Shown: positions 1 through 64,000 of the stretch, one piece after another
Layout of the letters: each line of letters opens with the position of its first letter
How positions within the stretch are numbered: position 1 is the stretch's first letter
Source: Escherichia coli
GTDB taxonomy: Bacteria > Pseudomonadota > Gammaproteobacteria > Enterobacterales > Enterobacteriaceae
Length of the DNA: 64,000 nucleotides
Reading direction: 5' to 3' (one strand)
NCBI RefSeq assembly: GCF_003334335.1
Contig: NZ_QOWQ01000001.1
Program-made: the position numbers and the translations under genes
The notes under the pieces: generated by a model
What the model was told of the DNA's origin: nothing
Databases searched by the model: none
Seen by the model: only the letters and a program-made list of their open reading frames with translations

Positions 1-24706: not shown

Positions 24707-26440
24707 GTGAAACAACAGATACAACTTCGTCGCCGTGAAGTCGATGAAACGGCAGACTTGCCCGCTGAATTGCCTCCCTTGCTGCGCCGTTTATACGCCA
24801 GCCGGGGAGTACGCAGTGCGCAAGAACTGGAACGCAGTGTTAAAGGTATGCTGCCCTGGCAGCAACTGAGCGGCGTCGAAAAGGCCGTTGAGATCCTTTA
24901 CAACGCTTTTCGCGAAGGAACGCGGATTATTGTGGTCGGTGATTTCGACGCCGACGGCGCGACCAGCACGGCTCTAAGCGTGCTGGCGATGCGCTCGCTT
25001 GGTTGCAGCAATATCGACTACCTGGTACCAAACCGTTTCGAAGACGGTTACGGCTTAAGCCCGGAAGTGGTCGATCAGGCCCATGCCCGTGGCGCGCAGT
25101 TAATTGTCACGGTGGATAACGGTATTTCCTCCCATGCGGGGGTTGAGCACGCTCGCTCGTTGGGCATCCCGGTTATTGTTACCGATCACCATTTGCCAGG
25201 CGACACATTACCCGCAGCGGAAGCGATCATTAACCCTAACTTGCGCGACTGTAATTTCCCGTCGAAATCACTGGCAGGCGTGGGTGTGGCGTTTTATCTG
25301 ATGCTGGCGCTGCGCACCTTTTTGCGCGATCAGGGCTGGTTTGATGAGCGTAACATCGCAATTCCTAACCTGGCAGAACTGCTGGATCTGGTCGCGCTGG
25401 GGACAGTGGCGGACGTCGTGCCGCTGGACGCTAATAATCGCATTCTGACCTGGCAGGGGATGAGTCGCATCCGAGCCGGAAAGTGCCGTCCGGGGATTAA
25501 AGCGCTGCTTGAAGTGGCAAACCGTGATGCACAAAAACTCGCCGCCAGCGATTTAGGTTTTGCGCTGGGGCCACGTCTCAATGCTGCCGGACGACTGGAC
25601 GATATGTCCGTCGGTGTGGCGCTGTTGTTGTGCGACAACATCGGCGAAGCGCGCGTGCTGGCAAATGAACTCGATGCGCTAAACCAGACGCGAAAAGAGA
25701 TCGAACAAGGAATGCAAATTGAAGCCCTGACCCTGTGCGAGAAACTGGAGCGCAGCCGTGACACGCTACCCGGCGGGCTGGCAATGTATCACCCCGAATG
25801 GCATCAGGGCGTTGTCGGTATTCTGGCTTCGCGCATCAAAGAGCGTTTTCACCGTCCGGTTATCGCGTTTGCGCCAGCAGGTGACGGTACGCTGAAAGGT
25901 TCCGGTCGCTCCATTCAGGGGCTGCATATGCGTGATGCGCTGGAGCGATTAGACACACTCTACCCTGGCATGATGCTGAAGTTTGGCGGTCATGCGATGG
26001 CGGCGGGTTTGTCGCTGGAAGAGGATAAATTCAAACTCTTTCAACAACGGTTTGGCGAACTGGTTACTGAGTGGCTGGACCCTTCGCTATTGCAAGGCGA
26101 AGTGGTATCAGACGGTCCGTTAAGCCCGGCCGAAATGACCATGGAAGTGGCGCAGCTGCTGCGCGATGCTGGCCCGTGGGGGCAGATGTTCCCGGAGCCG
26201 CTGTTTGACGGTCATTTCCGTCTGCTGCAACAGCGGCTGGTGGGCGAACGTCATTTGAAGGTGATGGTCGAACCGGTCGGCGGCGGTCCACTGCTGGATG
26301 GTATTGCTTTTAATGTCGATACCGCCCTCTGGCCGGATAACGGCGTGCGCGAAGTGCAACTGGCTTATAAGCTCGATATCAACGAGTTTCGCGGCAACCG
26401 CAGCCTGCAAATTATCATCGACAATATCTGGCCAATTTAG
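24707..26440 (+). CDS. recJ: Single-stranded-DNA-specific 5'-3' exonuclease RecJ
   Basis: 577 aa with a GTG start and DHH motif (VTDHHLP). Confidence 0.96.
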   Translation: MKQQIQLRRREVDETADLPAELPPLLRRLYASRGVRSAQELERSVKGMLPWQQLSGVEKAVEILYNAFREGTRIIVVGDFDADGATSTALSVLAMRSLGCSNIDYLVPNRFEDGYGLSPEVVDQAHARGAQLIVTVDNGISSHAGVEHARSLGIPVIVTDHHLPGDTLPAAEAIINPNLRDCNFPSKSLAGVGVAFYLMLALRTFLRDQGWFDERNIAIPNLAELLDLVALGTVADVVPLDANNRILTWQGMSRIRAGKCRPGIKALLEVANRDAQKLAASDLGFALGPRLNAAGRLDDMSVGVALLLCDNIGEARVLANELDALNQTRKEIEQGMQIEALTLCEKLERSRDTLPGGLAMYHPEWHQGVVGILASRIKERFHRPVIAFAPAGDGTLKGSGRSIQGLHMRDALERLDTLYPGMMLKFGGHAMAAGLSLEEDKFKLFQQRFGELVTEWLDPSLLQGEVVSDGPLSPAEMTMEVAQLLRDAGPWGQMFPEPLFDGHFRLLQQRLVGERHLKVMVEPVGGGPLLDGIAFNVDTALWPDNGVREVQLAYKLDINEFRGNRSLQIIIDNIWPI

Positions 26441-26530
26441 CGTCATCTTCTCTATAAAAAAGAGCGTGGATTGGGTACAATCCCGCTCTTATCACCGCAT
26501 TTTGACTAGCTCAATAAAAGAAATCAGACC

Positions 26531-27629
26531 ATGTTTGAAATTAATCCGGTAAATAATCGCATTCAGGACCTCACGGAACGCTCCGACGTTCTTAGGGGGT
26601 ATCTTTGACTACGACGCCAAGAAAGAGCGTCTGGAAGAAGTAAACGCCGAGCTGGAACAGCCGGATGTCTGGAACGAACCCGAACGCGCACAGGCGCTGG
26701 GTAAAGAGCGTTCCTCCCTCGAAGCCGTTGTCGACACCCTCGACCAAATGAAACAGGGGCTGGAAGATGTTTCTGGTCTGCTGGAACTGGCTGTAGAAGC
26801 TGACGACGAAGAAACCTTTAACGAAGCCGTTGCTGAACTCGACGCCCTGGAAGAAAAACTGGCGCAGCTTGAGTTCCGCCGTATGTTCTCTGGCGAATAT
26901 GACAGCGCCGACTGCTACCTCGATATTCAGGCGGGGTCTGGCGGTACGGAAGCACAGGACTGGGCGAGCATGCTTGAGCGTATGTATCTGCGCTGGGCAG
27001 AATCGCGTGGTTTCAAAACTGAAATCATCGAAGAGTCGGAAGGTGAAGTGGCGGGTATTAAATCCGTGACGATCAAAATCTCCGGCGATTACGCTTACGG
27101 CTGGCTGCGTACAGAAACCGGCGTTCACCGCCTGGTGCGTAAAAGCCCGTTTGACTCCGGCGGTCGTCGCCACACGTCGTTCAGCTCCGCGTTTGTTTAT
27201 CCGGAAGTTGATGATGATATTGATATCGAAATCAACCCGGCGGATCTGCGCATTGACGTTTATCGCGCGTCCGGCGCGGGCGGTCAGCACGTTAACCGTA
27301 CCGAATCTGCGGTGCGTATTACCCACATCCCGACCGGGATCGTGACCCAGTGCCAGAACGACCGTTCCCAGCACAAGAACAAAGATCAGGCCATGAAGCA
27401 GATGAAAGCGAAGCTTTATGAACTGGAGATGCAGAAGAAAAATGCCGAGAAACAGGCGATGGAAGATAACAAATCCGACATCGGCTGGGGCAGCCAGATT
27501 CGTTCTTATGTCCTTGATGACTCCCGCATTAAAGATCTGCGCACCGGGGTAGAAACCCGCAACACGCAGGCCGTGCTGGACGGCAGCCTGGATCAATTTA
27601 TCGAAGCAAGTTTGAAAGCAGGGTTATGA
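26531..27629 (+). CDS. prfB: Peptide chain release factor 2, made by a programmed +1 frameshift (join 26531..26605, 26607..27629)
   Basis: Frame 0 reads [25 protein letters not shown] then TGA at 26606. The +1 frame continues as [12 protein letters not shown]... into track ORF 26748..27629. 25 + 340 = 365 aa. The GGQ motif SGAGGQHVN is present. Confidence 0.96.
26591..26609 (+). promoter_or_regulatory. prfB autoregulatory +1 frameshift site: internal SD AGGGGG + CTT TGA C
   Basis: CTTAGGGGGTATCTTTGAC was read directly. The UGA-C stop context sits 3 nt after an SD-like AGGGGG. Confidence 0.95.
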
Positions 27630-27638
27630 GGAACCAAC

Positions 27639-29156
27639 ATGTCTGAACAACACGCACAGGGCGCTGACGCGGTAGTCGATCTTAACAATGAACTGAAAAC
27701 GCGTCGTGAGAAGCTGGCGAACCTGCGCGAGCAGGGGATTGCCTTCCCGAACGATTTCCGTCGCGATCATACCTCTGACCAATTGCACGCAGAATTCGAC
27801 GGCAAAGAGAACGAAGAACTGGAAGCGCTGAACATCGAAGTCGCCGTTGCTGGCCGCATGATGACCCGTCGTATTATGGGTAAAGCGTCTTTCGTTACCC
27901 TGCAGGACGTTGGCGGTCGCATTCAGCTGTACGTTGCCCGTGACGATCTCCCGGAAGGCGTTTATAACGAGCAGTTCAAAAAATGGGACCTCGGCGACAT
28001 CCTCGGCGCGAAAGGTAAGCTGTTCAAAACCAAAACCGGCGAACTGTCTATCCACTGCACCGAGTTGCGTCTGCTGACCAAAGCACTGCGTCCGCTGCCG
28101 GATAAATTCCACGGCTTGCAGGATCAGGAAGCGCGCTATCGTCAGCGTTATCTCGATCTCATCTCCAACGATGAATCCCGCAACACCTTTAAAGTGCGCT
28201 CGCAGATCCTCTCTGGTATTCGCCAGTTCATGGTGAACCGCGGCTTTATGGAAGTTGAAACGCCGATGATGCAGGTGATCCCTGGCGGTGCCGCTGCGCG
28301 TCCGTTTATCACCCACCATAACGCGCTGGATCTCGACATGTACCTGCGTATCGCGCCGGAACTGTACCTCAAGCGTCTGGTGGTTGGTGGCTTCGAGCGT
28401 GTATTCGAAATCAACCGTAACTTCCGTAACGAAGGTATTTCCGTACGTCATAACCCAGAGTTCACCATGATGGAACTCTACATGGCTTACGCAGATTACA
28501 AAGATCTGATCGAGCTGACCGAATCGCTGTTCCGTACTCTGGCACAGGATATTCTCGGTAAGACGGAAGTGACCTACGGCGACGTGACGCTGGACTTCGG
28601 TAAACCGTTCGAAAAACTGACCATGCGTGAAGCGATCAAGAAATATCGCCCGGAAACCGACATGGCGGATCTGGACAACTTCGACTCTGCGAAAGCAATT
28701 GCTGAATCTATCGGCATCCACGTTGAGAAGAGCTGGGGTCTGGGCCGTATCGTTACCGAGATCTTCGAAGAAGTGGCAGAAGCACATCTGATTCAGCCGA
28801 CCTTCATTACTGAATATCCGGCAGAAGTTTCTCCGCTGGCGCGTCGTAACGACGTTAACCCGGAAATCACAGACCGCTTTGAGTTCTTCATTGGTGGTCG
28901 TGAAATCGGTAACGGCTTTAGCGAGCTGAATGACGCGGAAGATCAGGCGCAACGCTTCCTGGATCAGGTTGCCGCGAAAGACGCAGGTGACGACGAAGCG
29001 ATGTTCTACGATGAAGATTACGTCACCGCACTGGAACATGGCTTACCGCCGACAGCAGGTCTGGGAATTGGTATCGACCGTATGGTAATGCTGTTCACCA
29101 ACAGCCATACCATCCGCGACGTTATTCTGTTCCCGGCGATGCGTCCGGTAAAATAA
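27639..29156 (+). CDS. lysS: Lysine--tRNA ligase (constitutive, class II)
   Basis: 505-aa ORF starting 9 nt after the prfB stop. Confidence 0.97.
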
Positions 29157-29174
29157 GCATTACGTTATGCTCAC

Positions 29175-29201
29175 AACCCCGGCAAATGTCGGGGTTTTTT
29201 T
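29175..29201 (+). terminator. Rho-independent terminator of prfB-lysS; its T-run overlaps the idi stop codon
   Basis: AACCCCG-N8-CGGGGTT followed by TTTTTTT. Confidence 0.8.
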
Positions 29202-29748
29202 ATTTAAGCTGGGTAAATGCAGATAATCGTTTTCTGGCTTCGCGATTTGTCGCCTGCATCACCATCCACGGACTGAACGCCCACGGCGTGGCATCAATAC
29301 CGTGTAATACATCTGCTAAATCACACCATTGATAATCCATCACTTCATCATCATTGATCTGTAACGCACTAGTGGAGCGTGCGGCAAATACCGGACACAC
29401 TTCATTTTCCACAATGCCACTCGGATCGGTGGCGCGGTAGCGAAAGTCAGGATAGATAGATTCAGGAGGCGTAATTTCCACGCCAAGCTCATAACGGCAA
29501 CGGCGGATCACTGCGTCTTCGTTGCTTTCTCCCAGTTGTGGGTGCCCACAAACCGAGTTAGTCCACACGCCAGGCCATGCTTTTTTGCTCAGTGCGCGGC
29601 GGGTAACTAATAATTGTCCTTTGGCATTAAACAGCCAACTGGAGAACGCGAGATGTAAGCGGGTGTCTGCCGTGTGTGCGGCATACTTTTCCAGCGTACC
29701 CGTGGGAACTCCCTGTGCATTCAATAAAATGACGTGTTCCGTTTGCAT
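29200..29748 (-). CDS. idi: Isopentenyl-diphosphate delta-isomerase (type 1, Nudix fold)
   Basis: 182-aa ORF with ...[30 protein letters not shown]... Confidence 0.95.
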
Positions 29749-29870
29749 AATTTCTCACATGTAATTCTGATCACTCATCATTATAGATAATTGAAGAGTG
29801 AAATGATTAACCAAGTGAGCGTTTATCGACAACCGCCCGTTTTGAGCGGATGCCGACAGGTAAAAACCAT

Positions 29871-29996
29871 TTAAAAAAGTAGCATCATATATTTGAAGCG
29901 ACTTTCAATGGCCATTGCAACACAGTCAGAAATGACAGGAATAGAGAGAGTAAAAAGCAACAACAGACTGAATATAGCGCGCATTAAAAAATTCAT
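29871..29996 (-). CDS. yqfG: 41-codon small hydrophobic protein, translationally abutted to the uacT stop (below the ORF-track cutoff)
   Basis: The minus strand reads ATG AAT TTT TTA ATG ... TAA, which translates to MNFLMRAIFSLLLLFTLSIPVISDCVAMAIESRFKYMMLLF. The ATG at 29996 is 1 nt after the uacT TAA (30000-29998). The gene name is recalled from the K-12 small-protein list. Confidence 0.55.
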   Translation of the reverse strand: MNFLMRAIFSLLLLFTLSIPVISDCVAMAIESRFKYMMLLF

Positions 29997-29997
29997 A

Positions 29998-31446
29998 TTA
30001 TTCTCCATGCTCATTTTTCTTCAGCTTGCGCATCAGAAGCCACATACGTACTGTCCTGACTTTTAAATCTTTATCAGAGACGGATTCCTTCACCAGGTCA
30101 GCATGATGCTGATAGCCATTAAAGAAGACGTTCAGCACAACGGCGCTAAGGGTTGCGAGCATAATGCCGCTATGTAGCAGCGGTTGCAGTACGGCCGGTA
30201 ACTTAGAAAAGAAATCGTGAGAGAGCGTCGGAGTCATGCCAACGCCGAGACTGATCGCCACAATATAGAGGTTGTAACGGTTGGTGGTGTAGTTACAGCG
30301 CGACAGAATTCGAATCCCTGTCGCCAGTACCATGCCGAACATCACTAGACCAGCGCCGCCCAGCACAAATTGCGGAATGGAGGCTACCAGCACCGCCATT
30401 TTTGGCACCATGCCAAACAGGATTAATATAATTCCCGAAGAAATACACACCCAGCGGCTATGAACGCGCGTCACGCTAACCAGGCCAACGTTTTGAGAAA
30501 ATGACGTGTGGGGGAAGCTGTTAAACGTGCCGCCTATCATTGTCCCTACGCCATCGACACGCAGCCCGCGAATAATATCGTGCGAAGAGAGTTTACGACC
30601 GACTATTTCACCCAGTGCCAGGAACATCCCCATCGACTCGATAAACACGATGATTAACACGGCAGTCATGGTCAGAATGGAAACGGGATCGAAAATCGGC
30701 ATACCAAACGACATCGGCGTAACAATCGCAAACCATGAAGCATCATGTAGCCCGGATAAATTGACTTCATTCATCATCCACGAAAGTAAAAAGCCAAATA
30801 CAATCCCCAGTAATACGGCGACGTTGGACATAAATCCTTTCGCATAGCGAGTAATGAGCAAGATAAAAATTAAGACGGCAAAGGAGATACCTAAATAAAC
30901 GGGATTACCATATTGCGGATTCCCTTTACCTCCGGCGGCCCAGTCAATACCCACCTGAATGATGCTAAGCCCGATAGAAGTAATAACCACACCGGTAACC
31001 AGTGGCGGGAATAAAGGCATCAAGCGACCGATAAGTGGCGCTAATAATGTGGTGATAAAACCCGCGGCGATAGTGGCACCAAATATCCCCAGCAGGCCGA
31101 TATCCGGGTTCATCCCAATGGCTATCATTGGTGTTACAGCAGCAAAGGTCACCGACATAATCACCGGCAGGCGGATCCCCATAAAGCGGCCGATACCGAT
31201 ACATTGCAATAATGTGACGATCCCGCAGCAAAAGAGATCCGAGCTAATGAGCATCGCAATAGCTTCTTTTGAGAGGCCCAGTCGGTCACCAATCATAAGA
31301 GGAACAGCGACTGCACCTGCGTACATGACAAGGACGTGTTGCAGACCGAGTATGATCAGCTTTCCTGGTGATAATATGCGGTCAACCTCATCAGTTGGGC
31401 GGTCTTGCCCAGAAGATGAGGGAAGTTGGGAATCTATGGCGCTCAT
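29998..31446 (-). CDS. uacT: Uric acid:H+ symporter, NAT/NCS2 family (YgfU)
   Basis: ORF 29998..31575 trimmed to ATG 31446, preceded by AAGGAGA. Sequence MSAIDSQLPSSSGQDRPTDE..., 482 aa. NAT signature FSQNVGLVSVTRVHSR. Confidence 0.93.
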   Translation of the reverse strand: MSAIDSQLPSSSGQDRPTDEVDRILSPGKLIILGLQHVLVMYAGAVAVPLMIGDRLGLSKEAIAMLISSDLFCCGIVTLLQCIGIGRFMGIRLPVIMSVTFAAVTPMIAIGMNPDIGLLGIFGATIAAGFITTLLAPLIGRLMPLFPPLVTGVVITSIGLSIIQVGIDWAAGGKGNPQYGNPVYLGISFAVLIFILLITRYAKGFMSNVAVLLGIVFGFLLSWMMNEVNLSGLHDASWFAIVTPMSFGMPIFDPVSILTMTAVLIIVFIESMGMFLALGEIVGRKLSSHDIIRGLRVDGVGTMIGGTFNSFPHTSFSQNVGLVSVTRVHSRWVCISSGIILILFGMVPKMAVLVASIPQFVLGGAGLVMFGMVLATGIRILSRCNYTTNRYNLYIVAISLGVGMTPTLSHDFFSKLPAVLQPLLHSGIMLATLSAVVLNVFFNGYQHHADLVKESVSDKDLKVRTVRMWLLMRKLKKNEHGE

Positions 31447-31477
31447 CAGTGTTTCTCCTTTCGCCCGCCAGAGTAAA

Positions 31478-31493
31478 AAGCAACCGTTTACGT
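31478..31493. promoter_or_regulatory. PurR-box-like palindrome in the uacT leader
   Basis: AAGCAACCGTTTACGT (minus strand ACGTAAACGGTTGCTT) matches ACGCAAACGTTTGCGT at 13/16, with the central CG kept. It lies between the candidate promoter and the uacT SD. Confidence 0.4.
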
Positions 31494-31514
31494 TAATGAA
31501 ACTGTCTAAACACA

Positions 31515-31530
31515 TGCTCGTGGAGTGCCA
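31515..31530 (-). promoter_or_regulatory. Candidate sigma54 (-24/-12) promoter reading into uacT
   Basis: The minus strand reads CTGGCAC-TCCAC-GAGCA. The -24 element is perfect and GG-N10-GC spacing is exact. The -12 flank is GA instead of TT. The -12 GC is about 70 nt upstream of the ATG. Confidence 0.35.
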
Positions 31531-31641
31531 GTTTTTGCGAGGAAGGGGAGTTAGAGACAGGAATTGCGGAGGCAATCACATAATCGTGGTTAAACCACGA
31601 AAATGAGAAGAGAACCTGACAATGGAATTATCTGTAATTTT

Positions 31642-31653
31642 CTCATATTGATA
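31642..31653 (+). promoter_or_regulatory. Conserved 12-mer box CTCATATTGATA, copy 1 of 3
   Basis: Exact match to 56860-56871 (+) and 62677-62688 (-). The extended match to the 56852 copy is GTAATT(TT)CTCATATTGATAT. Confidence 0.4.
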
Positions 31654-31881
31654 TTTCATTAATCATTCTGGCATGTCGCACTCTCGCATTTAATCGTTTT
31701 TATCTGGATAGCGCTCTTTTGATCGGCAATGTTGAAATAATGAAAGCGGCATAGATTGAGGGGCAATAATTTGAACTCAGTCGCAAAATTATAATTAAAA
31801 CGGTCATGCTACCTAATATATGCCCGTTTATTGCATCGCGAAATTTGAGAAGACATAACTCATTAAATGAAAGGGATGCAA

Positions 31882-33801
31882 ATGAATAAGTTTATTGCTG
31901 CTGAAGCTGCGGAATGTATAGGCTGTCATGCTTGTGAAATTGCCTGTGCGGTGGCACACAATCAAGAAAACTGGCCGCTGAGTCACAGTGACTTTCGACC
32001 GCGTATCCACGTTGTAGGGAAAGGCCAGGCTGCGAATCCGGTGGCCTGCCATCACTGCAACAATGCCCCTTGCGTTACGGCTTGTCCGGTTAATGCTCTG
32101 ACTTTCCAGTCCGATAGCGTACAACTGGACGAGCAAAAATGTATTGGTTGTAAAAGATGCGCAATCGCTTGCCCCTTTGGCGTCGTTGAGATGGTCGATA
32201 CGATTGCGCAGAAATGCGACCTTTGTAACCAGCGCAGTTCCGGCACGCAAGCCTGTATTGAAGTTTGCCCAACACAGGCGTTACGACTGATGGACGATAA
32301 AGGGTTGCAGCAGATAAAGGTGGCCCGCCAGCGCAAAACGGCAGCAGGAAAAGCGTCATCAGACGCTCAGCCATCTCGCAGTGCAGCGTTGCTCCCCGTT
32401 AACTCGCGTAAAGGCGCAGATAAAATTTCAGCGAGTGAACGGAAAACCCACTTTGGCGAAATATATTGCGGGCTGGATCCACAACAAGCGACTTATGAGA
32501 GTGACCGCTGTGTTTATTGTGCCGAAAAAGCTAACTGCAACTGGCATTGCCCGCTGCATAACGCTATTCCGGATTACATCCGTCTGGTACAGGAAGGAAA
32601 GATTATTGAAGCGGCAGAACTTTGCCACCAGACCAGTTCCTTACCAGAAATTTGCGGCAGGGTATGTCCACAGGACCGTCTTTGTGAAGGCGCATGTACT
32701 TTGAAAGATCACTCGGGCGCAGTCTCTATCGGTAATCTGGAACGCTACATCACCGATACCGCGCTGGCGATGGGCTGGCGTCCCGATGTCAGCAAAGTTG
32801 TTCCCCGTAGCGAAAAAGTGGCGGTGATTGGCGCTGGGCCTGCAGGGTTAGGGTGTGCTGATATTCTGGCGCGCGCAGGAGTTCAGGTCGATGTCTTTGA
32901 TCGCCATCCAGAAATTGGCGGTATGCTGACTTTTGGCATTCCTCCTTTCAAACTCGATAAAACGGTATTAAGCCAGCGGCGAGAGATATTCACCGCAATG
33001 GGAATCGACTTTCATCTTAACTGTGAAATTGGCCGCGATATTACCTTTAGCGATTTAACTTCTGAATATGATGCAGTTTTCATCGGCGTGGGGACTTACG
33101 GGATGATGCGAGCAGATCTGCCGCATGAAGATGCGCCCGGTGTCATTCAGGCTCTACCGTTCCTGACTGCCCATACCCGCCAGCTCATGGGATTGCCGGA
33201 GTCTGAAGAGTATCCGCTGACGGACGTGGAAGGTAAGCGAGTCGTGGTATTGGGCGGTGGCGATACGACAATGGATTGTTTGCGGACTTCCATCCGCCTC
33301 AATGCCGCCAGCGTGACCTGCGCGTATCGTCGTGATGAAGTCAGTATGCCGGGCTCGCGCAAAGAGGTGGTTAATGCGCGCGAGGAAGGTGTCGAGTTTC
33401 AGTTCAATGTTCAACCGCAATATATCGCTTGTGACGAAGATGGGCGTTTAACTGCGGTGGGCCTGATTCGTACCGCCATGGGTGAGCCGGGGCCGGATGG
33501 TCGCCGTCGTCCTCGTCCGGTAGCGGGTTCAGAGTTTGAATTGCCCGCCGATGTTCTGATTATGGCCTTTGGTTTCCAGGCGCATGCCATGCCGTGGTTG
33601 CAGGGCAGCGGAATTAAACTCGATAAATGGGGCCTGATTCAAACCGGTGACGTCGGGTATTTACCTACCCAGACGCATCTGAAAAAAGTCTTTGCTGGTG
33701 GTGATGCAGTTCATGGCGCGGATCTGGTTGTCACTGCAATGGCCGCAGGAAGGCAGGCGGCGCGCGATATGTTAACTCTGTTTGATACGAAGGCATCGTG
33801 A
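31882..33801 (+). CDS. ygfT: Fused 4x[4Fe-4S] ferredoxin / GltD-like NAD(P)H flavin oxidoreductase (AegA paralogue)
   Basis: ORF 31867..33801 trimmed to [18 protein letters not shown] (639 aa). It has four CxxCxxCxxxCP-type motifs, then [13 protein letters not shown]...[15 protein letters not shown], then [14 protein letters not shown] and [13 protein letters not shown]. Confidence 0.92.
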
Positions 33802-34289
33802 TGAAATCGTTAATTATCGTTAATCCGGCTGACTGTATTGGCTGCCGTACTTGTGAAGTAGCCTGTGTGGTCGCTCACCCTTCAGAACAGGAGTTGAATG
33901 CCGATGTCTTTTTACCCCGGCTGAAGGTACAGCGACTGGACAGCATCAGTGCGCCGGTGATGTGCCATCAGTGTGAAAACGCCCCTTGTGTTGGCGCTTG
34001 CCCCGTGGGGGCGCTGACGATGGGCGAGCAGGTGGTGCAGACCAATTCTGCCCGTTGTATTGGCTGTCAGAGTTGCGTCAGTGCGTGCCCGTTTGGAATG
34101 ATCACCATTCAGTCGTTGCCGGGGGATACCCGACAACAAATTGTGAAATGCGATCTCTGTGAACAGCGGGAAGAGGGGCCAGCCTGCGTTGAATCTTGCC
34201 CAACACAGGCGCTGCAGTTGCTTACTGAAAGAGAACTCAGGCGAGTCCGCCAGCAGCGTATTGTTGCCAGCGGTGAGAATCCTCTCTGA
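33801..34289 (+). CDS. ygfS: 4x[4Fe-4S] ferredoxin-type protein (HydN-like)
   Basis: ATG 33801 overlaps the ygfT TGA (TGATG). The 162 aa are colinear with residues 1-160 of YgfT ([11 protein letters not shown] / [14 protein letters not shown] / [12 protein letters not shown] / CDLCEQ...CVESCP). Confidence 0.92.
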
Positions 34290-34295
34290 AAGAAA

Positions 34296-34319
34296 TCTCC
34301 GCGCTGAAAGGCGCGGAGA
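34296..34319. terminator. Bidirectional hairpin between convergent ygfS and ghxQ
   Basis: TCTCCGCGC-tgaaag-GCGCGGAGA. Confidence 0.65.
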
Positions 34320-34324
34320 ATCTA

Positions 34325-43654: not shown

Positions 43655-46600
43655 TTACACCTCCACGCGGCCCAGCAGATAATGATGATGCTGGTGGACA
43701 TGGCTGATGATGCGGCACATATCGTTCAGCTCCGGTGGTACGTTGTTAAACTGACCTTTGCTGTCGATGTTTAACACCCAGCTTTGGTTATTCAGACGTA
43801 CTCGTACCCGGCAATCTTCCACAAGGAAGCCTGGGTTGCTGCTGTTATCAAAGTCTTGCGCCAGGCTGAAGACGGTGATTTTGTCTTTGTACGGTTTACC
43901 GTTCCACGGACAGAACTGAGCGCAGTTGCCGCATTCGTTACAGTAAGCGTCGAGGTGCAGCGTCTGGAAACGGTTCTGGAAGCCTGGGACCGCAATGGAG
44001 ACGTTGGCGCGGTTCGGGCAGACATCCACACACTTGCTGCAAACGTAGTTACATTCGAGGCAGCGAGCGGCTTCCTGGGCGACAAACGCGTCACGATCGT
44101 CACTGTTCACCAGCGTGATAGAGATATCGCCTTTACGTTGATAGATTTCCGCTGGATTGACGTTGTTCCAGTATTTATCGTTCTGGTGGGAACGGATATT
44201 TTCCCGACTAAGGATGGCATCGGTCGCCCGACGCGCGGTTCCGACAGCAGCGACAATGGAGGATGGTCCGCGCTGTACGTCGCCGATCATAAAGACGTCA
44301 GTCAGACGAGTTTCGCCATTATGGTCGACGTCTGGCCAGCCGTTTTTGTCCAGCGGCACGCCCATCGCATTCAGGGCTTCAGTATCCTGCTGTTCACCAA
44401 TGGCGGTGATCAGGCTGTCTACAAGCAGTGTTACTGTTTCATTGGTTTCAACCGGACGACGACGACCTTTCTCATCCGGTTCGCCAAGCGACATAACGCG
44501 CAAGGTTAAGGTGCCATCAGCATCGAAACGTTCCGGATTATTCAGGAAACGGAACTCTACGCCGTCGTGCAACGCTTCTTCATACTCTTCGCGCCATGCG
44601 GGCATCTCTTGTAGTGAACGACGGTAAACGATCGTTGCTTTTTCTACGCCTGGAACGCGTAACGCCGCACGAGCGCAGTCCATTGCGGTGTTACCCGCCC
44701 CGACAACGACCACATGTTTGCCCAGCTTGAGCGCTGTACCCTTGTTGTATTCACGCAGGAAGGGGAGTGATTTCCAGACATTTTGGTTGTCGCCCGCCAG
44801 TTTCACACCGCTATTTTTATCAGTGCCGGTGGCAATCAGAACATAGTGGAAGCCCTGATTTTTTAACTGCTCAATGGTTAAATCGGGTGAGCAGCCATAC
44901 TCAAATTTCACGCCGTGAGCGGCAACAAAATCGATATCGTGCTGAATTAACTCTGCAGGAATACGGAACTGAGGAATGATATTTTTCACCACGCCGCCCG
45001 CATTGGCTTCGCGTTCAAACAGCGTAACCGGATGGCCCGCTCTGGCAAGGAAGTAACCTGCTGCCAGACCCGCCGGACCTGCACCAATCACGGCAACCGG
45101 ATGGCGTGAACCAGAACCGGCTGGTTTGTGCCAGCGTTGCTTATATTCATCCCAACCTTTTTCCAGCGCGACTTTTTTCAGTTCGCGGATATTCAGCGCA
45201 CTGTCGTAATCCAGGCGGGTACAGTTGTATTGGCACTGGTGATCGCAAATATGACCGGTAATGGCGGGCAGAGCGTTGCGTTGGTAGATGAGTTCCAGCG
45301 CGTCGGCATAGCGGTGTTCGCCAAGCAGACGGATGTATTCCGGAATATCTTGCTTGATAGCGCAGGCAGTAACACAGGGGGCAACGTAGCAGTCGGTCAG
45401 CGGCAGGTCTTCTGCCACTTCAATACGCTCTTCTGGCTTCCAGTGTTTCTGGGTGTATTCCATGGTTAACGCATCTGCTGCCAGTCTGTTCAGTCGTTCG
45501 ACGTCAACATGGTCAAGTCCCCAGGCGTCGGAGCCTTCCAGCTCGCGCATGCAGGCACTTAAGCGCAGATAGCCGCCAGGTTTCAGCAGGTCGGTTGCCA
45601 TAGTAATAGGGCGAATACCTGTATCAAAAATATCGCGGATAGTCAGCTGACTGGCACCACCGGAATAAGAAATGGGCAGTTTGCCGTCAAAGGCGCGAGA
45701 GAGAACTGCTGCAACATTGATGGAGAGCGGGAACAGCGCACGGCCTGACATATACATCTCTTCACCAGGCAGTGCGCCTTTATTGTTGATGGTGCCGAGA
45801 GTGTTAGTCAGTTTTACGCCAAAGCCGAGTGATTTTTCTTTTGCCAGTGCCATCAGGCGTTCCAGCATTTCCAGTGCTTGCGTCAGCTTGAGGTCGTGAT
45901 CAAATGACTCTTCTTTTAAGCCTATGTAACCGAAACCGCAGACATCGAGGATCTCACGAACACGCGCGTACCCCAGTAAGGTCGGGTTAAGTTTCACAAA
46001 GGTGTTGAGCCCTTTTTCTTCCAGCATGTAGCGGCAAATGGCTTCGATTTCATGCGGAGGACAGCCGTGCATGGTGGAGAGGGTGACGCCATGCACCATA
46101 CTGGTGGGGATGCGAGCGGGTAAGGCTTGCAAGCTTTCGCGTTTTTCCTGCAATCCGTGGCGAGCTAAAAATGCGTCATCCTGGAGTAATTTATTCAGCG
46201 TATCGCGATATTGAGCGAATTTCGGATGGTCAGATGCGTCCATCATATTGTCGATGAACTGTTGCATCGGCGGTTGCTTAATACCTTCGAGGTTGTAACC
46301 GACGCTCATATTAAAGATGAACGATTTACCGGAATCAGAAGGCTGGAACATCGCTTCGAGAAGGTGCAGGGCAAACCAGGCTTTGAGGTATTCATCCCAG
46401 GCTTTAAGCAGGGTAAATTCGGTAGACCATTCGGTGTTAAAGCACTCGTCTTCGGCATCGATACAGGGCTTTTCCAGCTCCAGGCGGTCAAGAATTTGGA
46501 CGGTTTTTAGTTCGATGAAGCGTCCGCCAGTCAGCCAGGAAGTGACAATATTTTGCGCGAGCTGCGTGTGCGGGCCAGCGGCAGGGCCGACGGGAGTGGC

Positions 46601-46753
46601 ACAGGTTTCACCGAAGACGCTAACAGTTTTACCTTTTACAGGTGAGTAAAACTGTTGCTCGGGAATACCAAAGATTGAGCGTTGTTGTTGGTATTCATCA
46701 AATATGCGCGTCAAAAGTTCCTCAAACGGAATGGGACGCATAATATCCCCCAT
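43655..46753 (-). CDS. ygfK: Large flavo-iron-sulfur oxidoreductase: barrel domain + GltD-like FeS/FAD/NAD(P)H + 2x[4Fe-4S]. Historically annotated as a putative selenate reductase subunit
   Basis: 1032-aa ORF. Motifs are VKLTNTLG / SYSGGAS (FMN-barrel-like), [67 protein letters not shown] and CNECGNCAQFCP. Confidence 0.92.
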   Translation of the reverse strand: MGDIMRPIPFEELLTRIFDEYQQQRSIFGIPEQQFYSPVKGKTVSVFGETCATPVGPAAGPHTQLAQNIVTSWLTGGRFIELKTVQILDRLELEKPCIDAEDECFNTEWSTEFTLLKAWDEYLKAWFALHLLEAMFQPSDSGKSFIFNMSVGYNLEGIKQPPMQQFIDNMMDASDHPKFAQYRDTLNKLLQDDAFLARHGLQEKRESLQALPARIPTSMVHGVTLSTMHGCPPHEIEAICRYMLEEKGLNTFVKLNPTLLGYARVREILDVCGFGYIGLKEESFDHDLKLTQALEMLERLMALAKEKSLGFGVKLTNTLGTINNKGALPGEEMYMSGRALFPLSINVAAVLSRAFDGKLPISYSGGASQLTIRDIFDTGIRPITMATDLLKPGGYLRLSACMRELEGSDAWGLDHVDVERLNRLAADALTMEYTQKHWKPEERIEVAEDLPLTDCYVAPCVTACAIKQDIPEYIRLLGEHRYADALELIYQRNALPAITGHICDHQCQYNCTRLDYDSALNIRELKKVALEKGWDEYKQRWHKPAGSGSRHPVAVIGAGPAGLAAGYFLARAGHPVTLFEREANAGGVVKNIIPQFRIPAELIQHDIDFVAAHGVKFEYGCSPDLTIEQLKNQGFHYVLIATGTDKNSGVKLAGDNQNVWKSLPFLREYNKGTALKLGKHVVVVGAGNTAMDCARAALRVPGVEKATIVYRRSLQEMPAWREEYEEALHDGVEFRFLNNPERFDADGTLTLRVMSLGEPDEKGRRRPVETNETVTLLVDSLITAIGEQQDTEALNAMGVPLDKNGWPDVDHNGETRLTDVFMIGDVQRGPSSIVAAVGTARRATDAILSRENIRSHQNDKYWNNVNPAEIYQRKGDISITLVNSDDRDAFVAQEAARCLECNYVCSKCVDVCPNRANVSIAVPGFQNRFQTLHLDAYCNECGNCAQFCPWNGKPYKDKITVFSLAQDFDNSSNPGFLVEDCRVRVRLNNQSWVLNIDSKGQFNNVPPELNDMCRIISHVHQHHHYLLGRVEV

Positions 46754-46825
46754 AACCCTCTCCTTAGCTTATACAGATATCATTGAGTGACCGGTGTTGA
46801 GAAATCCGGTGGTTTAGGGGGATAG

Positions 46826-46841
46826 AGCAACAATCGCACCA
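46826..46841 (-). promoter_or_regulatory. Candidate sigma54 (-24/-12) promoter reading into ygfK-ssnA-ygfM-xdhD
   Basis: The minus strand reads GTGGTGC-GATTG-TTGCT. GG-N10-GC spacing is exact and the -12 TTGCT is perfect. The -12 GC is about 75 nt upstream of the ygfK ATG. Confidence 0.45.
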
Positions 46842-46904
46842 CTCTTGCCAGGTTTGGCGGGAAATATAAAAAAATGTGAGGCGGCTCGAAACTTAAGGGC
46901 TTTT

Positions 46905-46920
46905 TGTGAATGAACTCACA
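46905..46920. promoter_or_regulatory. Perfect CRP-consensus palindrome TGTGA-N6-TCACA upstream of ygfK
   Basis: TGTGAATGAACTCACA was read directly. It is centred about 70 bp upstream of the -24 element, with an A-tract (AAATATAAAAAAA, 46862-46874) in between. Confidence 0.5.
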
Positions 46921-47051
46921 GGTGCTAAATGAGAATTAAAATCACTCCTGAAAATTATTATTGCCAGCCCATTTATCAATTTTTCTCTTTTCTCAAAATC
47001 AGTGATTCCTTATCATTATGATAATGAGTGCCGGAAGGATTAAATATTTGA

Positions 47052-47067
47052 ACGCAATCGTTTAACT
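47052..47067. promoter_or_regulatory. PurR-box-like palindrome just downstream of the mocA stop, far upstream of ygfK
   Basis: ACGCAATCGTTTAACT matches ACGCAAACGTTTGCGT at 12/16; the left half matches 7/8. Confidence 0.3.
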
Positions 47068-47074
47068 ACGTTTT

Positions 47075-47653
47075 CTAAATTTCAGTATACCTTTCCTTCG
47101 CTGTAATAAAGTCGTCCGGAGTATCAATATCTAAAATTATTTCTGCATTTTCTATTTCGACGGAATAATGATCTCCCATAAGGAGTGCCTGACGCATATT
47201 GGTGACATTGGGTCGTTGGATTGCCTGCATCAGGCATGGTTTTGACACTAAAATCGGATGGCCGGGGATGCCATTATGGAGTGGCAGTATTGCGCCATCA
47301 TTTCGTAACGACCAGATTTTTCTAAAAATATCGATGGTGAGGGTTGGCATGTCACCGTGGGTGAGAAAACAATGTTCTGTTTGCACTGCGGGTACTGCGG
47401 CCTTGACGGATGTTAGTAAACCCTGCGCATAATCTGGGTTGTGAATAATAGTGATATTGCTCTGGTTCGCATAACGTTCGTGCAGTTCATTACCACGATA
47501 GCCGGTGACTAAAATAATTCGGCTACAAAACTGCAACGCATTTTTGATACTTGTATCAAGAATTGTTCCCTGTTCCCAGGGTAACATCATTTTCCATTGC
47601 CCCATTCTTGATGATAATCCGGCAGCGGTAATTATACAGTCGATGGCTGACAT
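47075..47653 (-). CDS. mocA: Molybdenum cofactor cytidylyltransferase (makes MCD for xanthine-dehydrogenase-family enzymes)
   Basis: 192-aa ORF MSAIDCIITAAGLSSRMGQWKMMLPW... (MobA-like NTP-transferase fold). Visibly lower GC than its neighbours. Confidence 0.92.
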   Translation of the reverse strand: MSAIDCIITAAGLSSRMGQWKMMLPWEQGTILDTSIKNALQFCSRIILVTGYRGNELHERYANQSNITIIHNPDYAQGLLTSVKAAVPAVQTEHCFLTHGDMPTLTIDIFRKIWSLRNDGAILPLHNGIPGHPILVSKPCLMQAIQRPNVTNMRQALLMGDHYSVEIENAEIILDIDTPDDFITAKERYTEI

Positions 47654-47755
47654 AGTGGTTCCATTATTTATAGGGGCTAATAACGCCTGATAATTGCGTT
47701 ACTTCCTGATGGATTAAGTTGGGGATAATTTATCCCAGAGAGGTCATAAAGACTC

Positions 47756-48526
47756 GTGAAAAGTATAGTTGACCCATCGGCATTAGTCATTGATTTAGGT
47801 GCGCAGAAACGTCCCACTGTGATTTCTGTTGTTGGTGCTGGGGGGAAAACCAGCTTGCTTTTTTGGCTGGCAGAACTGCTCCAGGCTAGCGGCAGGCGTG
47901 TGTTAATCACGACGACGACACATATGTTTATGCCAACGTCTCACTGGCCCGTGGTTTTCTGTCGTGATCCCGCCATGCTTCCTCATGCGTCTCTTACATC
48001 CCCCATTTCATTTTGTTTTCACAGCTGGAAAGCGAACCAGGGAAAAGTGCAGGGATTTACGCCAGAAGCGATTGATGCACTGGTGCAACGACCAGAGTGT
48101 GACGTAATTCTCATTGAAGCAGATGGCTCGCGTGGAATGCCGTTAAAAGCGCCTGATGAGCACGAACCTTGCATACCCAAAAGCAGTTGCTGCGTGATTG
48201 CTGTGATGGGAGGACATACTTTGGGCGCGAAAGTGAGCACAGAAAATGTCCATCGCTGGTCGCAGTTTGCTGATATTACCGGGTTAACACCTGATGCAAC
48301 CTTGCAACTGAGCGATCTCGTTGCGCTGGTTCGCCACCCTCAGGGGGCGTTTAAAAACGTACCGCAAGGTTGTCGGCGAGTCTGGTTCATTAACCGTTTT
48401 TCTCAATGTGAGAATGCGATTGCACAAAGCGAGCTCCTTCAACCGCTGCAACAACACGACGTAGAGGCAATCTGGCTGGGCGATATACAAGAACATCCTG
48501 CAATCGCGCGCAGATTTGTGAATTAG
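47756..48526 (+). CDS. yqeC: P-loop accessory protein YqeC (family linked to selenium-dependent Mo hydroxylase maturation)
   Basis: 256-aa ORF with a GTG start and Walker A VVGAGGKTSLL. Confidence 0.85.
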   Translation: MKSIVDPSALVIDLGAQKRPTVISVVGAGGKTSLLFWLAELLQASGRRVLITTTTHMFMPTSHWPVVFCRDPAMLPHASLTSPISFCFHSWKANQGKVQGFTPEAIDALVQRPECDVILIEADGSRGMPLKAPDEHEPCIPKSSCCVIAVMGGHTLGAKVSTENVHRWSQFADITGLTPDATLQLSDLVALVRHPQGAFKNVPQGCRRVWFINRFSQCENAIAQSELLQPLQQHDVEAIWLGDIQEHPAIARRFVN

Positions 48527-48573
48527 CGGCCCGGGTATTCCGGGTTACTGAAAGGATATCCATTGAGGTTGGT

Positions 48574-50199
48574 ATGAATATTTTCACAGAGGCTGCAAAA
48601 CTCGAAGAGCAAAATTGTCCGTTTGCTATGGCGCAAATTGTTGATAGCCGAGGCTCGACTCCCCGCCATTCTGCACAAATGTTAGTGCGCGCCGATGGTT
48701 CTATCGTCGGTACAATTGGTGGCGGAATGGTTGAGCGGAAGGTGATTGAAGAGTCGCTTCAGGCATTGCAGGAACGTAAGCCGCGATTATTCCATGGACG
48801 TATGGCTCGTAACGGTGCGGATGCTGTCGGGTCAGATTGTGGAGGTGCAATGTCAGTATTTATCAGCGTCCATGGTATGCGTCCACGTCTGGTGTTGATT
48901 GGCGCGGGGCATGTCAACCGGGCGATAGCCCAGAGTGCGGCGCTATTAGGATTTGATATTGCCGTTGCTGATATTTATCGCGAAAGCCTCAATCCTGAAC
49001 TATTCCCACCATCAACCACGCTTCTCCATGCTGAGTCGTTTGGTGCGGCAGTGGAAGCACTGGATATTCGCCCTGATAATTTTGTCCTGATTGCCACGAA
49101 TAATCAGGATCGTGAAGCCCTCGACAAACTCATTGAACAGCCCATTGCATGGTTGGGGTTGCTGGCAAGTCGTCGCAAGGTTCAGCTTTTCCTGCGTCAA
49201 TTGCGTGAGAAAGGCGTGGCTGAAGAACATATTGCCCGTTTACATGCGCCCGTTGGTTACAACATAGGTGCGGAAACGCCGCAGGAGATCGCCATCAGCG
49301 TGCTGGCAGAAATATTACAGGTGAAAAATAACGCGCCGGGTGGGCTGATGATGAAACCTTCTCATCCTTCCGGACACCAGCTGGTGGTGATTCGCGGTGC
49401 GGGAGATATCGCCAGTGGTGTGGCGCTACGTCTGTATCATGCGGGTTTTAAAGTGATCATGCTGGAAGTGGAAAAACCGACAGTGATTCGTTGTACCGTG
49501 GCGTTTGCCCAGGCCGTGTTCGATGGCGAAATGACGGTCGAAGGCGTCACTGCTCGCCTGGCAACCAGCTCTGCGGAAGCGATGAAACTTACCGAACGCG
49601 GATTCATTCCTGTGATGGTAGATCCCGCCTGTTCATTGCTTGATGAACTGAAACCGCTTTGCGTGGTGGACGCTATTCTGGCGAAACAGAATTTGGGAAC
49701 GCGGGCAGATATGGCACCAGTAACAATCGCGCTTGGGCCGGGCTTTACTGCTGGGAAGGATTGTCATGCGGTAATTGAAACAAATCGCGGGCACTGGCTC
49801 GGTCAGGTGATTTACTCTGGTTGTGCGCAGGAGAATACCGGTGTTCCTGGCAATATTATGGGGCATACCACCCGACGGGTGATCCGTGCTCCTGCTGCAG
49901 GCATTATGCGATCCAACGTGAAATTAGGCGATCTGGTGAAAGAGGGCGATGTGATTGCCTGGATTGGTGAGCATGAAATTAAAGCACCGTTGACGGGGAT
50001 GGTGCGTGGCTTGTTGAACGACGGCCTGGCAGTGGTTGGTGGTTTTAAAATTGGTGATATCGATCCTCGTGGTGAAACCGCTGATTTCACCAGCGTTTCT
50101 GATAAAGCCCGGGCGATTGGCGGCGGCGTACTTGAGGCGTTAATGATGTTGATGCATCAGGGCGTGAAAGCGACAAAAGAAGTGCTGGAAGTGGCTTAA
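48574..50199 (+). CDS. yqeB: XdhC/CoxI-family Mo-cofactor insertion domain fused to a YqeB-specific C-terminal domain
   Basis: 541-aa ORF with GAGG 6 nt upstream. N-terminal region FAMAQIVDSRGSTPRHSAQMLVRADGSIVGTIGGG and Rossmann-like LVLIGAGHVNRAIA. Confidence 0.9.
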   Translation: MNIFTEAAKLEEQNCPFAMAQIVDSRGSTPRHSAQMLVRADGSIVGTIGGGMVERKVIEESLQALQERKPRLFHGRMARNGADAVGSDCGGAMSVFISVHGMRPRLVLIGAGHVNRAIAQSAALLGFDIAVADIYRESLNPELFPPSTTLLHAESFGAAVEALDIRPDNFVLIATNNQDREALDKLIEQPIAWLGLLASRRKVQLFLRQLREKGVAEEHIARLHAPVGYNIGAETPQEIAISVLAEILQVKNNAPGGLMMKPSHPSGHQLVVIRGAGDIASGVALRLYHAGFKVIMLEVEKPTVIRCTVAFAQAVFDGEMTVEGVTARLATSSAEAMKLTERGFIPVMVDPACSLLDELKPLCVVDAILAKQNLGTRADMAPVTIALGPGFTAGKDCHAVIETNRGHWLGQVIYSGCAQENTGVPGNIMGHTTRRVIRAPAAGIMRSNVKLGDLVKEGDVIAWIGEHEIKAPLTGMVRGLLNDGLAVVGGFKIGDIDPRGETADFTSVSDKARAIGGGVLEALMMLMHQGVKATKEVLEVA

Positions 50200-50206
50200 A
50201 TGAAAA

Positions 50207-50234
50207 TGGCCGGATGGTATTACCCACCCGGCCT
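50207..50234. terminator. 28-nt hairpin, copy 1 (TGGCCGGATGGTATTACCCACCCGGCCT), next to the yqeB stop
   Basis: 10-bp stem with one mismatch. The T-rich run (ATTTTCATTT) lies on the minus-strand side, so it would stop yqeA-direction transcripts. Confidence 0.45.
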
Positions 50235-50256
50235 GAGACTGATGACAAACGCCAAA

Positions 50257-50357
50257 TTGCCTGATGCGCTACGCTTATCAGGCCTACAAGTGCATTGCAA
50301 TCTATTGAATTTGCGATGTTTTGTAGGACGGATAAGGCGCTCGCGCCGCATCCGGCA
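50257..50357. repeat. BIME: two inverted REP units
   Basis: TTGCCTGATGCGCTACGCTTATCAGGCCTACA ... TGTAGGACGGATAAGGCGCTCGCGCCGCATCCGGCA. Confidence 0.9.
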
Positions 50358-50386
50358 TCAACAAAGCGCACTTACTTGACAATCTT

Positions 50387-50414
50387 TGGCCGGATGGTAT
50401 TACCCACCCGGCCT
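50387..50414. terminator. 28-nt hairpin, copy 2; exact duplicate of 50207-50234, located 180 bp away next to the yqeA stop
   Basis: Identical 28-mer. The T-rich run (TTTAAATT) lies on the plus-strand side, so it would stop yqeB-direction transcripts. Confidence 0.45.
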
Positions 50415-50419
50415 TTAAA

Positions 50420-51352
50420 TTACTGACAAATCACCGTTCCTGTTTTGCCTTCAATCCCTTCTTTCGCTTTGCTCAATACGGTAATCAGTGCTTCACGACC
50501 TGCGCGAGAGCGAGCAAACGAGGCGGCAGCTTCCACTTTAGGCAGCATAGAACCTTTCGCAAAATGACCTTCTTCGATAAAGCGTTCAGCATCACTTAAT
50601 GACAGGCGATCGAGCCACTGTTCATTCTCTTTACCGAAGTTAATGGCCACTTTTTCTACCGCAGTCAGAATGATCAGCATATCGGCATCAATCATTTCTG
50701 CTAAACGGGCGCTGGCCCAGTCTTTATCGATAACCGCGCTGGCACCACGCAGATGGTTACCTTCACGAATAACAGGGATACCACCACCGCCAACGGTGAT
50801 CACCACCTGACCTGCATCTACCAGAGCTTTAACCGTTTCTTTTTCAATGATATCAACCGGTTTTGGCGAGGCAACAACACGGCGATAGCCGCGACCAGCA
50901 TCTTCTTTCAGAGTGTAACCCTGTTTTGTCAGTTGCTCTGCTTCTTGCTCGGTAAAGAACGAACCGATCGGCTTGGTCGGGTTGAGGAATGCCGGATCGT
51001 TAGCGTCGACTTCGACCTGAGTAACCAGCGTTGCTACAGGTTTATTAATGCCCCGAGAAAGCAGTTCTTCTCTTAAAGCGTTTTGTAGATCGTAACCAAT
51101 ATAACCCTGGCTTAATGCAACACAGACAGACATCGGCAGCATTGGCGAGTGCGCTTCAGTTTTTGCGGCAGCTTCAAAGGCCTGGTTAATCATGCCCACC
51201 TGCGGCCCGTTACCATGAGTGACGATAACTTCATGTCCCTGGGCAATTAAATCAACAATTGCCTGAGAAGTAATTTTTACCGCTTTCATTTGCCCGGCCA
51301 GGTCATCGCCCAGCGCATTCCCGCCCAGGGCGAGAACAATTTTCTTACTCAT
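50420..51352 (-). CDS. yqeA: Carbamate kinase-like protein
   Basis: 310-aa ORF with IVLALGGNAL and VTHGNGPQVG motifs. Confidence 0.92.
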   Translation of the reverse strand: MSKKIVLALGGNALGDDLAGQMKAVKITSQAIVDLIAQGHEVIVTHGNGPQVGMINQAFEAAAKTEAHSPMLPMSVCVALSQGYIGYDLQNALREELLSRGINKPVATLVTQVEVDANDPAFLNPTKPIGSFFTEQEAEQLTKQGYTLKEDAGRGYRRVVASPKPVDIIEKETVKALVDAGQVVITVGGGGIPVIREGNHLRGASAVIDKDWASARLAEMIDADMLIILTAVEKVAINFGKENEQWLDRLSLSDAERFIEEGHFAKGSMLPKVEAAASFARSRAGREALITVLSKAKEGIEGKTGTVICQ

Positions 51353-51399
51353 TTTTCCTCACTCATCATTCTTGATTGTGTATAGATCCCTGGCAGTGG

Positions 51400-52785
51400 T
51401 TAGAGCACGGGAGGGACAAACGGTTTGCGTCGCAGGAAACGACCTCGCCCGGCTTTGCCTGTAAAGGTGCCGTCACAGAAAATCGTTTCACCACGGGATA
51501 AGGTTCTGACAATCGCGCCCTGACAGGTAAAACCCTCCCATGGCGAGTAGTCGGCGTTGTCGTGGAGATGGCGATGCTGAATTTGTTGGCTCTGACGTGG
51601 GTCGATAATCACCACGTCGCCGTCGGAACCGGGCGCTAATAATCCTTTTTGCGGCCACAGGCCAAACAACCTGGCGGGCATTGCGCTGGTTAATTCAACA
51701 AAGCGTTCCGGTGTTATACGTCCCGTCATCACGCCACTGGAAAACAGTAACTGCATGCGGTTTTCCACACCGGGTAAGCCATTTGGGCAGCGACTGAAAT
51801 CGCCTTTAGAAATTTGCAGGCGTTGAGCCATCGAGAAGGTGCAGTGATCGGTTGCCACCACGTCAATCGCACCATCGCTGATGCCACACCACAGTTTGTC
51901 CTGCTCGCGTACGTTACGCAGCGGTGGGCTAAGAATGAACTTCATGCCATCTTCTGTATCGTAACTGCGTTCGTCCAACAGGAGATATTGTGGGCAGGTT
52001 TCAACCCAGACTGGCTGGTGATTCGCACGGGCAAGACGCAGATAATCCAGACCTAAGCCGTTAGACAGGTGCACGATATAGAGCGGGGCGTTACCGGCAA
52101 TTTGTGCCAGGTTAATCATGCGGGCGATGGCTTCCGCTTCGCATTCCAGAGGGCGACTCAAGGCATGATAGCGCGGCGCGGTTAACCCTGCGGCGATAAA
52201 TTCCGCCCGCTTGCTGGCGATAGCCGCATCATTTTCCGGGTGCACGGTGGTCAGCGCGCCGGATTCATGCAAGCGGCGTAATGCCTGCAAAACCTCGTCA
52301 TCGTTGAGTTTGTATTGATAGGTTAAATAGAGTTTAAAACTGCTCAGTCCTTCCTCGACCATCATCGGGATTTCGTCGAGGATTGCGTGATTAATGTGCT
52401 GGATCACACCGTGAAAGCTGTAATCGATGACCGCTTTATGGGCGGCATAACCACGATAAACCTCCAGTTGATGGCGTAACCGACAGCCGTTTGGGCCAAA
52501 TCCCATATGGTCAATAATGGTTGTTGTACCGCCACACGCAGCTGCGCGGGTACCGGTAAAAAAATCATCACAACTGCGCGCGATGCCGACATCAATATTG
52601 AAATGCGTATGGACATCCACGCCGCCAGGGAAAACGTAACAGCCAGTGGCATCAATTTCTTCATACGGGAGCTGCGGCGAAATATTGTTGCCCAACTGGC
52701 GAACAATCCCGCTTTCAATCAGCAAATCCTGTTTGGCTTGTCCATCTGCGTTAACGACAGTGCCGTTTTTGATCAATACGCGCAT
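51400..52785 (-). CDS. hyuA: Cyclic amidohydrolase of the hydantoinase/dihydropyrimidinase family (D-phenylhydantoinase, YgeZ)
   Basis: ORF trimmed to ATG 52785 (MRVLIKNGTVVNADGQ...), 461 aa. Metal motif PGGVDVHTHF. Confidence 0.93.
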   Translation of the reverse strand: MRVLIKNGTVVNADGQAKQDLLIESGIVRQLGNNISPQLPYEEIDATGCYVFPGGVDVHTHFNIDVGIARSCDDFFTGTRAAACGGTTTIIDHMGFGPNGCRLRHQLEVYRGYAAHKAVIDYSFHGVIQHINHAILDEIPMMVEEGLSSFKLYLTYQYKLNDDEVLQALRRLHESGALTTVHPENDAAIASKRAEFIAAGLTAPRYHALSRPLECEAEAIARMINLAQIAGNAPLYIVHLSNGLGLDYLRLARANHQPVWVETCPQYLLLDERSYDTEDGMKFILSPPLRNVREQDKLWCGISDGAIDVVATDHCTFSMAQRLQISKGDFSRCPNGLPGVENRMQLLFSSGVMTGRITPERFVELTSAMPARLFGLWPQKGLLAPGSDGDVVIIDPRQSQQIQHRHLHDNADYSPWEGFTCQGAIVRTLSRGETIFCDGTFTGKAGRGRFLRRKPFVPPVL

Positions 52786-52793
52786 AGCAAACT

Positions 52794-52820
52794 CCAAAAA
52801 CCCTCCGGCGAACCGGAGGG
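52794..52820 (-). terminator. Intrinsic-terminator-like hairpin inside the ygeY-hyuA junction
   Basis: The minus strand reads CCCTCCGG-ttcg-CCGGAGGG followed by TTTTTGGAGTTTGCT-ATG. The U-run runs straight into the hyuA SD. Confidence 0.55.
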
Positions 52821-52837
52821 GAATAAGTGAAGAGTAA

Positions 52838-54049
52838 TTACTCTGTTGCCAGCCAGCTTAACGGGATTGCAGCGTACATCGCGGCACAGGTCACCAGGTG
52901 AGATTTCCAGGTTTTTTCGTTAGGTGCATGCGCTTCAGGTTCTTTACCCGGGCCAAAGCCGATCACCGGAATGCCGTGACGGCCCATGATAGATACGCCG
53001 TTAGTTGAGAAGGTCCACTTATCAACAACCGGCGCTTTGCCAAACAGCCCTTCGTAGGCATTCACCAGTGCTTTAACGGTGAAGTGATCTTCTTCCACTT
53101 TCCAGGTCGGGAAGTAGCATTCGGTTGGGTAAACCAGGCCAGTCCAGGACGGACGGTCGTAGTTGTACATAGAAACAACCGCGTTAGCTTTCTGTACTGC
53201 AGGCAGGGCGCGGATTTCGTCCAGCGCGCCTTCCCAGGTTTCGCCCCAGGTCAGACGACGGTCGATTGAAACTGCGCAGCTGTCTGCTACAGCGCAACGG
53301 CTTGGGGATGTGAAGAAGATTTCAGAAACGGTGAGGGTGCCTTTGCCGAGGAATTCGTCATAACCCAGACGTTGGGAGAGTTCTTGTAATTCGCCAAGAA
53401 TCGGACCCATTTTGAAAATGGCGTTATCACCGCGTTCTGGTGCAGAACCGTGGCAGCTAACACCCTGAACATCAATACGAATTTCCATACGACCGCGCTG
53501 ACCACGGTATACCTGGCAGTCGGTTGGTTCGGTACTGACCACAAATTCCGGGCGAATGCCGGATTGTTCAATAATGTACTGCCAGCACAGACCGTCGCAG
53601 TCTTCTTCCTGCACCGTACCGGTAACCAGCAGGGTATATTCATCTTCCAGACCGAGGTCTTTAATGATTTTACCGGCATAAACCATAGAGGCCATGCCAC
53701 CTTCCTGGTCGGAAGTACCGCGACCACCAATCAGTTCATCAGTTTCCATGCCTTCGTACGGATCGAAGTCCCAGTTTTTGATGTTGCCAATGCCGACGGT
53801 ATCGATATGAGCGTCCATTGCCACCAGACGCGGGCCGTGGCCGATATAACCGAGAACGTTGCCCATCGGGTCGATTTCAACTTTATCGAAGCCGACTTTT
53901 TCCATCTCTTCTTTAATACGATGTACTACGCGTTTCTCGTCGCAGCTTTCACTGGGAATAGCAACCATGTCGCGCAGGAAGCGAGTCATATCCGCCTGGT
54001 AATCTTTTGCTTTTTCAAGAATCAGTTTGAATGGAATATTCTTAGCCAT
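52838..54049 (-). CDS. ygeY: M20-family metallo-peptidase/deacylase (N-carbamoyl- or N-acyl-amino-acid amidohydrolase-like)
   Basis: 403-aa ORF with MDAHIDTVG and [10 protein letters not shown] metal/catalytic motifs. Confidence 0.9.
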
Positions 54050-54106
54050 TATTTTTCTCCAGATTTTTTACTCCCCGTTTTGCAGGGAGCAGTTCCAATA
54101 GGGTGA

Positions 54107-55303
54107 TTAAGGTGCTACAGCGTGTTTGCCTTCCCAGACAACTTCGCGGTAGTGCTTCACGTCGGTGTCGCCTTCAGTGCTGATAACCAGCACCACGGCA
54201 TCTTTGTTCAGCGCCAGTTTTTCCATCAGGCTTTGACGTTGCGGGTGATAATGAACCGCTGCGAGAACGCCCAAACCGACAGCGCCGGATTCACCGGAGA
54301 TGATGCGCGGGTCGTTGCCGTACGGATTACCCAGCACGCGCATACCTAATGCGGCAACGCTGTCCTGGCAGGAGATGAATTGGGTGGCGCAGTTACGTAG
54401 GATTTCCCAGCCCAGCGGGTTAGGTTCGCCACAGGCCAGGCCTGCCATGATGGTGGCCATATCACCGCCAACGTTGACGATGTCGCCTTTGACGCCGGAG
54501 CGATAAATACAGTCAGCTTTGTCAGGTTCAACAATAATGCTGTGCAGATTTTGCGGGCTATAGACGTCGACCAGATAACCCAGCACACCACCGGCCATTG
54601 CTCCGACACCGGCTTGCAGCAGAACGTGCGTCGGGGTTACGCCCATTTCACGCATTTGCTCGACGGCTTCATCTGCCAGGGTTGCGTAGCCTTGCATGAT
54701 CCAGGTTGGGATTTTGGTGTAACCTTCCCATGCCGTGTCCTGTACCACTTCCCAGCCGTGCTGCTGCGCGTGTTGCATGGTCAGGCGAACGGTATCGTCA
54801 TAGTTCATATCCGTGACGATGCACTCGGCACCGAGGTTCAGAATGGCGTCAACGCGTTCCTGAGCAGAACCTTTCGGCATGTAAATCACCGCATTCTGTC
54901 CGAGTTGCTGTGCTGCCCACGCCACACCGCGCCCGTGGTTGCCGTCGGTGGTGGTCGCGAAAGTCATTTTTTCGCCGATGGCATTTTTCAGGTGCTCAAA
55001 TGACAGCGTTTCGATATCAAGATGATATTTTTCACACAATAATTGAGCGATGGCGTACGCACCGCCAAGCATTTTGAAGGCGTTCAGACCGAATCGTTTT
55101 GATTCGTCTTTGACGAGAATTTTCTTCACACCAAAAAGGTTTGCGAGATCGTCCAGCGCACAAAGCGGTGTTGGGCGATAACCAGCTATTTTCTGGTGGA
55201 ACTGGCGCGCCAGTTTGGCCTGGCTTTGCGAAAAGAGCGGTGATGTTTCGCCGTTGAAAAATTTGTTATCGGCGATATCAATCTTCAATGAGAAAACGGA
55301 CAT
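54107..55303 (-). CDS. dpaL: 2,3-diaminopropionate ammonia-lyase (PLP)
   Basis: 398-aa ORF with PLP lysine context FGLNAFKMLGG. Confidence 0.93.
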   Translation of the reverse strand: MSVFSLKIDIADNKFFNGETSPLFSQSQAKLARQFHQKIAGYRPTPLCALDDLANLFGVKKILVKDESKRFGLNAFKMLGGAYAIAQLLCEKYHLDIETLSFEHLKNAIGEKMTFATTTDGNHGRGVAWAAQQLGQNAVIYMPKGSAQERVDAILNLGAECIVTDMNYDDTVRLTMQHAQQHGWEVVQDTAWEGYTKIPTWIMQGYATLADEAVEQMREMGVTPTHVLLQAGVGAMAGGVLGYLVDVYSPQNLHSIIVEPDKADCIYRSGVKGDIVNVGGDMATIMAGLACGEPNPLGWEILRNCATQFISCQDSVAALGMRVLGNPYGNDPRIISGESGAVGLGVLAAVHYHPQRQSLMEKLALNKDAVVLVISTEGDTDVKHYREVVWEGKHAVAP

Positions 55304-55360
55304 ATCCTATCCTTTTGGCCTCTGGAAATAGAGGGCCGACCAGCTGATCGGCCCGAGGGG

Positions 55361-56551
55361 TTATTTCACGCGTTCTTGCGCTTCTTTCAGCAGTTGCTCG
55401 AGCAGTGCACCTGGTTTGGCGTATTTACGGGACAGGATCATCGCGGCGATGATATAAGGCTTCCAGCTGGCTTCTTTGTAGGTAGCGATACGGTATTTTT
55501 CGAATACGCCTTCAGTCACTTCACCTTCTTTACAGGATACGCCGCTGATATCAGCTGGCAGGCAGTGCATGTACAGGGCTTCGCCATCACGGGTCAGTTC
55601 CATCATCTCTTCAGTACAATGCCAGTCTTTGTGTTGCGCGTTCTGTGCCAGACACTGTTTTTCCAGTGCTTTTAAGCCTTCGTGATCGTTCGCACGCAGC
55701 AATTCAGTACGCTCTTCCATCACTTTGTAAGGTGCCCATGACTTCGGATAAACGATGTCTGCGTCTTTGAAGGCTTCTTCCATGCTGGTGACCTGACGGA
55801 AGCTACCACCGGAGGCTTTAGCATTGTTTTTCGCCACTTCAACCACATCCGGGATCAGGTCGTAGCCTTCCGGATGGGCCAGGGTGACATCCATACCGAA
55901 GCGAGTCATCAGACCGATGATGCCTTGTGGTACAGAGAGCGGTTTGCCATAGCTTGGAGAGTAGGCCCAGGTCATGGCGATTTTTTTACCTTTCAGGTTT
56001 TCCAGTGAACCAAAGTGTTCACGTAACCACGCGAGGTCAGCCATTGACTGAGTCGGGTGGTCAATATCGCATTGCAGGTTCACTAAAGCCGGACGCTGTG
56101 GCAGTACACCCTGCTTGTAACCGTCATCAAGTGCAGCGCCAACTTCACGCATATAGGCGTTGCCTGCGCCCAGATACATATCGTCGCGAATACCAATAGC
56201 GTCGGCGCAGAAGGAGATCATATTGGCGGTTTCACGCACGGTTTCGCCGTGAGCGATTTGTGATTTGCCTTCGTCGAGATCTTGTTGTGCAAGGCCGAGC
56301 AGGTTAAGCGCGGAAGCATAAGAGAAGCGGGTACGGGTGGAGTTGTCGCGGAATACGGAAATACCTAATCCACTATTAAAGACTTTGGTTGAGATGTTTT
56401 CAGCACGCAGTGCTTTTAATGCTGCGGCAACGTCCAGTACTTGTTTCAGTTCATCTGGCGTCTGTTCCCACGTTAACAAAAAATCTTTCTCGTGAAGGTG
56501 AGAGGTCAGCGAATTGATATCCTTAATCAGCTCATTAACAGTTTTCATCAT
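55361..56551 (-). CDS. ygeW: Transcarbamylase-family protein whose physiological substrate I cannot assign
   Basis: 396-aa ORF with carbamoyl-phosphate motifs STRTR (NSTRTRFS), HPTQ (IDHPTQSMADL) and HCLP (MHCLPA). Confidence 0.92.
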   Translation of the reverse strand: MMKTVNELIKDINSLTSHLHEKDFLLTWEQTPDELKQVLDVAAALKALRAENISTKVFNSGLGISVFRDNSTRTRFSYASALNLLGLAQQDLDEGKSQIAHGETVRETANMISFCADAIGIRDDMYLGAGNAYMREVGAALDDGYKQGVLPQRPALVNLQCDIDHPTQSMADLAWLREHFGSLENLKGKKIAMTWAYSPSYGKPLSVPQGIIGLMTRFGMDVTLAHPEGYDLIPDVVEVAKNNAKASGGSFRQVTSMEEAFKDADIVYPKSWAPYKVMEERTELLRANDHEGLKALEKQCLAQNAQHKDWHCTEEMMELTRDGEALYMHCLPADISGVSCKEGEVTEGVFEKYRIATYKEASWKPYIIAAMILSRKYAKPGALLEQLLKEAQERVK

Positions 56552-56641
56552 AAAGTCCCGGTAGTGGAATGACAGGCAAAGTGGTTTATTTCACTGTGAC
56601 TTGCCAAAGTGATTGGTGTTTTCACAGCTATACCTGGGACT

Positions 56642-56657
56642 AACAATAAGTGTGCCA
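56642..56657 (-). promoter_or_regulatory. Candidate sigma54 (-24/-12) promoter reading into ygeW-dpaL-ygeY-hyuA-yqeA
   Basis: The minus strand reads CTGGCAC-ACTTA-TTGTT. The -24 element is perfect and spacing is exact, but the -12 element is GT instead of GC. The -12 element is about 95 nt upstream of the ygeW ATG. Confidence 0.4.
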
Positions 56658-56700
56658 GAATTATCCGCGCGGCTGCAAAAGACTAATTTGACGGATAATG

Positions 56701-56716
56701 TGTGGGGTTGATCACA
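56701..56716. promoter_or_regulatory. CRP-like palindrome TGTGG-N6-TCACA upstream of the ygeW promoter candidate
   Basis: TGTGGGGTTGATCACA was read directly; 9/10 half-site positions match. Confidence 0.4.
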
Positions 56717-56748
56717 AATTGATGCCAGCTTCTGGTTGTTTGTAAAAT

Positions 56749-56764
56749 ACGAAAACGTTTGGCT
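56749..56764. promoter_or_regulatory. PurR-box-like palindrome in the ygeW/ygeV divergent region
   Basis: ACGAAAACGTTTGGCT matches ACGCAAACGTTTGCGT at 13/16; the core AAACGTTT is intact. Confidence 0.4.
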
Positions 56765-56859
56765 TTTTTTATCGCGTTATTTATTTGCTGCTAAGTATCA
56801 GAAATAAGATAAAGGGGCAGGCTATCTCTCTTCAGTTTGATAAACTCACCGCCGTAATT

Positions 56860-56871
56860 CTCATATTGATA
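56860..56871 (+). promoter_or_regulatory. Conserved 12-mer box CTCATATTGATA, copy 2 of 3
   Basis: Exact match to 31642-31653 and 62677-62688. It is followed by a TGATAT...TGATATC direct repeat. Confidence 0.4.
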
Positions 56872-57026
56872 TAGAAATGTGATATCTCTTCCATAATTTC
56901 ATTAGAAAATGATAAAAATCTTATGTTTTTATCAAAGCCAATTTCGCCTGAGTTAATATCATCATGATCTGTGAACCATCAACGTCTTCAATGATCGACT
57001 TTTAAGTAAGTCTGGAAGGTAAAGCT

Positions 57027-58805
57027 ATGGAGCTTGCTACTACGCAGTCAGTATTGATGCAAATTCAACCGACAATTCAGCGTTTTGCCAGAATGCTTGC
57101 CAGCGTTTTGCAGCTTGAGGTTGAGATCGTTGATGAAAACTTGTGTCGCGTTGCCGGAACGGGCGCGTATGGGAAGTTTCTTGGTCGCCAGTTGAGCGGC
57201 AACTCACGCCTGCTCCGCCACGTCCTGGAAACGAAAACTGAAAAAGTTGTGACACAGTCTCGCTTCGATCCCCTTTGCGAAGGTTGCGATAGTAAAGAAA
57301 ATTGCCGCGAAAAAGCATTTCTGGGTACGCCTGTCATTTTACAGGATCGTTGTGTTGGGGTGATAAGTTTGATTGCCGTTACCCACGAGCAACAAGAGCA
57401 TATCAGTGATAATTTACGCGAATTTTCTGATTATGTTCGCCATATATCCACCATTTTTGTTTCGAAACTTCTGGAGGATCAGGGGCCAGGAGATAACATC
57501 AGTAAAATATTTGCGACCATGATCGATAATATGGATCAGGGCGTATTAGTTGTAGATGATGAAAATCGGGTTCAGTTTGTTAATCAGACTGCCTTAAAAA
57601 CACTTGGTGTTGTGCAAAATAATATTATTGGGAAACCTATCCGTTTCAGACCATTAACATTTGAGAGTAATTTTACCCATGGACATATGCAGCATATTGT
57701 TTCATGGGACGATAAAAGTGAATTAATCATTGGTCAATTGCATAACATTCAGGGCCGACAATTATTTTTAATGGCGTTTCACCAATCGCATACCAGTTTT
57801 TCTGTAGCAAATGCACCTGATGAACCGCATATTGAACAATTGGTTGGCGAGTGCCGTGTTATGCGGCAATTAAAACGACTCATTAGCCGTATTGCACCCA
57901 GCCCATCCAGCGTTATGGTGGTTGGTGAAAGCGGCACGGGTAAAGAAGTCGTCGCCCGTGCAATCCATAAGTTGAGCGGAAGACGGAATAAACCCTTTAT
58001 TGCTATCAACTGTGCCGCGATTCCGGAGCAGCTTCTGGAGAGCGAACTGTTCGGTTATGTTAAAGGTGCATTTACTGGCGCTTCTGCCAACGGTAAAACA
58101 GGGTTGATTCAGGCGGCGAATACGGGCACGCTGTTTCTCGATGAAATAGGTGATATGCCATTAATGTTGCAGGCTAAATTACTGCGCGCTATTGAGGCAC
58201 GTGAAATTCTGCCGATTGGTGCCAGTAGCCCAATACAAGTCGACATTCGCATCATTTCTGCAACTAATCAGAATTTGGCCCAGTTCATTGCCGAAGGTAA
58301 ATTCCGCGAAGATCTCTTCTACCGACTTAATGTTATCCCGATAACTCTGCCACCGCTGCGTGAACGTCAGGAAGATATTGAACTATTGGTGCATTACTTT
58401 TTACATCTGCATACCCGTCGTCTGGGATCGGTTTATCCTGGCATTGCTCCCGATGTCGTCGAAATATTGCGTAAGCATCGTTGGCCCGGAAACCTGCGCG
58501 AGTTAAGCAATTTGATGGAATATCTGGTTAACGTGGTTCCTTCAGGTGAAGTTATCGACAGCACGCTATTGCCGCCAAATCTGCTGAATAATGGCACAAC
58601 GGAGCAAAGTGATGTAACAGAGGTCAGTGAGGCGCACCTGTCACTCGATGATGCGGGCGGCACGGCGCTGGAGGAGATGGAAAAGCAAATGATCCGCGAG
58701 GCGCTTTCACGTCATAACAGCAAGAAGCAAGTTGCTGATGAACTGGGCATCGGCATTGCTACGCTCTATCGCAAGATTAAGAAATATGAGTTGTTAAACA
58801 CATAA
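57027..58805 (+). CDS. ygeV: Sigma54-dependent transcriptional activator (bacterial enhancer-binding protein)
   Basis: 592-aa ORF with Walker A GESGTGKE, sigma54-contact loop GAFTGA, Fis-type HTH VADELGIGIATLYRKIKKY and an N-terminal sensor + PAS-like region. Confidence 0.95.
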   Translation: MELATTQSVLMQIQPTIQRFARMLASVLQLEVEIVDENLCRVAGTGAYGKFLGRQLSGNSRLLRHVLETKTEKVVTQSRFDPLCEGCDSKENCREKAFLGTPVILQDRCVGVISLIAVTHEQQEHISDNLREFSDYVRHISTIFVSKLLEDQGPGDNISKIFATMIDNMDQGVLVVDDENRVQFVNQTALKTLGVVQNNIIGKPIRFRPLTFESNFTHGHMQHIVSWDDKSELIIGQLHNIQGRQLFLMAFHQSHTSFSVANAPDEPHIEQLVGECRVMRQLKRLISRIAPSPSSVMVVGESGTGKEVVARAIHKLSGRRNKPFIAINCAAIPEQLLESELFGYVKGAFTGASANGKTGLIQAANTGTLFLDEIGDMPLMLQAKLLRAIEAREILPIGASSPIQVDIRIISATNQNLAQFIAEGKFREDLFYRLNVIPITLPPLRERQEDIELLVHYFLHLHTRRLGSVYPGIAPDVVEILRKHRWPGNLRELSNLMEYLVNVVPSGEVIDSTLLPPNLLNNGTTEQSDVTEVSEAHLSLDDAGGTALEEMEKQMIREALSRHNSKKQVADELGIGIATLYRKIKKYELLNT

Positions 58806-58814
58806 CCTCAGTGA

Positions 58815-58838
58815 ATCCGGCCTGAATTCAGGCCGGAT
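58815..58838. terminator. Perfect 24-nt palindrome between convergent ygeV and xdhC
   Basis: ATCCGGCCTGAA|TTCAGGCCGGAT followed by ATCCTTTTA. Confidence 0.7.
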
Positions 58839-58844
58839 ATCCTT

Positions 58845-59324
58845 TTACTTCGTTTTCTCGCAATCCAGAACTGTATTTACAATCATCTGATACCCCGTGC
58901 AGCGACAAAGATTTCCCGCCAGTCCGCGACGAATTTCCGTAATGGTTAATGGCTTCTCGCGTGGTTTCGCCAGCATTGCCGTGGTAGCCATAATCAGGCC
59001 AGGCGTACAAAACCCGCACTGCACTGCGCCGGATTTCGCATAAGCCTGCTGAACATGAGAAAGTTTTCCGCCTTTCGCTTCACCTTCCAGCGTGCGGATC
59101 TCTTTTCCTTCAGCCCAGGCGGCAAGGTATAAGCAACTGTCTATTGCTGTGCCGTCGACCAACACCGTACAGGCACCACATTCACCCACGCAGCACCCTT
59201 GTTTGACACTTAGCAGTCCTTGTTCGCGGAGTAATTCCGAGAGCGGCGTGCCTGGTGCGGCGTGAAGCTGAAAAGGCATCCCGTTAATGGTGCATTCGAT
59301 GGTAATTGTTTCGCTGTGATTCAT
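58845..59324 (-). CDS. xdhC: Xanthine dehydrogenase [2Fe-2S] subunit
   Basis: 159-aa ORF with both cluster motifs CCVGECGAC...C and CGFCTPG...CRCTGY. Confidence 0.95.
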
Positions 59325-60199
59325 TGCAATTTTCCCCCCGCCGCGGCGACGGCTTCGCTAATCACTTTTTTGGTCATCGTCTGGATGAGATGCAGACGAA
59401 ACTCTTTACTGGCCCGCCATGAAGAACGCGGGGCGACATCTTGCAGGACAGATTCGCTGATAGCTTCCAGCGTTTGCAGGTTTAATGGCGCATTTTGTGC
59501 AGTCTGTTCGGCATGTTGGCAGCGAATCGGCGTTGGCGCGGCAACACCAAATGCCAGGCGTAATTCGCTGAAATTGCCGTTATCCAGTCGGCAATGTGCG
59601 GCGCAGCCAATCGTTGAAATATCCATTGCGTCGCGCATGGCATATTTAAAATGCGCGCTGCCCGCGTGTTCTTTCGGCTGTGGCGGAAAATGAAAGGCGA
59701 CGAGGATTTCGTCATGCTCAAGAGACACTTTGCCCGGCCCGGTGTGAAAGCCATTAATCGGGACGAAACGAACACCGCGCGGGGAGTGGATCTCCAGTTT
59801 CGCGTCATAAATTAGCGTTGGCGTGGCAGAATCTGCGCTGGTGGCACCGTTGCAAATATTTCCACCGTAGGTAGCGACGTTACGGATCTGCGGTCCAGCA
59901 ATGGACGTGGCCGCAGCACATAACGCCGGGAGATGACGTTGAGTTATAGGATCTTCTATTAGCTGGGTAAATGTCGTTGCAGAGCCGATACGTAGCGAGC
60001 CATCTTCCGCCAGCGTAATTCCCCGCAGCTCCGCCAGATTATGAATATCAACAATATGGCGATAACGGTCATTGTGATGGTGGAGCTGAATCAGTACGTC
60101 AGTGCCACCGGCGAGCAGTTTGGCCTGCGGGTTGTCAGCCAGCAGGTTGATGGCATCGGCAAGGGTTGCTGCGCGATGGTAAGAAGCAAAATCAAACAT
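59321..60199 (-). CDS. xdhB: Xanthine dehydrogenase FAD-binding subunit
   Basis: 292-aa ORF with LLAGGTDVL; 4-nt overlap with xdhC. Confidence 0.95.
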
Positions 60200-60209
60200 G
60201 ATGTTATCC

Positions 60210-62468
60210 TCAAATCAATCCTGCCAGATGGAACTCTTCATATAACCGTTTTGGCGTCAGCGGCAGTGTATTGATTGCAACACCGGTAGCCATCTTCACC
60301 GCGTTACGAATAGCAGCGGCAACAGGAATTATTGGTGGCTCACCCAGTGACTTATGTCCGTATGCGGATTGCGGCTCATTGATTTCGACGAACGCGCTTT
60401 CCAGTTGTGGCAGATCCGGCATGGTCGGCATTTTGTAATCCAGCAGATTGGGGTTACGGACCACGCCGCTTTTAGCATCGATGATCATCTCTTCAAATAG
60501 CGCCCAGCCAATGCCCATTCCCATTCCGCCGTGTACCTGACCTTCTGCCAGCAGTGGATTAAGAATATGCCCTGAATCATGAACGTTGAGGATGCGGTTG
60601 ATGGTGACTTTGCACAGCGCAATATCGACCGTCAGATCAACAAAGGTACAGCCAAACGCCGGTGGGTTAGTGGTGGTTTTGATGGAGCTTTCAGCAGAGA
60701 GCTGCCCGCCGCGTTCAGGGTGGTAGAAAGCGTCCATCGCCAAATCTTTTAACGACATTAACGGCTCTTCCGGTCGTTCAACCAGCACGATATGGCCTTT
60801 TATCAGGGTCAGATTCATCGCTGACTGATGTAGCATGACTGCGGCGTGAGCGATGATTTTCTCTTTTAATAATAGTGCCGCACTGCGCAGCGCAGGCGCG
60901 GCAACATAGCTCTGGCGTGAGGCAAATGCGCCGGGATCGAACGGCGTAACGTCGGTATCTTGAGTTGAAATAACGCGAACGTCGCTGACCGGAACCCCCA
61001 CGGTTTCTGCCACCATTTGCGAGAAGACGGTGTCGGCACCCTGACCGATTTCCGTCGCGCCGCTTTGCACGTTGATGGTTCCATCCTGATTCATCAGAAG
61101 GCGCGCGCCTGCTATTTCTACGCCGACAGGCCAGGTGTTAGAGGTGTAGCTAAAACAGGCGACGCCAACGCCGCGGCGCAAATTGCCTTGCTGGTTCTGG
61201 CATTCTGCACGGCGTTTTTCCCATTCAAAGATTTTCCGGCCTTTTTCAAGACACTCCGGCAACCCTGCGCTGTAAATACGTTTGCCCGTGAGCGGATTAG
61301 CATCTCCTTCGCGGGCGGCGTTGCGTAAACGAATTTCAACAGGATCAATACCTAACGCTGTCGCGGCGTCATCAAGCATAGACTCAACGGCAAATACGAC
61401 TTGTGGCGCGCCATAACCACGCATCGCACCAGCCGAGGGGAGGTTGGTATAGCAGGTCTTTGAACTGTAAGCGTAGGCACAACGAGGATAAAGGTAAGCG
61501 ACTTTATTCCCCCCCGCAGAAGCGATGGAGTGCCCGTGAGATGCATAAGCGCCGGTGTTAGACAGAACATCCAGACTATAACCTTTCAATGTTCCGTCGC
61601 GGTTCACGCCCATTTGCCCGTCAATGGTAAAAGCGTGGCGGGTACGGGTTGCGAGGAAACACTCTTCACGGCTAAGGGAAACTTTCACCGGAATGCCGCC
61701 AAGCTTGCTGGTCAGGAATGCCGCCATTGGCTCTTCCAGTACATCCTGTTTATTACCAAAACCGCCACCGACAAATGGTTTGATGACTCGTACGCATGAC
61801 CAGGGAATATCCAGCGCCTGACCAACCACGCGGCGAACAATGTGCGGGATCTGGGTGCTGGAAACGATGGTAATTCGCGAGTCATCCTCCATCCACGCCA
61901 GCGATGTTACGCTTTCCATGTGACAATGTTGAATAACGGGGGTCTGATAGTGCCCCTGTACCTGGTAGTCGGCGGCATCGATTGTTTGTTGGACATTACC
62001 CGTCGACATCGTGCTTTGTTTCAGTAAATTGCCACCGTTATGGATTGGTGCAGCGTCTTCTGCCAGCGCCGCTTCTGGCGTGGTGATAACGGGTAATTCT
62101 TGCCACTCAATGCTGACCAATTGCGCCGCTTTTTCTGCCGTGAGTTCATCGCGGGCCACGACGATGGCAACGGCGTCACCATGATGACGAACATGGCGAG
62201 TTAGCAGTGCGCGATCGGCGGTATCGCGCTTGTTTTCGTCAAGTGTCCAGGCATGCCCAGCTGTAGCGAATGGAATATCAGGCACATCTTCCCAGGTAAA
62301 AATCGCCAGTACGCCCGGCAAACTTCTGGCTTGTTCATCATTAATACTTACGGCATAACCATGTGCGATAGGGCTACGTACATATTTCGCATAACACATG
62401 CCCGCCATAACATAATCGTCAGTATATCGTGCCCGCCCGGTGACCTTAGCAATGGCATCGACGCGCAT
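60210..62468 (-). CDS. xdhA: Xanthine dehydrogenase molybdenum-binding subunit
   Basis: ORF 60210..62507. ATG 62468 (MRVDAIAKVTGRARYTDDY) gives the remembered 752 aa. The upstream ATG 62507 has the better SD (see findings). Confidence 0.92.
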   Translation of the reverse strand: MRVDAIAKVTGRARYTDDYVMAGMCYAKYVRSPIAHGYAVSINDEQARSLPGVLAIFTWEDVPDIPFATAGHAWTLDENKRDTADRALLTRHVRHHGDAVAIVVARDELTAEKAAQLVSIEWQELPVITTPEAALAEDAAPIHNGGNLLKQSTMSTGNVQQTIDAADYQVQGHYQTPVIQHCHMESVTSLAWMEDDSRITIVSSTQIPHIVRRVVGQALDIPWSCVRVIKPFVGGGFGNKQDVLEEPMAAFLTSKLGGIPVKVSLSREECFLATRTRHAFTIDGQMGVNRDGTLKGYSLDVLSNTGAYASHGHSIASAGGNKVAYLYPRCAYAYSSKTCYTNLPSAGAMRGYGAPQVVFAVESMLDDAATALGIDPVEIRLRNAAREGDANPLTGKRIYSAGLPECLEKGRKIFEWEKRRAECQNQQGNLRRGVGVACFSYTSNTWPVGVEIAGARLLMNQDGTINVQSGATEIGQGADTVFSQMVAETVGVPVSDVRVISTQDTDVTPFDPGAFASRQSYVAAPALRSAALLLKEKIIAHAAVMLHQSAMNLTLIKGHIVLVERPEEPLMSLKDLAMDAFYHPERGGQLSAESSIKTTTNPPAFGCTFVDLTVDIALCKVTINRILNVHDSGHILNPLLAEGQVHGGMGMGIGWALFEEMIIDAKSGVVRNPNLLDYKMPTMPDLPQLESAFVEINEPQSAYGHKSLGEPPIIPVAAAIRNAVKMATGVAINTLPLTPKRLYEEFHLAGLI

Positions 62469-62562
62469 GCATGATTCACCCGTAGCGGTTGCTTCCCGCG
62501 CTTCCATAGAAATCCCCTCGATTTGAACATTTGGTTCTTATGGCAAAGATTTAGTCTAAGCA

Positions 62563-62578
62563 GGCAAGATTTACGCCA
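62563..62578 (-). promoter_or_regulatory. Candidate sigma54 (-24/-12) promoter reading into xdhABC
   Basis: The minus strand reads CTGGCGT-AAATC-TTGCC. GG-N10-GC spacing is exact and TGGC/TTGC are conserved. The -12 GC is about 55 nt (ATG 62507) or 95 nt (ATG 62468) upstream of the start. Confidence 0.4.
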
Positions 62579-62676
62579 GAAACGACGATAAGCGTTAGGG
62601 GAGGTAGGAAGTGTGATGACGTTAAAAAAACACAGATATGATACGAAACAGGACTCTGAATAGGGGCAGTGATACG

Positions 62677-62688
62677 TATCAATATGAG
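62677..62688 (-). promoter_or_regulatory. Conserved 12-mer box CTCATATTGATA, copy 3 of 3 (read on the minus strand)
   Basis: The plus strand reads TATCAATATGAG. It overlaps the perfect 12-bp palindrome TGATACGTATCA (62670-62681) and is centred about 105 bp upstream of the -24 element of the xdhA candidate promoter. Confidence 0.4.
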
Positions 62689-62921
62689 TGGCGATAAAAT
62701 CAATGTGATAAATTGGGATTATTACGCATCAGGATGGGAAATAGGGTAAAAAGTCAGGAAGTTCGATACCTCTACAGCGAATATTTTGCTGATGATACTT
62801 CCCTTTGCCAAATGAAATTAACCTCTTTCTCTATTACCACGTTTTTCCAGAAGCAAGAGATTGGGTATCAAGAGGCTGGCTGCTATGATAAGGCGTCTTG
62901 TTTTTTAAGCGAGGAAAGATT

Positions 62922-63677
62922 TTGAGTGCGGGACGCCTGAATAAAAAATCTCTGGGTATCGTGATGTTGTTATCGGTTGGACTGCTTTTGGCGGGCTGTT
63001 CGGGTAGCAAATCATCCGATACAGGAACGTATTCCGGCTCCGTTTACACCGTGAAACGGGGGGATACGCTATATCGTATTTCGCGCACCACGGGAACCAG
63101 CGTAAAAGAACTGGCGCGACTGAACGGCATTTCCCCCCCTTACACCATTGAAGTTGGTCAGAAACTAAAACTGGGTGGGGCGAAAAGTAGCAGTATTACA
63201 CGTAAATCAACCGCCAAATCAACGACCAAAACCGCATCGGTTACACCGTCATCAGCGGTACCGAAATCATCCTGGCCGCCAGTAGGGCAACGTTGTTGGT
63301 TATGGCCAACGACAGGGAAAGTTATCATGCCGTATTCGACAGCAGATGGCGGCAATAAAGGGATTGATATCTCAGCTCCACGGGGTACACCTATTTACGC
63401 CGCGGGTGCAGGAAAGGTGGTGTATGTGGGCAACCAGCTGCGTGGCTACGGTAATCTCATCATGATTAAACACAGTGAAGATTACATTACGGCTTACGCC
63501 CATAATGACACGATGCTGGTAAATAATGGGCAAAGCGTGAAGGCTGGGCAAAAAATCGCCACTATGGGGAGCACGGATGCGGCATCTGTTCGCCTGCATT
63601 TCCAGATTCGTTACCGTGCAACGGCAATTGATCCGCTACGTTACTTGCCGCCTCAGGGCAGCAAGCCAAAATGCTGA
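62922..63677 (+). CDS. ygeR: Outer-membrane lipoprotein with LysM and a degenerate LytM (M23) domain
   Basis: TTG start at 62922 after GAGGAAAG, 251 aa. Lipobox LLAGC. LysM YTVKRGDTLYRISRTTGTSVKELARLNG. The M23 metal ligands are degenerate (NKGIDI instead of HxGxD; RLHF instead of HxH). Confidence 0.9.
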   Translation: MSAGRLNKKSLGIVMLLSVGLLLAGCSGSKSSDTGTYSGSVYTVKRGDTLYRISRTTGTSVKELARLNGISPPYTIEVGQKLKLGGAKSSSITRKSTAKSTTKTASVTPSSAVPKSSWPPVGQRCWLWPTTGKVIMPYSTADGGNKGIDISAPRGTPIYAAGAGKVVYVGNQLRGYGNLIMIKHSEDYITAYAHNDTMLVNNGQSVKAGQKIATMGSTDAASVRLHFQIRYRATAIDPLRYLPPQGSKPKC

Positions 63678-63710
63678 TGGCGAATTAATCAGCAGTCAGC
63701 AGCGTGGCAC

Positions 63711-63738
63711 TTGCTAAGGAGAGCGTAAGGTTTATAAT
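63711..63738 (+). promoter_or_regulatory. Sigma70 promoter of glyU
   Basis: TTGCTA + 16 nt + TATAAT followed by a GC-rich discriminator (GCCTTACGC). It lies about 18 nt upstream of the mature tRNA 5' end. Confidence 0.6.
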
Positions 63739-63755
63739 GCCTTACGCATCTCGAA

Positions 63756-63829
63756 GCGGGCGTAGTTCAATGGTAGAACGAGAGCTTCCCAAGCTCTATA
63801 CGAGGGTTCGATTCCCTTCGCCCGCTCCA
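63756..63829 (+). tRNA. glyU: tRNA-Gly (anticodon CCC)
   Basis: GCGGGCGTAGTTCAATGGTAGAACGAGAGCTTCCCAAGCTCTATACGAGGGTTCGATTCCCTTCGCCCGCTCCA. It has a 7-bp acceptor stem, anticodon loop CTTCCCAAG, a GTTCGATTC T-loop and an encoded CCA. Confidence 0.95.
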
Positions 63830-64000
63830 ATTTATCTTCGCCGTAATACTTCCCCATTTTGTTGTAAATAAAAAGCGTTTACGCAATGCAATCCTTTTGT
63901 AACAACCCAGGTAAAACACCTTATTTTCAAGTTGTTAAATAAGTGGTTATCTACGCTTTTAACAAACGATTGATGGAATATTTTATGAAAGGGAAATCTG

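Follow-up and report, generated by a model that had tools for sequence, protein, structure and literature searches.

A known Escherichia coli purine and urate catabolic locus with a candidate YgeV enhancer dyad upstream of its sigma-54 promoters

Identity and boundaries of the locus

Does a block of 32,708 nt in a 64,000-nucleotide stretch of Escherichia coli DNA (the window) encode a single anaerobic pathway that takes purines to pyruvate, NH3, CO2, and ATP, and is the order of its steps still partly unassigned, as the initial annotation had held? The block (positions 29871 to 62578) contains 22 contiguous genes and the 41-codon yqfG, all present where that annotation had placed them (Table 1). 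Its left edge is the stop codon of yqfG, and its right edge lies within the sigma-54 promoter element that precedes xdhA. In a reading-frame check, each of the 22 genes and yqfG had a single start, a single terminal stop, and zero internal stops, including xdhC (159 amino acids). Families were called with curated-cutoff profile models (TIGR/NCBIfam and Pfam), and every assignment, including all of those proposed earlier, scored above its cutoff.

Compared with E. coli K-12 MG1655, in which the counterpart runs from xdhA (b2866) to uacT (b2888) plus yqfG, the block showed 4 mismatches and 0 gaps over its whole length. Twenty-one of the 23 proteins were identical, and the remaining two differed by one residue. 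The K-12 record of xdhA begins 13 codons further in than the call in the window. Several other E. coli genomes were 100% identical to the block over 22 kb. The block is almost certainly the well-studied K-12 purine/urate catabolic locus and is, as such, already known; the earlier observation was correct but not new. From near-identity to K-12, purine and urate activity would be expected in this strain. Urate use by E. coli is strongly medium and strain dependent despite >98% protein identity (reported by Liu et al. 2025, among others), and gene presence is therefore no proof of flux. A Pfam search of yqfG returned no match, and adjacency alone ties it to the pathway.

Table 1. Features of the locus (positions in the window; TIGR, NF, and PF numbers are profile models)
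Feature	Position	Strand	Description	Support
yqfG	29871-29996	-	41-codon ORF, 1 nt downstream of uacT	Intact, identical to K-12 b4684
uacT (ygfU)	29998-31446	-	Urate:H+ symporter, NAT/NCS2	TIGR03173, 509.8 bits; 100% identical to K-12
Dyad TCTCATATTGATA	31641-31653		uacT/ygfT gap	Center ~172 nt upstream of ygfT sigma-54 element
Sigma-54 site TATGCCCGTTTATTGCA	31819-31835	+	Upstream of ygfT	Identical to ChIP-seq site OS32
ygfT	31882-33801	+	Fe-S flavoprotein	NF009451, 1505.9 bits; Pfam Fer4_20, Pyr_redox_2
ygfS	33801-34289	+	4Fe-4S dicluster ferredoxin-like protein	
ghxQ	34325-35692	-	Guanine/hypoxanthine permease, AzgA type	PF00860 (Xan_ur_permease), 271.5 bits; RefSeq name
guaD	35728-37044	-	Guanine deaminase (guanine to xanthine)	TIGR02967, 633.6 bits
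xanQ	37062-38462	-	Xanthine:H+ symporter, NAT/NCS2	TIGR03173, 415.2 bits
Hairpin	38602-38617	-	GC rich, then T-run; after xdhD	Consensus scan only
xdhD	38627-41497	-	Fused 2Fe-2S and molybdopterin subunit	TIGR03313, 2122.8 bits
ygfM	41494-42273	-	FAD-binding subunit of XdhD	TIGR03312, 489.7 bits
ssnA	42324-43652	-	Amidohydrolase	TIGR03314, 737.9 bits
ygfK	43655-46753	-	Fe-S flavoenzyme	TIGR03315, 1778.7 bits
Sigma-54 element GTGGTGCGATTGTTGCT	46826-46842	-	73 nt upstream of ygfK ATG	ChIP-seq site OS31
Dyad TATCATTATGATA	47011-47023		Perfect dyad	~175 nt upstream of ygfK sigma-54 element
mocA (ygfJ)	47075-47653	-	Molybdenum cofactor cytidylyltransferase	TIGR03310, 214.2 bits
yqeC	47756-48526	+	Accessory protein of selenium-dependent Mo-hydroxylase trait	TIGR03172, 240.9 bits; Pfam YqeC
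yqeB	48574-50199	+	XdhC-like N-terminal half fused to selenium-cofactor domain	TIGR03309
yqeA	50420-51352	-	Carbamate kinase	TIGR00746, 385.6 bits
hyuA	51400-52785	-	Hydantoinase	TIGR02033, 675.5 bits
Hairpin	52801-52820		Terminator-like; after ygeY	
ygeY	52838-54049	-	M20 hydrolase	TIGR03526, 721.6 bits
dpaL (ygeX)	54107-55303	-	PLP-dependent 2,3-diaminopropionate ammonia-lyase	TIGR03528, 651.1 bits
Hairpin	55333-55354		Terminator-like; after ygeW	
ygeW	55361-56548	-	Knotted carbamoyltransferase	NF005538, 825.2 bits
Sigma-54 element CTGGCACACTTATTGTT	56642-56658	-	94 nt upstream of ygeW ATG	ChIP-seq site OS30
CRP-like site TGTGGGGTTGATCACA	56701-56716		ygeW/ygeV gap	Pattern match
Dyad TCTCATATTGATA	56859-56871			~207 nt upstream of ygeW sigma-54 element
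Dyad TATCATCATGATC	56957-56969		58 nt upstream of ygeV ATG	~305 nt upstream of ygeW sigma-54 element
ygeV	57027-58805	+	Sigma-54 enhancer-binding protein	Sigma-54 interaction domain, Fis-type HTH
xdhC	58845-59324	-	2Fe-2S subunit, xanthine dehydrogenase	NF007387, 341.9 bits
xdhB	59321-60199	-	FAD subunit, xanthine dehydrogenase	Pfam FAD_binding_5, CO_deh_flav_C
xdhA	60210-62507	-	Molybdopterin subunit, xanthine dehydrogenase	Pfam Ald_Xan_dh_C, MoCoBD_1/2; published delta-xdhA phenotype
Sigma-54 element CTGGCGTAAATCTTGCC	62563-62579	-	56 nt upstream of xdhA ATG	ChIP-seq site OS29
Dyad ACTCATATTGATA	62677-62689	-		~104 nt upstream of xdhA sigma-54 element
Dyad AATCAATGTGATA	62698-62710			~125 nt upstream of xdhA sigma-54 element

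From purines to urate

Guanine and hypoxanthine would enter through GhxQ, xanthine through XanQ, and urate through UacT. The latter two are both NCS2/pbuX permeases with a NAT signature (QNNGVIQMTG at residue 324 of XanQ and QNVGLVSVTR at residue 318 of UacT); a search of GhxQ for the NAT motif found none. GuaD would then convert guanine to xanthine, and XdhABC would oxidize hypoxanthine and xanthine to urate, an activity assigned to XdhA from its family and the published delta-xdhA phenotype.

From urate to pyruvate and ATP

A series of papers from 2023 to 2025 resolved the pathway stepwise, and two of them, both of 2025, included in vitro reconstitution. Each step from urate onward has been demonstrated with the E. 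coli proteins encoded here (Li et al. 2025, PMC12507026; Liu et al. 2025, bioRxiv 10.1101/2025.04.24.650524; commentary, PMC12990295). The proposal of one anaerobic route to pyruvate, NH3, CO2, and ATP matches these experiments (PMC12507026; bioRxiv 10.1101/2025.04.24.650524), whereas the view that the pathway is incompletely assigned is outdated: the order has been established and reconstituted.

In the scheme that would apply here, XdhD-YgfM uses NADH to reduce urate to 2,8-dioxopurine, YgfK reduces and dearomatizes this product with NAD(P)H, and SsnA opens the six-membered ring of the resulting dihydro-2,8-dioxopurine to yield ureidomethyl-hydantoin, which HyuA opens to 2,3-diureidopropionate; each of these four reactions was reported by Li et al. 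(2025, PMC12507026). In the same study, YgfM copurified with XdhD and Glu606 of XdhD, which is present here, was proposed to orient urate. YgeW would release one ureido group by phosphorolysis as carbamoyl phosphate, and YgeY would hydrolyze the other to leave 2,3-diaminopropionate (PMC12507026; PMC12990295). YqeA, whose reaction is carbamoyl phosphate + ADP to ATP + CO2 + NH3, was part of the reconstitution and stimulates YgeW (Liu et al. 2025, bioRxiv 10.1101/2025.04.24.650524). DpaL would complete the route by converting 2,3-diaminopropionate to pyruvate and 2 NH3 (PMC12507026; bioRxiv 10.1101/2025.04.24.650524). Only one step is in dispute: the two 2025 papers disagree over the ureido group that YgeW takes off first (commentary, PMC12990295).

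The initial annotation had also read the locus as holding two of almost everything. Both GuaD and SsnA are TRZ/ATZ-type amidohydrolases, and both YgfK and YgfT carry DPD-type Fer4_20 and Pyr_redox_2 domains. Pairwise identity within the paralogue pairs was 26 to 34%, with 46% between YgfS and the N terminus of YgfT; the paired genes are ancient paralogues, not recent duplicates. Redundancy does not describe them, as the pairs act sequentially: urate is the product of XdhABC and the substrate that XdhD-YgfM reduces (PMC12507026).

Co-localization was assessed among 65 full-length gammaproteobacterial loci by scoring genes within 10 kb of ssnA. The neighbors were ygfK (64 loci), yqeB (55), yqeA (52), hyuA (51), ygeY (48), and ygfT-ygfS (36). 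The deletion, phylogenetic-profile, and coexpression tests suggested earlier have already been published, and the single-route reading withstood the attempt at refutation. The homologous clusters in gut anaerobes mentioned in that annotation are likewise borne out by the literature.

Proposed electron supply and the molybdenum cofactor

YgfT combines a HydN-like 4Fe-4S N terminus with a GltD/DPD-like domain, and ygfS is translationally coupled to it through a 1-nt overlap. The link of ygfT to formate-dependent urate degradation, named in the initial annotation, is genetic (Iwadate and Kato 2019, as cited elsewhere), and the NCBIfam model name of YgfT points the same way. By our inference, formate-derived electrons would reach the two reductive steps through YgfT-YgfS.

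The cytosine-dinucleotide molybdenum cofactor would be matured by MocA, YqeB, and YqeC and probably also bears selenium. In YqeB, XdhC_CoxI and XdhC_C cover residues 12 to 247 and TIGR03309 (417 bits) covers residues 271 to 526. Haft and Self (2008, PMC2276186) had used comparative genomics to connect a selenium-dependent Mo hydroxylase with ygfK, ssnA, yqeB, and yqeC, in agreement with the initial annotation. Liu et al. (2025, bioRxiv 10.1101/2025.04.24.650524) demonstrated selenium dependence in C. sporogenes and C. difficile, and E. coli XdhD would by inference need the YqeB/YqeC/SelD selenium cofactor.

Transcription units and regulation

An earlier estimate of about 8 transcription units was fair; 9 to 11 were counted here because of terminator-like hairpins after xdhD, ygeW, and ygeY. 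The hairpin after xdhD is possibly a terminator or attenuator between ygfK-ssnA-ygfM-xdhD and xanQ-guaD-ghxQ.

Expression would be driven by four sigma-54 promoters (xdhA, ygeW, ygfK, and ygfT) with the locus-encoded YgeV and CRP catabolite control. The sequences of the four sigma-54 ChIP-seq sites of Bonocora et al. (2015) recur unchanged in the window, each where expected. The ygfK element is conserved in related loci; the ygfT site matches the consensus poorly and lacks the GG. Genomic SELEX placed an RpoN peak between ygeV and ygeW, and ygfT expression falls in a ygeV mutant. A native Crp site in the ygeW/ygeV gap and glucose repression have been described (Li et al. 2025, PMC12507026). 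YgeV comprises a weak GAF-like region (residues 44 to 127), a PAS domain from residue 162, an AAA+ domain (272 to 439), and a Fis-type HTH (548 to 587); the domain search found no receiver domain. Elsewhere, YgeV has been described as IsrR, an indole-responsive virulence regulator, and an iModulon study linked it to ethanol stress.

A conserved dyad upstream of the sigma-54 promoters

What this analysis adds to an otherwise known locus is a dyad, TATCA-N3-TGATA, that precedes each of the four sigma-54 promoters by about 100 to 300 bp and is a candidate YgeV enhancer site. Seven matches were observed in the window against 1.21 expected, and five of the seven lie inside the four sigma-54 intergenic regions. 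No dyad was found in 29 kb around aegA and ybiY. Upstream of xdhA, ACTCATATTGATA and AATCAATGTGATA are spaced 21 bp apart. All three copies of the exact 12-mer CTCATATTGATA lie in the four sigma-54 intergenic regions. Upstream of ygfK, 71 of the 73 related gammaproteobacterial loci examined retained the dyad; its arms were invariant and its 3-nt spacer variable. Relatedness among the loci inflates this conservation in part. A related dyad was present in the ygfT/uacT gap of 18 related loci.

Identity and conservation of the locus

An ORF listing and a megablast search against complete E. coli genomes identified the window as E. coli chromosome. Gene names were transferred from the RefSeq annotation of strain ML35, which shows four differences from the window in 38 kb. 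From position 29871 to 62578, the genes follow in the order yqfG, uacT, ygfT, ygfS, ghxQ, guaD, xanQ, xdhD, ygfM, ssnA, ygfK, mocA, yqeC, yqeB, yqeA (annotated as arcC), hyuA, ygeY, dpaL, ygeW, ygeV, xdhC, xdhB, and xdhA. None of the 23 reading frames is interrupted, including that of xdhC, which encodes 159 amino acids in the window and is a pseudogene with an internal stop in ML35, the two copies differing by one base at position 59239.

The same set of genes, in the same order and orientation, is found in MG1655 from xdhA (b2866) to uacT (b2888) with yqfG (b4684), at approximately 3,000,235 to 3,032,942 of NC_000913.3. Nucleotide identity over the 32,708 nt is 99.988%, with 4 mismatches and no gaps. 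Twenty-one of the 23 proteins are identical, XanQ and HyuA carrying one substitution each. Among the enzymes of urate breakdown, XdhD, YgfM, YgfK, SsnA, YgeW, YgeY, DpaL, and YqeA are 100% identical to their MG1655 counterparts, and HyuA differs at 1 of 461 residues. The sigma-54 sites are also identical; the start codons of xdhA, guaD, and ygeW are annotated differently between records. Given this near-identity, knowledge gained on K-12 b2866 to b2888 applies directly to the block.

The left 22 kb of the block was recovered in one piece, over at least 80% of its length, from 5,149 of 5,426 complete E. coli genomes. For the right 10.6 kb, 5,160 genomes reached 80% or more, and 94 had no match. 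In E. coli fS149a (related locus L083; NZ_CM176575.1, 14288-14985), the 33-kb block is gone, its place between idi and actS being taken by an IS1A element. The locus can thus be called near-core in the species, yet dispensable. The median number of places matched by the 22-kb query was 22 per E. coli genome, probably because of a BIME/REP element of two palindromic units in the yqeB/yqeA gap; copies of a 26-nt direct repeat, GGCCGGATGGTATTACCCACCCGGCC, lie on either side of this element (see the table).

Gene content

The protein families named in the initial annotation all scored above curated cutoffs when the window proteins were compared with profiles. Two Mo-hydroxylase sets, two TRZ/ATZ amidohydrolases, two DPD/GltD-like Fe-S flavoproteins, a ferredoxin, the MocA/YqeC/YqeB trio, the five-gene module from YgeW to YqeA, and a single sigma-54 activator were each found. 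The NAT/NCS2 signature [Q/E/P]-N-x-G-x-x-x-x-T-[R/K/G] is present in UacT (residue 318) and XanQ (residue 324) and absent from GhxQ, which fits a member of the AzgA-like subgroup. The presence of "two of almost everything" is not due to recent duplication, since the paralogue pairs are only 26 to 34% identical, or 46% for YgfS against the YgfT N terminus.

The block carries the genes by which a reductive uric acid (2,8-dioxopurine) cluster is recognized, namely, XdhD-YgfM, YgfK-SsnA, and the downstream five-gene module. XdhD matched TIGR03313 with 2,122.8 bits (cutoff, 1,101.9) and retains Glu606, YgfM matched TIGR03312 with 489.7 bits (cutoff, 241.5), YgfK matched TIGR03315 with 1,778.7 bits (cutoff, 835.3), and SsnA matched TIGR03314 with 737.9 bits (cutoff, 455.5). 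The ygfK and ssnA genes are 2 nt apart. [quoted passage not shown] An estimate of about eight transcription units was reasonable, although 9 to 11 are suggested by hairpins resembling terminators 3' of xdhD, ygeW, and ygeY.

The marker trio of selenium-dependent Mo hydroxylases is located between ygfK and yqeA, by the Mo-hydroxylase genes, and its members were likewise above cutoff (YqeB, TIGR03309, 417 bits; YqeC, TIGR03172, 240.9 bits; YgfJ/MocA, TIGR03310, 214.2 bits). Haft and Self (2008; PMC2276186) record selD (b1764), which is outside the window, in E. coli. The phylogenetic profile that had been proposed for these genes was published in the same paper: it defined [quoted passage not shown] and its top hits include yqeB, yqeC, ssnA, ygeY, ygfJ, xdhA, ygeW, and ygfK. 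Clostridial Mo enzymes need selenophosphate synthase; activity was selenium dependent in C. sporogenes, and YqeB/SelD was required in C. difficile (Liu et al. 2025, bioRxiv 10.1101/2025.04.24.650524).

A published pathway from urate to pyruvate

The initial annotation described the gene content accurately, and its core inference of a single anaerobic route from purines to pyruvate, ammonia, CO2, and ATP is right. The pathway was called incompletely assigned; it has in fact been worked out in the literature, where most of the experiments proposed for it can also be found. Purified E. coli XdhD, which copurifies with YgfM, converts urate to 2,8-dioxopurine using NADH. YgfK and SsnA convert this with NAD(P)H to ureidomethyl-hydantoin, the ring of which is opened by HyuA to give 2,3-diureidopropionate. 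YgeW then removes one ureido group with phosphate, and pyruvate is formed via YgeY and YgeX (Li et al. 2025, PMC12507026). The same route was obtained from isotope tracing in C. sporogenes and E. coli mutants and was reconstituted with E. coli YgfK, SsnA, HyuA, YgeW, YgeY, YgeX, and YqeA, with YgeW and YqeA being tied to ATP formation (Liu et al. 2025, bioRxiv 10.1101/2025.04.24.650524). Urate use was partly blocked in each of the mutants of Liu et al., and none of them yielded labeled acetate. The order of ureido cleavages is in dispute, with two candidate YgeW products from 2,3-diureidopropionate, albizziin and 3-amino-2-ureidopropionate (PMC12990295).

The balance proposed for the block follows from the published steps: urate and four electrons give pyruvate, 2 CO2, and 4 NH3, and one carbamoyl phosphate yields one ATP. 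The two Mo-hydroxylase sets are sequential rather than redundant. The xdhA deletion mutant did not use xanthine, and the xdhD deletion mutant accumulated urate when supplied with xanthine (Li et al. 2025, PMC12507026), so XdhABC acts before XdhD-YgfM. MG1655 and Nissle have been shown to convert urate anaerobically to pyruvate or acetate; the strain from which the window derives is predicted to do so as well, judging by its near-identity to K-12.

The locus encodes the gut bacterial route that clears uric acid from hosts lacking uricase, and its engineering into probiotics against hyperuricemia and gout is under way (PMC12507026, PMC12990295). Since this importance is already recognized and the chemistry is published, the block adds no new system; the one that it encodes is known in detail.

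Sigma-54 promoters and YgeV

In the rows of the sigma-54 ChIP-seq data of Bonocora et al. (2015) that cover this region, sites are listed upstream of xdhA, ygeW, ygfK, and ygfT. All four 17-mers occur verbatim in the window, 47 to 94 nt 5' of the respective start codons (see the table), and the right-hand boundary originally drawn for the block falls on the xdhA element. A scan with the plain sigma-54 consensus (TGGCAC-N5-TTGCA, up to 3 mismatches) returned 203 matches against 228.5 expected, which is not above chance; such a scan is uninformative alone and was useful only once set against the published sites. Sigma-70 promoter-like scans were also at chance level (22 matches against 19.3 expected and 17 against 18.9 expected). 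A sigma-54-like element 5' of uacT (TGGCACTCCACGAGCA) was not counted as a promoter, being outside the ChIP-seq rows that list the four neighboring sites.

YgeV, which is encoded within the block, contains a sigma-54 interaction AAA+ domain (PF00158, 237.6 bits), an AAA_lid_14 domain, and a C-terminal Fis-type HTH_8. Its N-terminal part consists of a weak GAF-like region and a PAS domain. The domain search returned no receiver domain in YgeV, and a role as a response regulator was rejected on this basis; YgeV is probably a ligand-sensing activator instead. Expression of ygfT is cited in an iModulon study as reduced in a ygeV mutant. In Clostridiales, the regulon of the sigma-54 activator DioR consists of the orthologous genes. 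CRP-like sites in the ygeW/ygeV gap (TGTGGGGTTGATCACA) and the ygfK/mocA gap (TGTGAATGAACTCACA) are in line with the glucose repression reported for urate use.

Positions of features in the window
Feature	Position	Strand	Context
Sigma-54 17-mer, ygfT	31819-31835	+	verbatim ChIP-seq site
Sigma-54 17-mer, ygfK	46826-46842	-	verbatim ChIP-seq site
Sigma-54 17-mer, ygeW	56642-56658	-	verbatim ChIP-seq site
Sigma-54 17-mer, xdhA	62563-62579	-	verbatim ChIP-seq site
Sigma-54-like element	31515-31530		5' of uacT; not counted as a promoter
Dyad sites	31641-31653, 47011-47023, 56859-56871, 56957-56969, 62677-62689, 62698-62710		5' of the four sigma-54 promoters
CRP-like site	46905-46920		ygfK/mocA gap
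CRP-like site	56701-56716		ygeW/ygeV gap
BIME/REP element	50200-50419		yqeB/yqeA gap
26-nt direct repeat	50209-50234, 50390-50415		flanks the BIME/REP element
RNA feature	5848-5998	-	outside the block
RNA feature	5864-5923	+	outside the block
RNA feature	6647-6830	-	outside the block
RNA feature	20341-20418	-	outside the block
RNA feature	63756-63829	+	outside the block
prfB	26531-27629		programmed +1 frameshift
Small annotated ORF	29803-29874	+	yqfH
Small annotated ORF	11772-11855	-	yqfI
Small annotated ORF	3202-3432	+	LysR-domain fragment

A conserved dyad upstream of the sigma-54 promoters

Comparison of the regions 5' of the four sigma-54 elements revealed a dyad, TATCA-N3-TGATA. Three exact copies of a 12-mer, CTCATATTGATA, are present in the 64-kb window, all of them in the uacT/ygfT, ygeW/ygeV, and xdhA/actS gaps. 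With up to one mismatch, 5 matches to the 12-mer were found in the window against 0.21 expected, and 7 matches to the palindrome against 1.21 expected. Five of the latter 7 lie within the four gaps that carry these promoters, about 2% of the window in all. Each of the four promoters has a dyad 100 to 300 bp upstream of its -24/-12 element, and the xdhA promoter has two, 21 bp apart.

The dyad was present 5' of ygfK in 71 of 73 related gammaproteobacterial loci, drawn from the best 80 of 395 in the locus scan; the background rate in this comparison was 0.126 matches per kb. It is held at a fixed 160 to 185 nt from the sigma-54 element, with invariant arms and a variable 3-nt spacer, and recurs in the ygfT/uacT gap of 18 loci. 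No match was found in 29 kb near aegA, which encodes a YgfT paralogue, and ybiY-ybiW, which belongs to the YgeV iModulon; by the dyad criterion, then, there is no support for these genes as direct targets. The dyad is what an enhancer site for YgeV would look like and, as a candidate site, offers a concrete handle on the regulation of the locus.

Related loci and the YgfT-YgfS pair

Genomes were scanned with an SsnA alignment. The best 80 of the 395 loci obtained were all from Gammaproteobacteria, so that evidence from other phyla comes from published work. Sixty-five of these 80 loci are full length; in this set, the 10-kb neighborhood of ssnA contains ygfK in 64 loci (adjoining ssnA in every one), yqeB in 55, yqeA in 52, hyuA in 51, ygeY in 48, and ygfT-ygfS in 36.

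A variant layout is found in Klebsiella oxytoca/michiganensis, Raoultella, Kluyvera, Cedecea, and some Serratia (loci L026 to L063, e.g., L039 from Klebsiella michiganensis and L030 from Raoultella ornithinolytica). Like E. coli, these clusters have ygeW-dpaL-ygeY-hyuA-yqeA, followed by ygfK-ssnA with the dyad 5' of ygfK, and then ygfS-ygfT with a uacT-like permease, here directly after ssnA. Unlike E. coli, they lack xdhD-ygfM, xanQ, guaD, and ghxQ within 10 kb, and a three-subunit XdhABC-like enzyme with 27 to 30% identity to XdhA is located nearby with its own mocA-like gene. In several of these loci, yqeB consists of the C-terminal TIGR03309 half only. In a Shigella flexneri locus (L006; strain SFBU0723, CP182557.1), the cluster looks decayed, with hyuA, yqeB, xdhD, and ygfT split over several frames and the ygfK match ending after residue 313; this could be real pseudogenization or the result of assembly indel errors.

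Retention of ygfS-ygfT beside ssnA in the variant layout argues, at the level of gene neighborhoods, that YgfT-YgfS is part of the pathway core in enterobacteria. Such a module would pass electrons from formate or ferredoxin to NAD(P)H or straight to the reductases. Taken jointly, the proposals that the dyad, which is kept across Enterobacterales, Aeromonas, and Ferrimonas, is a YgeV operator and that YgfT-YgfS is a conserved electron input module seem to us evenly balanced between right and wrong. If the former is true, the full YgeV regulon and the inducing purine become findable; if the latter is true, YgfT-YgfS is no E. coli-specific extra, as it would also serve loci with a different Mo hydroxylase. 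Neither the dyad nor this role of YgfT-YgfS was found described in the searchable literature, which does not prove absence.

Alternative explanations

The block might represent neighboring, separable modules rather than one route, with uptake and oxidation/salvage (ghxQ, guaD, xanQ, and xdhABC), cofactor maturation (mocA, yqeC, and yqeB), and reductive urate degradation standing apart. About 20 of the 65 related loci (from the best 80 of 395) lack xanQ-guaD-ghxQ-xdhD-ygfM within 10 kb of ssnA and carry the distant XdhABC-like enzyme instead, and xdhABC itself is seldom within that range, although it is outside it in E. coli too. XdhABC is also reversible and can divert urate to xanthine salvage (Li et al. 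2025, PMC12507026), and guaD, xanQ, ghxQ, mocA, yqeB, and yqeC are missing from the YgeV iModulon list. However, urate accumulation by the xdhD mutant on xanthine places the two Mo hydroxylases in sequence in vivo, xdhA shares its sigma-54 promoter type and dyad with ygeW, ygfK, and ygfT, and phylogenetic profiling puts 11 top hits in one 23-gene region (PMC2276186). A modular build and a single route are, moreover, compatible. We therefore regard separate modules as unlikely and retain the single route.

Selenium has given rise to another reading, in which YgfK, YgfM, and XdhD form a selenate reductase and the cluster serves mainly selenium metabolism. The name "putative selenate reductase subunit" persists for YgfK in NCBIfam and RefSeq, and Haft and Self (PMC2276186), citing earlier genetics, list ygfK, ygfM, and ygfN as subunits. 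The activities of purified XdhD-YgfM on urate and of YgfK with SsnA on 2,8-dioxopurine, together with matching metabolite blocks in the xdhD and ygfK deletion strains, make this reading barely credible, and a selenium-containing cofactor in the Mo hydroxylases explains the selenium link better. It is also improbable, if less extremely so, that YgeV is mainly an indole-responsive virulence (IsrR) or stress regulator and that the purine genes are chiefly controlled by CRP, anaerobic regulators, and others. The ygeV gene is among the most indole-induced genes of EHEC and affects LEE expression and Citrobacter rodentium virulence; its iModulon peaks in baeR or cpxR knockouts exposed to ethanol; and glucose represses urate use, with a Crp site in the ygeV-ygeW gap. 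Yet ygeV lies inside the cluster, divergent from ygeW, and the four sigma-54 sites require an activator, no other being encoded nearby. The cited decrease in ygfT expression in the ygeV mutant, the control of the orthologous Clostridiales cluster by DioR, and a cluster-specific conserved dyad at enhancer distance from each promoter likewise favor YgeV as the activator of the purine genes.

Comparison with other routes of purine and pyrimidine degradation

In Clostridium sporogenes and Clostridioides difficile, urate is taken to pyruvate by the same chemistry (Liu et al. 2025; Li et al. 2025). Their clusters have SsnA, HyuA, YgeY, YgeX, a Mo hydroxylase, and the YqeB/YqeC selenium trait in common with E. 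coli, and control by sigma-54 is shared as well, with DioR as the activator in Clostridiales. In clostridia, however, the first enzyme is XdhAC, or XdhD without the FAD subunit YgfM. C. difficile has the PydA-like UacX in place of YgfK and the hydrolase UacY in place of YgeW and YqeA, so that this step yields no ATP. Beyond the clostridial clusters, E. coli links in xdhABC, guaD, three permeases, and ygfT-ygfS.

An analogy to reductive pyrimidine degradation (PydA/DPD, the dihydropyrimidinase PydB, and PydC) was drawn by Li et al. (PMC12507026). The order is the same, with reduction followed by ring opening by a cyclic amidohydrolase and carbamoyl removal; YgfK has the DPD-type Fer4_20 and flavin domains, and HyuA matches the dihydropyrimidinase model TIGR02033. 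The E. coli block differs in that its substrate is a purine, first dehydroxylated by a Mo enzyme, with two rings and two ureido groups to be dealt with and one carbamoyl kept as carbamoyl phosphate for ATP. The aerobic uricase/allantoin route and the clostridial purine fermentation of Rabinowitz also remove urate or xanthine with release of NH3 and CO2, but through wholly different enzymes and intermediates: urate is oxidized to allantoin in the aerobic route, and the Rabinowitz route ends in formiminoglycine, not pyruvate.

Other features of the window

The known RNAs among the RNA features in the table are the SibC antitoxin RNA opposite the ibsC toxin ORF, 6S RNA (ssrS), a match to the REP-derived naRNA4, and tRNA-Gly (glyU). 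To the left of the block, by lysS and idi, prfB is annotated as a two-piece CDS. The small ORF yqfH runs antiparallel to yqfG and overlaps its end, and the LysR substrate-binding domain fragment, 76 codons in length, is located between argP and rpiA.

Follow-up and report, generated by a model that had tools for sequence, protein, structure and literature searches.

What drives expression of uacT, the urate/H+ symporter gene, is the question raised by the 435-bp spacer between the divergent genes ygfT and uacT, found in a 64-kb stretch of E. coli DNA that was analyzed as a whole (the window; positions given below refer to it). Both genes are listed in the published YgeV iModulon, ygfT expression is reported to be lowered in a ygeV mutant, and glucose repression has been described for the purine/urate cluster together with a Crp site in the ygeV/ygeW spacer. 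The gene for YgeV lies inside the window and encodes PAS, sigma-54-interaction (Sigma54_activat) and Fis-type HTH (HTH_8) domains. Hardly any uacT RNA is counted in cells under standard conditions, the values being close to zero. A literature search returned no link between PurR and uacT and did not find the motif sequences of the spacer in text; the main text and available supplement of the Reg-Seq preprint, whose targets included uacT and ygfT, gave no result on either gene. The reading favored here, at a probability of roughly 60%, is that uacT is served by a sigma-54 promoter, probably activated by YgeV through a conserved 12-mer, and that in Escherichia a PurR-type operator lies in its leader.

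The candidate sigma-54 promoter of uacT

The features on the uacT side of the spacer that define the promoter and the start of the gene are:

31531..31515, minus strand: candidate sigma-54 promoter of uacT, CTGGCACTCCACGAGCA, read as C-TGGCAC (-24), an N5 spacer TCCAC and GAGCA (-12 region)
31503..31505, minus strand: predicted uacT transcription start, which sigma-54 geometry puts 12 nt past the C of the -12 element (31516)
31460..31455 and 31446..31444, minus strand: uacT Shine-Dalgarno sequence AAGGAG and ATG, the RefSeq start

The initial annotation had placed a sigma-54 motif with a perfect -24 element at 31515-31530. The motif is present and its -24 TGGCAC is indeed perfect, although the leading C at 31531 had been omitted from the coordinates. 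GG at -24 and GC at -12 occur at the canonical spacing, and A replaces T at -14. The pattern TGGCAC-N7-GCW occurs four times in the window against 1.78 expected, with at least four occurrences in 10 of 100 shuffles, and the uacT site ranks 188th of 127,968 window positions when scanned with a matrix built from the 135 sigma-54 ChIP-seq sites of Bonocora 2015, so that the bare sigma-54 pattern is not above chance. Its score of 5.47 bits falls below all 135 of these sites (minimum 6.83, median 14.4), placing the overall motif match outside the range of sites bound in vivo, because A at -14 and G at -15 are rare among them (1/135 and 5/135, respectively). An in vivo sigma-54 precedent for AAGCA at -12 is provided by site IS16 in paaY (Bonocora 2015).

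Evidence of a different kind came from an alignment of E. coli, E. ruysiae, E. whittamii, two more Escherichia-clade contigs, Pseudocitrobacter, Serratia sp. Ag1 with its relative L095, and Atlantibacter. All 12 sequences, which represent five lineages, share AAAACTGGCAY-N5-RAGCATG without exception, whereas the spacer between the -24 and -12 blocks (TCCAC, CCCAC, TCCCT or TTTCT) and the surroundings diverged, and the blocks form the longest invariant run of the whole ygfT/uacT spacer. The motif was found upstream of uacT in all five genome loci with divergent ygfT-uacT and was missing where another permease gene precedes uacT, e.g. in Citrobacter amalonaticus. A metagenome pattern scan returned chiefly E. 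coli and unrelated chance matches, with new diversity from L095, L129, L133 and L140 only. This conservation of the two blocks across species and genera around a freely varying spacer supports a sigma-54-type uacT promoter, as had been proposed at the outset, and the YgeV iModulon and the presence of the 12-mer at the sister promoters point the same way. We infer that sigma-54 RNA polymerase would transcribe uacT from 31531..31515, using the non-canonical, conserved -12 sequence RAGCAT and starting near 31504, which would give a 5' UTR of about 58 nt if the promoter geometry holds.

An open reading frame track offered a 43-codon uacT extension beginning at a TTG at 31575; the shorter start at 31446, preferred in the initial annotation, is the RefSeq start, and sister species interrupt the frame of the extension, E. 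ruysiae having an in-frame TGA one codon upstream, so the long N-terminal extension of UacT was discarded. Conservation is seen in the ATGAGCGCCAT block as well as in the Shine-Dalgarno sequence. An RNA element in the leader was likewise discarded, since an Rfam scan of 29000-35000 returned no relevant RNA element and the predicted leader RNA has no significant structure (z +1.17).

Upstream elements between uacT and ygfT

The remaining part of the spacer contains the following features:

31819-31835, plus strand: ygfT sigma-54 binding site TATGCCCGTTTATTGCA, with a weak -24 and a canonical -12 (site OS32, Bonocora 2015)
31653..31642, minus strand: 12-mer TATCAATATGAG with the core ATCA-N3-TGA, candidate YgeV enhancer site
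31565..31580, minus strand: CRP-like site TGTGA-TTGCCT-CCGCA, centered at about -68.5 relative to the predicted uacT start
31659..31671, minus strand: second conserved upstream block CCAGAATGATTAA
31584-31600, no strand assigned: E. coli-specific palindrome TCGTGGTT-T-AACCACGA, perfect over 8+1+8 nt

The earlier view that ygfT has no convincing promoter is not supported, as the OS32 site (36 bp from ygfT; peak center 3029005 with a fold-above-threshold value of 3; Bonocora 2015) sits at 31819-31835 and its -12 sequence TTGCAT is invariant across genera. The conserved 12-mer noted earlier at 31642-31653 held up well, being kept across genera and recurring at the sigma-54 promoters of the cluster. 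Allowing at most one mismatch, it occurs five times in the window against 0.14 expected, a count equaled in none of 100 shuffles. It is repeated exactly in the ygeV/ygeW spacer and ahead of xdhA, and the mocA/ygfK spacer contains an independent matrix match to the 12-mer family, which has a member in each of the cluster's four sigma-54 control regions, 112-215 bp upstream of the promoter centers. No substitution was seen in the 12-mer among 24 haplotypes. Its recurrence ahead of each sigma-54 promoter in the cluster makes the 12-mer a candidate YgeV site common to uacT and ygfT. YgeV, as the enhancer-binding protein of the cluster, would probably activate uacT by binding TATCAATATGAG about 125 bp upstream of the promoter and, as the same 12-mer also lies about 180 bp upstream of the ygfT sigma-54 promoter, a single enhancer may serve both divergent genes, with the conserved CRP-like site in between.

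This CRP-like site is located 35 bp upstream of the -24 element. Its TGTGA half is invariant (12/12 sequences) and its right half follows nCnCA in four of the five lineages, Atlantibacter having CCGCG; the ygfT<>ygfU spacer is listed in CRP genomic SELEX. In the second conserved block, CA-AATGA is invariant across genera and CCAGAATGATTAA has no variable position in the 24 haplotypes, and no convincing counterpart was found at other promoters of the cluster.

The palindrome had also been noted initially upstream of the -24 element. The sequence is there, as CGTGGTT-T-AACCACG at 31599..31585 within the larger 8+1+8 repeat, its center about 62-65 bp upstream of TGGCAC; a functional role for it did not stand. 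Comparable perfect palindromes are expected at about 0.19 per 435 bp, and variants with at most two mismatches number five in the window against 2.08 expected. The arms are not kept in E. ruysiae, E. whittamii, L129 and L140, even among sister Escherichia, leaving only GTTTAAC constant, and 3/15 positions vary, close to the background rate. The palindrome was therefore set aside as a regulator site, being not improbable, unconserved in sister species and accompanied by variants at chance frequency. The IHF consensus WATCAANNNNTTR has no match between the enhancer and the promoter, and the sole match with at most one mismatch, which overlaps the PurR box by chance, was also rejected.

The PurR-type box in the uacT leader

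Two PurR motifs are relevant to the locus:

31493..31478, minus strand: PurR-type operator ACGTAAACGGTTGCTT, covering roughly +12..+27 if uacT starts as predicted
32159..32174, minus strand: PurR motif GGGCAAGCGATTGCGC inside ygfT, within coding sequence, 13.94 bits

The leader box is identical to the PurR consensus ACGCAAACGTTTGCGT at 13 of 16 positions, and both its sequence and its position between the predicted start (~31504) and the uacT Shine-Dalgarno sequence were verified as first described. Matches to this consensus with at most three mismatches number two in the window against 0.48 expected. In a scan with a matrix of 26 PurR ChIP-chip sites (Cho 2011; leave-one-out range 8.8-24.9 bits, median about 19), the box scored 19.12 bits, the best PurR match in the 64 kb, and no equal was found in 30 shuffled windows. 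In form it is an imperfect palindrome of 16 bp built around a central CG, and known operators score in the same range. PurR ChIP-chip signals are recorded within the cluster at ygfT and ygfK. E. ruysiae and E. whittamii have exactly the same box, and L140 has an AGG variant scoring 18.8 bits; four Escherichia-clade lineages share an unchanged core GTAAACGGTTGCTT between variable flanks, and in the 24 haplotypes only 1/16 of its positions is variable versus 26% in the background. It was not found in Pseudocitrobacter or Serratia sp. Ag1 and is restricted to Escherichia; uacT is preceded by separate PurR boxes, strong or moderate, in Atlantibacter (19.1 bits) and in Edwardsiella (12.6 and 14.8 bits). 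On sequence grounds the box is a candidate operator to which PurR may bind, and PurR with hypoxanthine or guanine would, if it occupied +12..+27, prevent the open complex from forming, the polymerase from escaping the promoter or the early transcript from being elongated.

Alternative readings and known systems

The leader box could instead be a lineage-specific match without function, with PurR bound in vivo only at 32159-32174 or perhaps elsewhere in its ChIP region and exerting no control over uacT, a reading to which we give slightly less than even odds. The PurR ChIP-chip region 3,028,215-3,029,251 (window 31584-32620, log2 ratio 2.08) was assigned by Cho 2011 to the intragenic ygfT motif, near which the region is centered, and it stops 91 bp short of the leader box. 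The leader box is missing from Pseudocitrobacter and Serratia sp. Ag1; the intragenic motif GGGCAAGCGATTGCGC is unchanged in Pseudocitrobacter, E. ruysiae and E. whittamii but is part of a coding sequence. In addition, a G3->A allele of the box scores 13.4 bits, a loss of 5.6 bits, and would be present in about 20% of the complete genomes of E. coli, 1046 of 5316 having two mismatches in the 36-mer with G3->A checked in one of them, APEC O2-211; repression of a catabolic importer amid plentiful purines also has no obvious logic. However, the Cho 2011 procedure left out motifs beyond the called regions, and genuine motifs often lie right at the region edges, as for codB, fabB and yhhQ, so the ChIP-chip boundaries are imprecise. 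The leader box also outscores the assigned intragenic motif (19.1 vs 13.9 bits), and its low variability and the independently placed boxes upstream of uacT in Atlantibacter and Edwardsiella speak against a functionless match. A much less probable reading, indeed a very unlikely one, is that another LacI/GalR-family repressor (GalR/GalS-like or CytR-like, with an AAACG/CGTTT core) recognizes the box: the left half CGTAAAC may also resemble GalR-type half-sites, but the right half GGTTGCTT is of the PurR type, each departure from consensus has a counterpart among genuine operators of PurR (T4 in tsx, purB and purR; G10 in purE; T15 in purM, codB and xanP) and the cluster is without any LacI-family gene.

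The promoter itself is open to a similar challenge, namely that TGGCAC...AGCA is inactive as a sigma-54 promoter and binds another protein, and that sigma-70, e.g. in a CRP-dependent manner, drives uacT; we consider this improbable. Sigma-54 ChIP-seq (Bonocora 2015; M9, mid-log, one condition) gave no peak for the uacT site at high or low stringency, in a search within 300 bp of K-12 3029304-3029320 covering Tables 1 and 2 and the low-stringency Table S2 (U00096.2 coordinate = 3060835 - window position). That experiment separates peaks 140-160 bp apart, and it detected the ygfT site, 320 bp away, while the uacT site gave none. RpoN genomic SELEX lists ygeV/ygeW, with ygfT/uacT absent. A sigma-70 promoter would also agree with a matrix score under all known sigma-54 sites and with the invariant TGTGA of the CRP-like site in a spacer recovered by CRP SELEX. 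Against this, conservation falls exactly on a GG and a GC spaced ten bp apart with a free spacer, the four other promoters of the regulon are bound by sigma-54, and uacT co-varies with the YgeV iModulon. A scan for sigma-70-like promoters on the uacT strand returned no match and no -35/-10 pair, and a CRP-like center at -68.5 misfits class I and class II spacing for any visible -10.

The sigma-54 promoter with a PurR-type leader operator thus remains the preferred reading of the locus. One specific form of it, possible but rather unlikely in our estimate, is that uacT stands for a class of promoters with a conserved RAGCAT -12, in place of TTGCAT, whose closed-complex occupancy falls below ChIP detection. 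In such a class the binding of holoenzyme, and not just the opening of the complex, would need induction, e.g. through YgeV recruitment or CRP bending, with PurR acting in addition at +12..+27. If so, direct gating of a sigma-54 promoter by PurR would be without precedent, and urate import would be tied to a purine-salvage signal.

The closest relatives of the uacT site are the xdhA, ygeW, ygfK and ygfT promoters (OS29-OS32 of Bonocora 2015), which share with it the cluster, the YgeV iModulon, the -24/-12 architecture and a TATCA(A/T)TATGA(G/T) element upstream. They differ in being bound by sigma-54 in vivo, whereas the uacT site, with A at -14, is without a ChIP-seq peak, and in their scores: 14.3-15.7 bits for xdhA, ygeW and ygfK, 6.8 for ygfT and 5.5 for uacT. 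Divergent pairs of sigma-54 promoters that share an enhancer lying between the two, as proposed for ygfT/uacT, are known in E. coli from hycA/hypA (FhlA) and zraP/zraSR (ZraR), both of which gave resolved twin ChIP-seq peaks (Bonocora 2015); the ygfT/uacT pair has a peak on the ygfT side only and a putative activator site. The two promoters are also further apart, at 296 bp for ygfT/uacT versus about 130-160 bp for hycA/hypA and zraP/zraSR.

A PurR roadblock at purB was reportedly described by He and Zalkin in 1992. In that case, as in purR autoregulation, a 16-bp PurR operator after the start acts on elongating or escaping polymerase, and the uacT box would have the same placement. The purB operator lies far into the transcript, at +242, and the purB and purR promoters use sigma-70, whereas the candidate uacT box, at +12..+27 of a predicted sigma-54 promoter, would be near enough to disturb the open complex. 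The genes xanP, yieG/adeP, yjcD/ghxP, codB and tsx (Cho 2011) resemble uacT in combining a purine-related NCS2-family permease with a high-scoring PurR box by the promoter; they have ChIP-chip occupancy and purR-dependent expression, whereas the uacT box is a candidate operator, and the nucleobase transporters repressed by PurR serve salvage, whereas uacT serves catabolism.

Gut bacteria lower host urate, which gives the anaerobic urate degradation cluster of E. coli a medical interest, and its regulation is barely mapped. The model would supply missing connections in a urate-degradation regulon that is already known, leaving the general view of sigma-54 and PurR action unchanged and adding no new type of system. 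If it is right, it would explain how uacT co-varies with the YgeV iModulon despite the lack of a recorded sigma-54 peak, and it would mean that ChIP-seq catalogs miss conserved sigma-54 promoters with a weak -12. It would also give the urate importer a concrete promoter, provide a testable link to PurR and CRP, and offer the orphan activator YgeV a candidate DNA site common to all five promoters of its regulon.

Layout and conservation of the uacT-ygfT spacer

The divergent genes uacT (ygfU) and ygfT are separated by a spacer of 435 bp, and the window contains the whole purine/urate cluster around them (xdhABC, ygeV, ygeW through arcC, yqeBC, mocA, ygfK-ssnA-ygfM-xdhD, xanQ-guaD-ghxQ and ygfST). 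The 701 bases around the finding were recovered at 95–100% identity in 5331 of 5426 complete E. coli genomes. In strain 200112 (NZ_CM128591.1 3955162-3956639), an IS1A is inserted between ygfT and uacT, splitting the 701-bp query into two pieces over 1478 bp. K-12 coordinates (U00096.2) were obtained as 3060835 minus the window position, a mapping verified on two published PurR motifs.

Features of the uacT-ygfT region
31446 to 29998, minus strand: uacT, urate/H+ symporter
31493 to 31478, minus strand: PurR-like box, matching 13 of 16 consensus positions
31531 to 31515, minus strand: sigma-54-type motif, 17-mer CTGGCACTCCACGAGCA
31580 to 31565, minus strand: CRP-like site TGTGA-N6-CCGCA, adjoining a palindrome
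31653 to 31642, minus strand: 12-mer
31819 to 31835, plus strand: OS32, sigma-54 ChIP-seq site of ygfT (PMC4591121), TATGCCCGTTTATTGCA
from 31882, plus strand: ygfT, formate-dependent uric acid utilisation protein

The annotated short uacT start at 31446, favored by the initial annotation over a frame 43 codons longer, was borne out. The extension is non-coding, because in E. ruysiae a TGA stands in frame one codon before the uacT ATG and frame-breaking indels occur in other species. The proposed palindrome is present, in fact as 8+1+8 nt (31584-31600), and was rejected as a functional element: chance predicts about 0.19 palindromes of this kind in 435 bp, so its occurrence is unremarkable, and it is specific to E. 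coli, sister species keeping GTTTAAC alone and not the arms (3 of 15 positions vary among 24 haplotypes). The TGTGA of the adjoining CRP-like site is unchanged in 12/12 sequences from five lineages, in agreement with the listing of the ygfT<>ygfU spacer in CRP genomic SELEX; a Crp site and glucose repression have also been reported for the cluster. No IHF site was found between the 12-mer and the uacT promoter, and CRP may, via this putative site, exert catabolite control or bend the DNA in place of IHF.

A candidate sigma-54 promoter of uacT

The sigma-54-type motif lies where the initial annotation had placed it, except that the range given there left out the first C. With four occurrences across the window where 1.78 would be expected, the sigma-54 pattern is on its own not significant versus chance. 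When the 135 ChIP-seq sites of Bonocora et al. 2015 (PMC4591121) were turned into a scoring matrix, the uacT motif reached 5.47 bits, below all 135 sites and at rank 188 in the window. The low score is due to a G at position 13 of the motif and an A at position 14, both dominated by T in the known sites (A at position 14 is found in 1/135 sites).

The comparison between genera was more informative. Divergent ygfT-uacT loci were compared from E. ruysiae, E. whittamii, Pseudocitrobacter cyperus, Serratia sp. Ag1 and an Atlantibacter genome, and a metagenome pattern scan added two Escherichia-clade haplotypes and one relative of Serratia sp. Ag1 to the alignment. Between genera the spacer alignment is near random overall; the region's longest conserved block, AAAACTGGCA(C/T)-N5-(G/A)AGCATG, is unchanged in 12/12 aligned sequences, while the five bases between the -24 and -12 blocks vary (TCCAC, CCCAC, TCCCT, TTTCT). 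That precisely the -24 and -12 blocks are kept around a free spacer is the signature expected of a functional sigma-54 promoter. The unusual -12 (A at -14) is likewise conserved, and sigma-54 binding in vivo at an AAGCA -12 has a precedent in site IS16 in paaY (PMC4591121). The conserved block runs past the -12 GC to CATG. Its ATG (31513-31515) lies 23 codons 5' of uacT and in the same frame in E. coli; other species lack this frame. Each of the five genome loci in which ygfT is divergent had the motif 5' of uacT; loci such as that of Citrobacter amalonaticus, where a different permease gene directly precedes uacT, lacked it. Since these latter loci have neither ygfT nor the motif, the promoter goes with the divergent ygfT-uacT pair rather than with uacT as such. 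The C. amalonaticus and Citrobacter sp. loci (L005, L006:2930-3000; permease gene, then uacT, no ygfT) have a GC-rich hairpin about 70 bp upstream of uacT.

A sigma-54 promoter also fits the regulon context, in that the YgeV iModulon (the co-expressed gene set of YgeV) lists uacT and ygfT, ygfT expression is reported as reduced in a ygeV mutant, the YgeV of the window is an enhancer-binding protein with PAS, AAA+ and Fis-HTH domains, and no sigma-70-type promoter was detectable on the uacT strand. The published binding surveys speak against it. Sigma-54 ChIP-seq, which is premised on holoenzyme occupying its promoters under all conditions, finds xdhA, ygeW, ygfK and ygfT and resolved twin peaks 140–160 bp apart at hycA/hypA and zraP/zraS, but gives no peak at the uacT site in the high-stringency tables or the low-stringency Table S2 (PMC4591121); RpoN genomic SELEX does not list the site either. 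The uacT site is thus either occupied at a very low level without inducing factors, which would agree with the weak -12, or unused. In our judgment the cross-genus conservation outweighs the missing ChIP-seq and SELEX signal, and we put the probability that the uacT promoter is real at about 0.75.

For ygfT, where the initial annotation had found no convincing promoter, the published site OS32 had been overlooked. OS32 lies 36 bp from ygfT and combines a poor -24 with a canonical -12 (TTGCAT, unchanged across genera), the mirror image of the uacT site.

A 12-mer shared by the sigma-54 promoters of the cluster

The 12-mer, already singled out upstream of the uacT promoter, was confirmed in position and is kept across genera. 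It has five matches in the window against 0.14 expected, far above chance. Weaker second copies (TATCAAACTGAA and AATCAATGTGAT) adjoin the ygeV/ygeW and xdhA exact copies, and a matrix made from the exact and weaker copies yielded an independent match. The copies share the core ATCA-N3-TGA(T/G), with the family TATCA(A/T)NNTGA(G/T).

Other members of the 12-mer family in the window
47011-47022: independent matrix match TATCATTATGAT, mocA/ygfK spacer
56831-56842: further family member
56860-56871: exact copy, ygeV/ygeW spacer
62677-62688: exact copy, upstream of xdhA
62698-62709: further family member

Distance between each copy and its sigma-54 promoter, measured to the promoter centre
xdhA: 112 and 133 bp
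ygeW: 186 and 215 bp
ygfK: 183 bp
uacT: 125 bp
ygfT: 180 bp

Each sigma-54 promoter of the cluster thus has a member of the family 112–215 bp upstream. Between uacT and ygfT, the 12-mer and the adjacent block CCAGAATGATT are kept across genera and are free of substitutions among 24 haplotypes, a set in which 26% of the spacer positions are variable. Most simply, the 12-mer is read as a candidate enhancer, presumably bound by YgeV, that the divergent uacT and ygfT promoters share. Overall, the predicted uacT promoter, which falls within the spurious ORF extension and has the 12-mer upstream, is well supported comparatively; the literature searched contained no description of such a promoter with its upstream 12-mer and no paper with the 12-mer sequence. 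In a metagenome contig of about 2x coverage (L160), a 13-bp deletion removes exactly ATATCAATATGAG, 12-mer included (31641-31653); this may be a genuine regulatory deletion or an artefact of assembly.

A putative PurR operator in the uacT leader

Scored against a matrix of 26 sites from the ChIP-chip study of Cho et al. 2011 (PMC3159470), the PurR-like box was the best match in the 64 kb (19.12 bits), ahead of both the ygfK site, which has ChIP support, and the known operator of gcvT. Its score was not equalled in 30 shuffles, and the box is highly significant versus chance. Each non-consensus base has a precedent in bona fide PurR operators (T4 in tsx, purB and purR; G10 in purE; T15 in purM, codB and xanP; PMC3159470). 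A second PurR-like box, ACGAAAACGTTTGGCT (17.3 bits, 56749-56764), separates the 12-mer copies of the ygeV/ygeW spacer from the sigma-54 promoter of ygeW and is not among the ChIP-chip regions (PMC3159470).

While the match proposed by the initial annotation thus stood, evidence for its function was mixed. E. ruysiae and E. whittamii carry the box unchanged; in a more distant Escherichia-clade contig it is an AGG... variant of 18.8 bits with a varying flanking leader, and Pseudocitrobacter and Serratia sp. Ag1 lack it. A different PurR-type box, of 19.1 bits (L009:2753-2768), is present in Atlantibacter between the enhancer element and the uacT sigma-54 promoter, and Edwardsiella has boxes of 12.6 and 14.8 bits (L010:2697-2712, L011:2672-2687) upstream of a uacT-like gene; these are independent and differ in position from the E. 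coli box, a distribution that suggests site turnover. Among 24 haplotypes, 1 of 16 box positions varies, the sole variant G3->A (31491) lowering the score from 19.0 to 13.4 bits. About 20% of the complete E. coli genomes apparently have this allele, as estimated from the 1046 of 5316 with two mismatches in a 36-mer (class checked in APEC O2-211, L203:510).

In PurR ChIP-chip with adenine, a strong region with a log2 ratio of 2.08 (3,028,215-3,029,251; window 31584-32620) was assigned to ygfT-ygfS via a motif inside ygfT (PMC3159470), which scores 13.9 bits here. The leader box lies 91 bp beyond the edge of this region and was thus out of reach of the procedure by which the authors reported motifs. 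Region edges are imprecise, since several genuine motifs lie at the very edge of theirs (PMC3159470); even so, a strong second PurR site should have extended the region further. We consider it possible, at slightly under even odds, that PurR functions at this putative operator. Counting from the predicted uacT start at about 31504, the box occupies +12 to +27, where PurR would interfere with open-complex formation or promoter escape, or act as an early roadblock. The purB and purR operators also lie 3' of the start site, but the predicted uacT box is much closer to it.

The PurR box is a good prediction with mixed support, open to experiment, and the G3->A variant offers a natural allele pair for probing PurR control. 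As a predicted sigma-54 promoter of the YgeV regulon with a candidate PurR operator, the uacT site is of known kinds and conceptually ordinary; these findings are useful for understanding regulation of the medically topical urate pathway.

What the first reader, a model, noticed from the sequence alone, without database searches (positions are those of the whole stretch)
31642..62688. Exact 12-mer CTCATATTGATA shared by three of the long intergenic regions of the purine block
Seen: CTCATATTGATA occurs at 31642-31653 (+, uacT/ygfT spacer), 56860-56871 (+, ygeW/ygeV spacer) and 62677-62688 (-, xdhA/ygeR spacer). The first two copies extend to GTAATT(TT)CTCATATTGATAT. The third overlaps the perfect palindrome TGATACGTATCA.

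The expected number of chance occurrences of a given 12-mer in 128,000 strand positions is about 0.008. A looser relative (TATGATAATGAG inside TTATCATTATGATAA, 47010-47029) lies upstream of ygfK.

In each case the box lies roughly 100-230 bp upstream of a GG-N10-GC promoter candidate.

Inference: this is the binding site (UAS) of a common regulator, most simply YgeV. The box also contains the IHF core WATCAA but lacks the TTR part. I scanned the intergenic regions by eye, not the whole window exhaustively.
Basis: seen in the sequence. Interest (0 to 1): 0.65.

Follow-up and report, generated by a model that had tools for sequence, protein, structure and literature searches.

The report
Enhancer box of the YgeV regulon
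The repeated 12-mer is real: it is the core of a conserved 13-15 bp palindromic activator site (T-TMTCA-N3-TGAKA-A) upstream of the sigma-54 promoters of E. coli's anaerobic purine/uric-acid genes, most likely bound by the orphan regulator YgeV, and it matches a motif already predicted by computer for the clostridial counterpart 'DioR'.

Summary
In detail: three exact copies against 0.02 expected. None occurs in 300 kb of other K-12 DNA.

The 12-mer is one imperfect version of a palindrome, TMTCA-N3-TGAKA.

Boxes lie 106-209 bp upstream of four published sigma-54 ChIP-seq sites: xdhA, ygeW, ygfK and ygfT.

They are conserved islands in the orthologous spacers of other Enterobacterales. That holds for ygeW/ygeV in 9 of 9 genera, ygfK in 7 of 7, and a 20-21 bp-phased pair at xdhA in 5 of 6.

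The same box recurs next to YgeV homologues and uric-acid genes in Vibrionaceae, Shewanella and Firmicutes. The consensus has 0 hits in 1.2 Mb of unrelated bEBP loci.

Nie et al. 2019 predicted the same motif for the clostridial EBP group DioR but never linked it to YgeV.

YgeV binding is therefore well supported by association but untested biochemically. IHF, FNR, Fur and dispersed-repeat readings fail.

Verdict: a new member of a known kind, of moderate interest.

Side finding: a box inside yqeC, downstream of the validated yqeB promoter, is conserved at the DNA level despite amino-acid changes.

The parts
31641..31653 (.). Box TCTCATATTGATA in the uacT/ygfT spacer (12-mer copy 1). It is 174 bp upstream of the ygfT sigma-54 site and 118 bp from a candidate uacT sigma-54 promoter.
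   Evidence: 20.1 bits with a PWM trained on non-E. coli sites; invariant in 4 E. coli lineages.
56859..56871 (.). Box TCTCATATTGATA in the ygeW/ygeV spacer (12-mer copy 2), 209 bp upstream of the ygeW sigma-54 site.
   Evidence: (20.1 bits). A strong box (>=19.7 bits) sits at the aligned position in 9 of 9 other Enterobacterales genera, and the 15-mer is identical in 6.
56830..56842 (.). Weaker box CTTCAGTTTGATA, 29 bp from the main ygeW box. The core yCA-N3-TGATAA is conserved across genera.
   Evidence: (8.5 bits).
56957..56969 (.). Weak box TATCATCATGATC, 70 bp upstream of the ygeV start. Only the TATCAT half is conserved. It could serve autoregulation, which is speculative.
   Evidence: (9.1 bits).
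62677..62689 (.). Box TATCAATATGAGT (12-mer copy 3, read on the + strand), 106 bp upstream of the xdhA sigma-54 site.
   Evidence: 10.1 bits; conserved as gTATCAwwaTGAg in 6 of 6 genera.
62698..62710 (.). Partner box AATCAATGTGATA, 21 bp from copy 3 and 127 bp upstream of the xdhA sigma-54 site.
   Evidence: (12.5 bits). Five of six genera score a partner box 20-21 bp away. In the sixth, Citrobacter, the partner aligns but falls below the 7-bit threshold.
47011..47023 (.). Perfect palindrome TATCATTATGATA in the ygfK/mocA spacer, 177 bp upstream of the ygfK sigma-54 site. It is the best match in the window.
   Evidence: 23.5 bits; 7 of 7 genera.
46989..46998 (.). Conserved half-site TTTCTCAAAA, about 21 bp from the ygfK box.
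48401..48413 (.). Box TCTCAATGTGAGA inside the 3' end of yqeC. It lies 248 bp downstream of the validated intragenic sigma-54 promoter for yqeB and 167 bp upstream of the yqeB ATG.
   Evidence: (16.9 bits). It is conserved in 8 of 8 genera at the DNA level while the amino acids change.
31819..31835 (+). Sigma-54 site of ygfT (TATGCCCGTTTATTGCA).
   Evidence: Bonocora 2015 ChIP-seq, located.
56642..56658 (-). Sigma-54 promoter of ygeW (CTGGCACACTTATTGTT).
   Evidence: invariant core across 10 genera.
62563..62579 (-). Sigma-54 promoter of xdhA (CTGGCGTAAATCTTGCC).
46826..46842 (-). Sigma-54 promoter of ygfK (GTGGTGCGATTGTTGCT).
48157..48173 (+). Validated intragenic sigma-54 promoter in yqeC that drives yqeB (TGAGCACGAACCTTGCA).
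31515..31531 (-). Candidate sigma-54 promoter for uacT (CTGGCACTCCACGAGCA). It is about 70-85 bp upstream of the uacT ATG and is not in the ChIP-seq list.
57027..58805 (+). ygeV, the only bEBP gene of the block. Domains: PAS, sigma-54 AAA+ and a Fis-type HTH_8 at residues 548-587.

Best explanation
The 12-mer is the core of the upstream activating sequence (enhancer) of the YgeV regulon. The real unit is a 13-15 bp dyad, T-T(A/C)TCA-N3(A/T-rich)-TGA(T/G)A-A.

Proposed mechanism. A dimer of the C-terminal Fis-type HTH of YgeV binds the dyad. Bound YgeV oligomerises through its AAA+ domain. It loops over roughly 100-210 bp to the closed sigma-54 holoenzyme complexes at PxdhA, PygeW, PygfK and PygfT, and probably PuacT and the intragenic PyqeC. 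ATP hydrolysis then drives open-complex formation.

Shown here: the motif, its statistics, its positions relative to published sigma-54 sites, its conservation, and its co-occurrence with YgeV/DioR homologues.

Inferred: that YgeV is the binding protein, and that binding activates transcription.
For: 1. Statistics. Three exact copies against 0.02 expected. The consensus TMTCA-N3-TGAKA has 0 hits in 1.21 Mb of 74 unrelated bEBP loci, 5 in this window and 10 in six YgeV-homologue loci. TATCA-N3-TGATA is the top palindrome among all 5-N(0-10)-5 palindromes in nine upstream regions.

2. Cross-validation. A PWM trained only on non-E. coli sites ranks 47010, 56858 and 31640 as the top three of 64 kb. 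The maximum in 300 kb of other K-12 DNA is 16.9 bits, against 20.1-23.5 bits here.

3. Position. Boxes lie 106-209 bp upstream of four sigma-54 ChIP-seq sites. Those operons form the published YgeV iModulon, and reduced ygfT expression in a ygeV mutant is reported.

4. Phylogenetic footprints in Citrobacter, Kluyvera, Edwardsiella, Serratia, Trabulsiella, Pseudocitrobacter, Atlantibacter, Salmonella and Pluralibacter. Within E. coli, 0 of 65 positions in the main boxes vary, against 79 of 1626 spacer columns.

5. Other phyla. The same boxes, usually 2-4 with a pair 18-21 bp apart, lie 60-300 bp upstream of TGGCA-N6-TTGC promoters next to YgeV homologues and ygeW/ygeX/ygeY/xdhA/ygfK/permease genes. 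This holds in Photobacterium, Vibrio, Shewanella, Tissierellaceae, Clostridium and metagenomic contigs.

6. Prior prediction. The motif is identical to the computationally predicted DioR UAS of Clostridiales.

7. DNA-binding domain. The HTH segment LGIGIATLYRKI is identical in E. coli YgeV and the homologues in L001-L003.
Against: - There are no binding or mutational data.
- The box type is not exclusive to YgeV/DioR. A CdsR-like EBP (L005) and response-regulator-type bEBPs in metagenomes use near-identical boxes. Only about 17 of 120 sampled paired-box loci sit next to bEBP or uric-acid genes.
- ygfT/uacT has a single box, and its spacer could not be footprinted outside E. coli.
- The xdhA boxes score at background level individually (10-12.5 bits).
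- The iModulon member ybiY and the uric-acid gene aegA have no box.
- K-12 was sampled (300 kb), not scanned whole.
Confidence: 0.8

Rival explanations
1. The box is bound by a different transcription factor, either another E. coli bEBP with a similar Fis-type HTH or an unrelated dimeric regulator. YgeV would then act elsewhere or indirectly.
For: Near-identical boxes serve other bEBP subfamilies: a CdsR-like EBP in L005 and REC-domain bEBPs in L104, L127, L150 and L179. Most paired-box loci in the metagenome sample have no YgeV homologue on the contig.
Against: YgeV is the only bEBP gene in the block. Its orthologues keep synteny with the boxes from Firmicutes to Enterobacterales. The operons downstream of the boxes are the YgeV iModulon. 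I recognise no characterised E. coli regulator motif of the form TATCA-N3-TGATA; this rests on my own knowledge and no motif database was queried.
Confidence: 0.08
2. The box is an IHF site that bends DNA between enhancer and promoter.
For: The reverse complement contains TATCAA, the WATCAA core.
Against: None of the four spacers holds an exact WATCAA-N4-TTR match. The conserved unit is a symmetric dyad, unlike the asymmetric IHF consensus. It lies at enhancer distance rather than between an enhancer and the promoter. It is also conserved in Firmicutes, which lack IHF by general knowledge.
Confidence: 0.03
3. Copy 3 is really an FNR/CRP-family site (GTGATACGTATCAA, 9 of 10 matches to TTGAT-N4-ATCAA), and the shared 12-mer is coincidental.
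For. The pathway is anaerobic.
Against: Copies 1 and 2 lack the second FNR half-site. The left arm of the E. coli palindrome is not conserved in six other genera, whereas TATCA-N3-TGAG and its partner box are.
Confidence: 0.04
4. The element is a chance match, or a dispersed repeat or duplication remnant, with no function.
For: The sequence is A/T-rich and lies in A/T-rich spacers. Copies 1 and 2 share 19-21 bp.
Against: Shuffles expect 0.02 copies. Local alignment scores for the three spacer pairs that share the exact 12-mer are at shuffle level, so nothing beyond the box is shared; the one pair slightly above shuffle, ygfK vs xdhA, is a weak gapped alignment. There are 0 copies in 300 kb of K-12. 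The box is conserved in diverged orthologous spacers. The contrast case is the ygeX intragenic palindrome, which really is a coding by-product and is not conserved.
Confidence: 0.02

Closest known systems
DioR upstream activating sequence, predicted for Clostridiales by Nie, Dong & Yang 2019 (BMC Genomics 20:565, PMC6615313)
   Same: - Same dyad. Their listed sites include ATTTATCAAAGTGATAAGT, TATTATCATTTTGATAATA and ATTCTCGAATTGAGAATA.
- Same position upstream of TTGGCAT-N5-TTGCT promoters.
- Same target genes: dpaL (ygeX), pyrC-like (hyuA), argE-like (ygeY), ygeW-ygfK-ssnA-ygeY, xdhABC, yqeC-ygfJ-yqeB and pbuX.
   Different: - That work is purely computational and restricted to Clostridiales.
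- It gives the regulon's function as 'Unknown' and never mentions YgeV or Proteobacteria (one search finds no such terms).
- In E. coli the regulon is split over six promoters, with mostly one strong box per promoter. CRP boxes sit between the box and the promoter at ygeW and ygfK, with only a half-match at xdhA.
- I did not compare YgeV directly with CBO2889 or CD3186.
NtrC (GlnG) enhancer at glnAp2 and other Fis-HTH bEBP UAS
   Same: Dyad sites for a dimeric Fis-type HTH lie about 100-150 bp upstream of a -24/-12 promoter. They are often paired on the same helical face and are expected to act by looping. Established knowledge.
   Different: - The sequence differs: TGCACCA-N3-TGGTGCA for NtrC.
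- YgeV has a PAS-containing N-terminus instead of a receiver domain.
- The half-sites here are closer together, 8 bp centre to centre.
CdsR2 UAS of C. difficile cdsB (Nie et al. 2019)
   Same: The boxes are almost the same: TCTCAAAATGATA and TCTCATTTTGAGA. L005 shows three such boxes phased at 21 bp.
   Different: It controls a cysteine desulfidase gene (PF03313), not purine genes. This shows the box type is shared by sister EBP groups.

Membership tests
bEBP upstream activating sequence (sigma-54 enhancer) | Lies roughly 70-300 bp upstream of a -24/-12 sigma-54 promoter | tested here: met
   Distances to the ChIP-seq-mapped sites of xdhA, ygfT, ygfK and ygeW are 106/127, 174, 177 and 180/209 bp. 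The same arrangement is seen in 11 foreign loci.
bEBP upstream activating sequence (sigma-54 enhancer) | Dyad symmetry suited to a dimeric HTH, usually in two or more copies | tested here: met
   The palindrome is TMTCA-N3-TGAKA. Pairs lie 21 bp apart at xdhA, and a box plus conserved half-site lie 21 bp apart at ygfK. At ygeW there are 2-3 boxes. At ygfT/uacT only one box is detectable.
bEBP upstream activating sequence (sigma-54 enhancer) | A cognate bEBP with a DNA-binding domain is encoded and co-inherited with the sites | tested here: met
   YgeV has Sigma54_activat and HTH_8 domains. Synteny of ygeV with the boxes holds in 11 gammaproteobacterial loci and several Firmicutes loci.
bEBP upstream activating sequence (sigma-54 enhancer) | The bEBP binds the site, and activation needs both the site and the bEBP | not testable with these tools
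   This needs EMSA, footprinting, ChIP and reporter mutagenesis. The only indirect data are the iModulon and the reported drop in ygfT expression in a ygeV mutant.
DioR-type UAS (Nie et al. 2019) | Consensus (A/T)TT(A/C)TCA-N3-TGA(T/G)AA(A/T) | tested here: met
   E. coli boxes TTATCATTATGATAA and TTCTCATATTGATAT, compared with the listed DioR sites.
DioR-type UAS (Nie et al. 2019) | Regulates the selenium-dependent purine/uric-acid cluster (dpaL, ygeW, ygfK, ssnA, ygeY, xdhABC, yqeB, permeases) | tested here: met
   Boxes lie upstream of ygeWXY-hyuA, ygfK-ssnA-ygfM-xdhD, xdhABC and ygfT/uacT, and inside yqeC before yqeB.
DioR-type UAS (Nie et al. 2019) | The regulator is an orthologue of DioR | tested here: inconclusive
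   YgeV is 39-40% identical over its full length to clostridial and Tissierellaceae homologues that sit beside the same genes and boxes. The named DioR proteins (CBO2889, CD3186) were not available for direct comparison.
IHF binding site | WATCAA-N4-TTR | tested here: not met
   None of the four spacers has an exact match, and the TTR part is missing at every box.
FNR binding site | TTGAT-N4-ATCAA, conserved | tested here: not met
   Only copy 3 fits (9 of 10), and its left arm is not conserved in six genera.
Fur box | At least about 14-15 of 19 matches to GATAATGATAATCATTATC | tested here: not met
   The best match is 13 of 19 at ygfK, within the range seen in random 320-bp windows.
Dispersed intergenic repeat (REP/BIME-like) | Many genomic copies with similarity extending beyond a short core | tested here: not met
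   There are 0 copies in 300 kb of K-12. The spacers that share the 12-mer show no alignment above shuffle level beyond the box. No Rfam family overlaps the boxes.

The most novel reading that the evidence does not exclude
The box inside the yqeC coding sequence (48401-48413) may be a working YgeV enhancer placed about 250 bp downstream of the validated intragenic sigma-54 promoter for yqeB. The regulator would then constrain the amino-acid sequence of YqeC: S/Y and E/D substitutions follow the motif's allowed A/C and T/G positions.

In addition, the single box at 31641 may serve two divergent sigma-54 promoters, ygfT and uacT.

More broadly, the whole regulon (regulator, box and sigma-54 promoters) may have moved as one unit between Firmicutes and Proteobacteria.
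Probability: 0.4. Interest if true: 0.6.

Novelty: new member of a known kind. Interest (0 to 1): 0.5.

Why it matters
YgeV (also called IsrR) is one of the last E. coli sigma-54 activators without a defined DNA site. It controls the anaerobic purine/uric-acid pathway, which is now being studied and engineered as a gut route for urate disposal in gout and hyperuricaemia.

A defined box gives:
- exact targets for EMSA, ChIP and promoter mutagenesis;
- a link between E. coli and the clostridial 'DioR' prediction;
- a handle for rewiring the pathway without destroying its native control.

Tried and rejected
Searches that failed:
- The search for related loci with YgeV on genome contigs was swamped by generic AAA+ patterns. 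Only six full-length relatives came back and no Enterobacteriaceae.
- The search for homologous proteins with E. coli YgeV returned only E. coli variants. Querying with the Photobacterium orthologue solved this.

Regulon extension:
- No box lies upstream of ybiYW or aegA. rcsB was not checked.

Rejected readings:
- The ygeX intragenic perfect palindrome (55015) is a by-product of the coding sequence KYHLDI. Synonymous TAC codons destroy it in most genera.
- No convincing sigma-54 promoter lies between the yqeC box and yqeB. The validated promoter lies upstream of the box instead.
- The GTAATT extension of copies 1 and 2 and the palindrome TGATACGTATCA are not conserved.
- The Fur, IHF and FNR readings are rejected.
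- Spacer-to-spacer alignments give nothing beyond the box.

Other results:
- The metagenome reverse scan shows that box pairs are enriched near sigma-54 promoters: 16 of 37 strong sites against about 1.8 expected. The pairs are not specific to YgeV.
Full report
**Context**

The window is the E. coli K-12 purine/uric-acid block in reverse orientation: uacT, ygfT ... ygfK, mocA, yqeCB, yqeA-hyuA-ygeYXW, ygeV, xdhCBA, ygeR. The ORF map and RefSeq annotation of the same region in other strains agree on this.

**1. The observation**

- CTCATATTGATA occurs exactly three times, at 31642 (+), 56860 (+) and 62677 (-). Dinucleotide shuffles expect 0.02.
- The only one-mismatch relatives are intragenic.
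- The stated extensions, the palindrome TGATACGTATCA (62670-62681) and the ygfK relative (47010-47024) are all present.

**2. What the element is**

- Near-copies of the 12-mer turned up beside YgeV homologues from other phyla. This showed that the 12-mer is one imperfect version of a palindrome.
- Scanning for TATCA-N3-TGATA found, in the window:
  - a perfect site upstream of ygfK (47011);
  - the two TCTCATATTGATA copies (31641, 56859);
  - two weaker boxes in the ygeW/ygeV spacer (56830, 56957);
  - a 21-bp-spaced pair upstream of xdhA (62677, 62698).
- Allowing A/C at position 2 and T/G at position 12 gives TMTCA-N3-TGAKA. This consensus has 0 exact hits in 1.21 Mb of 74 unrelated bEBP loci, 5 in this 64-kb window, and 10 in six YgeV-homologue loci.
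- I enumerated all 5-N(0-10)-5 palindromes in nine regions upstream of sigma-54 promoters. TATCA-N3-TGATA ranks first, present in 5 of 9 regions. The next best is present in 2 of 9.
- A PWM trained only on non-E. coli sites ranks 47010 (23.5 bits), 56858 (20.1) and 31640 (20.1) as the top three positions of the window. The xdhA boxes score 12.5 and 10.1.
- In 300 kb of other K-12 DNA there is no exact 12-mer and nothing above 16.9 bits.

**3. Position**

- Bonocora et al. 2015 mapped sigma-54 by ChIP-seq at xdhA, ygeW, ygfK and ygfT (PMC4591121). I located those sequences in the window.
- Distances from box centre to the -24 G are:

| Promoter | Distance (bp) |
|---|---|
| xdhA | 106 and 127 |
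| ygeW | 180, 209 and 307 |
| ygfK | 177 |
| ygfT | 174 |

- A candidate -24/-12 element for uacT (31515-31531) lies 118 bp on the other side of the 31641 box.
[quoted passage not shown] That paper also cites reduced ygfT expression in a ygeV mutant.

**4. Conservation in orthologous spacers**

- I fetched nine Enterobacterales loci, using the Photobacterium orthologue as the query to avoid the flood of E. coli sequences: Citrobacter, Kluyvera, Edwardsiella, Serratia, Trabulsiella, Pseudocitrobacter, Atlantibacter, Salmonella and Pluralibacter. I also fetched Shewanella and Vibrio.
- In the ygeW/ygeV spacer:
  - a box of 19.7 bits or more sits at the aligned position in 9 of 9 genera;
  - the 15-mer TTCTCATATTGATAT is identical in six;
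  - the spacer is otherwise only patchily alignable;
  - the box lies about 200 bp from the invariant sigma-54 core.
- Upstream of ygfK, a box of about 21-23 bits is present in 7 of 7 genera, with a conserved TTTCTCAAAA half-site about 21 bp away.
- Upstream of xdhA:
  - the box corresponding to the 12-mer is conserved in 6 of 6 genera;
  - a partner box 20-21 bp away scores in five;
  - in Citrobacter the partner aligns but falls below the 7-bit threshold.
- The pattern at xdhA is gTATCAwwwTGAG ... CTCAwwwTGATA. The left arm of the E. coli palindrome TGATACGTATCA is not conserved there.
- Among four E. coli lineages up to 3.6% apart, 79 of 1626 spacer columns vary but 0 of the 65 main-box positions do (P about 0.04).

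**5. Other phyla and prior art**

- YgeV homologues of 33-57% identity lie beside ygeW/X/Y, hyuA, xdhABC, ygfK or xanthine/urate permease genes. They carry the same boxes: 2-4 per promoter, typically a pair 18-21 bp apart, 60-300 bp upstream of strong TGGCA-N6-TTGC promoters. This holds in Photobacterium, Tissierellaceae, Clostridium and several metagenomic contigs.
- The HTH segment LGIGIATLYRKI is identical in E. coli YgeV and the homologues in L001-L003.
- The literature search showed that Nie, Dong & Yang 2019 had already predicted this motif computationally as the UAS of a clostridial EBP group they named DioR. Its regulon is dpaL-pyrC-argE, ygeW-ygfK-ssnA-ygeY, xdhABC, yqeB and pbuX, with function listed as 'Unknown'.
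- That paper does not mention YgeV, E. coli or purines. Among the 51 papers that mention YgeV, none of the seven I opened gives a binding site.

**6. Specificity in the reverse direction**

- I scanned metagenomes for two boxes 5-30 bp apart. The scan returned a capped sample of 120 loci.
- About 17 lie next to bEBP genes or uric-acid genes. One is a mocA-boxes-sigma-54-ygfK locus with 67% YgfK identity.
- Of 37 strong sigma-54 motifs in these loci, 16 lie 40-350 bp downstream of a box in the correct orientation. About 1.8 are expected.
- The box is not exclusive to YgeV/DioR. A CdsR-like EBP controlling a PF03313 gene (L005) and REC-domain bEBPs use nearly the same box.
- The protein assignment in E. 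coli therefore rests on synteny, the iModulon and the absence of another bEBP gene in the block. It does not rest on the motif alone.

**7. Rival explanations**

- IHF: no WATCAA-N4-TTR match in any spacer, and the element is a dyad.
- FNR: only copy 3 fits, and its extra arm is not conserved.
- Fur: best match 13 of 19, which is background level.
- Dispersed repeat or duplication: the spacers that share the 12-mer have nothing in common beyond the box, and no Rfam family overlaps it.

**8. Side finding**

- A fifth strong box (TTCTCAATGTGAGAA, 48400-48414) lies inside the 3' end of yqeC.
- It is conserved in 8 of 8 Enterobacterales with yqeC. The encoded residues change (S/Y, Q/H, C/S/N/F, E/D, and F/L/I/V before it) only in ways the motif allows. 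Synonymous positions that matter to the motif are fixed.
- Bonocora et al. validated an intragenic sigma-54 promoter in yqeC that is required for YqeB. It lies at 48157-48173, so this box is about 250 bp downstream of the promoter it would serve.
- By contrast, the perfect palindrome inside ygeX (55015) is destroyed by synonymous changes in most genera. It is a coding by-product.

**Verdict**

- The element is the E. coli instance of a DioR-type bEBP enhancer. Most likely YgeV binds it, but that binding has not been shown.
- It is a new member of a known kind.
- It gives the YgeV regulon precise, testable cis-elements in a pathway of current biomedical interest.

**Limits**

- There is no biochemistry.
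- K-12 background was sampled, not scanned whole.
- The uacT/ygfT spacer was not footprinted outside E. coli.
- The metagenome-derived sites were selected by the pattern itself. Only their centres, flanks and contexts count as independent evidence.

Noticed in passing
window 48400-48414 (inside yqeC); promoter at 48157-48173: A strong box, TTCTCAATGTGAGAA, lies within the yqeC coding sequence. It is conserved in 8 of 8 Enterobacterales at the DNA level while the encoded amino acids change in motif-compatible ways. It sits about 250 bp downstream of the validated intragenic sigma-54 promoter for yqeB.
   Followed up: partly
window 31515-31531 (-): CTGGCACTCCACGAGCA is a GG-N10-GC candidate sigma-54 promoter about 70-85 bp upstream of the uacT ATG and 118 bp from the 31641 box. 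It is not in the published ChIP-seq list, although uacT belongs to the YgeV iModulon.
   Followed up: partly
window 46905-46920; 56701-56716; 62612-62627: CRP-type boxes lie between the box and the sigma-54 promoter. The ygfK one is perfect (TGTGAATGAACTCACA) and conserved in seven genera. The ygeW one is TGTGGGGTTGATCACA, also conserved; a 2025 paper calls the ygeV-ygeW site 'the native Crp-binding site'. At xdhA there is only a half-match.
   Followed up: partly
window 56749-56764: ACGAAAACGTTTGGCT is a PurR-like box (core AAACGTTT) in the ygeW/ygeV spacer. It is recognisably conserved in Citrobacter, Trabulsiella, Atlantibacter, Salmonella and Pluralibacter.
   Followed up: partly
window 46929-46947: The block ATGAGAATTAAAATCACTC upstream of ygfK is nearly invariant across eight genera. 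Its function is unknown and it is not explained by the box, CRP or sigma-54.
   Followed up: no
window 31584-31600: A perfect 8-1-8 palindrome, TCGTGGTTAAACCACGA, lies between the 31641 box and the candidate uacT promoter. It is invariant in four E. coli lineages.
   Followed up: no
window 62669-62682: GTGATACGTATCAA matches the FNR consensus at 9 of 10 positions and overlaps 12-mer copy 3. Its left arm is specific to E. coli.
   Followed up: yes
window 55015-55027 (inside ygeX): The perfect TATCAAGATGATA palindrome is a by-product of the coding sequence KYHLDI. Synonymous changes destroy it in most genera.
   Followed up: yes
L104, L127, L150, L179 (metagenome contigs): Response-regulator-type bEBP genes are followed immediately by two boxes. 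In L127 a TGGCACGCATCTTGCT promoter follows, and near-identical promoters flank box pairs in L099 and L146. A second bEBP family therefore uses the same box type. L005 (CdsR-like) has three boxes at exact 21-bp spacing before a PF03313 gene.
   Followed up: partly
L101, L103, L110, L129, L151 (metagenome contigs): Long tandem arrays contain the box at spacings of about 26 or 52 bp, with 17-82 copies per contig. Their nature is unknown.
   Followed up: no
L004 11750-11830 (Desulfotomaculum MAG): The YgeV homologue here has no TATCA box. It has TCTCAA / TCGAGA / TTGAGA repeats upstream of TGGTACAAAATTTGCT, a variant half-site like the C. difficile DioR sites.
   Followed up: partly
window 6647-6830 (-), 5848-5998 (-), 20341-20418 (-), 63756-63826 (+): Rfam hits outside the finding: 6S RNA, a SIB RNA, naRNA4 and a tRNA.
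   Followed up: no

Follow-up and report, generated by a model that had tools for sequence, protein, structure and literature searches.

The 321-bp spacer between mocA and ygfK in Escherichia coli is, in our judgement, likely to be the enhancer–promoter region of the ygfK operon, in which a sigma-54 promoter would be activated by YgeV through DNA looping, with CRP bending the DNA and PurR providing a further input. The spacer fills positions 46754-47074 of the window, as we call the whole stretch of 64,000 nucleotides that was analysed. The window is of the E. coli K-12 type, with 100% identity to K-12 MG1655; the segment 46600-47300, likewise 100% identical to MG1655, is found in 5172 of 5426 complete E. 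coli genomes. Window positions (w) convert to published MG1655 positions (g) as g = 3060835 - w, a relation derived from the PurR motif and verified on the centre of the sigma-54 motif. The comparative set comprises 80 ygfK loci, one per species, from Enterobacterales, Aeromonas, Vibrionaceae, Colwellia, Ferrimonas and several Betaproteobacteria, and the 500 nt upstream of each ygfK were aligned or scanned. All features are collected in Table 1.

The ygfK operon encodes steps of anaerobic urate/2,8-dioxopurine breakdown. Uric acid is known to induce ygfK, and urate degradation is repressed by glucose in wild-type E. coli. An expression module named 'YgeV' includes ygfK, ssnA, ygfM and xdhD, and a massively parallel reporter study of YgeV-module promoters found no consistent footprints under its conditions. 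The gene junctions originally described (2 nt, 50 nt and a 4-nt overlap) agree with the annotation. The 5′ leader of ygfK matched no family in an Rfam search and folds with a z-score of -0.76.

Table 1. Features of the mocA-ygfK spacer and its surroundings, from upstream to downstream (window coordinates; centres are relative to the predicted transcription start)
Feature	Position	Strand	Basis or remark
mocA	47075-47653	minus	gene upstream of the spacer
PurR operator AGTTAAACGATTGCGT, centre -244.5	47052-47067	minus	ChIP-chip motif, conservation; begins 8 bp past the mocA stop codon
Palindrome TTATCAT-T-ATGATAA = TTATCATTATGATAA, core TATCA-N3-TGATA, centre -202	47010-47024	.	best candidate YgeV enhancer
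Box 2, TTTTGAGAAAA	46988-46998	minus	TGAGA half-site, 20 bp downstream of the right arm of the palindrome; near-invariant
Box 3, GAGTGATTTTAATTCTCATT, everted repeat TGATT-N5-TCTCA, centre -122	46928-46947	minus	near-invariant in 30 genera; absent from the original prediction
CRP site TGTGAATGAACTCACA, perfect core TGTGA-N6-TCACA, centre -97.5	46905-46920	.	unique in the window, SELEX, spacing
Element TTCGAGCCGCCTCACA, centre -67.5	46875-46890	minus	weak CRP-like half-site or unknown factor; usual IHF position
T7/A-T-rich tract, plus strand AAATATAAAAAAA	46862-46874	minus	separates the upstream sites from -24; may bend the DNA intrinsically
Sigma-54 -24/-12 element GTGGTGCGATTGTTGCT, GG -25/-24, GC -13/-12, G-20, A-19	46826-46842	minus	sequence, ChIP-seq motif, conservation
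Predicted transcription start	46814-46815	minus	motif centre + 19 nt as in the published table; invariant A at the adjacent position
Ribosome-binding site AAGGAGA	46759-46765	minus	invariant across 30 genera
ygfK	43655-46753	minus	gene downstream of the spacer
ygfK-ssnA-ygfM-xdhD coding block	38627-46753	minus	annotation and junctions; all four genes in the YgeV expression module

Judged by sequence alone, the sigma-54 match of ygfK lies within chance expectation and is not significant. The element TGGTGC-GATTG-TTGCT departs from TGGCAC-N5-TTGCW at two positions, both at -23/-22, while G-20, A-19 and the spacing of GG and GC are kept. The window holds 47 sequences within two mismatches of this consensus, against 44.6 expected. 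In a matrix built from 38 published sites, from which the four sites of this window were left out, the element scores 11.99 bits, which is not above the window background; it ties with xdhA, ranks below ygeW (15.96 bits) and lies near several intragenic matches. The original prediction had rated its -12 box as the best of four candidates. The TTGCT is indeed perfect, but the first rank is shared with the TTGCA of ygfT, and the 17-mer ends at 46842, one base further than the 46841 given at the time.

It is the published binding data, together with conservation, that lead us to regard the element as real. The sigma-54 ChIP-seq data that had been proposed as a check at this locus do contain a peak: OS31, centred at 3014019 with a fold-above-threshold score of 26, was assigned to ygfK (Bonocora et al. 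2015). The motif under this peak, centred at 3014001 at a distance of 62 to the ATG and flagged there as an earlier EcoCyc prediction, is the very 17-mer listed in Table 1. The score of this peak is the highest in the cluster, followed by those of xdhA (11), ygeW (3) and ygfT (3) (Bonocora et al. 2015). The implied start is predicted at genome position 3014020, or 46815 in the window, in agreement with its earlier placement. Of the comparative loci, from Gamma- to Betaproteobacteria, about 74 of 80 carry TGG-N8-TTGCW at 60-135 nt before the ATG, and the element is kept from Escherichia to Rhodoferax. An alignment of 30 Enterobacterales sequences shows TGG, G-20/A-19 and TTGC to be invariant. 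The canonical TTGGC forms the -24 box in sequences from outside Enterobacteriaceae; TGGTG(C/T) is a deviation specific to this family. An overlapping motif, TGGCAAGAGTGGTGC (46835-46851), which was assigned by Zhao et al. (2010), scores 11.1 bits but is unconserved in other genera, and it was rejected. The main text of a sigma-54 genomic-SELEX study leaves ygfK unmentioned.

Binding of sigma-54 need not mean a productive promoter, as the authors of the ChIP-seq study caution (Bonocora et al. 2015). The site could then be occupied without yielding transcripts, and ygfK would owe its expression to a sigma-70 promoter or to transcripts running on from mocA. A terminator scan found terminator-like matches only inside coding sequence and none that convinces after mocA, which would permit read-through, and the PurR box right behind this gene could act as a roadblock. 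We nevertheless hold this explanation to be very improbable. Expression of ygfK depends on rpoN: array experiments gave a 2.4-fold decrease in an rpoN deletion and a 2.1-fold increase 5 min after sigma-54 induction (Zhao et al. 2010). A promoter scan returned no sigma-70-like -35/-10 pair on the ygfK strand. The same regulatory block also stands in front of ygfK where the upstream gene is not mocA, for example in Klebsiella michiganensis and Buttiauxella, which speaks against read-through, and a -24/-12 element kept in about 74 of 80 species would be difficult to account for if it had no function. The proposal that ygfK-ssnA-ygfM-xdhD is a sigma-54 operon is supported by the ChIP-seq peak with the exact 17-mer, the rpoN-dependent expression, the membership in the YgeV module and the lack of a sigma-70-like promoter on this strand.

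As the enhancer of this promoter, the palindrome at 47010-47024 with boxes 2 and 3 appears to be a better candidate than the CRP-type palindrome. We read these elements as an enhancer: the motif of the palindrome is common to four promoters, deeply conserved and paired or phased, whereas the CRP-type palindrome is shared neither in position nor in sequence. Within the window, TATCA-N3-TGATA occurs seven times when one mismatch is allowed, against 1.21 expected, and none of 100 shuffled sequences reaches seven. Five of these copies precede the four sigma-54 promoters by at most 350 bp, at -202 (ygfK), -199 (ygfT), -234 and -332 (ygeW) and -152 (xdhA) relative to the implied starts. Such upstream zones account for about 2% of the window, from which a probability of roughly 1e-7 is estimated, post hoc, for the observed placement. 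In the form T[A/C]TCA-N3-TGATA, the motif precedes all four promoters at a distance of 130-330 bp. The 12-mer CTCATATTGATA has exactly three occurrences, upstream of ygfT, ygeW and xdhA, and its word family was the only long word common to all four upstream regions in a search for shared 7- and 8-mers.

The conservation of the palindrome extends far beyond E. coli. The exact core is present in 65 of 80 ygfK loci, nearly always as the sole copy in 9.2 kb, with a calculated chance expectation of about 0.01 per locus, and it is invariant in the alignment of 30 Enterobacterales sequences. The distance from its centre to the TGG falls into two classes, 176/177 bp (32 sequences) and 155-157 bp (18 sequences). 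These differ by 21 bp, or two helical turns, and the difference is located between box 2 and box 3. The original prediction had placed TTATCAT-T-ATGATAA correctly, and it listed both this sequence and the PurR-like motif without recognising the role of either.

Two further conserved boxes, box 2 being absent from the original prediction like box 3, accompany the palindrome. The block TTTTGAGAAAT of box 2 is nearly invariant, and box 2 is probably a degenerate second activator site. At the homologous place, 19-20 bp downstream of the first palindrome, Photobacterium carries a second full palindrome; the xdhA promoter has two palindrome copies 21 bp apart (-152 and -131). Sites paired at 19-21 bp are thus seen at xdhA and in Photobacterium. 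The half-sites of box 3 are those of the upstream palindrome. Box 3 is also found in Serratia, Morganella and Aeromonas, and in Aeromonas lacus it takes the form of a perfect TGAGA-N5-TCTCA. An extended half-site, TGAGAAW, is common to boxes 2 and 3 and to the palindromes of ygeW and ygfT.

The factor that binds this putative enhancer is most probably YgeV. Its gene is the sole sigma-54 activator gene in the cluster, its product combines a PAS domain, a sigma-54 AAA+ domain and a Fis-type HTH, and the operon belongs to the expression module of the same name. A literature search found no published YgeV binding site, no mapped start of ygfK, no ygfK expression results from ygeV or crp mutants and no in vivo CRP ChIP record at this locus. 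All 120 matches listed in a search for YgeV homologues are from E. coli, with at least 99% identity. When the ORFs upstream of ygfK were listed for Photobacterium, Aeromonas, Rhodoferax and Klebsiella michiganensis, none of the four had a YgeV-sized ORF adjoining ygfK. In Photobacterium and Aeromonas, the sizes and the order of these ORFs, as distinct from their similarity, resemble E. coli yqeB-yqeC-mocA.

Another regulator might bind TATCA-N3-TGATA instead, with the YgeV site located elsewhere, for instance at box 3, which is conserved as strongly as the palindrome. Fur is one such regulator: the E. coli sequence CATTAT-CATAAT-GATAAG matches three NATWAT hexamers at 17 of 18 positions, and the operon encodes Fe-S enzymes. 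We consider a factor other than YgeV unlikely, though it deserves to be taken seriously. Conservation is limited to the two 5-bp arms, and spacer and flanks vary, often with G or C, as in TATCAAAGTGATAG; at the sister promoters, the copies (TCTCATATTGATA) bear no likeness to a Fur site. Moreover, the occurrence of the motif is specifically tied to the four sigma-54 promoters around ygeV, and its spacing to the promoter is helically phased. The consensus sequences of Fur, RcsB, ArgR, Fis, ArcA and FNR were compared by eye with the palindrome and boxes 2 and 3, and none fits the conservation pattern.

The perfect palindrome at 46905-46920 had been proposed as either a CRP site or the upstream site of the activator. 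Both of its CRP half-sites are perfect, as had been stated, and it is the sole TGTGA-N6-TCACA in the window. The chance expectation, recomputed as 0.09, is of the same order as the 0.06 quoted earlier, and 8 of 100 shuffles contain at least one copy. In a genomic SELEX with cAMP-CRP in vitro, ygfK was among the newly identified targets, and peaks were also recorded at ygeV<>ygeW and ygfT<>ygfU (Shimada et al. 2011). In 34 of 71 sequences the centre of the palindrome is 71.5 or 72.5 bp away from the T of TGG, which gives -97.5 when the start is taken as TGG+26. All 34 sequences with this fixed spacing are from Enterobacterales, including Serratia, Morganella and Arsenophonus.

The same position, about 70 bp upstream of -24, is inside the usual range of sigma-54 enhancers, and its spacing is fixed and conserved, so that the palindrome could be the YgeV enhancer with a merely accidental likeness to CRP. 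The chance of this is very slim in our view. Besides the selection of the ygfK region by cAMP-CRP in vitro, the palindrome is missing from the ygfK promoters of Aeromonas, Vibrionaceae and Betaproteobacteria, all of which have the TATCA palindrome as well as the sigma-54 element. In Raoultella terrigena, Lelliottia and one Kluyvera genome, the CRP-type palindrome is still at its place but degraded. Two of the three sister promoters lack a good copy, and the copy of ygeW is at another position, -77.5. Because the palindrome is confined to Enterobacterales and unshared by sister promoters, we assign it to CRP and not to the enhancer. Of the two roles first proposed, that of a CRP site is upheld by SELEX, by the fixed position in Enterobacterales and by glucose repression, and that of the activator site is left unsupported by its distribution among genera and promoters. 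We conclude that a genuine CRP site, with published in vitro binding, is supported. It is not a classical class I or class II site, because the start from which its centre is counted, at -97.5, belongs to sigma-54, and the strand shows no sigma-70-like promoter; the classical spacings (-41.5, -61.5, -72, -82.5 and -93 from a sigma-70 start) do not apply.

The sign of CRP action is a separate matter. CRP reportedly inhibits the sigma-54 promoters glnAp2 and dctA, so that it might have either sign at ygfK. A CRP molecule bound inside the loop could hinder looping just as well as favour it, and at -97.5 it might act negatively by blocking the contact between activator and polymerase. This seems rather improbable to us: glucose represses urate degradation and does not stimulate it, the strict position of the site across many genera suits a required architectural role, and prpBCDE provides a case of positive CRP action at a sigma-54 promoter. 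We also note that the glucose effect could run entirely via the ygeV-ygeW region.

Between the CRP site and the promoter, the element centred at -67.5 occupies the place where IHF is usually found. Across the alignment of 30 sequences, its TT-GA and TCAC show little or no variation. Serratia, Aeromonas and Photobacterium preserve the element as TTnGA-N6-CTCACGAA (TTnGA-N6-TCAC(A/G)), and Dryocola has a near-consensus CRP site at this position of ygfK. Weak CRP-like elements are also present at -67.5 of xdhA and at -68.5 of ygfT, and ygeW has TGTGATCAACCCCACA at -77.5. These observations, noticed post hoc, weakly suggest that CRP or a CRP-like bend inside the loop may be a common feature of the regulon. 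The IHF consensus WATCAANNNNTTR, with at most one mismatch, has no match from -200 to -27. The conserved CTCAC(A/G)AWWTT at about -64 differs from the IHF consensus at 3-4 of 9 positions, as compared by eye. The adjacent A-tract is found where it had been reported, and in other genera it is loosely conserved as an A/T-rich stretch.

The PurR-like sequence ACGCAATCGTTTAACT, read on the minus strand at the upstream end of the spacer, proves to be a published binding site. A PurR ChIP-chip region at 3013592-3014047, bound only with adenine, was assigned to ygfK-ssnA, with the motif AGTTAAACGATTGCGT at 3013768-3013783 (Cho et al. 2011). These positions convert to 47052-47067 in the window and the sequence is identical. 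Compared with the 16-bp PurR palindrome ACGCAAACGTTTGCGT, it agrees at 12 of 16 positions, the central CG among them. The box is located 217-222 bp from the TGG in about 12 genera, including Serratia, Hafnia and Edwardsiella.

Taken together, the following sequence of events can be proposed. RNA polymerase with sigma-54 would form a closed complex on the -24/-12 element, and its opening would require the cluster's own activator, presumably YgeV. YgeV would dock on TATCA-N3-TGATA at -202 and oligomerise there, with support from weaker half-sites in box 2 (about -180) and possibly in box 3 (-122), and a DNA loop would carry it to the polymerase. Bound at -97.5 within this loop, cAMP-CRP would most likely act positively and aid looping by bending the DNA, and the -67.5 element and the T-tract may contribute a further bend. 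Because CRP would help looping inside the YgeV loop, the operon would be switched on only when a purine/urate signal is present and glucose is absent. Next to the putative enhancer, at -244.5, PurR with hypoxanthine might serve as an input from the purine pool, in either direction.

Among described systems, prpBCDE of E. coli and Salmonella comes closest; it involves sigma-54, PrpR, IHF and cAMP-CRP. As in that system, ygfK belongs to a catabolic operon with a sigma-54 promoter, a specific activator encoded nearby (a part that YgeV would play at ygfK) and control by cAMP-CRP. Unlike prpBCDE with its IHF component, ygfK has no IHF consensus with up to one mismatch between enhancer and promoter, and this space holds instead the CRP site at -97.5 and the CRP-like element at -67.5.

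A second reference is glnAp2, an NtrC-dependent sigma-54 promoter with tandem enhancer sites, DNA looping and a reported inhibitory effect of CRP. Both promoters would have two activator sites on the same helix face upstream of -24/-12, those of ygfK being candidates. The putative enhancer of ygfK is farther away (-202 and about -180, compared with -140 and -108 as generally given for glnAp2) and the half-sites differ. In addition, YgeV has a PAS domain and not the receiver domain of the glnAp2 activator.

The sister promoters xdhA, ygeW and ygfT share with ygfK the sigma-54 ChIP-seq peaks, copies of T[A/C]TCA-N3-TGATA and the YgeV module. They differ from ygfK in that the latter is the most strongly occupied by sigma-54, although it carries TGGTGC instead of TGGCAC; moreover, a perfect CRP core, box 3 and a PurR box next to the candidate enhancer are seen at ygfK alone among the four.

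The sigma-54, CRP and PurR sites were already known from published genome-wide maps, and the sigma-54 site had been an EcoCyc prediction before 2015. What the computational analysis adds is the preference for CRP over an activator site at the perfect palindrome, the candidate YgeV enhancer motif, the two conserved boxes and the phasing data. Assigning the enhancer to YgeV, on the strength of motif comparisons, would be a modest addition. A broader reading, which we put forward tentatively and at somewhat less than even confidence, is that the ygfK region displays a YgeV enhancer code of phased T[A/C]TCA-N3-TGA[T/G]A pairs extending from Enterobacterales to Betaproteobacteria, and in addition a class of sigma-54 promoters in which cAMP-CRP, at -97.5 and perhaps weakly at -67.5, takes the bending place of IHF.

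The anaerobic urate-degradation pathway of gut bacteria has been described only recently and is being engineered into probiotics against hyperuricaemia. With a layout at the level of single bases, mutagenesis and a rational de-repression of the urate pathway could be aimed at exact positions. If the proposed arrangement is true, the anaerobic catabolism of urate and purines in gut bacteria would be tied to catabolite control.

Three of the four sigma-54 promoters of the cluster (ygfK, xdhA and ygfT) carry the motif TTnGA-N6-TCAC(A/G) at equal distance. Among ygfK orthologues, the range of this element extends to Aeromonas and Photobacterium. CRP binding weakly and an IHF-like factor are among the candidates for its binder, which could also be a different protein. 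A comparison of the ygfK -24/-12 element (46826-46842) with the ygfK loci L031-L081 revealed TGGTG(C/T) at -26 to -21 in Enterobacteriaceae, whereas other taxa possess the canonical TGGC. Despite this deviation, the reported sigma-54 ChIP signal of the E. coli ygfK site is the strongest among the four cluster promoters.

Downstream of the predicted start, the ygfK 5′ leader harbors a small hairpin whose arms, allowing for some A-U/G-C swaps, are kept across Enterobacteriaceae. The leader folds no better than shuffled sequences (z = -0.76), and an Rfam search with it returned no matching family.

In one clinical isolate, E. coli E1739 (locus L082, NZ_CM180506.1), an IS1 element separates the ygfK ribosome-binding site from the ATG. 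The insertion point is equivalent to window position ~46754-46762 and is flanked by a 9-bp target duplication, GGAGAGGGT; the sigma-54 promoter is thereby displaced 768 bp from ygfK.

Sequence features at the cluster promoters and elsewhere in the window
Feature	Position	Strand	Location
TTnGA-N6-TCAC(A/G)	46875-46890		ygfK
TTnGA-N6-TCAC(A/G)	near 62619		xdhA, ~-67.5
TTnGA-N6-TCAC(A/G)	near 31777		ygfT, ~-68.5
Hairpin ACCGG-N11-CCGGT	46790-46810	minus	ygfK 5′ leader, +6 to +26 of predicted transcript
AGATATTGATAC, like right half of enhancer motif	47124-47135		mocA 3′ end, ~-313
TATCAAGATGATA, exact enhancer-like	55015-55027		within ygeX/dpaL
CTCATATTGATA copy, 1 mismatch	53800-53811		within ygeY
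CTCATATTGATA copy, 1 mismatch	36563-36574		within guaD
Two enhancer-like palindromes	56859-56871; 56957-56969		ygeV-ygeW divergent spacer
PurR-like box AGCCAAACGTTTTCGT			-125.5 of ygeW

Sequences resembling the enhancer motif also occur elsewhere in the window, including within genes (see table). As the mocA sequence encodes the conserved LDIDTP of MocA, its likeness to an enhancer half is probably coincidental. Given the two palindromes located between ygeV and ygeW, ygeV itself could also be controlled by the factor that acts through the enhancer motif.

Follow-up and report, generated by a model that had tools for sequence, protein, structure and literature searches.

The mocA, yqeC and yqeB genes of Escherichia coli K-12: a candidate maturation module for purine and urate molybdenum hydroxylases, with a possible selenium step

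Genes and promoters of the locus

The genes mocA, yqeC and yqeB lie within a purine/urate catabolic block on a 64,000-nucleotide stretch of E. coli DNA, referred to here as the window. Positions 47000-50250 of the window match E. coli K-12 MG1655 with 100% identity, and 5176 of the 5426 complete E. coli genomes contain this region. The three genes are b2875-b2877 of K-12 and had been annotated before; the RefSeq names are MocA and, for yqeC, "selenium cofactor biosynthesis protein YqeC". The features are collected in Table 1, and they confirm the gene positions and the divergent arrangement of mocA and yqeC-yqeB given in the original prediction.

Table 1. Features of the mocA-yqeC-yqeB region and of the candidate client genes (positions are those of the window).
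Feature	Position	Strand	Description
xdhD	38627..41497	-	Urate to 2,8-dioxopurine reductase with YgfM, candidate client 1; TIGR03313, 2123 bits
ygfM	41494..42273	-	XdhD partner; TIGR03312, 490 bits (xdhD + ygfM, 38627..42273)
Sigma-54 promoter for ygfK-ssnA-ygfM-xdhD	46826..46842	-	Motif of PMC4591121, mapped in the window
mocA (ygfJ)	47075..47653	-	192-aa ORF; CTP:molybdopterin cytidylyltransferase, MCD-forming; TIGR03310, PF12804, RefSeq name
mocA/yqeC divergent intergenic spacer	47654..47755	.	102 bp, GC 0.39
yqeC	47756..48526	+	GTG start; predicted SIMIBI-class P-loop NTPase, selenium-cofactor trait marker
YqeC Walker-A P-loop	47834..47854	+	GAGGKTS (G27-S33)
Sigma-54 promoter for yqeB, within yqeC	48157..48173	+	TGAGCACGAACCTTGCA; motif of Bonocora et al. 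2015 (PMC4591121), exact match
yqeB	48574..50199	+	541-aa ORF; XdhC-type Moco chaperone fused to selenium-linked TIGR03309 domain; domain matches, RefSeq name
YqeB N-terminal module (aa 12-247)	48607..49314	+	XdhC_CoxI and XdhC Rossmann domain; PF02625, PF13478
YqeB C-terminal domain (aa 271-526)	49384..50151	+	TIGR03309 / EF2563 family
Terminator-like hairpin	50208..50233	-	10-bp, GC-rich, T tail, between convergent yqeB and yqeA; consensus scan, putative function
ygeV	57027..58805	+	Sigma-54 enhancer-binding protein of the block; annotation
xdhC, xdhB, xdhA	58845..62507	-	Xanthine dehydrogenase, candidate client 2; annotation
Sigma-54 promoter for xdhABC	62563..62579	-	Motif of PMC4591121, mapped in the window

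No selA, selB, selD or selU was found among the annotated genes of the window, and its only tRNA is tRNA-Gly(CCC). An Rfam scan of 37-63 kb returned no match, SECIS included. The absence of selD and of selenocysteine machinery nearby is therefore as the first reading had it; E. coli carries selD elsewhere on its chromosome. The same reading had seen no in-frame TGA in xdhD, ygfK or ssnA, and we observed no internal stop codon in these genes, nor in ygfM and xdhABC. Selenocysteine in a neighbouring hydroxylase was rejected for the Mo subunit of Denitrovibrio (locus L082), in which the in-frame stop is TAG and not TGA.

The sigma-54 promoter of yqeB has been validated, as its mutation left no detectable YqeB protein (Bonocora et al., 2015, PMC4591121). 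Because this promoter lies inside yqeC and drives yqeB, yqeC-yqeB is not a simple operon. YgeV is probably the common regulator of the block, and a YgeV-like activator is located between mocA and xdhABC in Azotosporobacter. In the mocA-yqeC spacer, the 7 sigma-70-like hexamer matches were not above chance (5.3 ± 2.6 expected from shuffled sequence).

Families and folds of the three proteins

MocA is a member of the molybdenum cofactor cytidylyltransferase equivalog TIGR03310 (214.2 bits, cut-off 186.45) and matches PF12804 with 99.5 bits, in agreement with a MobA-like NTP-transferase fold. Its CTP:molybdopterin cytidylyltransferase function was demonstrated biochemically on this very protein (Neumann et al., 2009, as cited in PMC2997495).

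YqeC belongs to TIGR03172 (240.9 bits, cut-off 73.05) and PF19842 (144.2 bits, cut-off 27.6). The P-loop noticed in the original prediction is present at residues 27-33 and is invariant in 22 of 22 aligned homologues, as are the family motifs of YqeC in the same alignment. The structure model of YqeC displayed a SIMIBI-class NTPase fold, and the closest known systems in this fold class are the NTPases of metallocentre assembly (UreG, HypB, CooC, ApbC/Nbp35 and ArsA). This predicted class assignment is new in this analysis, as is a YqeC::MocA fusion, encoded by a single ORF in Moorella. A comparable pairing exists in the guanine-dinucleotide branch, where MobA and MobB likewise combine a MobA-fold nucleotidyltransferase with a small P-loop NTPase; MocA and YqeC are coupled by divergent or fused gene arrangements. 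YqeC is apparently dispensable in C. difficile, and MobB is dispensable as well. Homology of YqeC to MobB was rejected (hhalign probability 3.7%, E 0.012, against an E. coli MobB sequence), and no MobB match to YqeC was found in Pfam at E<=10; the likeness is retained only as a functional analogy.

YqeB consists of an XdhC-like module followed by an extra domain of ~270 aa, an architecture proposed at the outset and confirmed by the profile matches. The N-terminal half contains XdhC_CoxI (PF02625, aa 12-74, 70.7 bits, cut-off 24.3) and XdhC_C (PF13478, aa 106-247, 118.7 bits, cut-off 29.7), and falls outside the classical XdhC equivalog TIGR02964 (110.8 bits, under the cut-off of 161.6); judged by sequence, it is a divergent XdhC-like module. 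It thus carries both XdhC Pfam domains of R. capsulatus XdhC and E. coli PaoD, Moco chaperones dedicated to one system each that combine cofactor binding, sulfuration and insertion, and MCD binding and insertion are expected of it as well (PMC2997495). Unlike XdhC and PaoD, YqeB is fused to the ~270-aa domain, which both of them lack, and is transcribed from its own sigma-54 promoter rather than together with one client enzyme. YqeB is also the sole XdhC-type chaperone open to both XdhABC and XdhD in E. coli, and a shared role has been proposed (PMC2997495).

The C-terminal domain is a member of TIGR03309 (417 bits, cut-off 220), E. coli YqeB has all 47 residues that are invariant in the family alignment, and the full-length protein is kept in 5159 of 5426 E. 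coli genomes. The domain model comprised a Rossmann-like half, which models as nucleotide-binding, and a lipoyl-like barrel; this predicted two-part fold is new in this analysis. Conserved cysteines were considered as selenium carriers and rejected. The YqeB C-terminal domain has no invariant cysteine, and Cys139 of YqeC (HEPCIP), invariant in 22 mostly proteobacterial sequences, is replaced by Val in Moorella, so that the alignments lend no support to a classical persulfide or perselenide relay. What is proposed below for the chemistry of the TIGR03309 domain and of YqeC is a prediction from fold and genomic context only.

A proposed route of cofactor maturation

The idea that mocA, yqeC and yqeB bring selenium to a cofactor is already known, having been proposed in 2008 (Haft and Self, 2008, PMC2276186). 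The SDMH accessory set YqeB/YqeC/YgfJ (Haft and Self, 2008; Zhang et al., 2008) was built on these very genes, and no sequence difference separates the two; the family matches, the XdhC fusion and the place in the purine/urate block are identical. Orphan selD together with YqeB/YqeC was reported in E. faecalis, H. marismortui and C. phytofermentans (Haft and Self, 2008, PMC2276186), matching the co-occurrence given in the original prediction, and the TIGR03309 / EF2563 family was confined to selD-positive genomes (same source).

Labile-selenium clients requiring SelD and YqeB have been shown, by genetics and biochemistry, for the C. sporogenes and C. difficile systems. The selD and yqeB mutants of C. 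difficile lost growth on xanthine and urate (PMC11448449). In C. sporogenes, the urate-reducing DOPDH from a selD mutant was inactive once purified, and the selD mutant phenocopied the XDH/DOPDH double mutant (bioRxiv 10.1101/2025.04.24.650524), which indicates that both enzymes depend on SelD. SelD dependence applies to the DOPDH (XdhAC) and to the gut-bacterial XDH (Liu et al., 2025, preprint). The earlier claim of a maturation module for a labile selenium ligand of a Mo hydroxylase therefore stands as the reading of the literature and of the RefSeq product names, with its experimental support lying in Clostridia, outside E. coli.

[quoted passage not shown] MocA adds CMP to Mo-molybdopterin to give MCD, the step that the literature has shown for this protein. 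The XdhC-like half of YqeB would hold MCD and insert it into the apo-enzymes, as its homologues R. capsulatus XdhC and E. coli PaoD suggest. Its TIGR03309 domain may then swap the terminal oxo/sulfido ligand of Mo for selenium, with selenophosphate supplied by SelD; the strict selD co-occurrence and the Clostridial selD and yqeB phenotypes point to this step. YqeC, which shares the predicted fold class of the metallochaperones UreG, HypB and CooC, may drive or gate the cofactor hand-off with MocA, a cooperation suggested by the Moorella fusion. As deletion of yqeC alone gave no phenotype in C. difficile (PMC11448449), YqeC is probably facilitating and not essential. YqeB would be turned on by its own sigma-54 promoter, together with the sigma-54 operons of both candidate clients.

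That E. coli K-12 itself makes labile-selenium Mo hydroxylases, with a selenido-MCD assembled on YqeB for XdhD-YgfM and XdhABC and with YqeC as a MocA-coupled NTPase, is put forward more tentatively, at slightly under an even chance. The best-surviving alternative, which we regard as unlikely, is that the E. coli module only makes, sulfurates and inserts MCD and that the selenium link of these families belongs to other lineages. YqeB does contain a complete XdhC-like chaperone module, and Haft and Self themselves stated that no labile-selenium enzyme had ever been seen in E. coli (PMC2276186). The methods for purification of active XdhD-YgfM mention neither selenium supplementation nor anaerobic handling (PMC12507026), which is compatible with an active sulfur form. 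The searchable literature, outside which most subscription papers lie, yielded no report on selenium content, selD dependence or a yqeB/yqeC phenotype for any E. coli Mo hydroxylase. Selenocysteine and selenouridine both require selD in E. coli, so that the presence of selD carries no information here. Against this alternative, E. coli retains an intact, full-length TIGR03309 domain, the family of this domain is confined to selD-positive genomes, and in C. difficile a yqeB mutant has the phenotype of a selD mutant. An ordinary XdhC would moreover be enough for sulfuration alone, which would leave the extra YqeB domain and YqeC without a role.

If the selenido-MCD reading is true, E. coli would use selenium in a third way, one that biochemistry has never revealed in this species, and the chemistry of selenium insertion would become tractable in the best of the available genetic systems. 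Among the biological uses of selenium, its placement on the molybdenum cofactor is the one understood least. The enzymes concerned govern how gut bacteria degrade purines and urate anaerobically, a process that influences urate levels in the host, and gout. E. coli has the complete set, with two candidate clients alongside MocA, YqeC and YqeB and with selD at another chromosomal site, and no other organism makes it easier to identify the selenium recipients and the roles of YqeB and YqeC. As databases and literature already contain these named genes and the hypothesis about them, the value of the present analysis is that of a pointer to a clean experiment and not of a discovery.

Candidate client enzymes and the low GC of mocA

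The original prediction had named XdhD, and not XdhA, as the client. XdhD is a plausible client: XdhD-YgfM is the E. coli enzyme converting urate to 2,8-dioxopurine, with its activity shown (PMC12507026). As for XdhABC, an E. coli xdhA deletion strain did not consume xanthine (PMC12507026). The exclusion of XdhA is not supported, and we consider it improbable that selenium is delivered to XdhD-YgfM only, with XdhABC an ordinary sulfido enzyme matured independently. The xdhD gene is nearer to the module than xdhA (~5.6 kb against ~10 kb), and in Vibrio mediterranei xdhD-ygfM directly abuts mocA-yqeC-yqeB. XdhD also performs the reaction of the SelD-dependent C. sporogenes DOPDH, a system with the same pathway (urate to 2,8-dioxopurine and on to pyruvate) and the same accessory markers YqeB/C. 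On the other side, the C. sporogenes XDH needs SelD as well, xdhA ranks above ygfN/xdhD in the phylogenetic profile of Haft and Self (rank 6 against 14, PMC2276186), yqeB, xdhABC and ygfK-ssnA-ygfM-xdhD all have sigma-54 promoters, and no XdhC-type chaperone other than YqeB is known for XdhABC in E. coli (PMC2997495).

The gene neighbourhoods of relatives also speak against restriction to XdhD, although neighbourhood is an association and does not tell which enzyme receives the cofactor. The core set of XdhC-like, YqeC, MocA-like and YqeB C-terminal domains is also present in other Proteobacteria and in Firmicutes, Spirochaetes and Actinobacteria. In many of these cases the nearest 10 kb contain no hydroxylase, which fits a shared trans-acting system. 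The hydroxylases adjoining it fall into at least four groups: the XdhD type (TIGR03313; loci L004, L006, L007, L009 and L013, the last from V. mediterranei), the XdhA type (NF043082; L046/L091, L092, L047 and L094), a fused Se_dep_XDH beside yqeB in Moorella (TIGR03311, 1578 bits; L083), and a further two-subunit type (L008, L010, L011 and L082). In the Firmicutes (L046/L091 and the Azotosporobacter locus L092), orthologues of E. coli XdhA/B/C with 45-49% identity adjoin yqeB or yqeB-yqeC-mocA, and no XdhD-type gene was found within 10 kb of these loci. At another locus (L088), yqeC-yqeB-xdhC has a selenium context, lying beside genes for an EF2568-type desulfurase/SclA, a YedE selenium transporter, TusA and Se_S_carrier.

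E. coli XdhA matches NF007426 (1486 bits) and NF043082 (XdhA_XDHase, 1216 bits, cut-off 780). The latter family also includes the yqeB-adjacent protein of L046 (1202 bits), to which XdhA is 46% identical. Neither E. coli enzyme belongs to Se_dep_XDH TIGR03311 (XdhD 300 bits and XdhA 376 bits, cut-off 830), the family in which the C. sporogenes DOPDH would be placed by its length and domain layout. XdhD, a 956-aa NADH-linked TIGR03313 protein with YgfM as FAD subunit, differs in family from the ~850-aa fused Firmicute TIGR03311 type, so that the DOPDH selenium result transfers to XdhD by functional analogy only. XdhA, unlike XdhD, is 45-46% identical to Firmicute XdhA.

Presence/absence counts were rejected as a test of the client. 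The counts among E. coli genomes (island 5176, xdhD 5178, xdhA 5322) would seem to tie the island to xdhD. In the one genome examined (ET776), however, the gap arose from an IS1-mediated block deletion that runs from ygfT into ygeV, also removes mocA and this regulator gene, and leaves xdhABC as a remnant; the counts thus reflect physical linkage.

As originally noted, mocA is more AT-rich than the flanking enzyme genes (GC 0.432 and GC3 0.420, against 0.52-0.53 for xdhD, ssnA and ygfK and 0.515 for the whole window), with adjoining intergenic regions at 0.38-0.39. It is very improbable that this drop, to 0.39-0.43 across 46750-47750 against ~0.52 in the flanks, marks a foreign island newly acquired into the catabolic block, given that Citrobacter, Pluralibacter, Aeromonas and Arsenophonus retain the order ygfK-mocA-yqeC-yqeB-yqeA and no mobile-element genes are annotated in the region. 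MocA and YqeC are the fastest-evolving proteins of the block (71% and 63% identity to Citrobacter, against 86-97% for the enzymes). In Citrobacter (0.474) and Pluralibacter (0.530), too, mocA has a lower GC than any other gene of the cluster, which makes its low GC a gene-level trait common to these genera and not a mark of recent insertion.

Gene identity, reading frames and composition

The window is the sequence of Escherichia coli K-12 MG1655. Its segment 47000-50250 showed a 100% match to this strain and to many others; 5176 of the 5426 complete E. coli genomes carry it. The genes mocA, yqeC and yqeB are already known and named, and the positions assigned to them in the original prediction were exactly those of the ORFs. 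According to the annotation, they are flanked by the operons ygfK-ssnA-ygfM-xdhD and ygeW-ygeX-ygeY-hyuA-yqeA, beyond which lie ygeV and xdhABC.

Each sequence-level statement of the original prediction was borne out on checking. MocA scored above the TIGR03310 threshold (214 bits, cut-off 186), and YqeC exceeded the thresholds of both TIGR03172 and PF19842, with the predicted P-loop GAGGKTS at residues 27-33. YqeB is indeed a fusion, in which the XdhC_CoxI and XdhC_C domains (aa 12-247) are followed by a TIGR03309 domain (aa 271-526; 417 bits, cut-off 220), here termed YqeB-C. No in-frame TGA had been seen in xdhD, ygfK or ssnA; these genes contained zero internal stop codons, and none were present in ygfM or xdhABC either. 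The absence of selenium machinery was likewise confirmed, as no sel genes occurred among the annotated genes of the 64 kb, where tRNA-Sec was not found and the sole tRNA was tRNA-Gly. Zero Rfam matches were obtained across 37-63 kb.

Features of the cofactor-maturation genes and sigma-54 promoters of the block (window positions)
Feature	Position	Strand	Description
mocA	47075-47653	-	ORF; RefSeq: molybdenum cofactor cytidylyltransferase
yqeC	47756-48526	+	ORF; RefSeq: selenium cofactor biosynthesis protein YqeC
yqeB	48574-50199	+	ORF; RefSeq: selenium-dependent molybdenum cofactor biosynthesis protein YqeB
yqeB sigma-54 promoter	48157-48173	+	inside yqeC coding sequence; published motif located in window
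ygfK sigma-54 promoter	46826-46842		published motif located in window
ygeW sigma-54 promoter	56642-56658		published motif located in window
xdhA sigma-54 promoter	62563-62579		published motif located in window
ygfT sigma-54 promoter	31819-31835		published motif located in window

The AT-richness noticed in mocA was real, with a GC content of 0.432 (GC3 0.420) vs 0.52-0.53 in xdhD, ssnA and ygfK. A reading of this low GC as a foreign island was rejected, as the gene order was kept in Citrobacter, Pluralibacter, Aeromonas and Arsenophonus. In Citrobacter and Pluralibacter, too, mocA was the lowest-GC gene of the cluster. Identity to the Citrobacter proteins was 71% for MocA and 63% for YqeC, compared with 86-97% for the enzymes. 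MocA and YqeC are the fastest-evolving proteins of the block, and the low GC is no island signature.

Several variants of the block were also observed. Raoultella ornithinolytica kept ssnA-ygfK-mocA-yqeC-yqeB...ygeV, with xdhD/ygfM and xdhCBA absent within the 20.8 kb examined. In Buttiauxella izardii, the ygfK-yqeC gap was only 352 bp, and mocA is therefore missing from that position. In E. coli ECGI0523 (CP178306.1), ygfM, ssnA, ygfK, mocA, hyuA and ygeY gave fragmented, low-identity tblastn matches, while the adjoining genes were 100% identical; this stretch looks like a frameshift-rich assembly segment. Finally, ygfK (43655-46753) is still named "putative selenate reductase subunit" in RefSeq. 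This label is outdated: two 2025 papers identify YgfK as an NADPH-dependent 2,8-dioxopurine reductase, whose activity neither requires nor is enhanced by selenate (Liu et al. 2025).

Candidate client enzymes in E. coli

The general selenium-cofactor interpretation of the module is the established one. An accessory role for selenium-dependent molybdenum hydroxylases was proposed for YqeB, YqeC and YgfJ (MocA), with these E. coli genes as the type members, and the co-occurrence of the YqeB and YqeC families with orphan selD was reported in the same study (Haft and Self, 2008; PMC2276186). Later work counted YqeB as the second homologue of XdhC in E. coli and left its sharing between XdhABC and XdhD as a question (Neumann and Leimkühler, 2011; PMC2997495). 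XdhD-YgfM converts urate to 2,8-dioxopurine and XdhA oxidises xanthine, as shown in work that did not address selenium (Li et al. 2025; PMC12507026). In the literature searched, no test was found of an effect of selenium, selD, yqeB or yqeC on E. coli XdhA or XdhD.

The original prediction had named XdhD, and not XdhA, as the client. It is at best half right: XdhD is a plausible client, and the exclusion of XdhA is unsupported, given the Firmicute xdhABC neighbourhoods, family membership, C. sporogenes genetics, phylogenetic-profile rank and sigma-54 promoters. At one Bacillota MAG locus (L091; 9130-13699), yqeB-C lies immediately upstream of xdhA-xdhB-xdhC. In Azotosporobacter soli (L092; 3119-13770), yqeB-C, yqeC, a Moco gene, mocA, a YgeV-like sigma-54 activator and an amidohydrolase precede xdhABC. 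The xdhABC subunits at both loci were 45-49% identical to those of E. coli, and no XdhD-type gene occurred within 10 kb of xdhABC at either. On a Synergistales contig, xdhABC and a fused enzyme adjoin.

XdhA of E. coli and the Firmicute XdhA type are clearly orthologous. XdhD scored 300 bits against the fused Firmicute family TIGR03311 (cut-off 830) and is not a member. In C. sporogenes, xanthine dehydrogenase needs SelD, and so does the urate-reducing 2,8-dioxopurine dehydrogenase (DOPDH), which was inactive when purified from a selD mutant (Liu et al. 2025 preprint, bioRxiv 10.1101/2025.04.24.650524). As XdhD falls outside TIGR03311, this DOPDH result carries to it by shared reaction and not by close orthology. 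C. difficile selD and yqeB mutants lost growth on xanthine and urate, while a yqeC mutant alone had no phenotype (Johnstone and Self, 2024; PMC11448449). In the published phylogenetic profile, xdhA ranked 6, ahead of the XdhD gene at 14 (Haft and Self, 2008; PMC2276186).

A validated sigma-54 promoter lies within yqeC, and its mutation rendered YqeB undetectable (Bonocora et al. 2015; PMC4591121). It is situated 399 nt upstream of yqeB, and yqeC-yqeB is not a plain operon; this separates yqeB expression from yqeC and links it to the block's sigma-54 regulon. Sigma-54 promoters precede yqeB and both candidate-client operons.

Among E. coli genomes, the island was counted in 5176, xdhD in 5178 and xdhA in 5322; about 140 genomes have xdhA and lack the island. 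One such genome was inspected (ET776, NZ_CP100909.1 920433-943083), and showed an IS1-associated deletion from ygfT into ygeV that takes out xdhD, mocA, yqeC, yqeB and the regulator; xdhABC remains intact there, with MocA, YqeB and the sigma-54 activator all gone. As such a block deletion means that the counts reflect linkage, they were rejected as support for XdhD.

Selenium or sulfur, and neighbourhoods across species

MocA makes the cytosine-dinucleotide molybdenum cofactor (MCD), as shown in the literature; the XdhC-like half of YqeB would bind MCD and insert it into apo-enzymes. The main rival explanation, that the E. coli module handles MCD and sulfur only, is in our judgement rather unlikely. 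A labile-selenium enzyme has never been observed in E. coli (Haft and Self, 2008; PMC2276186), and the purification protocol that yielded active XdhD makes no mention of selenium (PMC12507026); however, the selenium-linked domain of YqeB is complete and has been kept widely, and sulfur handling alone would need no more than an ordinary XdhC.

The neighbourhoods of YqeB-C homologues were compared at 80 loci of other species and 7 more reached via individual proteins. A recurring core comprised an XdhC-like gene, yqeC, a mocA-like gene and yqeB-C, often without a hydroxylase within 10 kb (Collinsella, Sphaerochaeta and several Clostridia). In one Firmicute (L088:9289-14424), yqeC-yqeB-xdhC adjoin an EF2568-type desulfurase/selenocysteine lyase, a YedE selenium transporter, TusA and a Se_S_carrier protein. 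The arrangement resembles a compact site of selenium supply and insertion, and it reinforces the selenium link of the module. In Moorella thermoacetica (CP012370.1; L083:8525-9892), a single 455-aa ORF joins YqeC (TIGR03172, aa 14-227) to MocA (TIGR03310, aa 262-448) directly upstream of yqeB-C, near a TIGR03311 'Se_dep_XDH'. Its YqeC part carries HEPVIP vs HEPCIP in E. coli, and the motif Cys is thus not universal.

The adjacent hydroxylases fell into at least four groups: the XdhD type (TIGR03313; Enterobacterales, Aeromonas and Vibrio mediterranei), the XdhA type (NF043082), the fused Se_dep_XDH (TIGR03311; Moorella) and a further two-subunit type (Vibrio, Photobacterium and Denitrovibrio). 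Selenocysteine in the molybdenum subunit beside ssnA of a Denitrovibrio MAG (L082:18599) was rejected, as the in-frame codon is TAG, not TGA, and probably marks a pseudogene or assembly error. At Vibrio, Photobacterium and Vibrionaceae loci (L008, L010 and L011), a separate-subunit hydroxylase occupies or lies near the E. coli xdhD-ygfM position, adjoining ssnA-ygfK in L008 and L010 and mocA in L011. Its identity to XdhA and to XdhD alike was only 25-28%, and it scored under every NCBIfam cut-off. The urate-reducing step may be carried out by non-orthologous enzymes in different lineages.

Follow-up and report, generated by a model that had tools for sequence, protein, structure and literature searches.

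A BIME-1 element between two copies of a terminator-like hairpin at the yqeB/yqeA locus of Escherichia coli, and hairpin-length repeats around related elements

Why should two identical hairpins stand exactly 180 bp apart in the space between two convergent genes, with a BIME between them? The question is raised by the yqeB/yqeA spacer in a window of E. coli DNA (the whole stretch that was analysed, 64 kb). An earlier note on this DNA had favoured a working arrangement, in which each convergent transcript passes its near hairpin and stops at the far one. It offered as an alternative that the repeat is the footprint of a BIME that entered a single bidirectional terminator. The alternative is the reading that gained support, both from alleles that are 180 bp shorter and have one hairpin and from the recurrence of the pattern at other loci. 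The best explanation, and a very probable one, is that one bidirectional terminator was duplicated by the insertion of a BIME-1 element, giving the order hairpin-element-hairpin.

The 64-kb window contains exactly two occurrences of the 28-mer TGGCCGGATGGTATTACCCACCCGGCCT, both on the + strand, with a start-to-start distance of 180 (Table 1). No near-match with up to three mismatches was found anywhere in the window, and shuffled sequences give an expectation of 0. The exact repeat around a BIME between convergent yqeB and yqeA is therefore confirmed as it had been described. The stem-loop proper of copy 1 covers 50208-50233, with arms GGCCGGATGG and CCACCCGGCC and a loop of 6 nt. In the yqeB-sense (+ strand) RNA a hairpin copy folds with -16.7 kcal/mol and contains an A.C mismatch; in the yqeA-sense (- strand) RNA the same position is a G.U pair, and the fold energy is -22.6 kcal/mol. 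The whole yqeB-yqeA spacer (220 nt) is 100% identical to positions 3,012,394-3,012,613 of E. coli K-12 MG1655, in the opposite orientation, and the curated K-12 record has no repeat feature in it.

Table 1. Features of the yqeB/yqeA spacer and its flanking genes, in coordinates of the window
Feature	Position	Strand	Basis
yqeB CDS, selenium-dependent molybdenum cofactor biosynthesis protein	48574-50199 (stop codon 50197-50199)	+	ORF list; RefSeq annotation of BLAST matches
A-rich flank ATGAAAA, left of copy 1	50200-50206	.	sequence; terminator scan; also in short alleles
Hairpin copy 1, left copy of duplicated target	50207-50234	.	exact repeat; fold energies
152-nt BIME-1 / RIP-type (REPIN-like) element, GAGACTGATGACAAACGC...CTTGACAATCTT	50235-50386	+	absent from short alleles; alignments
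Y-type REP (palindromic unit), ends CTAC	50258-50287	+	exact 29-mer common to other copies; inverted repeats
Long linker (L) between REPs, 35 nt	50288-50322	.	IHF-consensus scan
Z-type REP, starts GTAG, inverted relative to Y REP	50323-50357	+	sequence; inverted repeats; alignment
Hairpin copy 2, right copy of duplicated target	50387-50414	.	exact repeat; SEnd-seq overlap
T-rich flank TTTAAATT, right of copy 2	50414-50421	+	sequence; short alleles have TTTAAA or TTAAAA after single hairpin
yqeA CDS, arcC-type carbamate kinase, convergent with yqeB	50420-51352	-	ORF list; RefSeq annotations

The tracts on the outer sides of the two hairpins differ by strand. The sequence AAATGAAAA upstream of copy 1 reads AUUUUCAUUU 3' of the hairpin on the - strand, so the A-rich flank supplies a - strand U-tract, AUUUUCAU, after copy 1. 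The T-rich flank to the right of copy 2 is a weak U-tract for the yqeB-sense transcript. Each flank is part of the original bidirectional terminator and is unduplicated. This agrees with the placement, in the earlier note, of the T-tract of copy 1 on the minus-strand side and that of copy 2 on the plus-strand side. In the terminator scan, only copy 1 on the - strand was flagged (50233-50208, 10 pairs, then ATTTTCATTT). Copy 2 on the + strand, with its interrupted stem and the weak tract UUUAAAUU, raised no flag. A U-tract is wholly absent after copy 1 on the + strand and after copy 2 on the - strand.

The DNA between the hairpins has the architecture defined for BIME-1 (RIP/RIB) (PMC3333891). 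It runs from an outer motif (GAGACTGATGACAAACGC...) through a Y REP, a linker and a Z REP to a second outer motif (...GCGCACTTACTTGACAATCTT), and its ends form imperfect terminal inverted repeats, T(G/C)AGAYTGWTGACAA. [quoted passage not shown] This predicted IHF-like site lies at 50298-50310 on the - strand, where ATTCAATAGATTG departs from WATCAANNNNTTR by one mismatch; a consensus scan found a site with at most one mismatch in 28 of 31 related loci. The linker variant GTGCATTGCAATC is unique to the yqeB/yqeA locus. The element is present as a single, non-tandem extragenic copy between the stop codons of yqeB and yqeA. Its alignment extends over the entire length of the copies at narP/ccmH and uspB/pitA, and the same is true of about 110 copies from other genomes; the element is an ordinary BIME-1, non-autonomous and of the REPIN type.

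What does the locus look like when the element is missing? The full locus is present in 1,649 of 5,426 complete E. coli genomes (about 30%). In the other genomes (about 70%), the locus of every sampled record measures 441 bp instead of 621 bp, a difference of exactly 180 bp. Short alleles that were aligned (O157, a B2 APEC strain and WEM25) consist of AAATGAAAA, one hairpin and TT(T/A)AAATTACTG, with no BIME; the right flank of the single hairpin is TT(T/A)AAATT. The hairpin in these alleles resembles a bidirectional terminator, with an A-tract on one side and a T-tract on the other. The earlier note had suggested comparing the spacer with strains that lack the BIME, and the sampled short alleles have one hairpin, not two. 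The 28-mer therefore looks like target DNA duplicated over 26-28 nt, with neither the A-tract nor the T-tract included. The 28-nt repeats are flush with the 152-nt insert, and one copy is found at the empty site.

Of course, a presence/absence pair taken alone cannot separate an insertion that duplicates its target from a deletion between repeats that were already there. Since such a single pair is ambiguous, the argument for insertion with duplication rests on the recurrence of the pattern, with different hairpins, at many loci. Two partial matches in the search for the locus in E. coli led to narP/ccmH and uspB/pitA, where a nearly identical element has a copy of another hairpin on each side (AGCCCGATGG...CCATCGGGC at narP/ccmH and AGCGGGCCAG...CTGACCCGCT at uspB/pitA). 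A scan for the left-end motif, with one genome per species, then yielded 92 stretches, nearly all from Escherichia species, Shigella, Pseudocitrobacter, Enterobacter hormaechei and an Enterobacteriaceae genome. The census sample comprises only copies that fit one exact 22-base pattern, and its 111 copies were grouped into 40 loci. A flank-to-flank repeat scoring 13.5-37 was seen in 17 of the 40 locus clusters; in controls made from mismatched loci (n=1,560), the 99th percentile was 9 and the maximum 14. Among non-redundant, non-tandem, full-length copies, 14 of 28 have a flanking hairpin repeat. The other 14 comprise one with two diverged hairpins, four with a flush hairpin on the left only, four on the right only and five with none. 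At control positions, flush hairpins were found in 24 of 320 cases (7.5%).

Sixteen repeats were tabulated, and the duplication is seen for these 16 loci as it is at yqeB/yqeA. All 16 fold stably (-9 to -19 kcal/mol), and all are flush, within 1-2 nt, with an insert of 147-154 nt. Their sequences are unrelated and, with one exception, they are 16-28 nt long; the length of the duplication is not fixed and tracks the size of each hairpin. The exception is a 34-nt alignment at a locus flagged as tandem, and it extends 4 nt into the end of the element. At the tabulated loci, the left copy typically has an A-run on its outer side and the right copy a T-run on its outer side. The A- and T-tracts end up on different copies because duplication of the hairpin alone yields such a split automatically.

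The census also bears on two other explanations. In the first, the hairpins are REP-like terminal palindromes of a composite element of 208 nt and not target DNA. The arms GCCGGATG/CATCCGGC do resemble the outer stems of REPs, a 236-nt stretch that includes this unit forms a single long, imperfect palindrome when folded, and REP209 and REP160, as annotated, share 28-29 nt with terminator hairpins (bioRxiv 10.64898/2026.03.23.713779). However, the flanking hairpins are unrelated in sequence at 16 loci, the alleles without the element retain exactly one hairpin in place, and the 28-mer is at no other position in the window, which makes this explanation scarcely credible. In the second, the duplication is independent of the insertion: a terminator was duplicated by slippage or in tandem and received the element later, or survivorship alone produced the pattern, in that an insertion persists only where it happens to leave each gene with an adjacent hairpin. 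Selection for a terminator beside both genes is plausible, and half of the copies are without a clear duplication, which means either that duplication is not obligatory or that the copies decay. This explanation is nevertheless very improbable: repeats that are always flush with both ends of the element, within 1-2 nt, are not predicted by a two-step origin, and an allele with adjacent hairpins and no element was seen neither at yqeB/yqeA nor at rutG/ymdF.

The rutG/ymdF spacer is a second site at which both forms occur, and it passes the same comparison of filled and empty sites. Its short E. coli alleles (446 bp) have one hairpin, CCGCCGGGGTAACCGGCGGTG, and the order hairpin-element-hairpin is found in the K-12-type alleles (1,734 genomes) and in a divergent lineage (L081). 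The element lies in opposite orientations in the two, and the elements are 86% identical, no closer than either is to unrelated copies. Because this identity is at the level of unrelated copies, they are probably independent hits on one hairpin. Inversion through the palindromic flanks was considered as a source of the two orientations and is unlikely for the same reason.

Are the duplicated hairpins used as terminators, and by which transcript? The bidirectional terminators mapped with SEnd-seq by Ju et al. (2019) have been re-tabulated (Table S16, bioRxiv 10.64898/2026.03.23.713779). Entry 235, labelled yqeB:yqeA and REP209, records that convergent 3' ends overlap by 38 nt, in log as well as stationary phase, at K-12 3,012,393-3,012,430, with the sequence AAUUUAAAGGCCGGGUGGGUAAUACCAUCCGGCCAAAGA (bioRxiv 10.64898/2026.03.23.713779). 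It maps to 50383-50420 of the window, which is around copy 2 only, and the same table has no overlap site at copy 1 of yqeB/yqeA (bioRxiv 10.64898/2026.03.23.713779). The yqeB RNA extends through copy 1 and the BIME, and its 3' end falls in the weak U-tract that follows copy 2. For yqeA, whose near hairpin is copy 2, the mapped end is about 4 nt past that hairpin, and a U-tract is absent on that strand; in SEnd-seq 3' ends, termination and exonuclease trimming back to a stable hairpin look alike. For rutG/ymdF and narP/ccmH, one duplicated copy each is listed, lying between the end of the element and the U-tract, and for uspB/pitA the table gives both copies as overlap sites (bioRxiv 10.64898/2026.03.23.713779). 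The duplicated hairpins appear to be real terminators, as SEnd-seq bidirectional terminators coincide with one or both copies at these four loci.

These ends speak to the functional design, in which each transcript ignores the near hairpin that has no U-tract and stops at the far one, leaving about 200 nt of mutually complementary 3' UTR. The geometry of the U-tracts is as that design describes, and the yqeB-sense RNA does end after its far hairpin, copy 2. At uspB/pitA, the listing of both copies points to some read-through to the far hairpins in the two directions. For yqeA the expectation failed, since its 3' end falls just past the hairpin next to it and copy 1 is not among the listed overlap sites, and the long complementary 3' UTR shrinks to the single 38-nt overlap around copy 2. 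Also, the split of the A- and T-tracts follows from a duplication of the hairpin only and occurs at unrelated loci, so selection is unneeded to account for it, and the arrangement is missing from 70% of E. coli genomes. The design is thus half supported, through yqeB, and on the whole quite improbable.

When the insertion took place is a separate matter. The element could have entered recently, in one E. coli lineage of the K-12 or phylogroup A type, and all short alleles would then be untouched and ancestral. Several observations agree with this. The two hairpin copies are 100% identical, and the element is nearly invariant among long alleles. The derived C that both K-12 copies carry recurs in the only hairpin of the O157 and WEM25 alleles, and the B2 strains have T. 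A synthetic T/T query recovered no long allele on a B2 background, the best matches being 98.7-98.8% identical, and a metagenome scan for the junction of a T-hairpin with the element gave 0 matches.

A recent origin is, however, rather unlikely in the light of E. whittamii. In this species the element is present at an identical left junction, with the right REP and the right outer motif missing; GTAGG is fused to the hairpin GGCCGGATG-GTGTCGA-CATCCGGCC, which is followed by the same right flank. The linker variant GTGCATT(G/A)CAATC is common to the E. whittamii and window copies and is found in no other copy of the census. Divergence of the E. whittamii locus is about 8% within the element vs about 10% in the coding flanks. 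The junction, the linker variant and the divergence indicate that the E. whittamii copy is orthologous, and the insertion is therefore older than E. coli. The locus-specific linker of 47 nt occurs once in each of 1,646 E. coli genomes and nowhere else in the 5,426 genomes searched, so there is no second source copy. Independent insertions from a shared master copy were also considered as the origin of the E. whittamii copy and rejected, since the linker is found nowhere else. When the partly deleted E. whittamii allele was used as a query, its form was absent from E. coli records.

The short alleles of E. coli can be understood in the same way. The element is nearly invariant among long alleles that lie on different flank haplotypes, and for two haplotypes, C/TTTAAA/CCTG and C/TTAAAA/CCGG, a long form and a short form were found. 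Because each of the two haplotypes is found in both forms, at least two independent indel events have involved an identical element. Such indels are easy as deletions through the 28-nt repeats and implausible as insertions. The short alleles look like recurrent precise losses through the repeat, and many of them are probably secondary and not the untouched original state. The abstract of Bachellier et al. from 1997 reportedly mentions "excisions of a whole BIME-1", which fits this reading.

An old insertion has one consequence for the hairpins themselves. Both K-12 copies carry the derived C where E. whittamii, like the B2 strains, has T, which for an old insertion requires that the copies have undergone gene conversion or unequal exchange. 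The arrays of element plus hairpin in another Escherichia species, with 7-8 repeats and periods of 182 and 168 nt, make such an exchange plausible. A search with YqeB homologues recovered no Escherichia outgroup with an untouched orthologous hairpin. The homologues at 94-95% identity are ordinary E. coli alleles. Those at 83-89% identity belong to other lineages in which the yqeB-yqeA spacers are non-homologous, with a single hairpin in L109 and L110/L111 and other spacers of REP type in L107 and L108.

How could a whole hairpin be duplicated? A possibility that we rate somewhat below even is that BIME-1/REPIN elements, instead of inserting semi-randomly, home to the hairpins of intrinsic terminators and duplicate exactly the stem-loop, through symmetric nicking at the feet of the palindrome, most simply by TnpA_REP. 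In the likely mechanism, the target palindrome would be extruded or single-stranded, and each strand would be nicked at the 3' foot of its own hairpin, so that the stagger equals the length of the hairpin. Both strands would be nicked alike because a palindromic target presents the same structure on both. The ends of the element would then be joined and the gaps filled, leaving the hairpin duplicated, and a near-palindromic element could enter in either orientation, as at rutG/ymdF. The length of the duplication equals the size of each target stem-loop, which means that the stagger is set by structure and not by an enzyme.

For the enzyme, the obvious candidate is TnpA_REP (RAYT), a HUH/Y1 transposase associated with REPs; we infer both its role and the nicking at the hairpin feet. 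The activity of TnpA_REP is confined to ssDNA and depends on a REP hairpin, and its cleavage at C|T is of low specificity (PMC3333891). At the junctions, T precedes GAGA in 12 of 16 cases, mostly with C or T before it, and the opposite end has the sequence AATC|TG. Selection probably contributes as well, since little harm is to be expected from an insertion that leaves a hairpin beside each stop codon. Synthesis of the second hairpin by fold-back was considered and set aside: both copies keep the same stem mismatch and loop, and the narP copies of Escherichia sp. E1V33 share a loop that differs between the E. coli copies.

An insertion with duplication has three consequences. The direct repeats permit precise loss, to give the 180-bp-shorter allele (apparently more than once in E. 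coli), as well as tandem amplification, as in the arrays of another Escherichia species. At yqeB/yqeA, the element lies inside the yqeB 3' UTR, with the yqeB RNA ending after copy 2 and the mapped yqeA RNA at the same hairpin. The yqeB 3' UTR of 30% of E. coli strains thereby contains about 180 extra nt, including a BIME with a predicted IHF-like site.

The presence of the element in K-12 and its presence/absence polymorphism are kinds of fact already known, and the locus itself is ordinary. The interesting part is the recurrent footprint defined by structure. REPs and BIMEs are the most abundant repeats of E. coli and have been known for 40 years, and their spread is described as unknown or semi-random. 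In a 2026 preprint, for example, REP insertion is semi-random with an unknown mechanism, and 78 REPs lie within bidirectional terminators (bioRxiv 10.64898/2026.03.23.713779). The dissemination of REPINs is likewise described as unresolved (PMC8266576; bioRxiv 10.64898/2026.03.23.713779). If true, a duplication defined by structure would be the first sequence footprint of the mechanism by which REPs disseminate. It would offer a testable target rule, namely hairpin-precise duplication, and would constrain the mechanism to two symmetric cuts at the feet of the palindrome, in either orientation. It would also explain why REPs are found at gene 3' ends, often inside bidirectional terminators, why BIMEs are restricted to 3' ends and convergent-gene spacers, and how precise loss or amplification comes about. 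Insertions of this kind would be tolerated because a hairpin remains beside the stop codon of each gene. Owing to the flanking repeats, the elements are reversible, with apparently recurrent loss at yqeB/yqeA and arrays in another Escherichia lineage.

Neither duplication of hairpin length nor targeting of terminators was found in the accessible literature, a scope that leaves outside the key BIME papers of the 1990s. Since those papers are outside this scope and the annotation of REP209 and REP160 extends over the hairpins, the flanking repeats may have been noticed earlier.

The closest relatives of the element are the BIME-1 or RIP (RIB) sequences of E. coli (Gilson 1991; Bachellier 1994; Oppenheim 1993; Boccard and Prentki 1993, via PMC3333891). 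Like these, it has inverted Y and Z REPs, a long linker with an IHF-type site and conserved outer motifs, and it is a single extragenic copy at convergent 3' ends with presence/absence polymorphism among strains. Those descriptions concern the element alone, whereas here it is flanked by a locus-specific hairpin duplication. With REPINs, the elements associated with RAYT / TnpA_REP (Bertels and Rainey 2011, PMC3116915; Ton-Hoang 2012, PMC3333891), it shares the inverted REP doublet, the fold into a long hairpin and the non-autonomous state. REPINs presumably depend on a single-strand HUH/Y1 transposase, with cleavage beside hairpins at C|T (PMC3333891). A target preference or target duplication is unreported for them, while here there are a terminator-hairpin target and a hairpin-sized footprint.

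The 'peel and paste' elements of the IS200/IS605 family use an enzyme family related to TnpA_REP, act through DNA hairpins and ssDNA, and insert at a defined sequence or structure. They insert 3' of a tetra- or pentanucleotide without target duplication, in contrast to the duplication here of a whole stem-loop of 16-28 nt. As this is the closest studied mechanism, it counts against duplication of a hairpin by a Y1-type enzyme. MITEs and DDE transposons offer another comparison, with terminal inverted repeats (here T(G/C)AGAYTGWTGACAA), flanking direct repeats and empty sites that have one copy. The duplications made by DDE enzymes are of fixed length, typically 2-9 bp, whereas here their length depends on how large the target hairpin is.

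Stem-loops are a recognition feature for other mobile DNA as well. IS1397/ISKpn1 and ISs of the IS110 family insert in REPs, and group IIC introns insert after intrinsic terminators; recognition of a hairpin restricts such elements to extragenic sites where they do no harm. These hairpin-homing elements insert inside or just after the hairpin without duplicating it, and at yqeB/yqeA the REP element is the invader and not the target. Lastly, the short allele is like the bidirectional intrinsic terminators (bioRxiv 10.64898/2026.03.23.713779) in its order of A-tract, stem-loop and T-tract. Unlike them, the long allele carries its A-tract and its T-tract on different hairpin copies, 180 bp apart.

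A BIME-1 element lies between yqeB and yqeA, with one copy of a terminator hairpin on either side. A derived T-to-C change is present in both copies, at window positions 50230 and 50410 (the C of CCCACCCGG). In yqeB-sense RNA, this change produces an A.C mismatch, with a folding energy of -16.7 kcal/mol compared to -21.4 kcal/mol in the B2-type stem, whereas in yqeA-sense RNA it produces only a G.U pair (-22.6 kcal/mol). The change thus destabilises the hairpin for just one of the two genes. Some long alleles, which carry the element and two hairpins, have a 1-nt deletion confined to copy 1 (CCC-CCCGG; E. coli 118UI, M7424, and MSB1_7C, on L101, L102, and L103), so the E. coli copies are not always identical. 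On L010 (E. albertii), a compensatory change from T-A to C-G separates one copy of a duplicated hairpin from the other (CGGGTGGTAACACCACCCG versus CGGGTGGCAACGCCACCCG), and copies at several old loci differ mainly in their loops. Judged from sequence, the compensatory pair and the concentration of differences in loops suggest that selection for folding persists on both copies.

The arms of the yqeB/yqeA hairpin (window 50208-50233), GCCGGATGG and CCATCCGGC, are similar to REP outer stems, and those of the narP hairpin (L003, about 606-630), GCCCGATGG and CCATCGGGC, show a compensatory C/G swap relative to them; the similarity is absent from the remaining 14 target hairpins, that is, the terminator hairpins duplicated around an element at other loci. 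The K-12 REP annotations REP209 and REP160 cover 28-29 nt of the yqeB/yqeA and narP hairpins (bioRxiv 10.64898/2026.03.23.713779, table). At the E. whittamii yqeB/yqeA junction (L071, about 2870-3040, minus strand), the left half of the element is present without the Z REP and the right outer motif, and GTAGG is joined directly to a hairpin, GGCCGGATG-GTGTCGA-CATCCGGCC, whose loop is unlike that of copy 1. This junction may have arisen when a microhomology deletion joined the REP stem to the similar stem of the hairpin, with substitutions coming later.

Two more distant relatives, with YqeB 89% identical, carry other REP-like palindromes at this junction (L107 3127-3229; L108 2640-2729), and two further relatives have one plain hairpin there (L109, L110/L111). 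The convergent spacer appears to have been a recurrent target for colonisation. One record labelled “E. coli DH5alpha” (NZ_CP026085.1) has the short allele, and its flanks match K-12 at only 97.9% identity. Neither would be expected of a strain derived from K-12, so the record may be mislabelled.

At the rutG/ymdF terminator hairpin, the element is found in opposite orientations, reversed in L081 (1356-1986, minus strand) relative to the K-12-type L104. The hairpin is duplicated around the element in both lineages, and the short alleles (L105/L106) contain a single hairpin. At just 86% identity, the two elements match each other no better than they match unrelated copies.

Unequal exchange between flanking hairpin repeats would produce arrays of BIME-1 plus hairpin, and tandem arrays with one hairpin per unit are tabulated below. 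Such arrays also lie on L018, L051, and L094; the source is contigs of Escherichia sp. MOD1-EC7003. The BIME-1 at 50235-50386 had no match to the Rfam naRNA4 model at gathering score in the window scan, which returned the other matches listed.

Tandem arrays in Escherichia sp. MOD1-EC7003 contigs and Rfam matches (gathering-score threshold) elsewhere in the window
Feature	Location	Strand	Detail
Tandem array, BIME-1 + one hairpin per unit	L027 4602-5905		7.2 copies of 182 nt, 96% matches
Tandem array, BIME-1 + one hairpin per unit	L095 4111-5441		7.9 copies of 168 nt
6S RNA	window 6647-6830	-	Rfam
SIB RNA	window 5848-5998	-	Rfam
naRNA4-type REP doublet, BIME-2-like element	window 20341-20418	-	Rfam
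tRNA	window 63756-63826	+	Rfam

In K-12, BIME-1 is described as single-copy. Among SEnd-seq bidirectional overlap sites, a single hairpin copy each is listed for yqeA/yqeB, rutG/ymdF, and narP/ccmH, and at uspB/pitA both copies are listed, in stationary phase (K-12 3,639,152-3,639,183 and 3,639,328-3,639,360; bioRxiv 10.64898/2026.03.23.713779).

Follow-up and report, generated by a model that had tools for sequence, protein, structure and literature searches.

A run of five genes in a 64,000-nt stretch of Escherichia coli DNA (the window) raises the question of what compound a transcarbamylase, a diaminopropionate ammonia-lyase, an M20 deacylase, a hydantoinase and a carbamate kinase would degrade together. 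The preliminary description of this locus had predicted a purine whose remnant, 2,3-diaminopropionate (DAP), is converted to pyruvate, with ATP gained through carbamoyl phosphate. We find that the five genes very likely encode the lower half of the reductive pathway by which E. coli degrades urate anaerobically (the 2,8-dioxopurine or "yanthine" pathway). This pathway is already known, having been solved experimentally in 2025 (Liu et al., bioRxiv 10.1101/2025.04.24.650524; Li et al., Life Metab, PMC12507026) as the same system with the same E. coli K-12 genes, and no substantive differences from it were observed. The earlier prediction is essentially right and already published.

The five genes (Table 1) are arranged head-to-tail on the minus strand from 56551 to 50420 in the order ygeW, dpaL (ygeX), ygeY, hyuA and yqeA, none of the reading frames contains an internal stop, and the gaps of 57, 57, 52 and 47 nt computed from the coordinates agree exactly with those first described. 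A Shine-Dalgarno sequence had been given to every gene, and this held for dpaL (AAGGA/AGGA), ygeY (GGAG), hyuA (GGAG) and yqeA (GAGG) but not for ygeW, where no 4-nt match to AGGAGGT was found within 20 nt of either candidate ATG, the second of which (56548, giving 395 aa) is the RefSeq start. An upstream TTG at 52797 is also possible for hyuA, while its ATG carries the GGAG and is the start used by RefSeq. The window is E. coli chromosomal sequence. The 6.1-kb block has 100% identity to E. coli chromosomes and was found in 5161 of 5426 complete genomes (at least 80% coverage), and its gene order is common to Citrobacter, Klebsiella, Hafnia, Morganella, Serratia, Aeromonas, Photobacterium, Vibrio and Shewanella, so the arrangement is not due to chance. 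Linkage of ygeW to ygeY was tight across several phyla (72 of 80 loci).

Table 1. Positions of the genes and candidate regulatory features discussed, in nucleotides of the window.
Feature	Position	Strand	Remarks
ygeW, predicted knotted carbamoyltransferase	55361..56551	-	396 aa; family score, motifs, 3Q98 match, published activity
dpaL/ygeX, PLP-dependent 2,3-diaminopropionate ammonia-lyase	54107..55303	-	398 aa; DAP to pyruvate + 2 NH3
ygeY, M20 amidohydrolase	52838..54049	-	403 aa; family score, domains, published activity
hyuA, D-hydantoinase	51400..52785	-	461 aa; family score, structure matches, published activity
yqeA (arcC), carbamate kinase	50420..51352	-	310 aa; carbamoyl phosphate + ADP to ATP + carbamate
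ygfK	43655..46753	-	RefSeq annotation mapped to window; ORF intact; upper pathway half
ssnA	42324..43652	-	RefSeq annotation mapped to window; ORF intact; upper pathway half
ygfM	41494..42273	-	RefSeq annotation mapped to window; ORF intact; upper pathway half
xdhD	38627..41497	-	RefSeq annotation mapped to window; ORF intact; upper pathway half
uacT, urate/H+ symporter	29998..31446	-	RefSeq annotation; ORF intact; same regulon neighbourhood; cited as pathway context
ygeV, divergent sigma-54-dependent activator	57027..58805	+	RefSeq annotation; presumed operon regulator
Sigma-54-type promoter element TGGCACacttaTTGTT	56642..56657	-	ygeV-ygeW divergent spacer, about 90-105 nt upstream of ygeW
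GC-rich hairpin GGGCCGAtcagctgGTCGGCCC	55333..55354	-	immediately 3' of ygeW stop codon
Terminator-like hairpin CCCTCCGGttcgCCGGAGGG then TTTTT	52796..52820	-	ygeY-hyuA gap
Hairpin 3' of yqeA stop	50387..50414		where yqeA and yqeB converge; 28 nt, present in two identical copies

In a profile search each of the five proteins passed the curated NCBIfam threshold for its equivalog, with concurring Pfam domains, and all five family assignments made earlier were retained. YgeW matched NF005538 (825.2 bits, cut-off 453) and TIGR03316 (675.5 bits, cut-off 500), contains the OTCace_N and OTCace domains, and aligned over its full length (residues 1-396) to PDB 3Q98 (E 5.9e-270). The carbamoyl-phosphate motifs STRTR and HPTQ at residues 71 and 165, together with HCLP at residue 329, are present as had been noted, and the title of Li et al. 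2011 (cited in PMC4016543) and the 3Q98 match suggest a trefoil knot in this protein as well. DpaL exceeded the cut-off of TIGR03528 (651.1 against 532.25 bits), carries its PLP-binding lysine (Lys77) within an NAFK motif, and matched PDB 4D9G over residues 1-398, the full length (E 2e-274). YgeY, with Peptidase_M20 (PF01546) and M20_dimer (PF07687) domains, scored 721.6 bits with TIGR03526 (cut-off 321.5) and 713.6 bits with NF009555 (cut-off 321). HyuA scored 675.5 bits with the D-hydantoinase/dihydropyrimidinase model TIGR02033 (cut-off 393.25) and gave full-length matches to the D-hydantoinases 1YNY and 1K1D (E about 1e-109), and YqeA scored 385.6 bits with TIGR00746 (cut-off 358.25) and matched PDB 1B7B (E 5.5e-90).

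[quoted passage not shown] The upper-half enzymes, encoded by xdhD-ygfM-ssnA-ygfK (38627..46753, minus strand, outside 50420-56551), would prepare the substrate for the five-gene set. [quoted passage not shown] In one of the two studies the structures given for the dihydro intermediate and the hydantoin are described as provisional. [quoted passage not shown]

In the lower half, HyuA would hydrolyse the hydantoin, by ring opening, to (R)-2,3-diureidopropionate, and the 2025 studies (10.1101/2025.04.24.650524; PMC12507026) report that it opens the five-membered ring of 5-(ureidomethyl)hydantoin to give 2,3-diureidopropionate and that it also converts the minor product 5-ureido-dihydrouracil to the same compound. 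YgeW would phosphorolyse one of the two ureido groups, releasing carbamoyl phosphate, from which YqeA would form ATP with ADP; this phosphorolysis by YgeW was described in both studies (10.1101/2025.04.24.650524; PMC12507026), and ATP was formed in vitro from 2,3-diureidopropionate by YgeW plus YqeA, as had been predicted. YgeY would hydrolyse the second ureido group to leave DAP, an activity also foreseen and since demonstrated in both studies (10.1101/2025.04.24.650524; PMC12507026). DpaL would then release pyruvate and two ammonia. That DAP is the three-carbon remnant was confirmed by its build-up in C. sporogenes and E. coli strains mutated in ygeX and by the conversion of 13C-urate-derived DAP to labelled pyruvate by YgeX. 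An inactive YgeW, a dpaL deletion without effect and an absence of label from pyruvate had been named as outcomes that would speak against the prediction; from the published DAP, YgeW/YqeA and YgeY results, it passed all three tests.

Which of the two ureido groups is removed by YgeW differs between the 2025 studies, one giving 3-amino-2-ureidopropanoate as the product and the other albizziin. Profile scores of YgeW were 133 bits for ornithine-type, 129 for N-acetylornithine-type and 75 for aspartate-type carbamoyltransferases, with every OTCase cut-off above its score (e.g. 133 vs 281 bits). Outside its own family, the solved structures closest to YgeW are those of AOTCases (E about 1e-19), and the closest to YgeY is that of the acetylornithine deacetylase ArgE (7RSF, E about 1e-16). 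Because of these scores and relatives the YgeW/YgeY pair mirrors AOTCase/ArgE, of which AOTCase acts on the side-chain nitrogen and ArgE on the N-alpha-acyl group. The substrate in that N-acetylcitrulline route to arginine is an N-alpha-acylated diamino acid with its ureido group on the side-chain nitrogen, and diureidopropionate would be a shortened N-acyl-citrulline analogue. The similarity of YgeW and YgeY to that pair is remote, and they differ from it in running catabolically, in having carbamoyl as the acyl group, in a C3 rather than C5 chain and, according to one 2025 study, in a D-(R)-configured substrate. On balance we lean slightly towards YgeW attacking the 3-ureido (side-chain) group and YgeY removing the N-alpha group.

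The opposite order, with YgeW phosphorolysing the 2-(N-alpha) ureido group to leave albizziin (2-amino-3-ureidopropionate) and YgeY hydrolysing the 3-ureido group in the manner of a beta-ureidopropionase, is a substantial possibility, if a somewhat doubtful one. In one study the product of ureidomethyl-hydantoin with HyuA, YgeW and Pi co-eluted with commercial albizziin, and pyruvate was obtained from albizziin with YgeY and YgeX. C. difficile was also reported to carry a D-aminoacylase homologue, UacY, in place of YgeW/YqeA, an enzyme type acting on N-alpha-acyl groups. However, the other study identified the product as 3-amino-2-ureidopropanoate by comparing retention time, accurate mass and MS/MS with those of synthetic material, and the two isomers may not have been separated by the chromatography. 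YgeW is also far closer to carbamoyltransferases of side-chain amines (OTC/AOTC type, HCLP motif) than to the aspartate type, and removal of N-alpha-acyl groups by ArgE, the closest solved relative of YgeY, likewise argues for phosphorolysis of the side-chain ureido group.

The purine atoms that end up in DAP can be traced from the published intermediates. Since 6-dehydroxylation comes first and 5-(ureidomethyl)hydantoin is an intermediate, C6 would become the CH2 bearing N1 (C3 of DAP) and C4 the carboxyl (C1), with C5 bearing N7 as C2. The preliminary description was correct in the DAP remnant and in C5 bearing N7, but its carboxyl from C6 would give way to one from C4; similarly, HyuA does open a ring, this being the five-membered hydantoin, while the six-membered ring is handled by YgfK/SsnA outside the interval. 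Taken literally, that earlier chemistry had xanthine or urate reduced across C4=C5 and HyuA opening N1-C6 as a dihydropyrimidinase, leaving C6 as carboxyl and C4 as the CH2-N carbon. We consider this very improbable, although HyuA is an equivalog-level dihydropyrimidinase/D-hydantoinase and hydrolyses one dihydrouracil, the minor product. The 6-oxo group is removed at the start of the published pathway, the isomer accumulating there is 2,8-dioxopurine and not xanthine, and SsnA rather than HyuA opens the six-membered ring, its major product being ureidomethyl-hydantoin, in which C4 must be the ring carbonyl. The published intermediates contradict the C6-carboxyl chemistry with HyuA as six-ring opener. 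Least probable of all is use of the operon for D-hydantoins and N-carbamoyl-D-amino acids, or as a purine-unrelated "selenium metabolism-linked" hydrolase set, as might be read from RefSeq product names ("D-phenylhydantoinase", "YgeY family selenium metabolism-linked hydrolase") and from the co-occurring selenium-cofactor genes yqeB and yqeC, given that published genetics and reconstitution assign all five enzymes to the urate route, that YgfK was reported neither to require selenate nor to be stimulated by it, that uacT, xdhD, ssnA and ygfK are neighbours, and that the selenium link arises because the pathway starts with a selenium-dependent molybdenum hydroxylase.

The urate pathway shares with reductive pyrimidine catabolism (PydA dihydropyrimidine dehydrogenase, PydB dihydropyrimidinase, PydC beta-ureidopropionase) the logic of reduction, hydrolysis of the N3-C4 amide bond of a six-membered ring, and removal of the ureido group. 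An M20-type hydrolase, given earlier as the third step of that route, serves it in only some organisms. The corresponding reduction and opening in the urate pathway are those of YgfK and SsnA, outside 50420-56551. Unlike in the Pyd pathway, HyuA acts mainly on a hydantoin, two ureido groups are present of which one is phosphorolysed instead of hydrolysed, and the product is a diamino acid and not beta-alanine. HyuA is a dihydropyrimidinase at the family level, and the Pyd pathway is best read as analogy, not membership.

The arginine deiminase and anaerobic allantoin/oxalurate pathways show the same ureido phosphorolysis to carbamoyl phosphate and ATP by carbamate kinase, a parallel also drawn in one of the 2025 papers. 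Here the substrate is 2,3-diureidopropionate rather than citrulline or oxalurate, and YgeW, unlike the transcarbamylases of those pathways, belongs to a separate knotted family with its own equivalog model. With no arginine deiminase gene (arcA) found in the 46-kb annotated neighbourhood and YgeW below the OTCase cut-offs, the operon works like the arginine deiminase pathway but is not a member of it. A further purine-catabolic relative is the ureidoglycine carbamoyltransferase of Rubrobacter xylanophilus (Barba et al. 2013, PMC4016543), which adjoins a carbamate kinase and phosphorolyses a diureido acid (allantoate). Unlike YgeW, it belongs to the pseudo-ATCase lineage and an oxidative (allantoin) route without diaminopropionate; the same report had already noted the conserved ygeW-yqeA-hyuA-ygeY-ssnA-xdh neighbourhood.

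Relative to the parts of the 2025 papers drawn on here, the locus adds a conserved sigma-54 motif, intergenic hairpins, the lack of a Shine-Dalgarno sequence at ygeW and a REP insertion polymorphism, with the ygeW-ygeY linkage as a further minor addition. The promoter element has one mismatch to TGGCAC-N5-TTGCW, and this motif was not enriched by count across the window (2 found, 3.75 expected). In about 10 genera, 25 related loci carry similar -24/-12 elements with a variable spacer 81-224 nt upstream of ygeW, 22 of them at 81-122 nt. An RpoN gSELEX site within the ygeV/ygeW spacer (PMC8743547), a "ygeWXY" sigma-54 promoter and a YgeV iModulon (both PMC10602906) have been reported, and 48 of 80 loci showed ygeV linked to ygeW. 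The operon is most likely transcribed from this sigma-54 promoter under activation by the divergent YgeV.

The hairpin after ygeW was terminator-like in our scan (9 pairs, 7 GC) and has counterparts, with sequences that differ between genera, at 37 of 50 related loci. That after ygeY (8 pairs, 7 GC), whose T-run adjoins the GGAG of hyuA, has counterparts at 33 of 46 and fits the "ygeWXY" transcription unit of the literature (PMC10602906). These conserved hairpins would probably adjust how much transcription continues into the genes that follow. At the yqeA/yqeB junction the copy nearer to yqeA lacks a T-run and was not scored by the terminator scan, while the identical second copy (50208-50233) was scored as terminator-like. 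The REP insertion polymorphism was observed downstream of yqeA.

The 6,132-nt interval carrying ygeW, dpaL (ygeX), ygeY, hyuA and yqeA makes up the lower half of the cluster for anaerobic urate degradation. The five-gene feature is real, and its reading in the preliminary description is correct in substance. All five are E. coli reference proteins that scored above the curated cut-off of their respective NCBIfam equivalogs, with consistent Pfam domains, and full-length matches to solved structures were observed for YgeW (3Q98, E 5.9e-270) and DpaL (4D9G, E 2e-274). The carbamoyl-phosphate motifs noted earlier in YgeW were recovered, with STRTR at 71, HPTQ at 165 and HCLP at 329. The window comes from an E. 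coli chromosome; several complete genomes match the interval at 100% identity, and 5161 of the 5426 complete E. coli genomes cover at least 80% of it, with the genes annotated as hyuA, ygeY, dpaL, ygeW and arcC (yqeA). Every ORF starts with ATG, ends with TAA and has no internal stops, and the intergenic gaps of 57, 57, 52 and 47 nt were reproduced exactly from the ORF coordinates. A Shine-Dalgarno sequence had been ascribed to each gene, which holds for four of them but not for ygeW. Two adjacent ATG codons were observed at the 5' end of ygeW (56546-56551, minus strand), neither preceded by a recognisable Shine-Dalgarno; the second is the start in RefSeq and in most homologues, and the family model also aligns from the second Met. 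Further genes in the window include uacT, ygfT/S, xdhD, ygfM, ssnA, ygfK, mocA, yqeC, yqeB, ygeV and xdhABC, and the ORFs of the upstream pathway enzymes are intact.

Coordinates of genes and non-coding features in the window
Feature	Position	Strand	Remark
ygeW	56551-55361	-	
dpaL/ygeX	55303-54107	-	
ygeY	54049-52838	-	
hyuA	52785-51400	-	
yqeA	51352-50420	-	
Sigma-54-type -24/-12 element	56657-56642	-	TGGCACacttaTTGTT; upstream of ygeW
GC-rich hairpin	55354-55333	-	directly after ygeW stop
GC-rich hairpin	52820-52796	-	after ygeY stop, then TTTTT; stem-loop 52820-52801
28-nt direct repeat, copy 1	50207-50234		TGGCCGGATGGTATTACCCACCCGGCCT
28-nt direct repeat, copy 2	50387-50414		same sequence
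REP/BIME-like insert	50235-50386		between the repeat copies

What the genes do, the end-point at diaminopropionate and the coupling of YgeW to YqeA for ATP are already known, the pathway having been solved in 2025 by two independent studies (Liu et al., bioRxiv 10.1101/2025.04.24.650524; Li et al., PMC12507026). According to Liu et al., urate is converted to 2,8-dioxopurine by 6-dehydroxylation and reduced by YgfK, and the five-membered ring is opened by HyuA to (R)-2,3-diureidopropanoate. One ureido group is then lost via YgeW and the other via YgeY, giving 2,3-diaminopropanoate, which YgeX converts to pyruvate; ATP was obtained from diureidopropanoate with YgeW and YqeA in the presence of ADP and Mg2+. 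Liu et al. also report that the rate of urate consumption varies between strains. Li et al. reconstructed this route using enzymes of E. coli and C. difficile. The two studies have been compared in a commentary, many reviews and gutSMASH 2.0 now include the pathway, and the conserved neighbourhood ygeW-yqeA-hyuA-ygeY-ssnA-xdh was noted as early as 2013 (Barba et al., PMC4016543). The route disposes of host urate in E. coli and many gut anaerobes, yielding ATP and pyruvate, and work is under way to build it into probiotics directed against hyperuricaemia and gout.

The predictions made from the sequence are now experimental fact: that diaminopropionate is what remains of C4-C5-C6, that YgeY hydrolyses one ureido group, and that YgeW phosphorolyses the other, with ATP formed via YqeA. 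The experiments proposed to refute them have all been carried out in the 2025 studies, and the prediction survived each. The locus serves as a positive control, with the published logic recovered almost completely from raw sequence alone. All that was missed was how the C3 unit is oriented and which enzymes are encoded beyond the interval. C6 had been taken as the carboxyl carbon, whereas the published intermediates imply C4 as the carboxyl and C6 as a CH2. The ring-opened intermediate is given as 5-(ureidomethyl)hydantoin in the commentary and in both studies. Because the 6-oxo group is lost at the outset, the CH2 of this intermediate, bearing the N1-C2-N3 ureido group, is C6, and the hydantoin C4=O is purine C4, made a carboxyl by HyuA. 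We infer this atom map from the published structures rather than from position-specific labelling. The anticipated reductive-pyrimidine-style steps are present but are performed by YgfK and SsnA, both encoded outside the interval. HyuA, earlier called a hydantoinase/dihydropyrimidinase, is primarily a hydantoinase and also cleaves the minor product 5-ureido-dihydrouracil, according to Li et al.

The studies differ over the ureido group taken by YgeW: Liu et al. describe loss of the 3-ureido group to give 3-amino-2-ureidopropanoate, and Li et al., as also summarised in the commentary, loss of the 2-ureido group to give albizziin. Judging from homology, we lean slightly towards an order in which YgeW would remove the 3-ureido (side-chain) group first and YgeY the N-alpha (2-) group. 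Against carbamoyltransferase profiles, YgeW scored 133 bits for the ornithine type, 129 for the N-acetylornithine type and 75 for the aspartate type. The HCLP motif, present in YgeW, is typical of ornithine-type carbamoyltransferases. Beyond its own family, the closest solved relatives of YgeW are the N-acetylornithine carbamoyltransferases (AOTCases), and the closest solved relative of YgeY is the acetylornithine deacetylase ArgE. YgeW and YgeY resemble this pair by homology but run catabolically, and diureidopropionate is formally a shortened N-acyl-citrulline, a likeness that fits removal of the 3-ureido group first. The same homology speaks against the opposite order, with albizziin as intermediate, which we consider tenable yet somewhat below an even chance; in its favour, Li et al. 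find that YgeY accepts albizziin and that C. difficile has a D-aminoacylase homologue in place of YgeW/YqeA. If the 3-ureido group does leave first, the disagreement between the two studies would be resolved.

Homologues of YgeW with at least 70% identity reach Bacteroidota, Verrucomicrobiota, Spirochaetota and Riflebacteria. Among the best 80 ygeW loci compared for gene order (numbered with the prefix L), the arrangement ygeW-dpaL-ygeY-hyuA-yqeA persists across Enterobacterales, Aeromonas, Vibrionaceae and Shewanella. The most persistent link was the adjacency of ygeW and ygeY (72 of the 80), usually as ygeY-ygeW in distant phyla, which fits the two enzymes working consecutively on one substrate. 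In loci L031-L042 and L057, from Photobacterium, Vibrio, Shewanella and Ferrimonas, the yqeA position is occupied by a carbamate kinase with only 37-42% identity to YqeA of E. coli, against 63-85% for the other four genes, suggesting that a different carbamate kinase lineage has been substituted there. In six loci (L063, L071, L073, L076, L080, L081) the 10 kb around a ygeW homologue of 71-77% identity contained no further gene of the urate pathway; they belong to Verrucomicrobiota, Kiritimatiellae, Marinifilum and two uncultured-bacterium MAGs. Dispersed pathway genes would explain this, as would another role for the YgeW-like enzymes. One ORF neighbouring the homologue in L080 has an N-terminus that, judged by eye only, resembles argininosuccinate synthase (ArgG), and in L065 nothing beyond a carbamate kinase and a weak match resembling dpaL was found. 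In Shigella flexneri (L005), hyuA is interrupted or absent (corresponding to window 52115-52180) and the ygeY match is only 80%, with flanking genes 99-100% identical, probably reflecting pathway decay.

The sigma-54-type element upstream of ygeW is supported by its position, its conservation across genera and published gSELEX data, and not by its count, since the window held 2 consensus matches against 3.75 expected. The pattern TGGCA[CT]-N5-TTGTT, with a variable spacer, was conserved ahead of the ygeW gene in 25 loci representing about 10 enterobacterial genera (within L003-L056), at 81-122 nt from ygeW in 22 of the 25 and at 224 nt in one. An RpoN gSELEX site falls in the ygeV/ygeW spacer (PMC8743547), and ygeV, a sigma-54 activator gene, is transcribed divergently from ygeW. 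Promoters of the sigma-54 type have been described for 'ygeWXY' and for xdhABC, as has a YgeV iModulon (PMC10602906). With a relaxed sigma-54 pattern, no match was obtained in the window ahead of xdhA, ygfK, uacT or ygfT; for xdhA this differs from the xdhABC promoter cited in that work. Sigma-70 matches were not enriched in the window (4 versus 7.8 in shuffles).

Terminator-like hairpins were likewise not enriched in the window (11 versus 8.2 in shuffles), and we kept only those lying exactly within intergenic gaps. The T5 tail of the hairpin after ygeY abuts the hyuA ribosome-binding site. Equivalent hairpins were observed after ygeW in 37 of 50 related loci and after ygeY in 33 of 46, their position shared between genera and their sequences different; after hyuA they were rare (3 of 32). 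From this placement, the hairpins may act in intra-operon attenuation or mRNA stabilisation, with ygeWXY partly uncoupled from hyuA-yqeA, and would then set enzyme stoichiometry. As to whether the interval is one operon or two, the sequence points both ways: partial uncoupling of the downstream genes is favoured by the terminator-like hairpin behind ygeY, read-through into hyuA by the 52-nt ygeY-hyuA gap, in which no promoter was recognisable. That the hairpins are functional attenuators or stabilisers and that YgeW and YgeY also take the 3- and 2-ureido groups, respectively, is a joint reading we hold tentatively, at just under an even chance.

At the convergent yqeA/yqeB junction, an exact 28-nt direct repeat, each copy a GC-rich hairpin, flanks 152 nt of REP/BIME-like palindromes. 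A single copy without the insert occurs in Escherichia sp. E1V33, Citrobacter murliniae and Shigella flexneri. The insert is polymorphic in E. coli, with at least 80% of the 321-nt junction covered in only 1649 of 5426 genomes; in six sampled E. coli entries without it the junction spans 141 nt. Counted with one repeat copy, the REP insertion measures 180 nt (50235-50414). The junction looks like a REP-element insertion with duplication of a terminator hairpin. Elsewhere, window positions 1-30000 are ordinary, well-annotated E. coli core genome, including scpA, argP, rpiA, serA, the ibsC toxin, ssrS (6S RNA), zapA, pepP, ubiH/I, gcvTHP, bglA, xerD, dsbC, recJ, prfB with its programmed frameshift, lysS and idi.

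Follow-up and report, generated by a model that had tools for sequence, protein, structure and literature searches.

Putative enhancer dyads and a conserved CRP-like element upstream of the sigma-54 promoter of xdhABC in Escherichia coli

Introduction

The DNA upstream of xdhA raises the question of where the activator of the xdhABC operon binds and what else sits between that site and the promoter. The operon belongs to the xdh-yge-ygf cluster, the E. coli version of a gut-bacterial pathway for the anaerobic removal of uric acid, and the cluster is being engineered in probiotic strains against gout. The sigma-54 holoenzyme waits at its promoters as a closed complex; because of this, an ATP-dependent activator would be required at xdhABC. 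Transcription of xdhABC by sigma-54 is textbook-level database knowledge, to which nothing is added here. The dyads and the fixed element at -67.5 described below are concrete, mutable targets for locating the activator's binding site and the other occupants of these promoters, and the dyad motif can be used to predict the regulon in other enterobacteria.

Materials and methods

A single XdhA scan of species-representative genomes yielded 47 loci, from which 38 usable orthologous regions were taken, representing Escherichia, Citrobacter, Pseudocitrobacter, Kluyvera, Atlantibacter, Trabulsiella, Buttiauxella, Yokenella, Pluralibacter, Klebsiella indica, Hafnia, and Enterobacillus. Sites upstream of xdhA, those of other species together with those of E. 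coli, were the sole input of a symmetrised position weight matrix (PWM) for the dyad. The IHF consensus used in scanning was WATCAANNNNTTR.

Results and discussion

Layout of the cluster and the start of xdhA

The right end of the window, the 64,000-nucleotide stretch of E. coli DNA analysed here, carries the E. coli xdhABC-ygeV-ygeWXY...ygfT purine and uric-acid cluster, as identified from the layout of open reading frames, annotated E. coli records, and tblastn; relative to K-12, the cluster is reverse-complemented. On the minus strand, xdhA (60210-62507; 2298 nt in the PGAP annotation, 765 amino acids from the ATG at 62507) is followed on its 3' side by xdhB and xdhC, the latter ending at 58845. 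Further along the same strand lie ygeW (55361-56551), from which the order runs ygeW-ygeX-ygeY-hyuA-yqeA and so on, ygfK (43655-46753), and uacT (29998 to about 31447). The plus strand carries ygeV (uacR/isrR; 57027-58805), encoding a sigma-54 enhancer-binding protein and presumed activator, together with actS (ygeR; from 62922) and ygfT (31882-33801, from the annotated ATG at 31882; the mechanically called reading frame begins at 31867).

The span 62508-62921, which a first-pass annotation had delimited as the xdhA upstream region, coincides exactly with the xdhA-actS(ygeR) intergenic region of the PGAP annotation. The region was found in 5412 of 5426 complete E. coli genomes and is 96-100% identical within the species. 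A Shine-Dalgarno sequence (GAGGGGA, 62519..62513, minus strand) and the ATG at 62507..62505 were kept in all close orthologs, and at the position of the ATG annotated as the xdhA start in K-12 (62468) several genera have CTG, TTG, or a codon that is not a start. From this conservation, the true start of xdhA is likely the ATG at 62507, giving a protein of 765 amino acids. An Rfam scan of 62300-64000 for non-coding RNA returned a tRNA-Gly, a sub-threshold tpke11 match, and nothing else, and a repeat scan of the intergenic region found short pairs at chance level and nothing more.

The sigma-54 promoter of xdhABC

A sigma-54-type promoter had been proposed on the minus strand on account of its exact GG-N10-GC spacing. 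The spacing is indeed exact (GG at 62577-62576, GC at 62565-62564), and the element is best written as CTGGCGTAAATCTTGCC at 62579..62563, one base longer than the span 62563-62578 first assigned to it. Its core, TGGCGT-AAATC-TTGCC at 62578..62563, fits the TGGCAC-N5-TTGCW-like form. The pattern TGGC-N7-TTGC alone proves nothing, with four occurrences in the 64-kb window against 4.4 expected; the weight comes from position, orientation, invariance among the 38 regions, and published ChIP-seq. In all 38 orthologous loci, TGGCG-N6-TTGC lies 54-100 nt 5' of the xdhA ATG, and in an alignment of these regions the TGGCG and TTGC columns are invariant, set in flanking sequence that could not be aligned.

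Examination of published sigma-54 ChIP data, one of the checks suggested with the original proposal, bears the promoter out. Peak OS29 of Bonocora et al. (2015) carries the exact 17-mer found upstream of xdhA, with a fold above threshold of 11, and the site is flagged 'C', for experimentally confirmed in EcoCyc (PMC4591121). The same table gives sigma-54 sites for ygeW (CTGGCACACTTATTGTT), ygfK (GTGGTGCGATTGTTGCT), and ygfT (TATGCCCGTTTATTGCA) (PMC4591121). Zhao et al. (2010) included the same xdhA sequence among sigma-54-responsive genes (PMC2831329), and Reitzer & Schneider (2001), as credited by Lamoureux et al. (2023), had placed sigma-54 promoters upstream of xdhABC and ygeWXY (PMC10602906). 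The xdhABC promoter is thus already known and catalogued, an ordinary member of the sigma-54 promoter class.

By the rule of the ChIP-seq study, which puts the start 19 bp 3' of the motif centre (PMC4591121), transcription is predicted to begin at 62552 on the minus strand, leaving a 5' untranslated region of 45 nt before the ATG at 62507. The published distance of 84 bp between the transcription start and the K-12 start codon (62468) reproduces position 62552 (PMC4591121). By the published binding data, RNA polymerase carrying sigma-54 sits on CTGGCGTAAATCTTGCC (62579..62563), a sequence that does not vary among the enterobacterial genera; transcription would start near 62552, with translation from the conserved ATG at 62507.

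Binding of sigma-54 might instead be unproductive, with xdhABC transcribed from a sigma-70 promoter. Bonocora et al. regarded some sigma-54 sites as biological noise, and their RNA-seq did not report xdhA expression as dependent on sigma-54 (PMC4591121), the activator being inactive in standard media. A single weak sigma-70-like match was present at 62811..62783; however, about 230 nt separate it from the predicted start further downstream, and its number does not exceed chance (one match against 0.8 expected). Sigma-70 promoters and terminators were likewise at chance level. The invariance of the -24/-12 element across genera, its conserved enhancer at fixed phase, and the listing of xdhA as sigma-54-responsive by Zhao et al. 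(PMC2831329) also speak against a sigma-70 promoter as the source of xdhABC transcripts, which we consider very improbable.

A conserved, probable two-site enhancer

Upstream of the promoter, the first-pass annotation had singled out a conserved 12-mer, CTCATATTGATA, which reads directly from the sequence at 62688..62677 on the minus strand. The box is real, conserved, and above chance expectation, but a second conserved dyad 21 bp upstream of it had been missed. The 12-mer is contained in dyad B (ACTCATATTGATA, 62689..62677, minus strand), centred at -131; dyad A (TATCACATTGATT, 62710..62698, minus strand) is centred at -152. Both fit the 13-bp palindrome TATCA-N3-TGATA, and they lie about two helical turns apart.

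Conservation of the pair extends across the orthologs. Dyad A follows the consensus TATCAyAwTGA and is nearly invariant in the 38 regions, and dyad B follows [C/A/G]TCA-www-TGATA, with TCA-N3-TGA(T)A kept in 37 of 38. Spacing is conserved to a similar degree: in 37 of 38 orthologs the two dyads are 19-22 bp apart and their distance to TGGC is fixed within 3 bp, the dyad centres falling 104-107 nt (B) and 124-127 nt (A) from the T of TGGC. Three dyads are present in Hafnia, at -126, -146, and -166 counted from TGGC, an array about 21 bp further upstream; because this shift amounts to about two helical turns, the phase is kept. About 47 nt separate dyad B from the next conserved block, and no alignment column in this interval exceeds 70% identity. 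Nor do the dyads follow actS: they remain beside xdhA in loci with another upstream neighbour, as in the checked loci of Kluyvera, Trabulsiella, Buttiauxella, Yokenella, Hafnia, and Enterobacillus, in which actS is absent upstream.

Within the window, the 12-mer occurs in three exact copies, each in a regulatory region of this cluster. When as many as two mismatches were allowed, 12 matches were found against 4.0 expected, a number reached in none of 100 shuffled sequences, and TATCA-N3-TGATA with at most one mismatch occurs seven times against 1.2 expected. The two dyads have the geometry of a bacterial enhancer, lying within about 80-250 bp upstream of a -24/-12 element. On conservation and placement, the 12-mer appears to be the promoter-proximal half of a conserved two-site enhancer.

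Overlapping the 12-mer is a perfect 12-nt palindrome, TGATACGTATCA, at 62670-62681, noted in the first-pass annotation; on one reading it would be the activator site, with a nearby A7 tract as an intrinsic bend or IHF site. The palindrome is present as described, at a plausible distance from the promoter, and it is conserved within E. coli proper. However, only its TGATA(C) arm (62677-62681) is conserved more widely, because this arm is also the right arm of dyad B. The palindrome's other, right arm is specific to E. coli: it has already gone in E. ruysiae, where the sequence is TGATACACTGCC, and in E. albertii, where it is TGATACGCTCTC, and all other genera lack it, whereas the adjacent box is kept. 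Perfect 12-nt palindromes are moreover at chance frequency in the window (16 against 16.3 in shuffles). On conservation and chance frequency we rejected the palindrome as the activator site, and its symmetry appears to be largely coincidence.

The dyad at other promoters and in other genera

The PWM built from xdhA-upstream sites was used to search the whole window. Its best match (22.8; 47009-47025) lies between mocA and ygfK, and the next two (19.6 each) lie between ygeV and ygeW (56857-56873) and between uacT and ygfT (31639-31655). The three best matches thus all fall in the regulatory regions of ygfK, ygeW, and ygfT, which make up about 1.7% of the 64-kb window, and all exceed the maximum of 17.6 obtained in 30 shuffled windows. 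Dyad A, itself a member of the training set of the matrix, was the sixth-best match in the window. Each of the three regions holds a published sigma-54 ChIP-seq site (PMC4591121).

At ygeW, the dyad TATCAATATGAGA (in the ygeW sense; 56859..56871, minus strand) lies upstream of the sigma-54 promoter at 56658..56642, which corresponds to ChIP-seq site OS30, and a second conserved dyad, TATCAAACTGAAG, occupies 56830-56842. Across 28 orthologous regions between ygeV and ygeW, conservation extends to the promoter and to both dyads (TATCAATATGAGA and TATCAAACTGA); the dyads are spaced 29 bp apart, which departs from the value of about 21 bp at xdhA. At ygfK, a perfect dyad, TATCATAATGATA (47011..47023, minus strand), lies upstream of the sigma-54 promoter at 46842..46826 (OS31). 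At ygfT, the dyad TCTCATATTGATA (31641..31653, plus strand) is an exact copy of the 12-mer and lies upstream of the sigma-54 site at 31819..31835 (OS32).

These three promoters resemble that of xdhA in having a sigma-54-bound -24/-12 element (OS30-OS32; PMC4591121) and one or more upstream TATCA-N3-TGATA dyads, in having a CRP-like site between enhancer and promoter, and in belonging to the same co-expression module. They differ in the distance of the enhancer, which is closer at xdhA (-131/-152) than at ygeW, ygfK, and ygfT (about -182 to -234). The xdhA promoter also differs in that its two dyads, 21 bp apart, form an outward-perfect composite palindrome. Recurrence of the dyad motif at all four intergenic sigma-54 promoters is not in the literature examined.

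The association of dyad and promoter holds in other genera. Kluyvera is without the ygeV...ssnA segment, and there the 3' side of xdhC carries a dyad, TTTATCATTATCATAATGAGAGA, and a ygfK-type sigma-54 motif, followed by ygfM-xdhD. Nine 22-kb loci from seven genera gave 27 PWM matches with a score of 13.5 or more; all but the one at L006:9146, hence 26 of the 27, have a sigma-54-type motif downstream of them. A PWM match inside yqeC (48399-48415) in the E. coli window was rejected as an enhancer; it lies downstream, not upstream, of the published yqeC-internal sigma-54 start.

A CRP-like element at -67.5

The A7/T7 tract, at 62624-62630, was noted in the first-pass annotation next to the remark that a DNA bend usually lies between activator site and promoter. 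The tract is there, but it is not a free-standing bend: it supplies the T-rich portion of a conserved block, TTTTTTTAACGTCATCACA (62630..62612, minus strand), and forms the degenerate half of a conserved CRP-like element. The window holds 15 such A7/T7 runs, and most orthologs have a T-run. Across the orthologs the block reads TTTTTTAA-n-G-n-CATCACA-n-TT; A62623, T62616, A62614, and C62613 are invariant in all 38 regions, and conservation is 85% or higher at C62615, at A62612, and at the TT that follows. In 36 of 38 regions, the distance from the first base of TCAC to TGGC is 39-40 nt.

The block fits A-N6-TCACAnTT. The corresponding site, TTTTA-N6-TCACA (62627..62612, minus strand; centre -67.5), reads TTTTA-ACGTCA-TCACA in E. 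coli and agrees with TGTGA-N6-TCACA at 8 of 10 positions, a grade of match (up to two mismatches in 10) that occurs 0.53 times per kb in the window. Its right half and the flanking TT are conserved, and its left half keeps the A alone. Similar sites recur at the sister promoters: at ygfK a CRP-like site is also centred at -67.5, with a perfect TGTGAGTTCATTCACA at -97.5; at ygfT the centre is -68.5, the start being taken as 31846; and at ygeW a conserved TGTGATCAACCCCACA is centred at -77.5. The ygfK-type promoters of Kluyvera carry TTAGA-N6-TCACA at -67.5. A genomic SELEX survey of CRP listed ygfK, ygeV<>ygeW, and ygfT<>ygfU, and xdhA was absent; the xdhA site, with one good half-site, is weaker than those of its sister promoters.

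Other proteins were considered for the block. Scanning 62576-62700 with the IHF consensus WATCAANNNNTTR gave one match with two mismatches, TATCATATCTGTG at 62643..62631, which is not conserved, and in the conserved block itself the TT of ATCAC-A-n-TT lies two bases too close for this consensus; IHF was rejected as its explanation. FNR and PurR readings of the block were rejected by eye against consensus sequences: the invariant final C of TCAC fits the TCACA of CRP and not the ATCAA of FNR, and the AACGTC core is not conserved. These observations, with the chance frequency of the palindrome and the loss of its arm beyond E. coli, leave the combination of a palindromic activator site with an intrinsic or IHF-induced bend hardly credible, even with the persistence of a T-run in most orthologs in its favour.

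CRP is the leading candidate for a predicted site at -67.5. The element most likely binds a protein of the CRP family or another bending protein, which would aid formation of the loop and tie expression to carbon status. A CRP-like element fixed at -67.5 is not in the literature examined.

YgeV as the presumed activator

As first proposed, ygeV is the sole sigma-54 activator gene in the window and is convergent on xdhC (end 58845). The protein has the domains expected of its class: a PAS domain (residues 162-205), Sigma54_activat (PF00158; residues 272-439, E = 8e-71), AAA_lid_14, and HTH_8 (PF02954; residues 548-587, E = 1e-13). The GAFTGA motif is at residue 347, the C-terminal helix-turn-helix is of Fis type, and Pfam detected no receiver domain.

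Expression data connect the gene to the cluster. A single co-expression module named for YgeV, the 'YgeV iModulon', contains xdhABC together with ygeWXY, ygfK-ssnA-ygfM-xdhD, and ygfT-uacT, and ygfT expression is down in a ygeV mutant (PMC10602906). Two other genes of the iModulon, ybiY and rcsB, are candidates for the full dyad regulon. According to papers citing Iwadate & Kato (2019), ygeV is needed for anaerobic urate consumption; the same work is cited for the name uacR, for urate regulator, and the gene has also been called IsrR. Earlier papers proposed YgeV (UacR/IsrR) as activator of the xdhA promoter. In the literature examined we found no published YgeV binding site or footprint, and neither YgeV binding to the dyads nor loss of xdhA expression upon mutation of ygeV; in Reg-Seq, which used massively parallel reporters, promoters of the YgeV iModulon gave no consistent footprints. 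The link between YgeV and xdhABC is a standing working hypothesis in the literature, plausible and backed by indirect evidence.

We assigned the dyads to YgeV because its gene is adjacent, because a sigma-54 promoter cannot work without an activator, and because of co-regulation. On this assignment the dyads would be the sites of YgeV (UacR/IsrR), the only enhancer-binding protein of the cluster. Its dimers, bound to dyads A and B on one helical face, would assemble the active AAA+ ATPase ring, which would contact the closed complex at -24/-12 by DNA looping, with a protein-induced bend at about -67.5.

The dyads could alternatively be operators of a regulator whose gene lies outside the cluster, either a repressor or a global binder of AT-rich sites, with YgeV binding elsewhere. 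The motif is AT-rich and loosely recalls the GATAAT/ATTATC hexamers of the Fur box, though its invariant bases, TCA and TGA, are not the Fur hexamer positions. Four species of Kluyvera, as well as Hafnia and Enterobacillus, keep the xdhA promoter and its dyads and have neither ygeV nor another sigma-54 activator gene within 10 kb of xdhA. This is the main caveat to the YgeV assignment and, like the want of a published footprint, would suit such a regulator. Against it, nearly all of the dyads have a sigma-54 motif 105-235 bp downstream, at phase-preserving spacing, an enhancer geometry for which a repressor would have no need, and all four sigma-54 promoters need some activator. YgeV is also, to our knowledge, alone among the sigma-54 activators of E. 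coli in having no assigned target motif. We regard an outside regulator as unlikely.

The reading that we prefer, on comparative grounds, is that the intergenic region probably combines the xdhABC sigma-54 promoter with enhancer dyads, presumably bound by YgeV, and the element at -67.5. A broader proposal seems to us evenly balanced between right and wrong: that the TATCA-N3-TGATA pair is the recognition element of YgeV/UacR, and that its regulon shares a three-part design of dyads, an element of CRP-family type at about -67.5, and a -24/-12 promoter, a CRP-like bend taking the place of IHF. If true, this design would be a sequence-level definition of the anaerobic uric-acid degradation regulon in gut Enterobacteriaceae. 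The dyad motif and the CRP-like element are refinements of a known kind of system, a modest anatomical detail.

Comparison with known sigma-54 systems

At glnAp2, activated by NtrC, a closed complex forms on GG-N10-GC, and two dyad sites, located over 100 bp upstream and facing the same side of the helix, act by looping. The xdhA region shares the GG-N10-GC element and the two upstream dyads, and the closed complex and the looping would be shared as well. The NtrC dyad, TGCACC-N5-GGTGCA, is unlike the dyads of xdhA. The activators also differ, YgeV having a PAS-containing N-terminus and no receiver domain; because of this architecture, YgeV is presumably controlled by a ligand and not by phosphorylation. 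The prpBCDE operon, activated by PrpR, is likewise a catabolic sigma-54 operon with an adjacent activator gene and is under cAMP-CRP control, with a documented IHF site. In contrast, the conserved element between enhancer and promoter at xdhA resembles a predicted CRP half-site and not an IHF site.

Possible further regulatory inputs at the purine cluster

Two boxes resembling the PurR operator were observed in the window, as compared to 0.48 expected (3 mismatches to the operator consensus ACGCAAACGTTTGCGT). One, located between the ygeW enhancer and promoter (56749-56764), has the form GCCAAACGTTTTCGT and is conserved between genera; the second is found immediately upstream of uacT (31478-31493). 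These boxes suggest PurR input into purine catabolism. Sigma-54 promoters with CRP sites are unusual. The ygeW sigma-54 promoter has a conserved putative CRP site, TGTGATCAACCCCACA (56701-56716), centered at -77.5, and the ygfK promoter has a perfect putative site, TGTGAGTTCATTCACA (46905-46920), centered at -97.5. In published CRP SELEX data, both regions are listed.

Conserved elements adjoining ygeV (56900-56975) resemble a sigma-70 promoter of ygeV itself, with a putative -10 element of TAATAT or TAGTAT and a putative -35 element, TTATCA, inside the inverted repeat TGATAAAAA-N7-TTTTTATCA. An additional site resembling the TATCA-N3-TGATA dyad, the presumed YgeV enhancer, was located at 56955-56971 (PWM score 12.2). 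Together, the conserved elements and the dyad-like site hint at autoregulation.

A strong dyad-like match, TTTCTCAATGTGAGAAT (48399-48415), scored 16.8 as compared to a maximum of 17.6 in shuffled windows. It is located within yqeC, about 160 bp before yqeB. The published sigma-54 promoter inside yqeC, which drives yqeB, lies upstream of the match, placing the match within the long 5' UTR. This match may reflect chance or may be a downstream enhancer.

Shortened clusters in related genera

In Kluyvera species the cluster is shortened: ygfM-xdhD-xanQ-guaD-ghxQ come immediately after xdhABC, and the segment from ygeV to ssnA is absent (orthologous loci L011, L012, L013, and L025). In front of ygfM, three of these four loci have kept a sigma-54 promoter together with a ygfK-type enhancer and the -67.5 element (~13660-14200); L013, the remaining locus examined, showed no motif at that position. 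In Hafnia and Enterobacillus, xdhABC stands by itself and has the same promoter design.

Insertions of ~130 bp with terminal inverted repeats were observed in the ygeV-ygeW intergenic region of one Citrobacter and one Buttiauxella (L010, ~8260-8420; L022, ~16000-16150). The Buttiauxella insertion carries CCCCAGGAGCTTA...TAAGTGACTGGGG and is similar to an ERIC-type repeat. Both insertions left the dyads and promoter undisrupted.

The xdhA start and neighboring features

The K-12 database places the xdhA start at the ATG at 62468 (minus strand; 752 aa). As a start codon it is not conserved: Pseudocitrobacter, Trabulsiella, Buttiauxella, and Hafnia have CTG, TTG, or another codon at this position. 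By contrast, an ATG further upstream, at 62507 (minus strand), is conserved, is preceded by the Shine-Dalgarno sequence GAGGGGA, and is the start annotated by PGAP (765 aa).

At the xdhA promoter, a direct repeat, TAAATCTTGCC / TAAATCTTTGCC, occupies 62541-62573 (minus strand), with a distance of 20 nt between its copies. One of them, the first, overlaps the -12 element; the second, located at the predicted transcription start, is only partially conserved (TTGCCA or TTGGCA). The neighboring actS (ygeR) has TTG as its start codon, at 62922, and its product carries a lipoprotein signal with an LAGC end. Downstream of actS is a tRNA (63756-63826; Rfam, 71.6 bits), assigned as tRNA-Gly by position.
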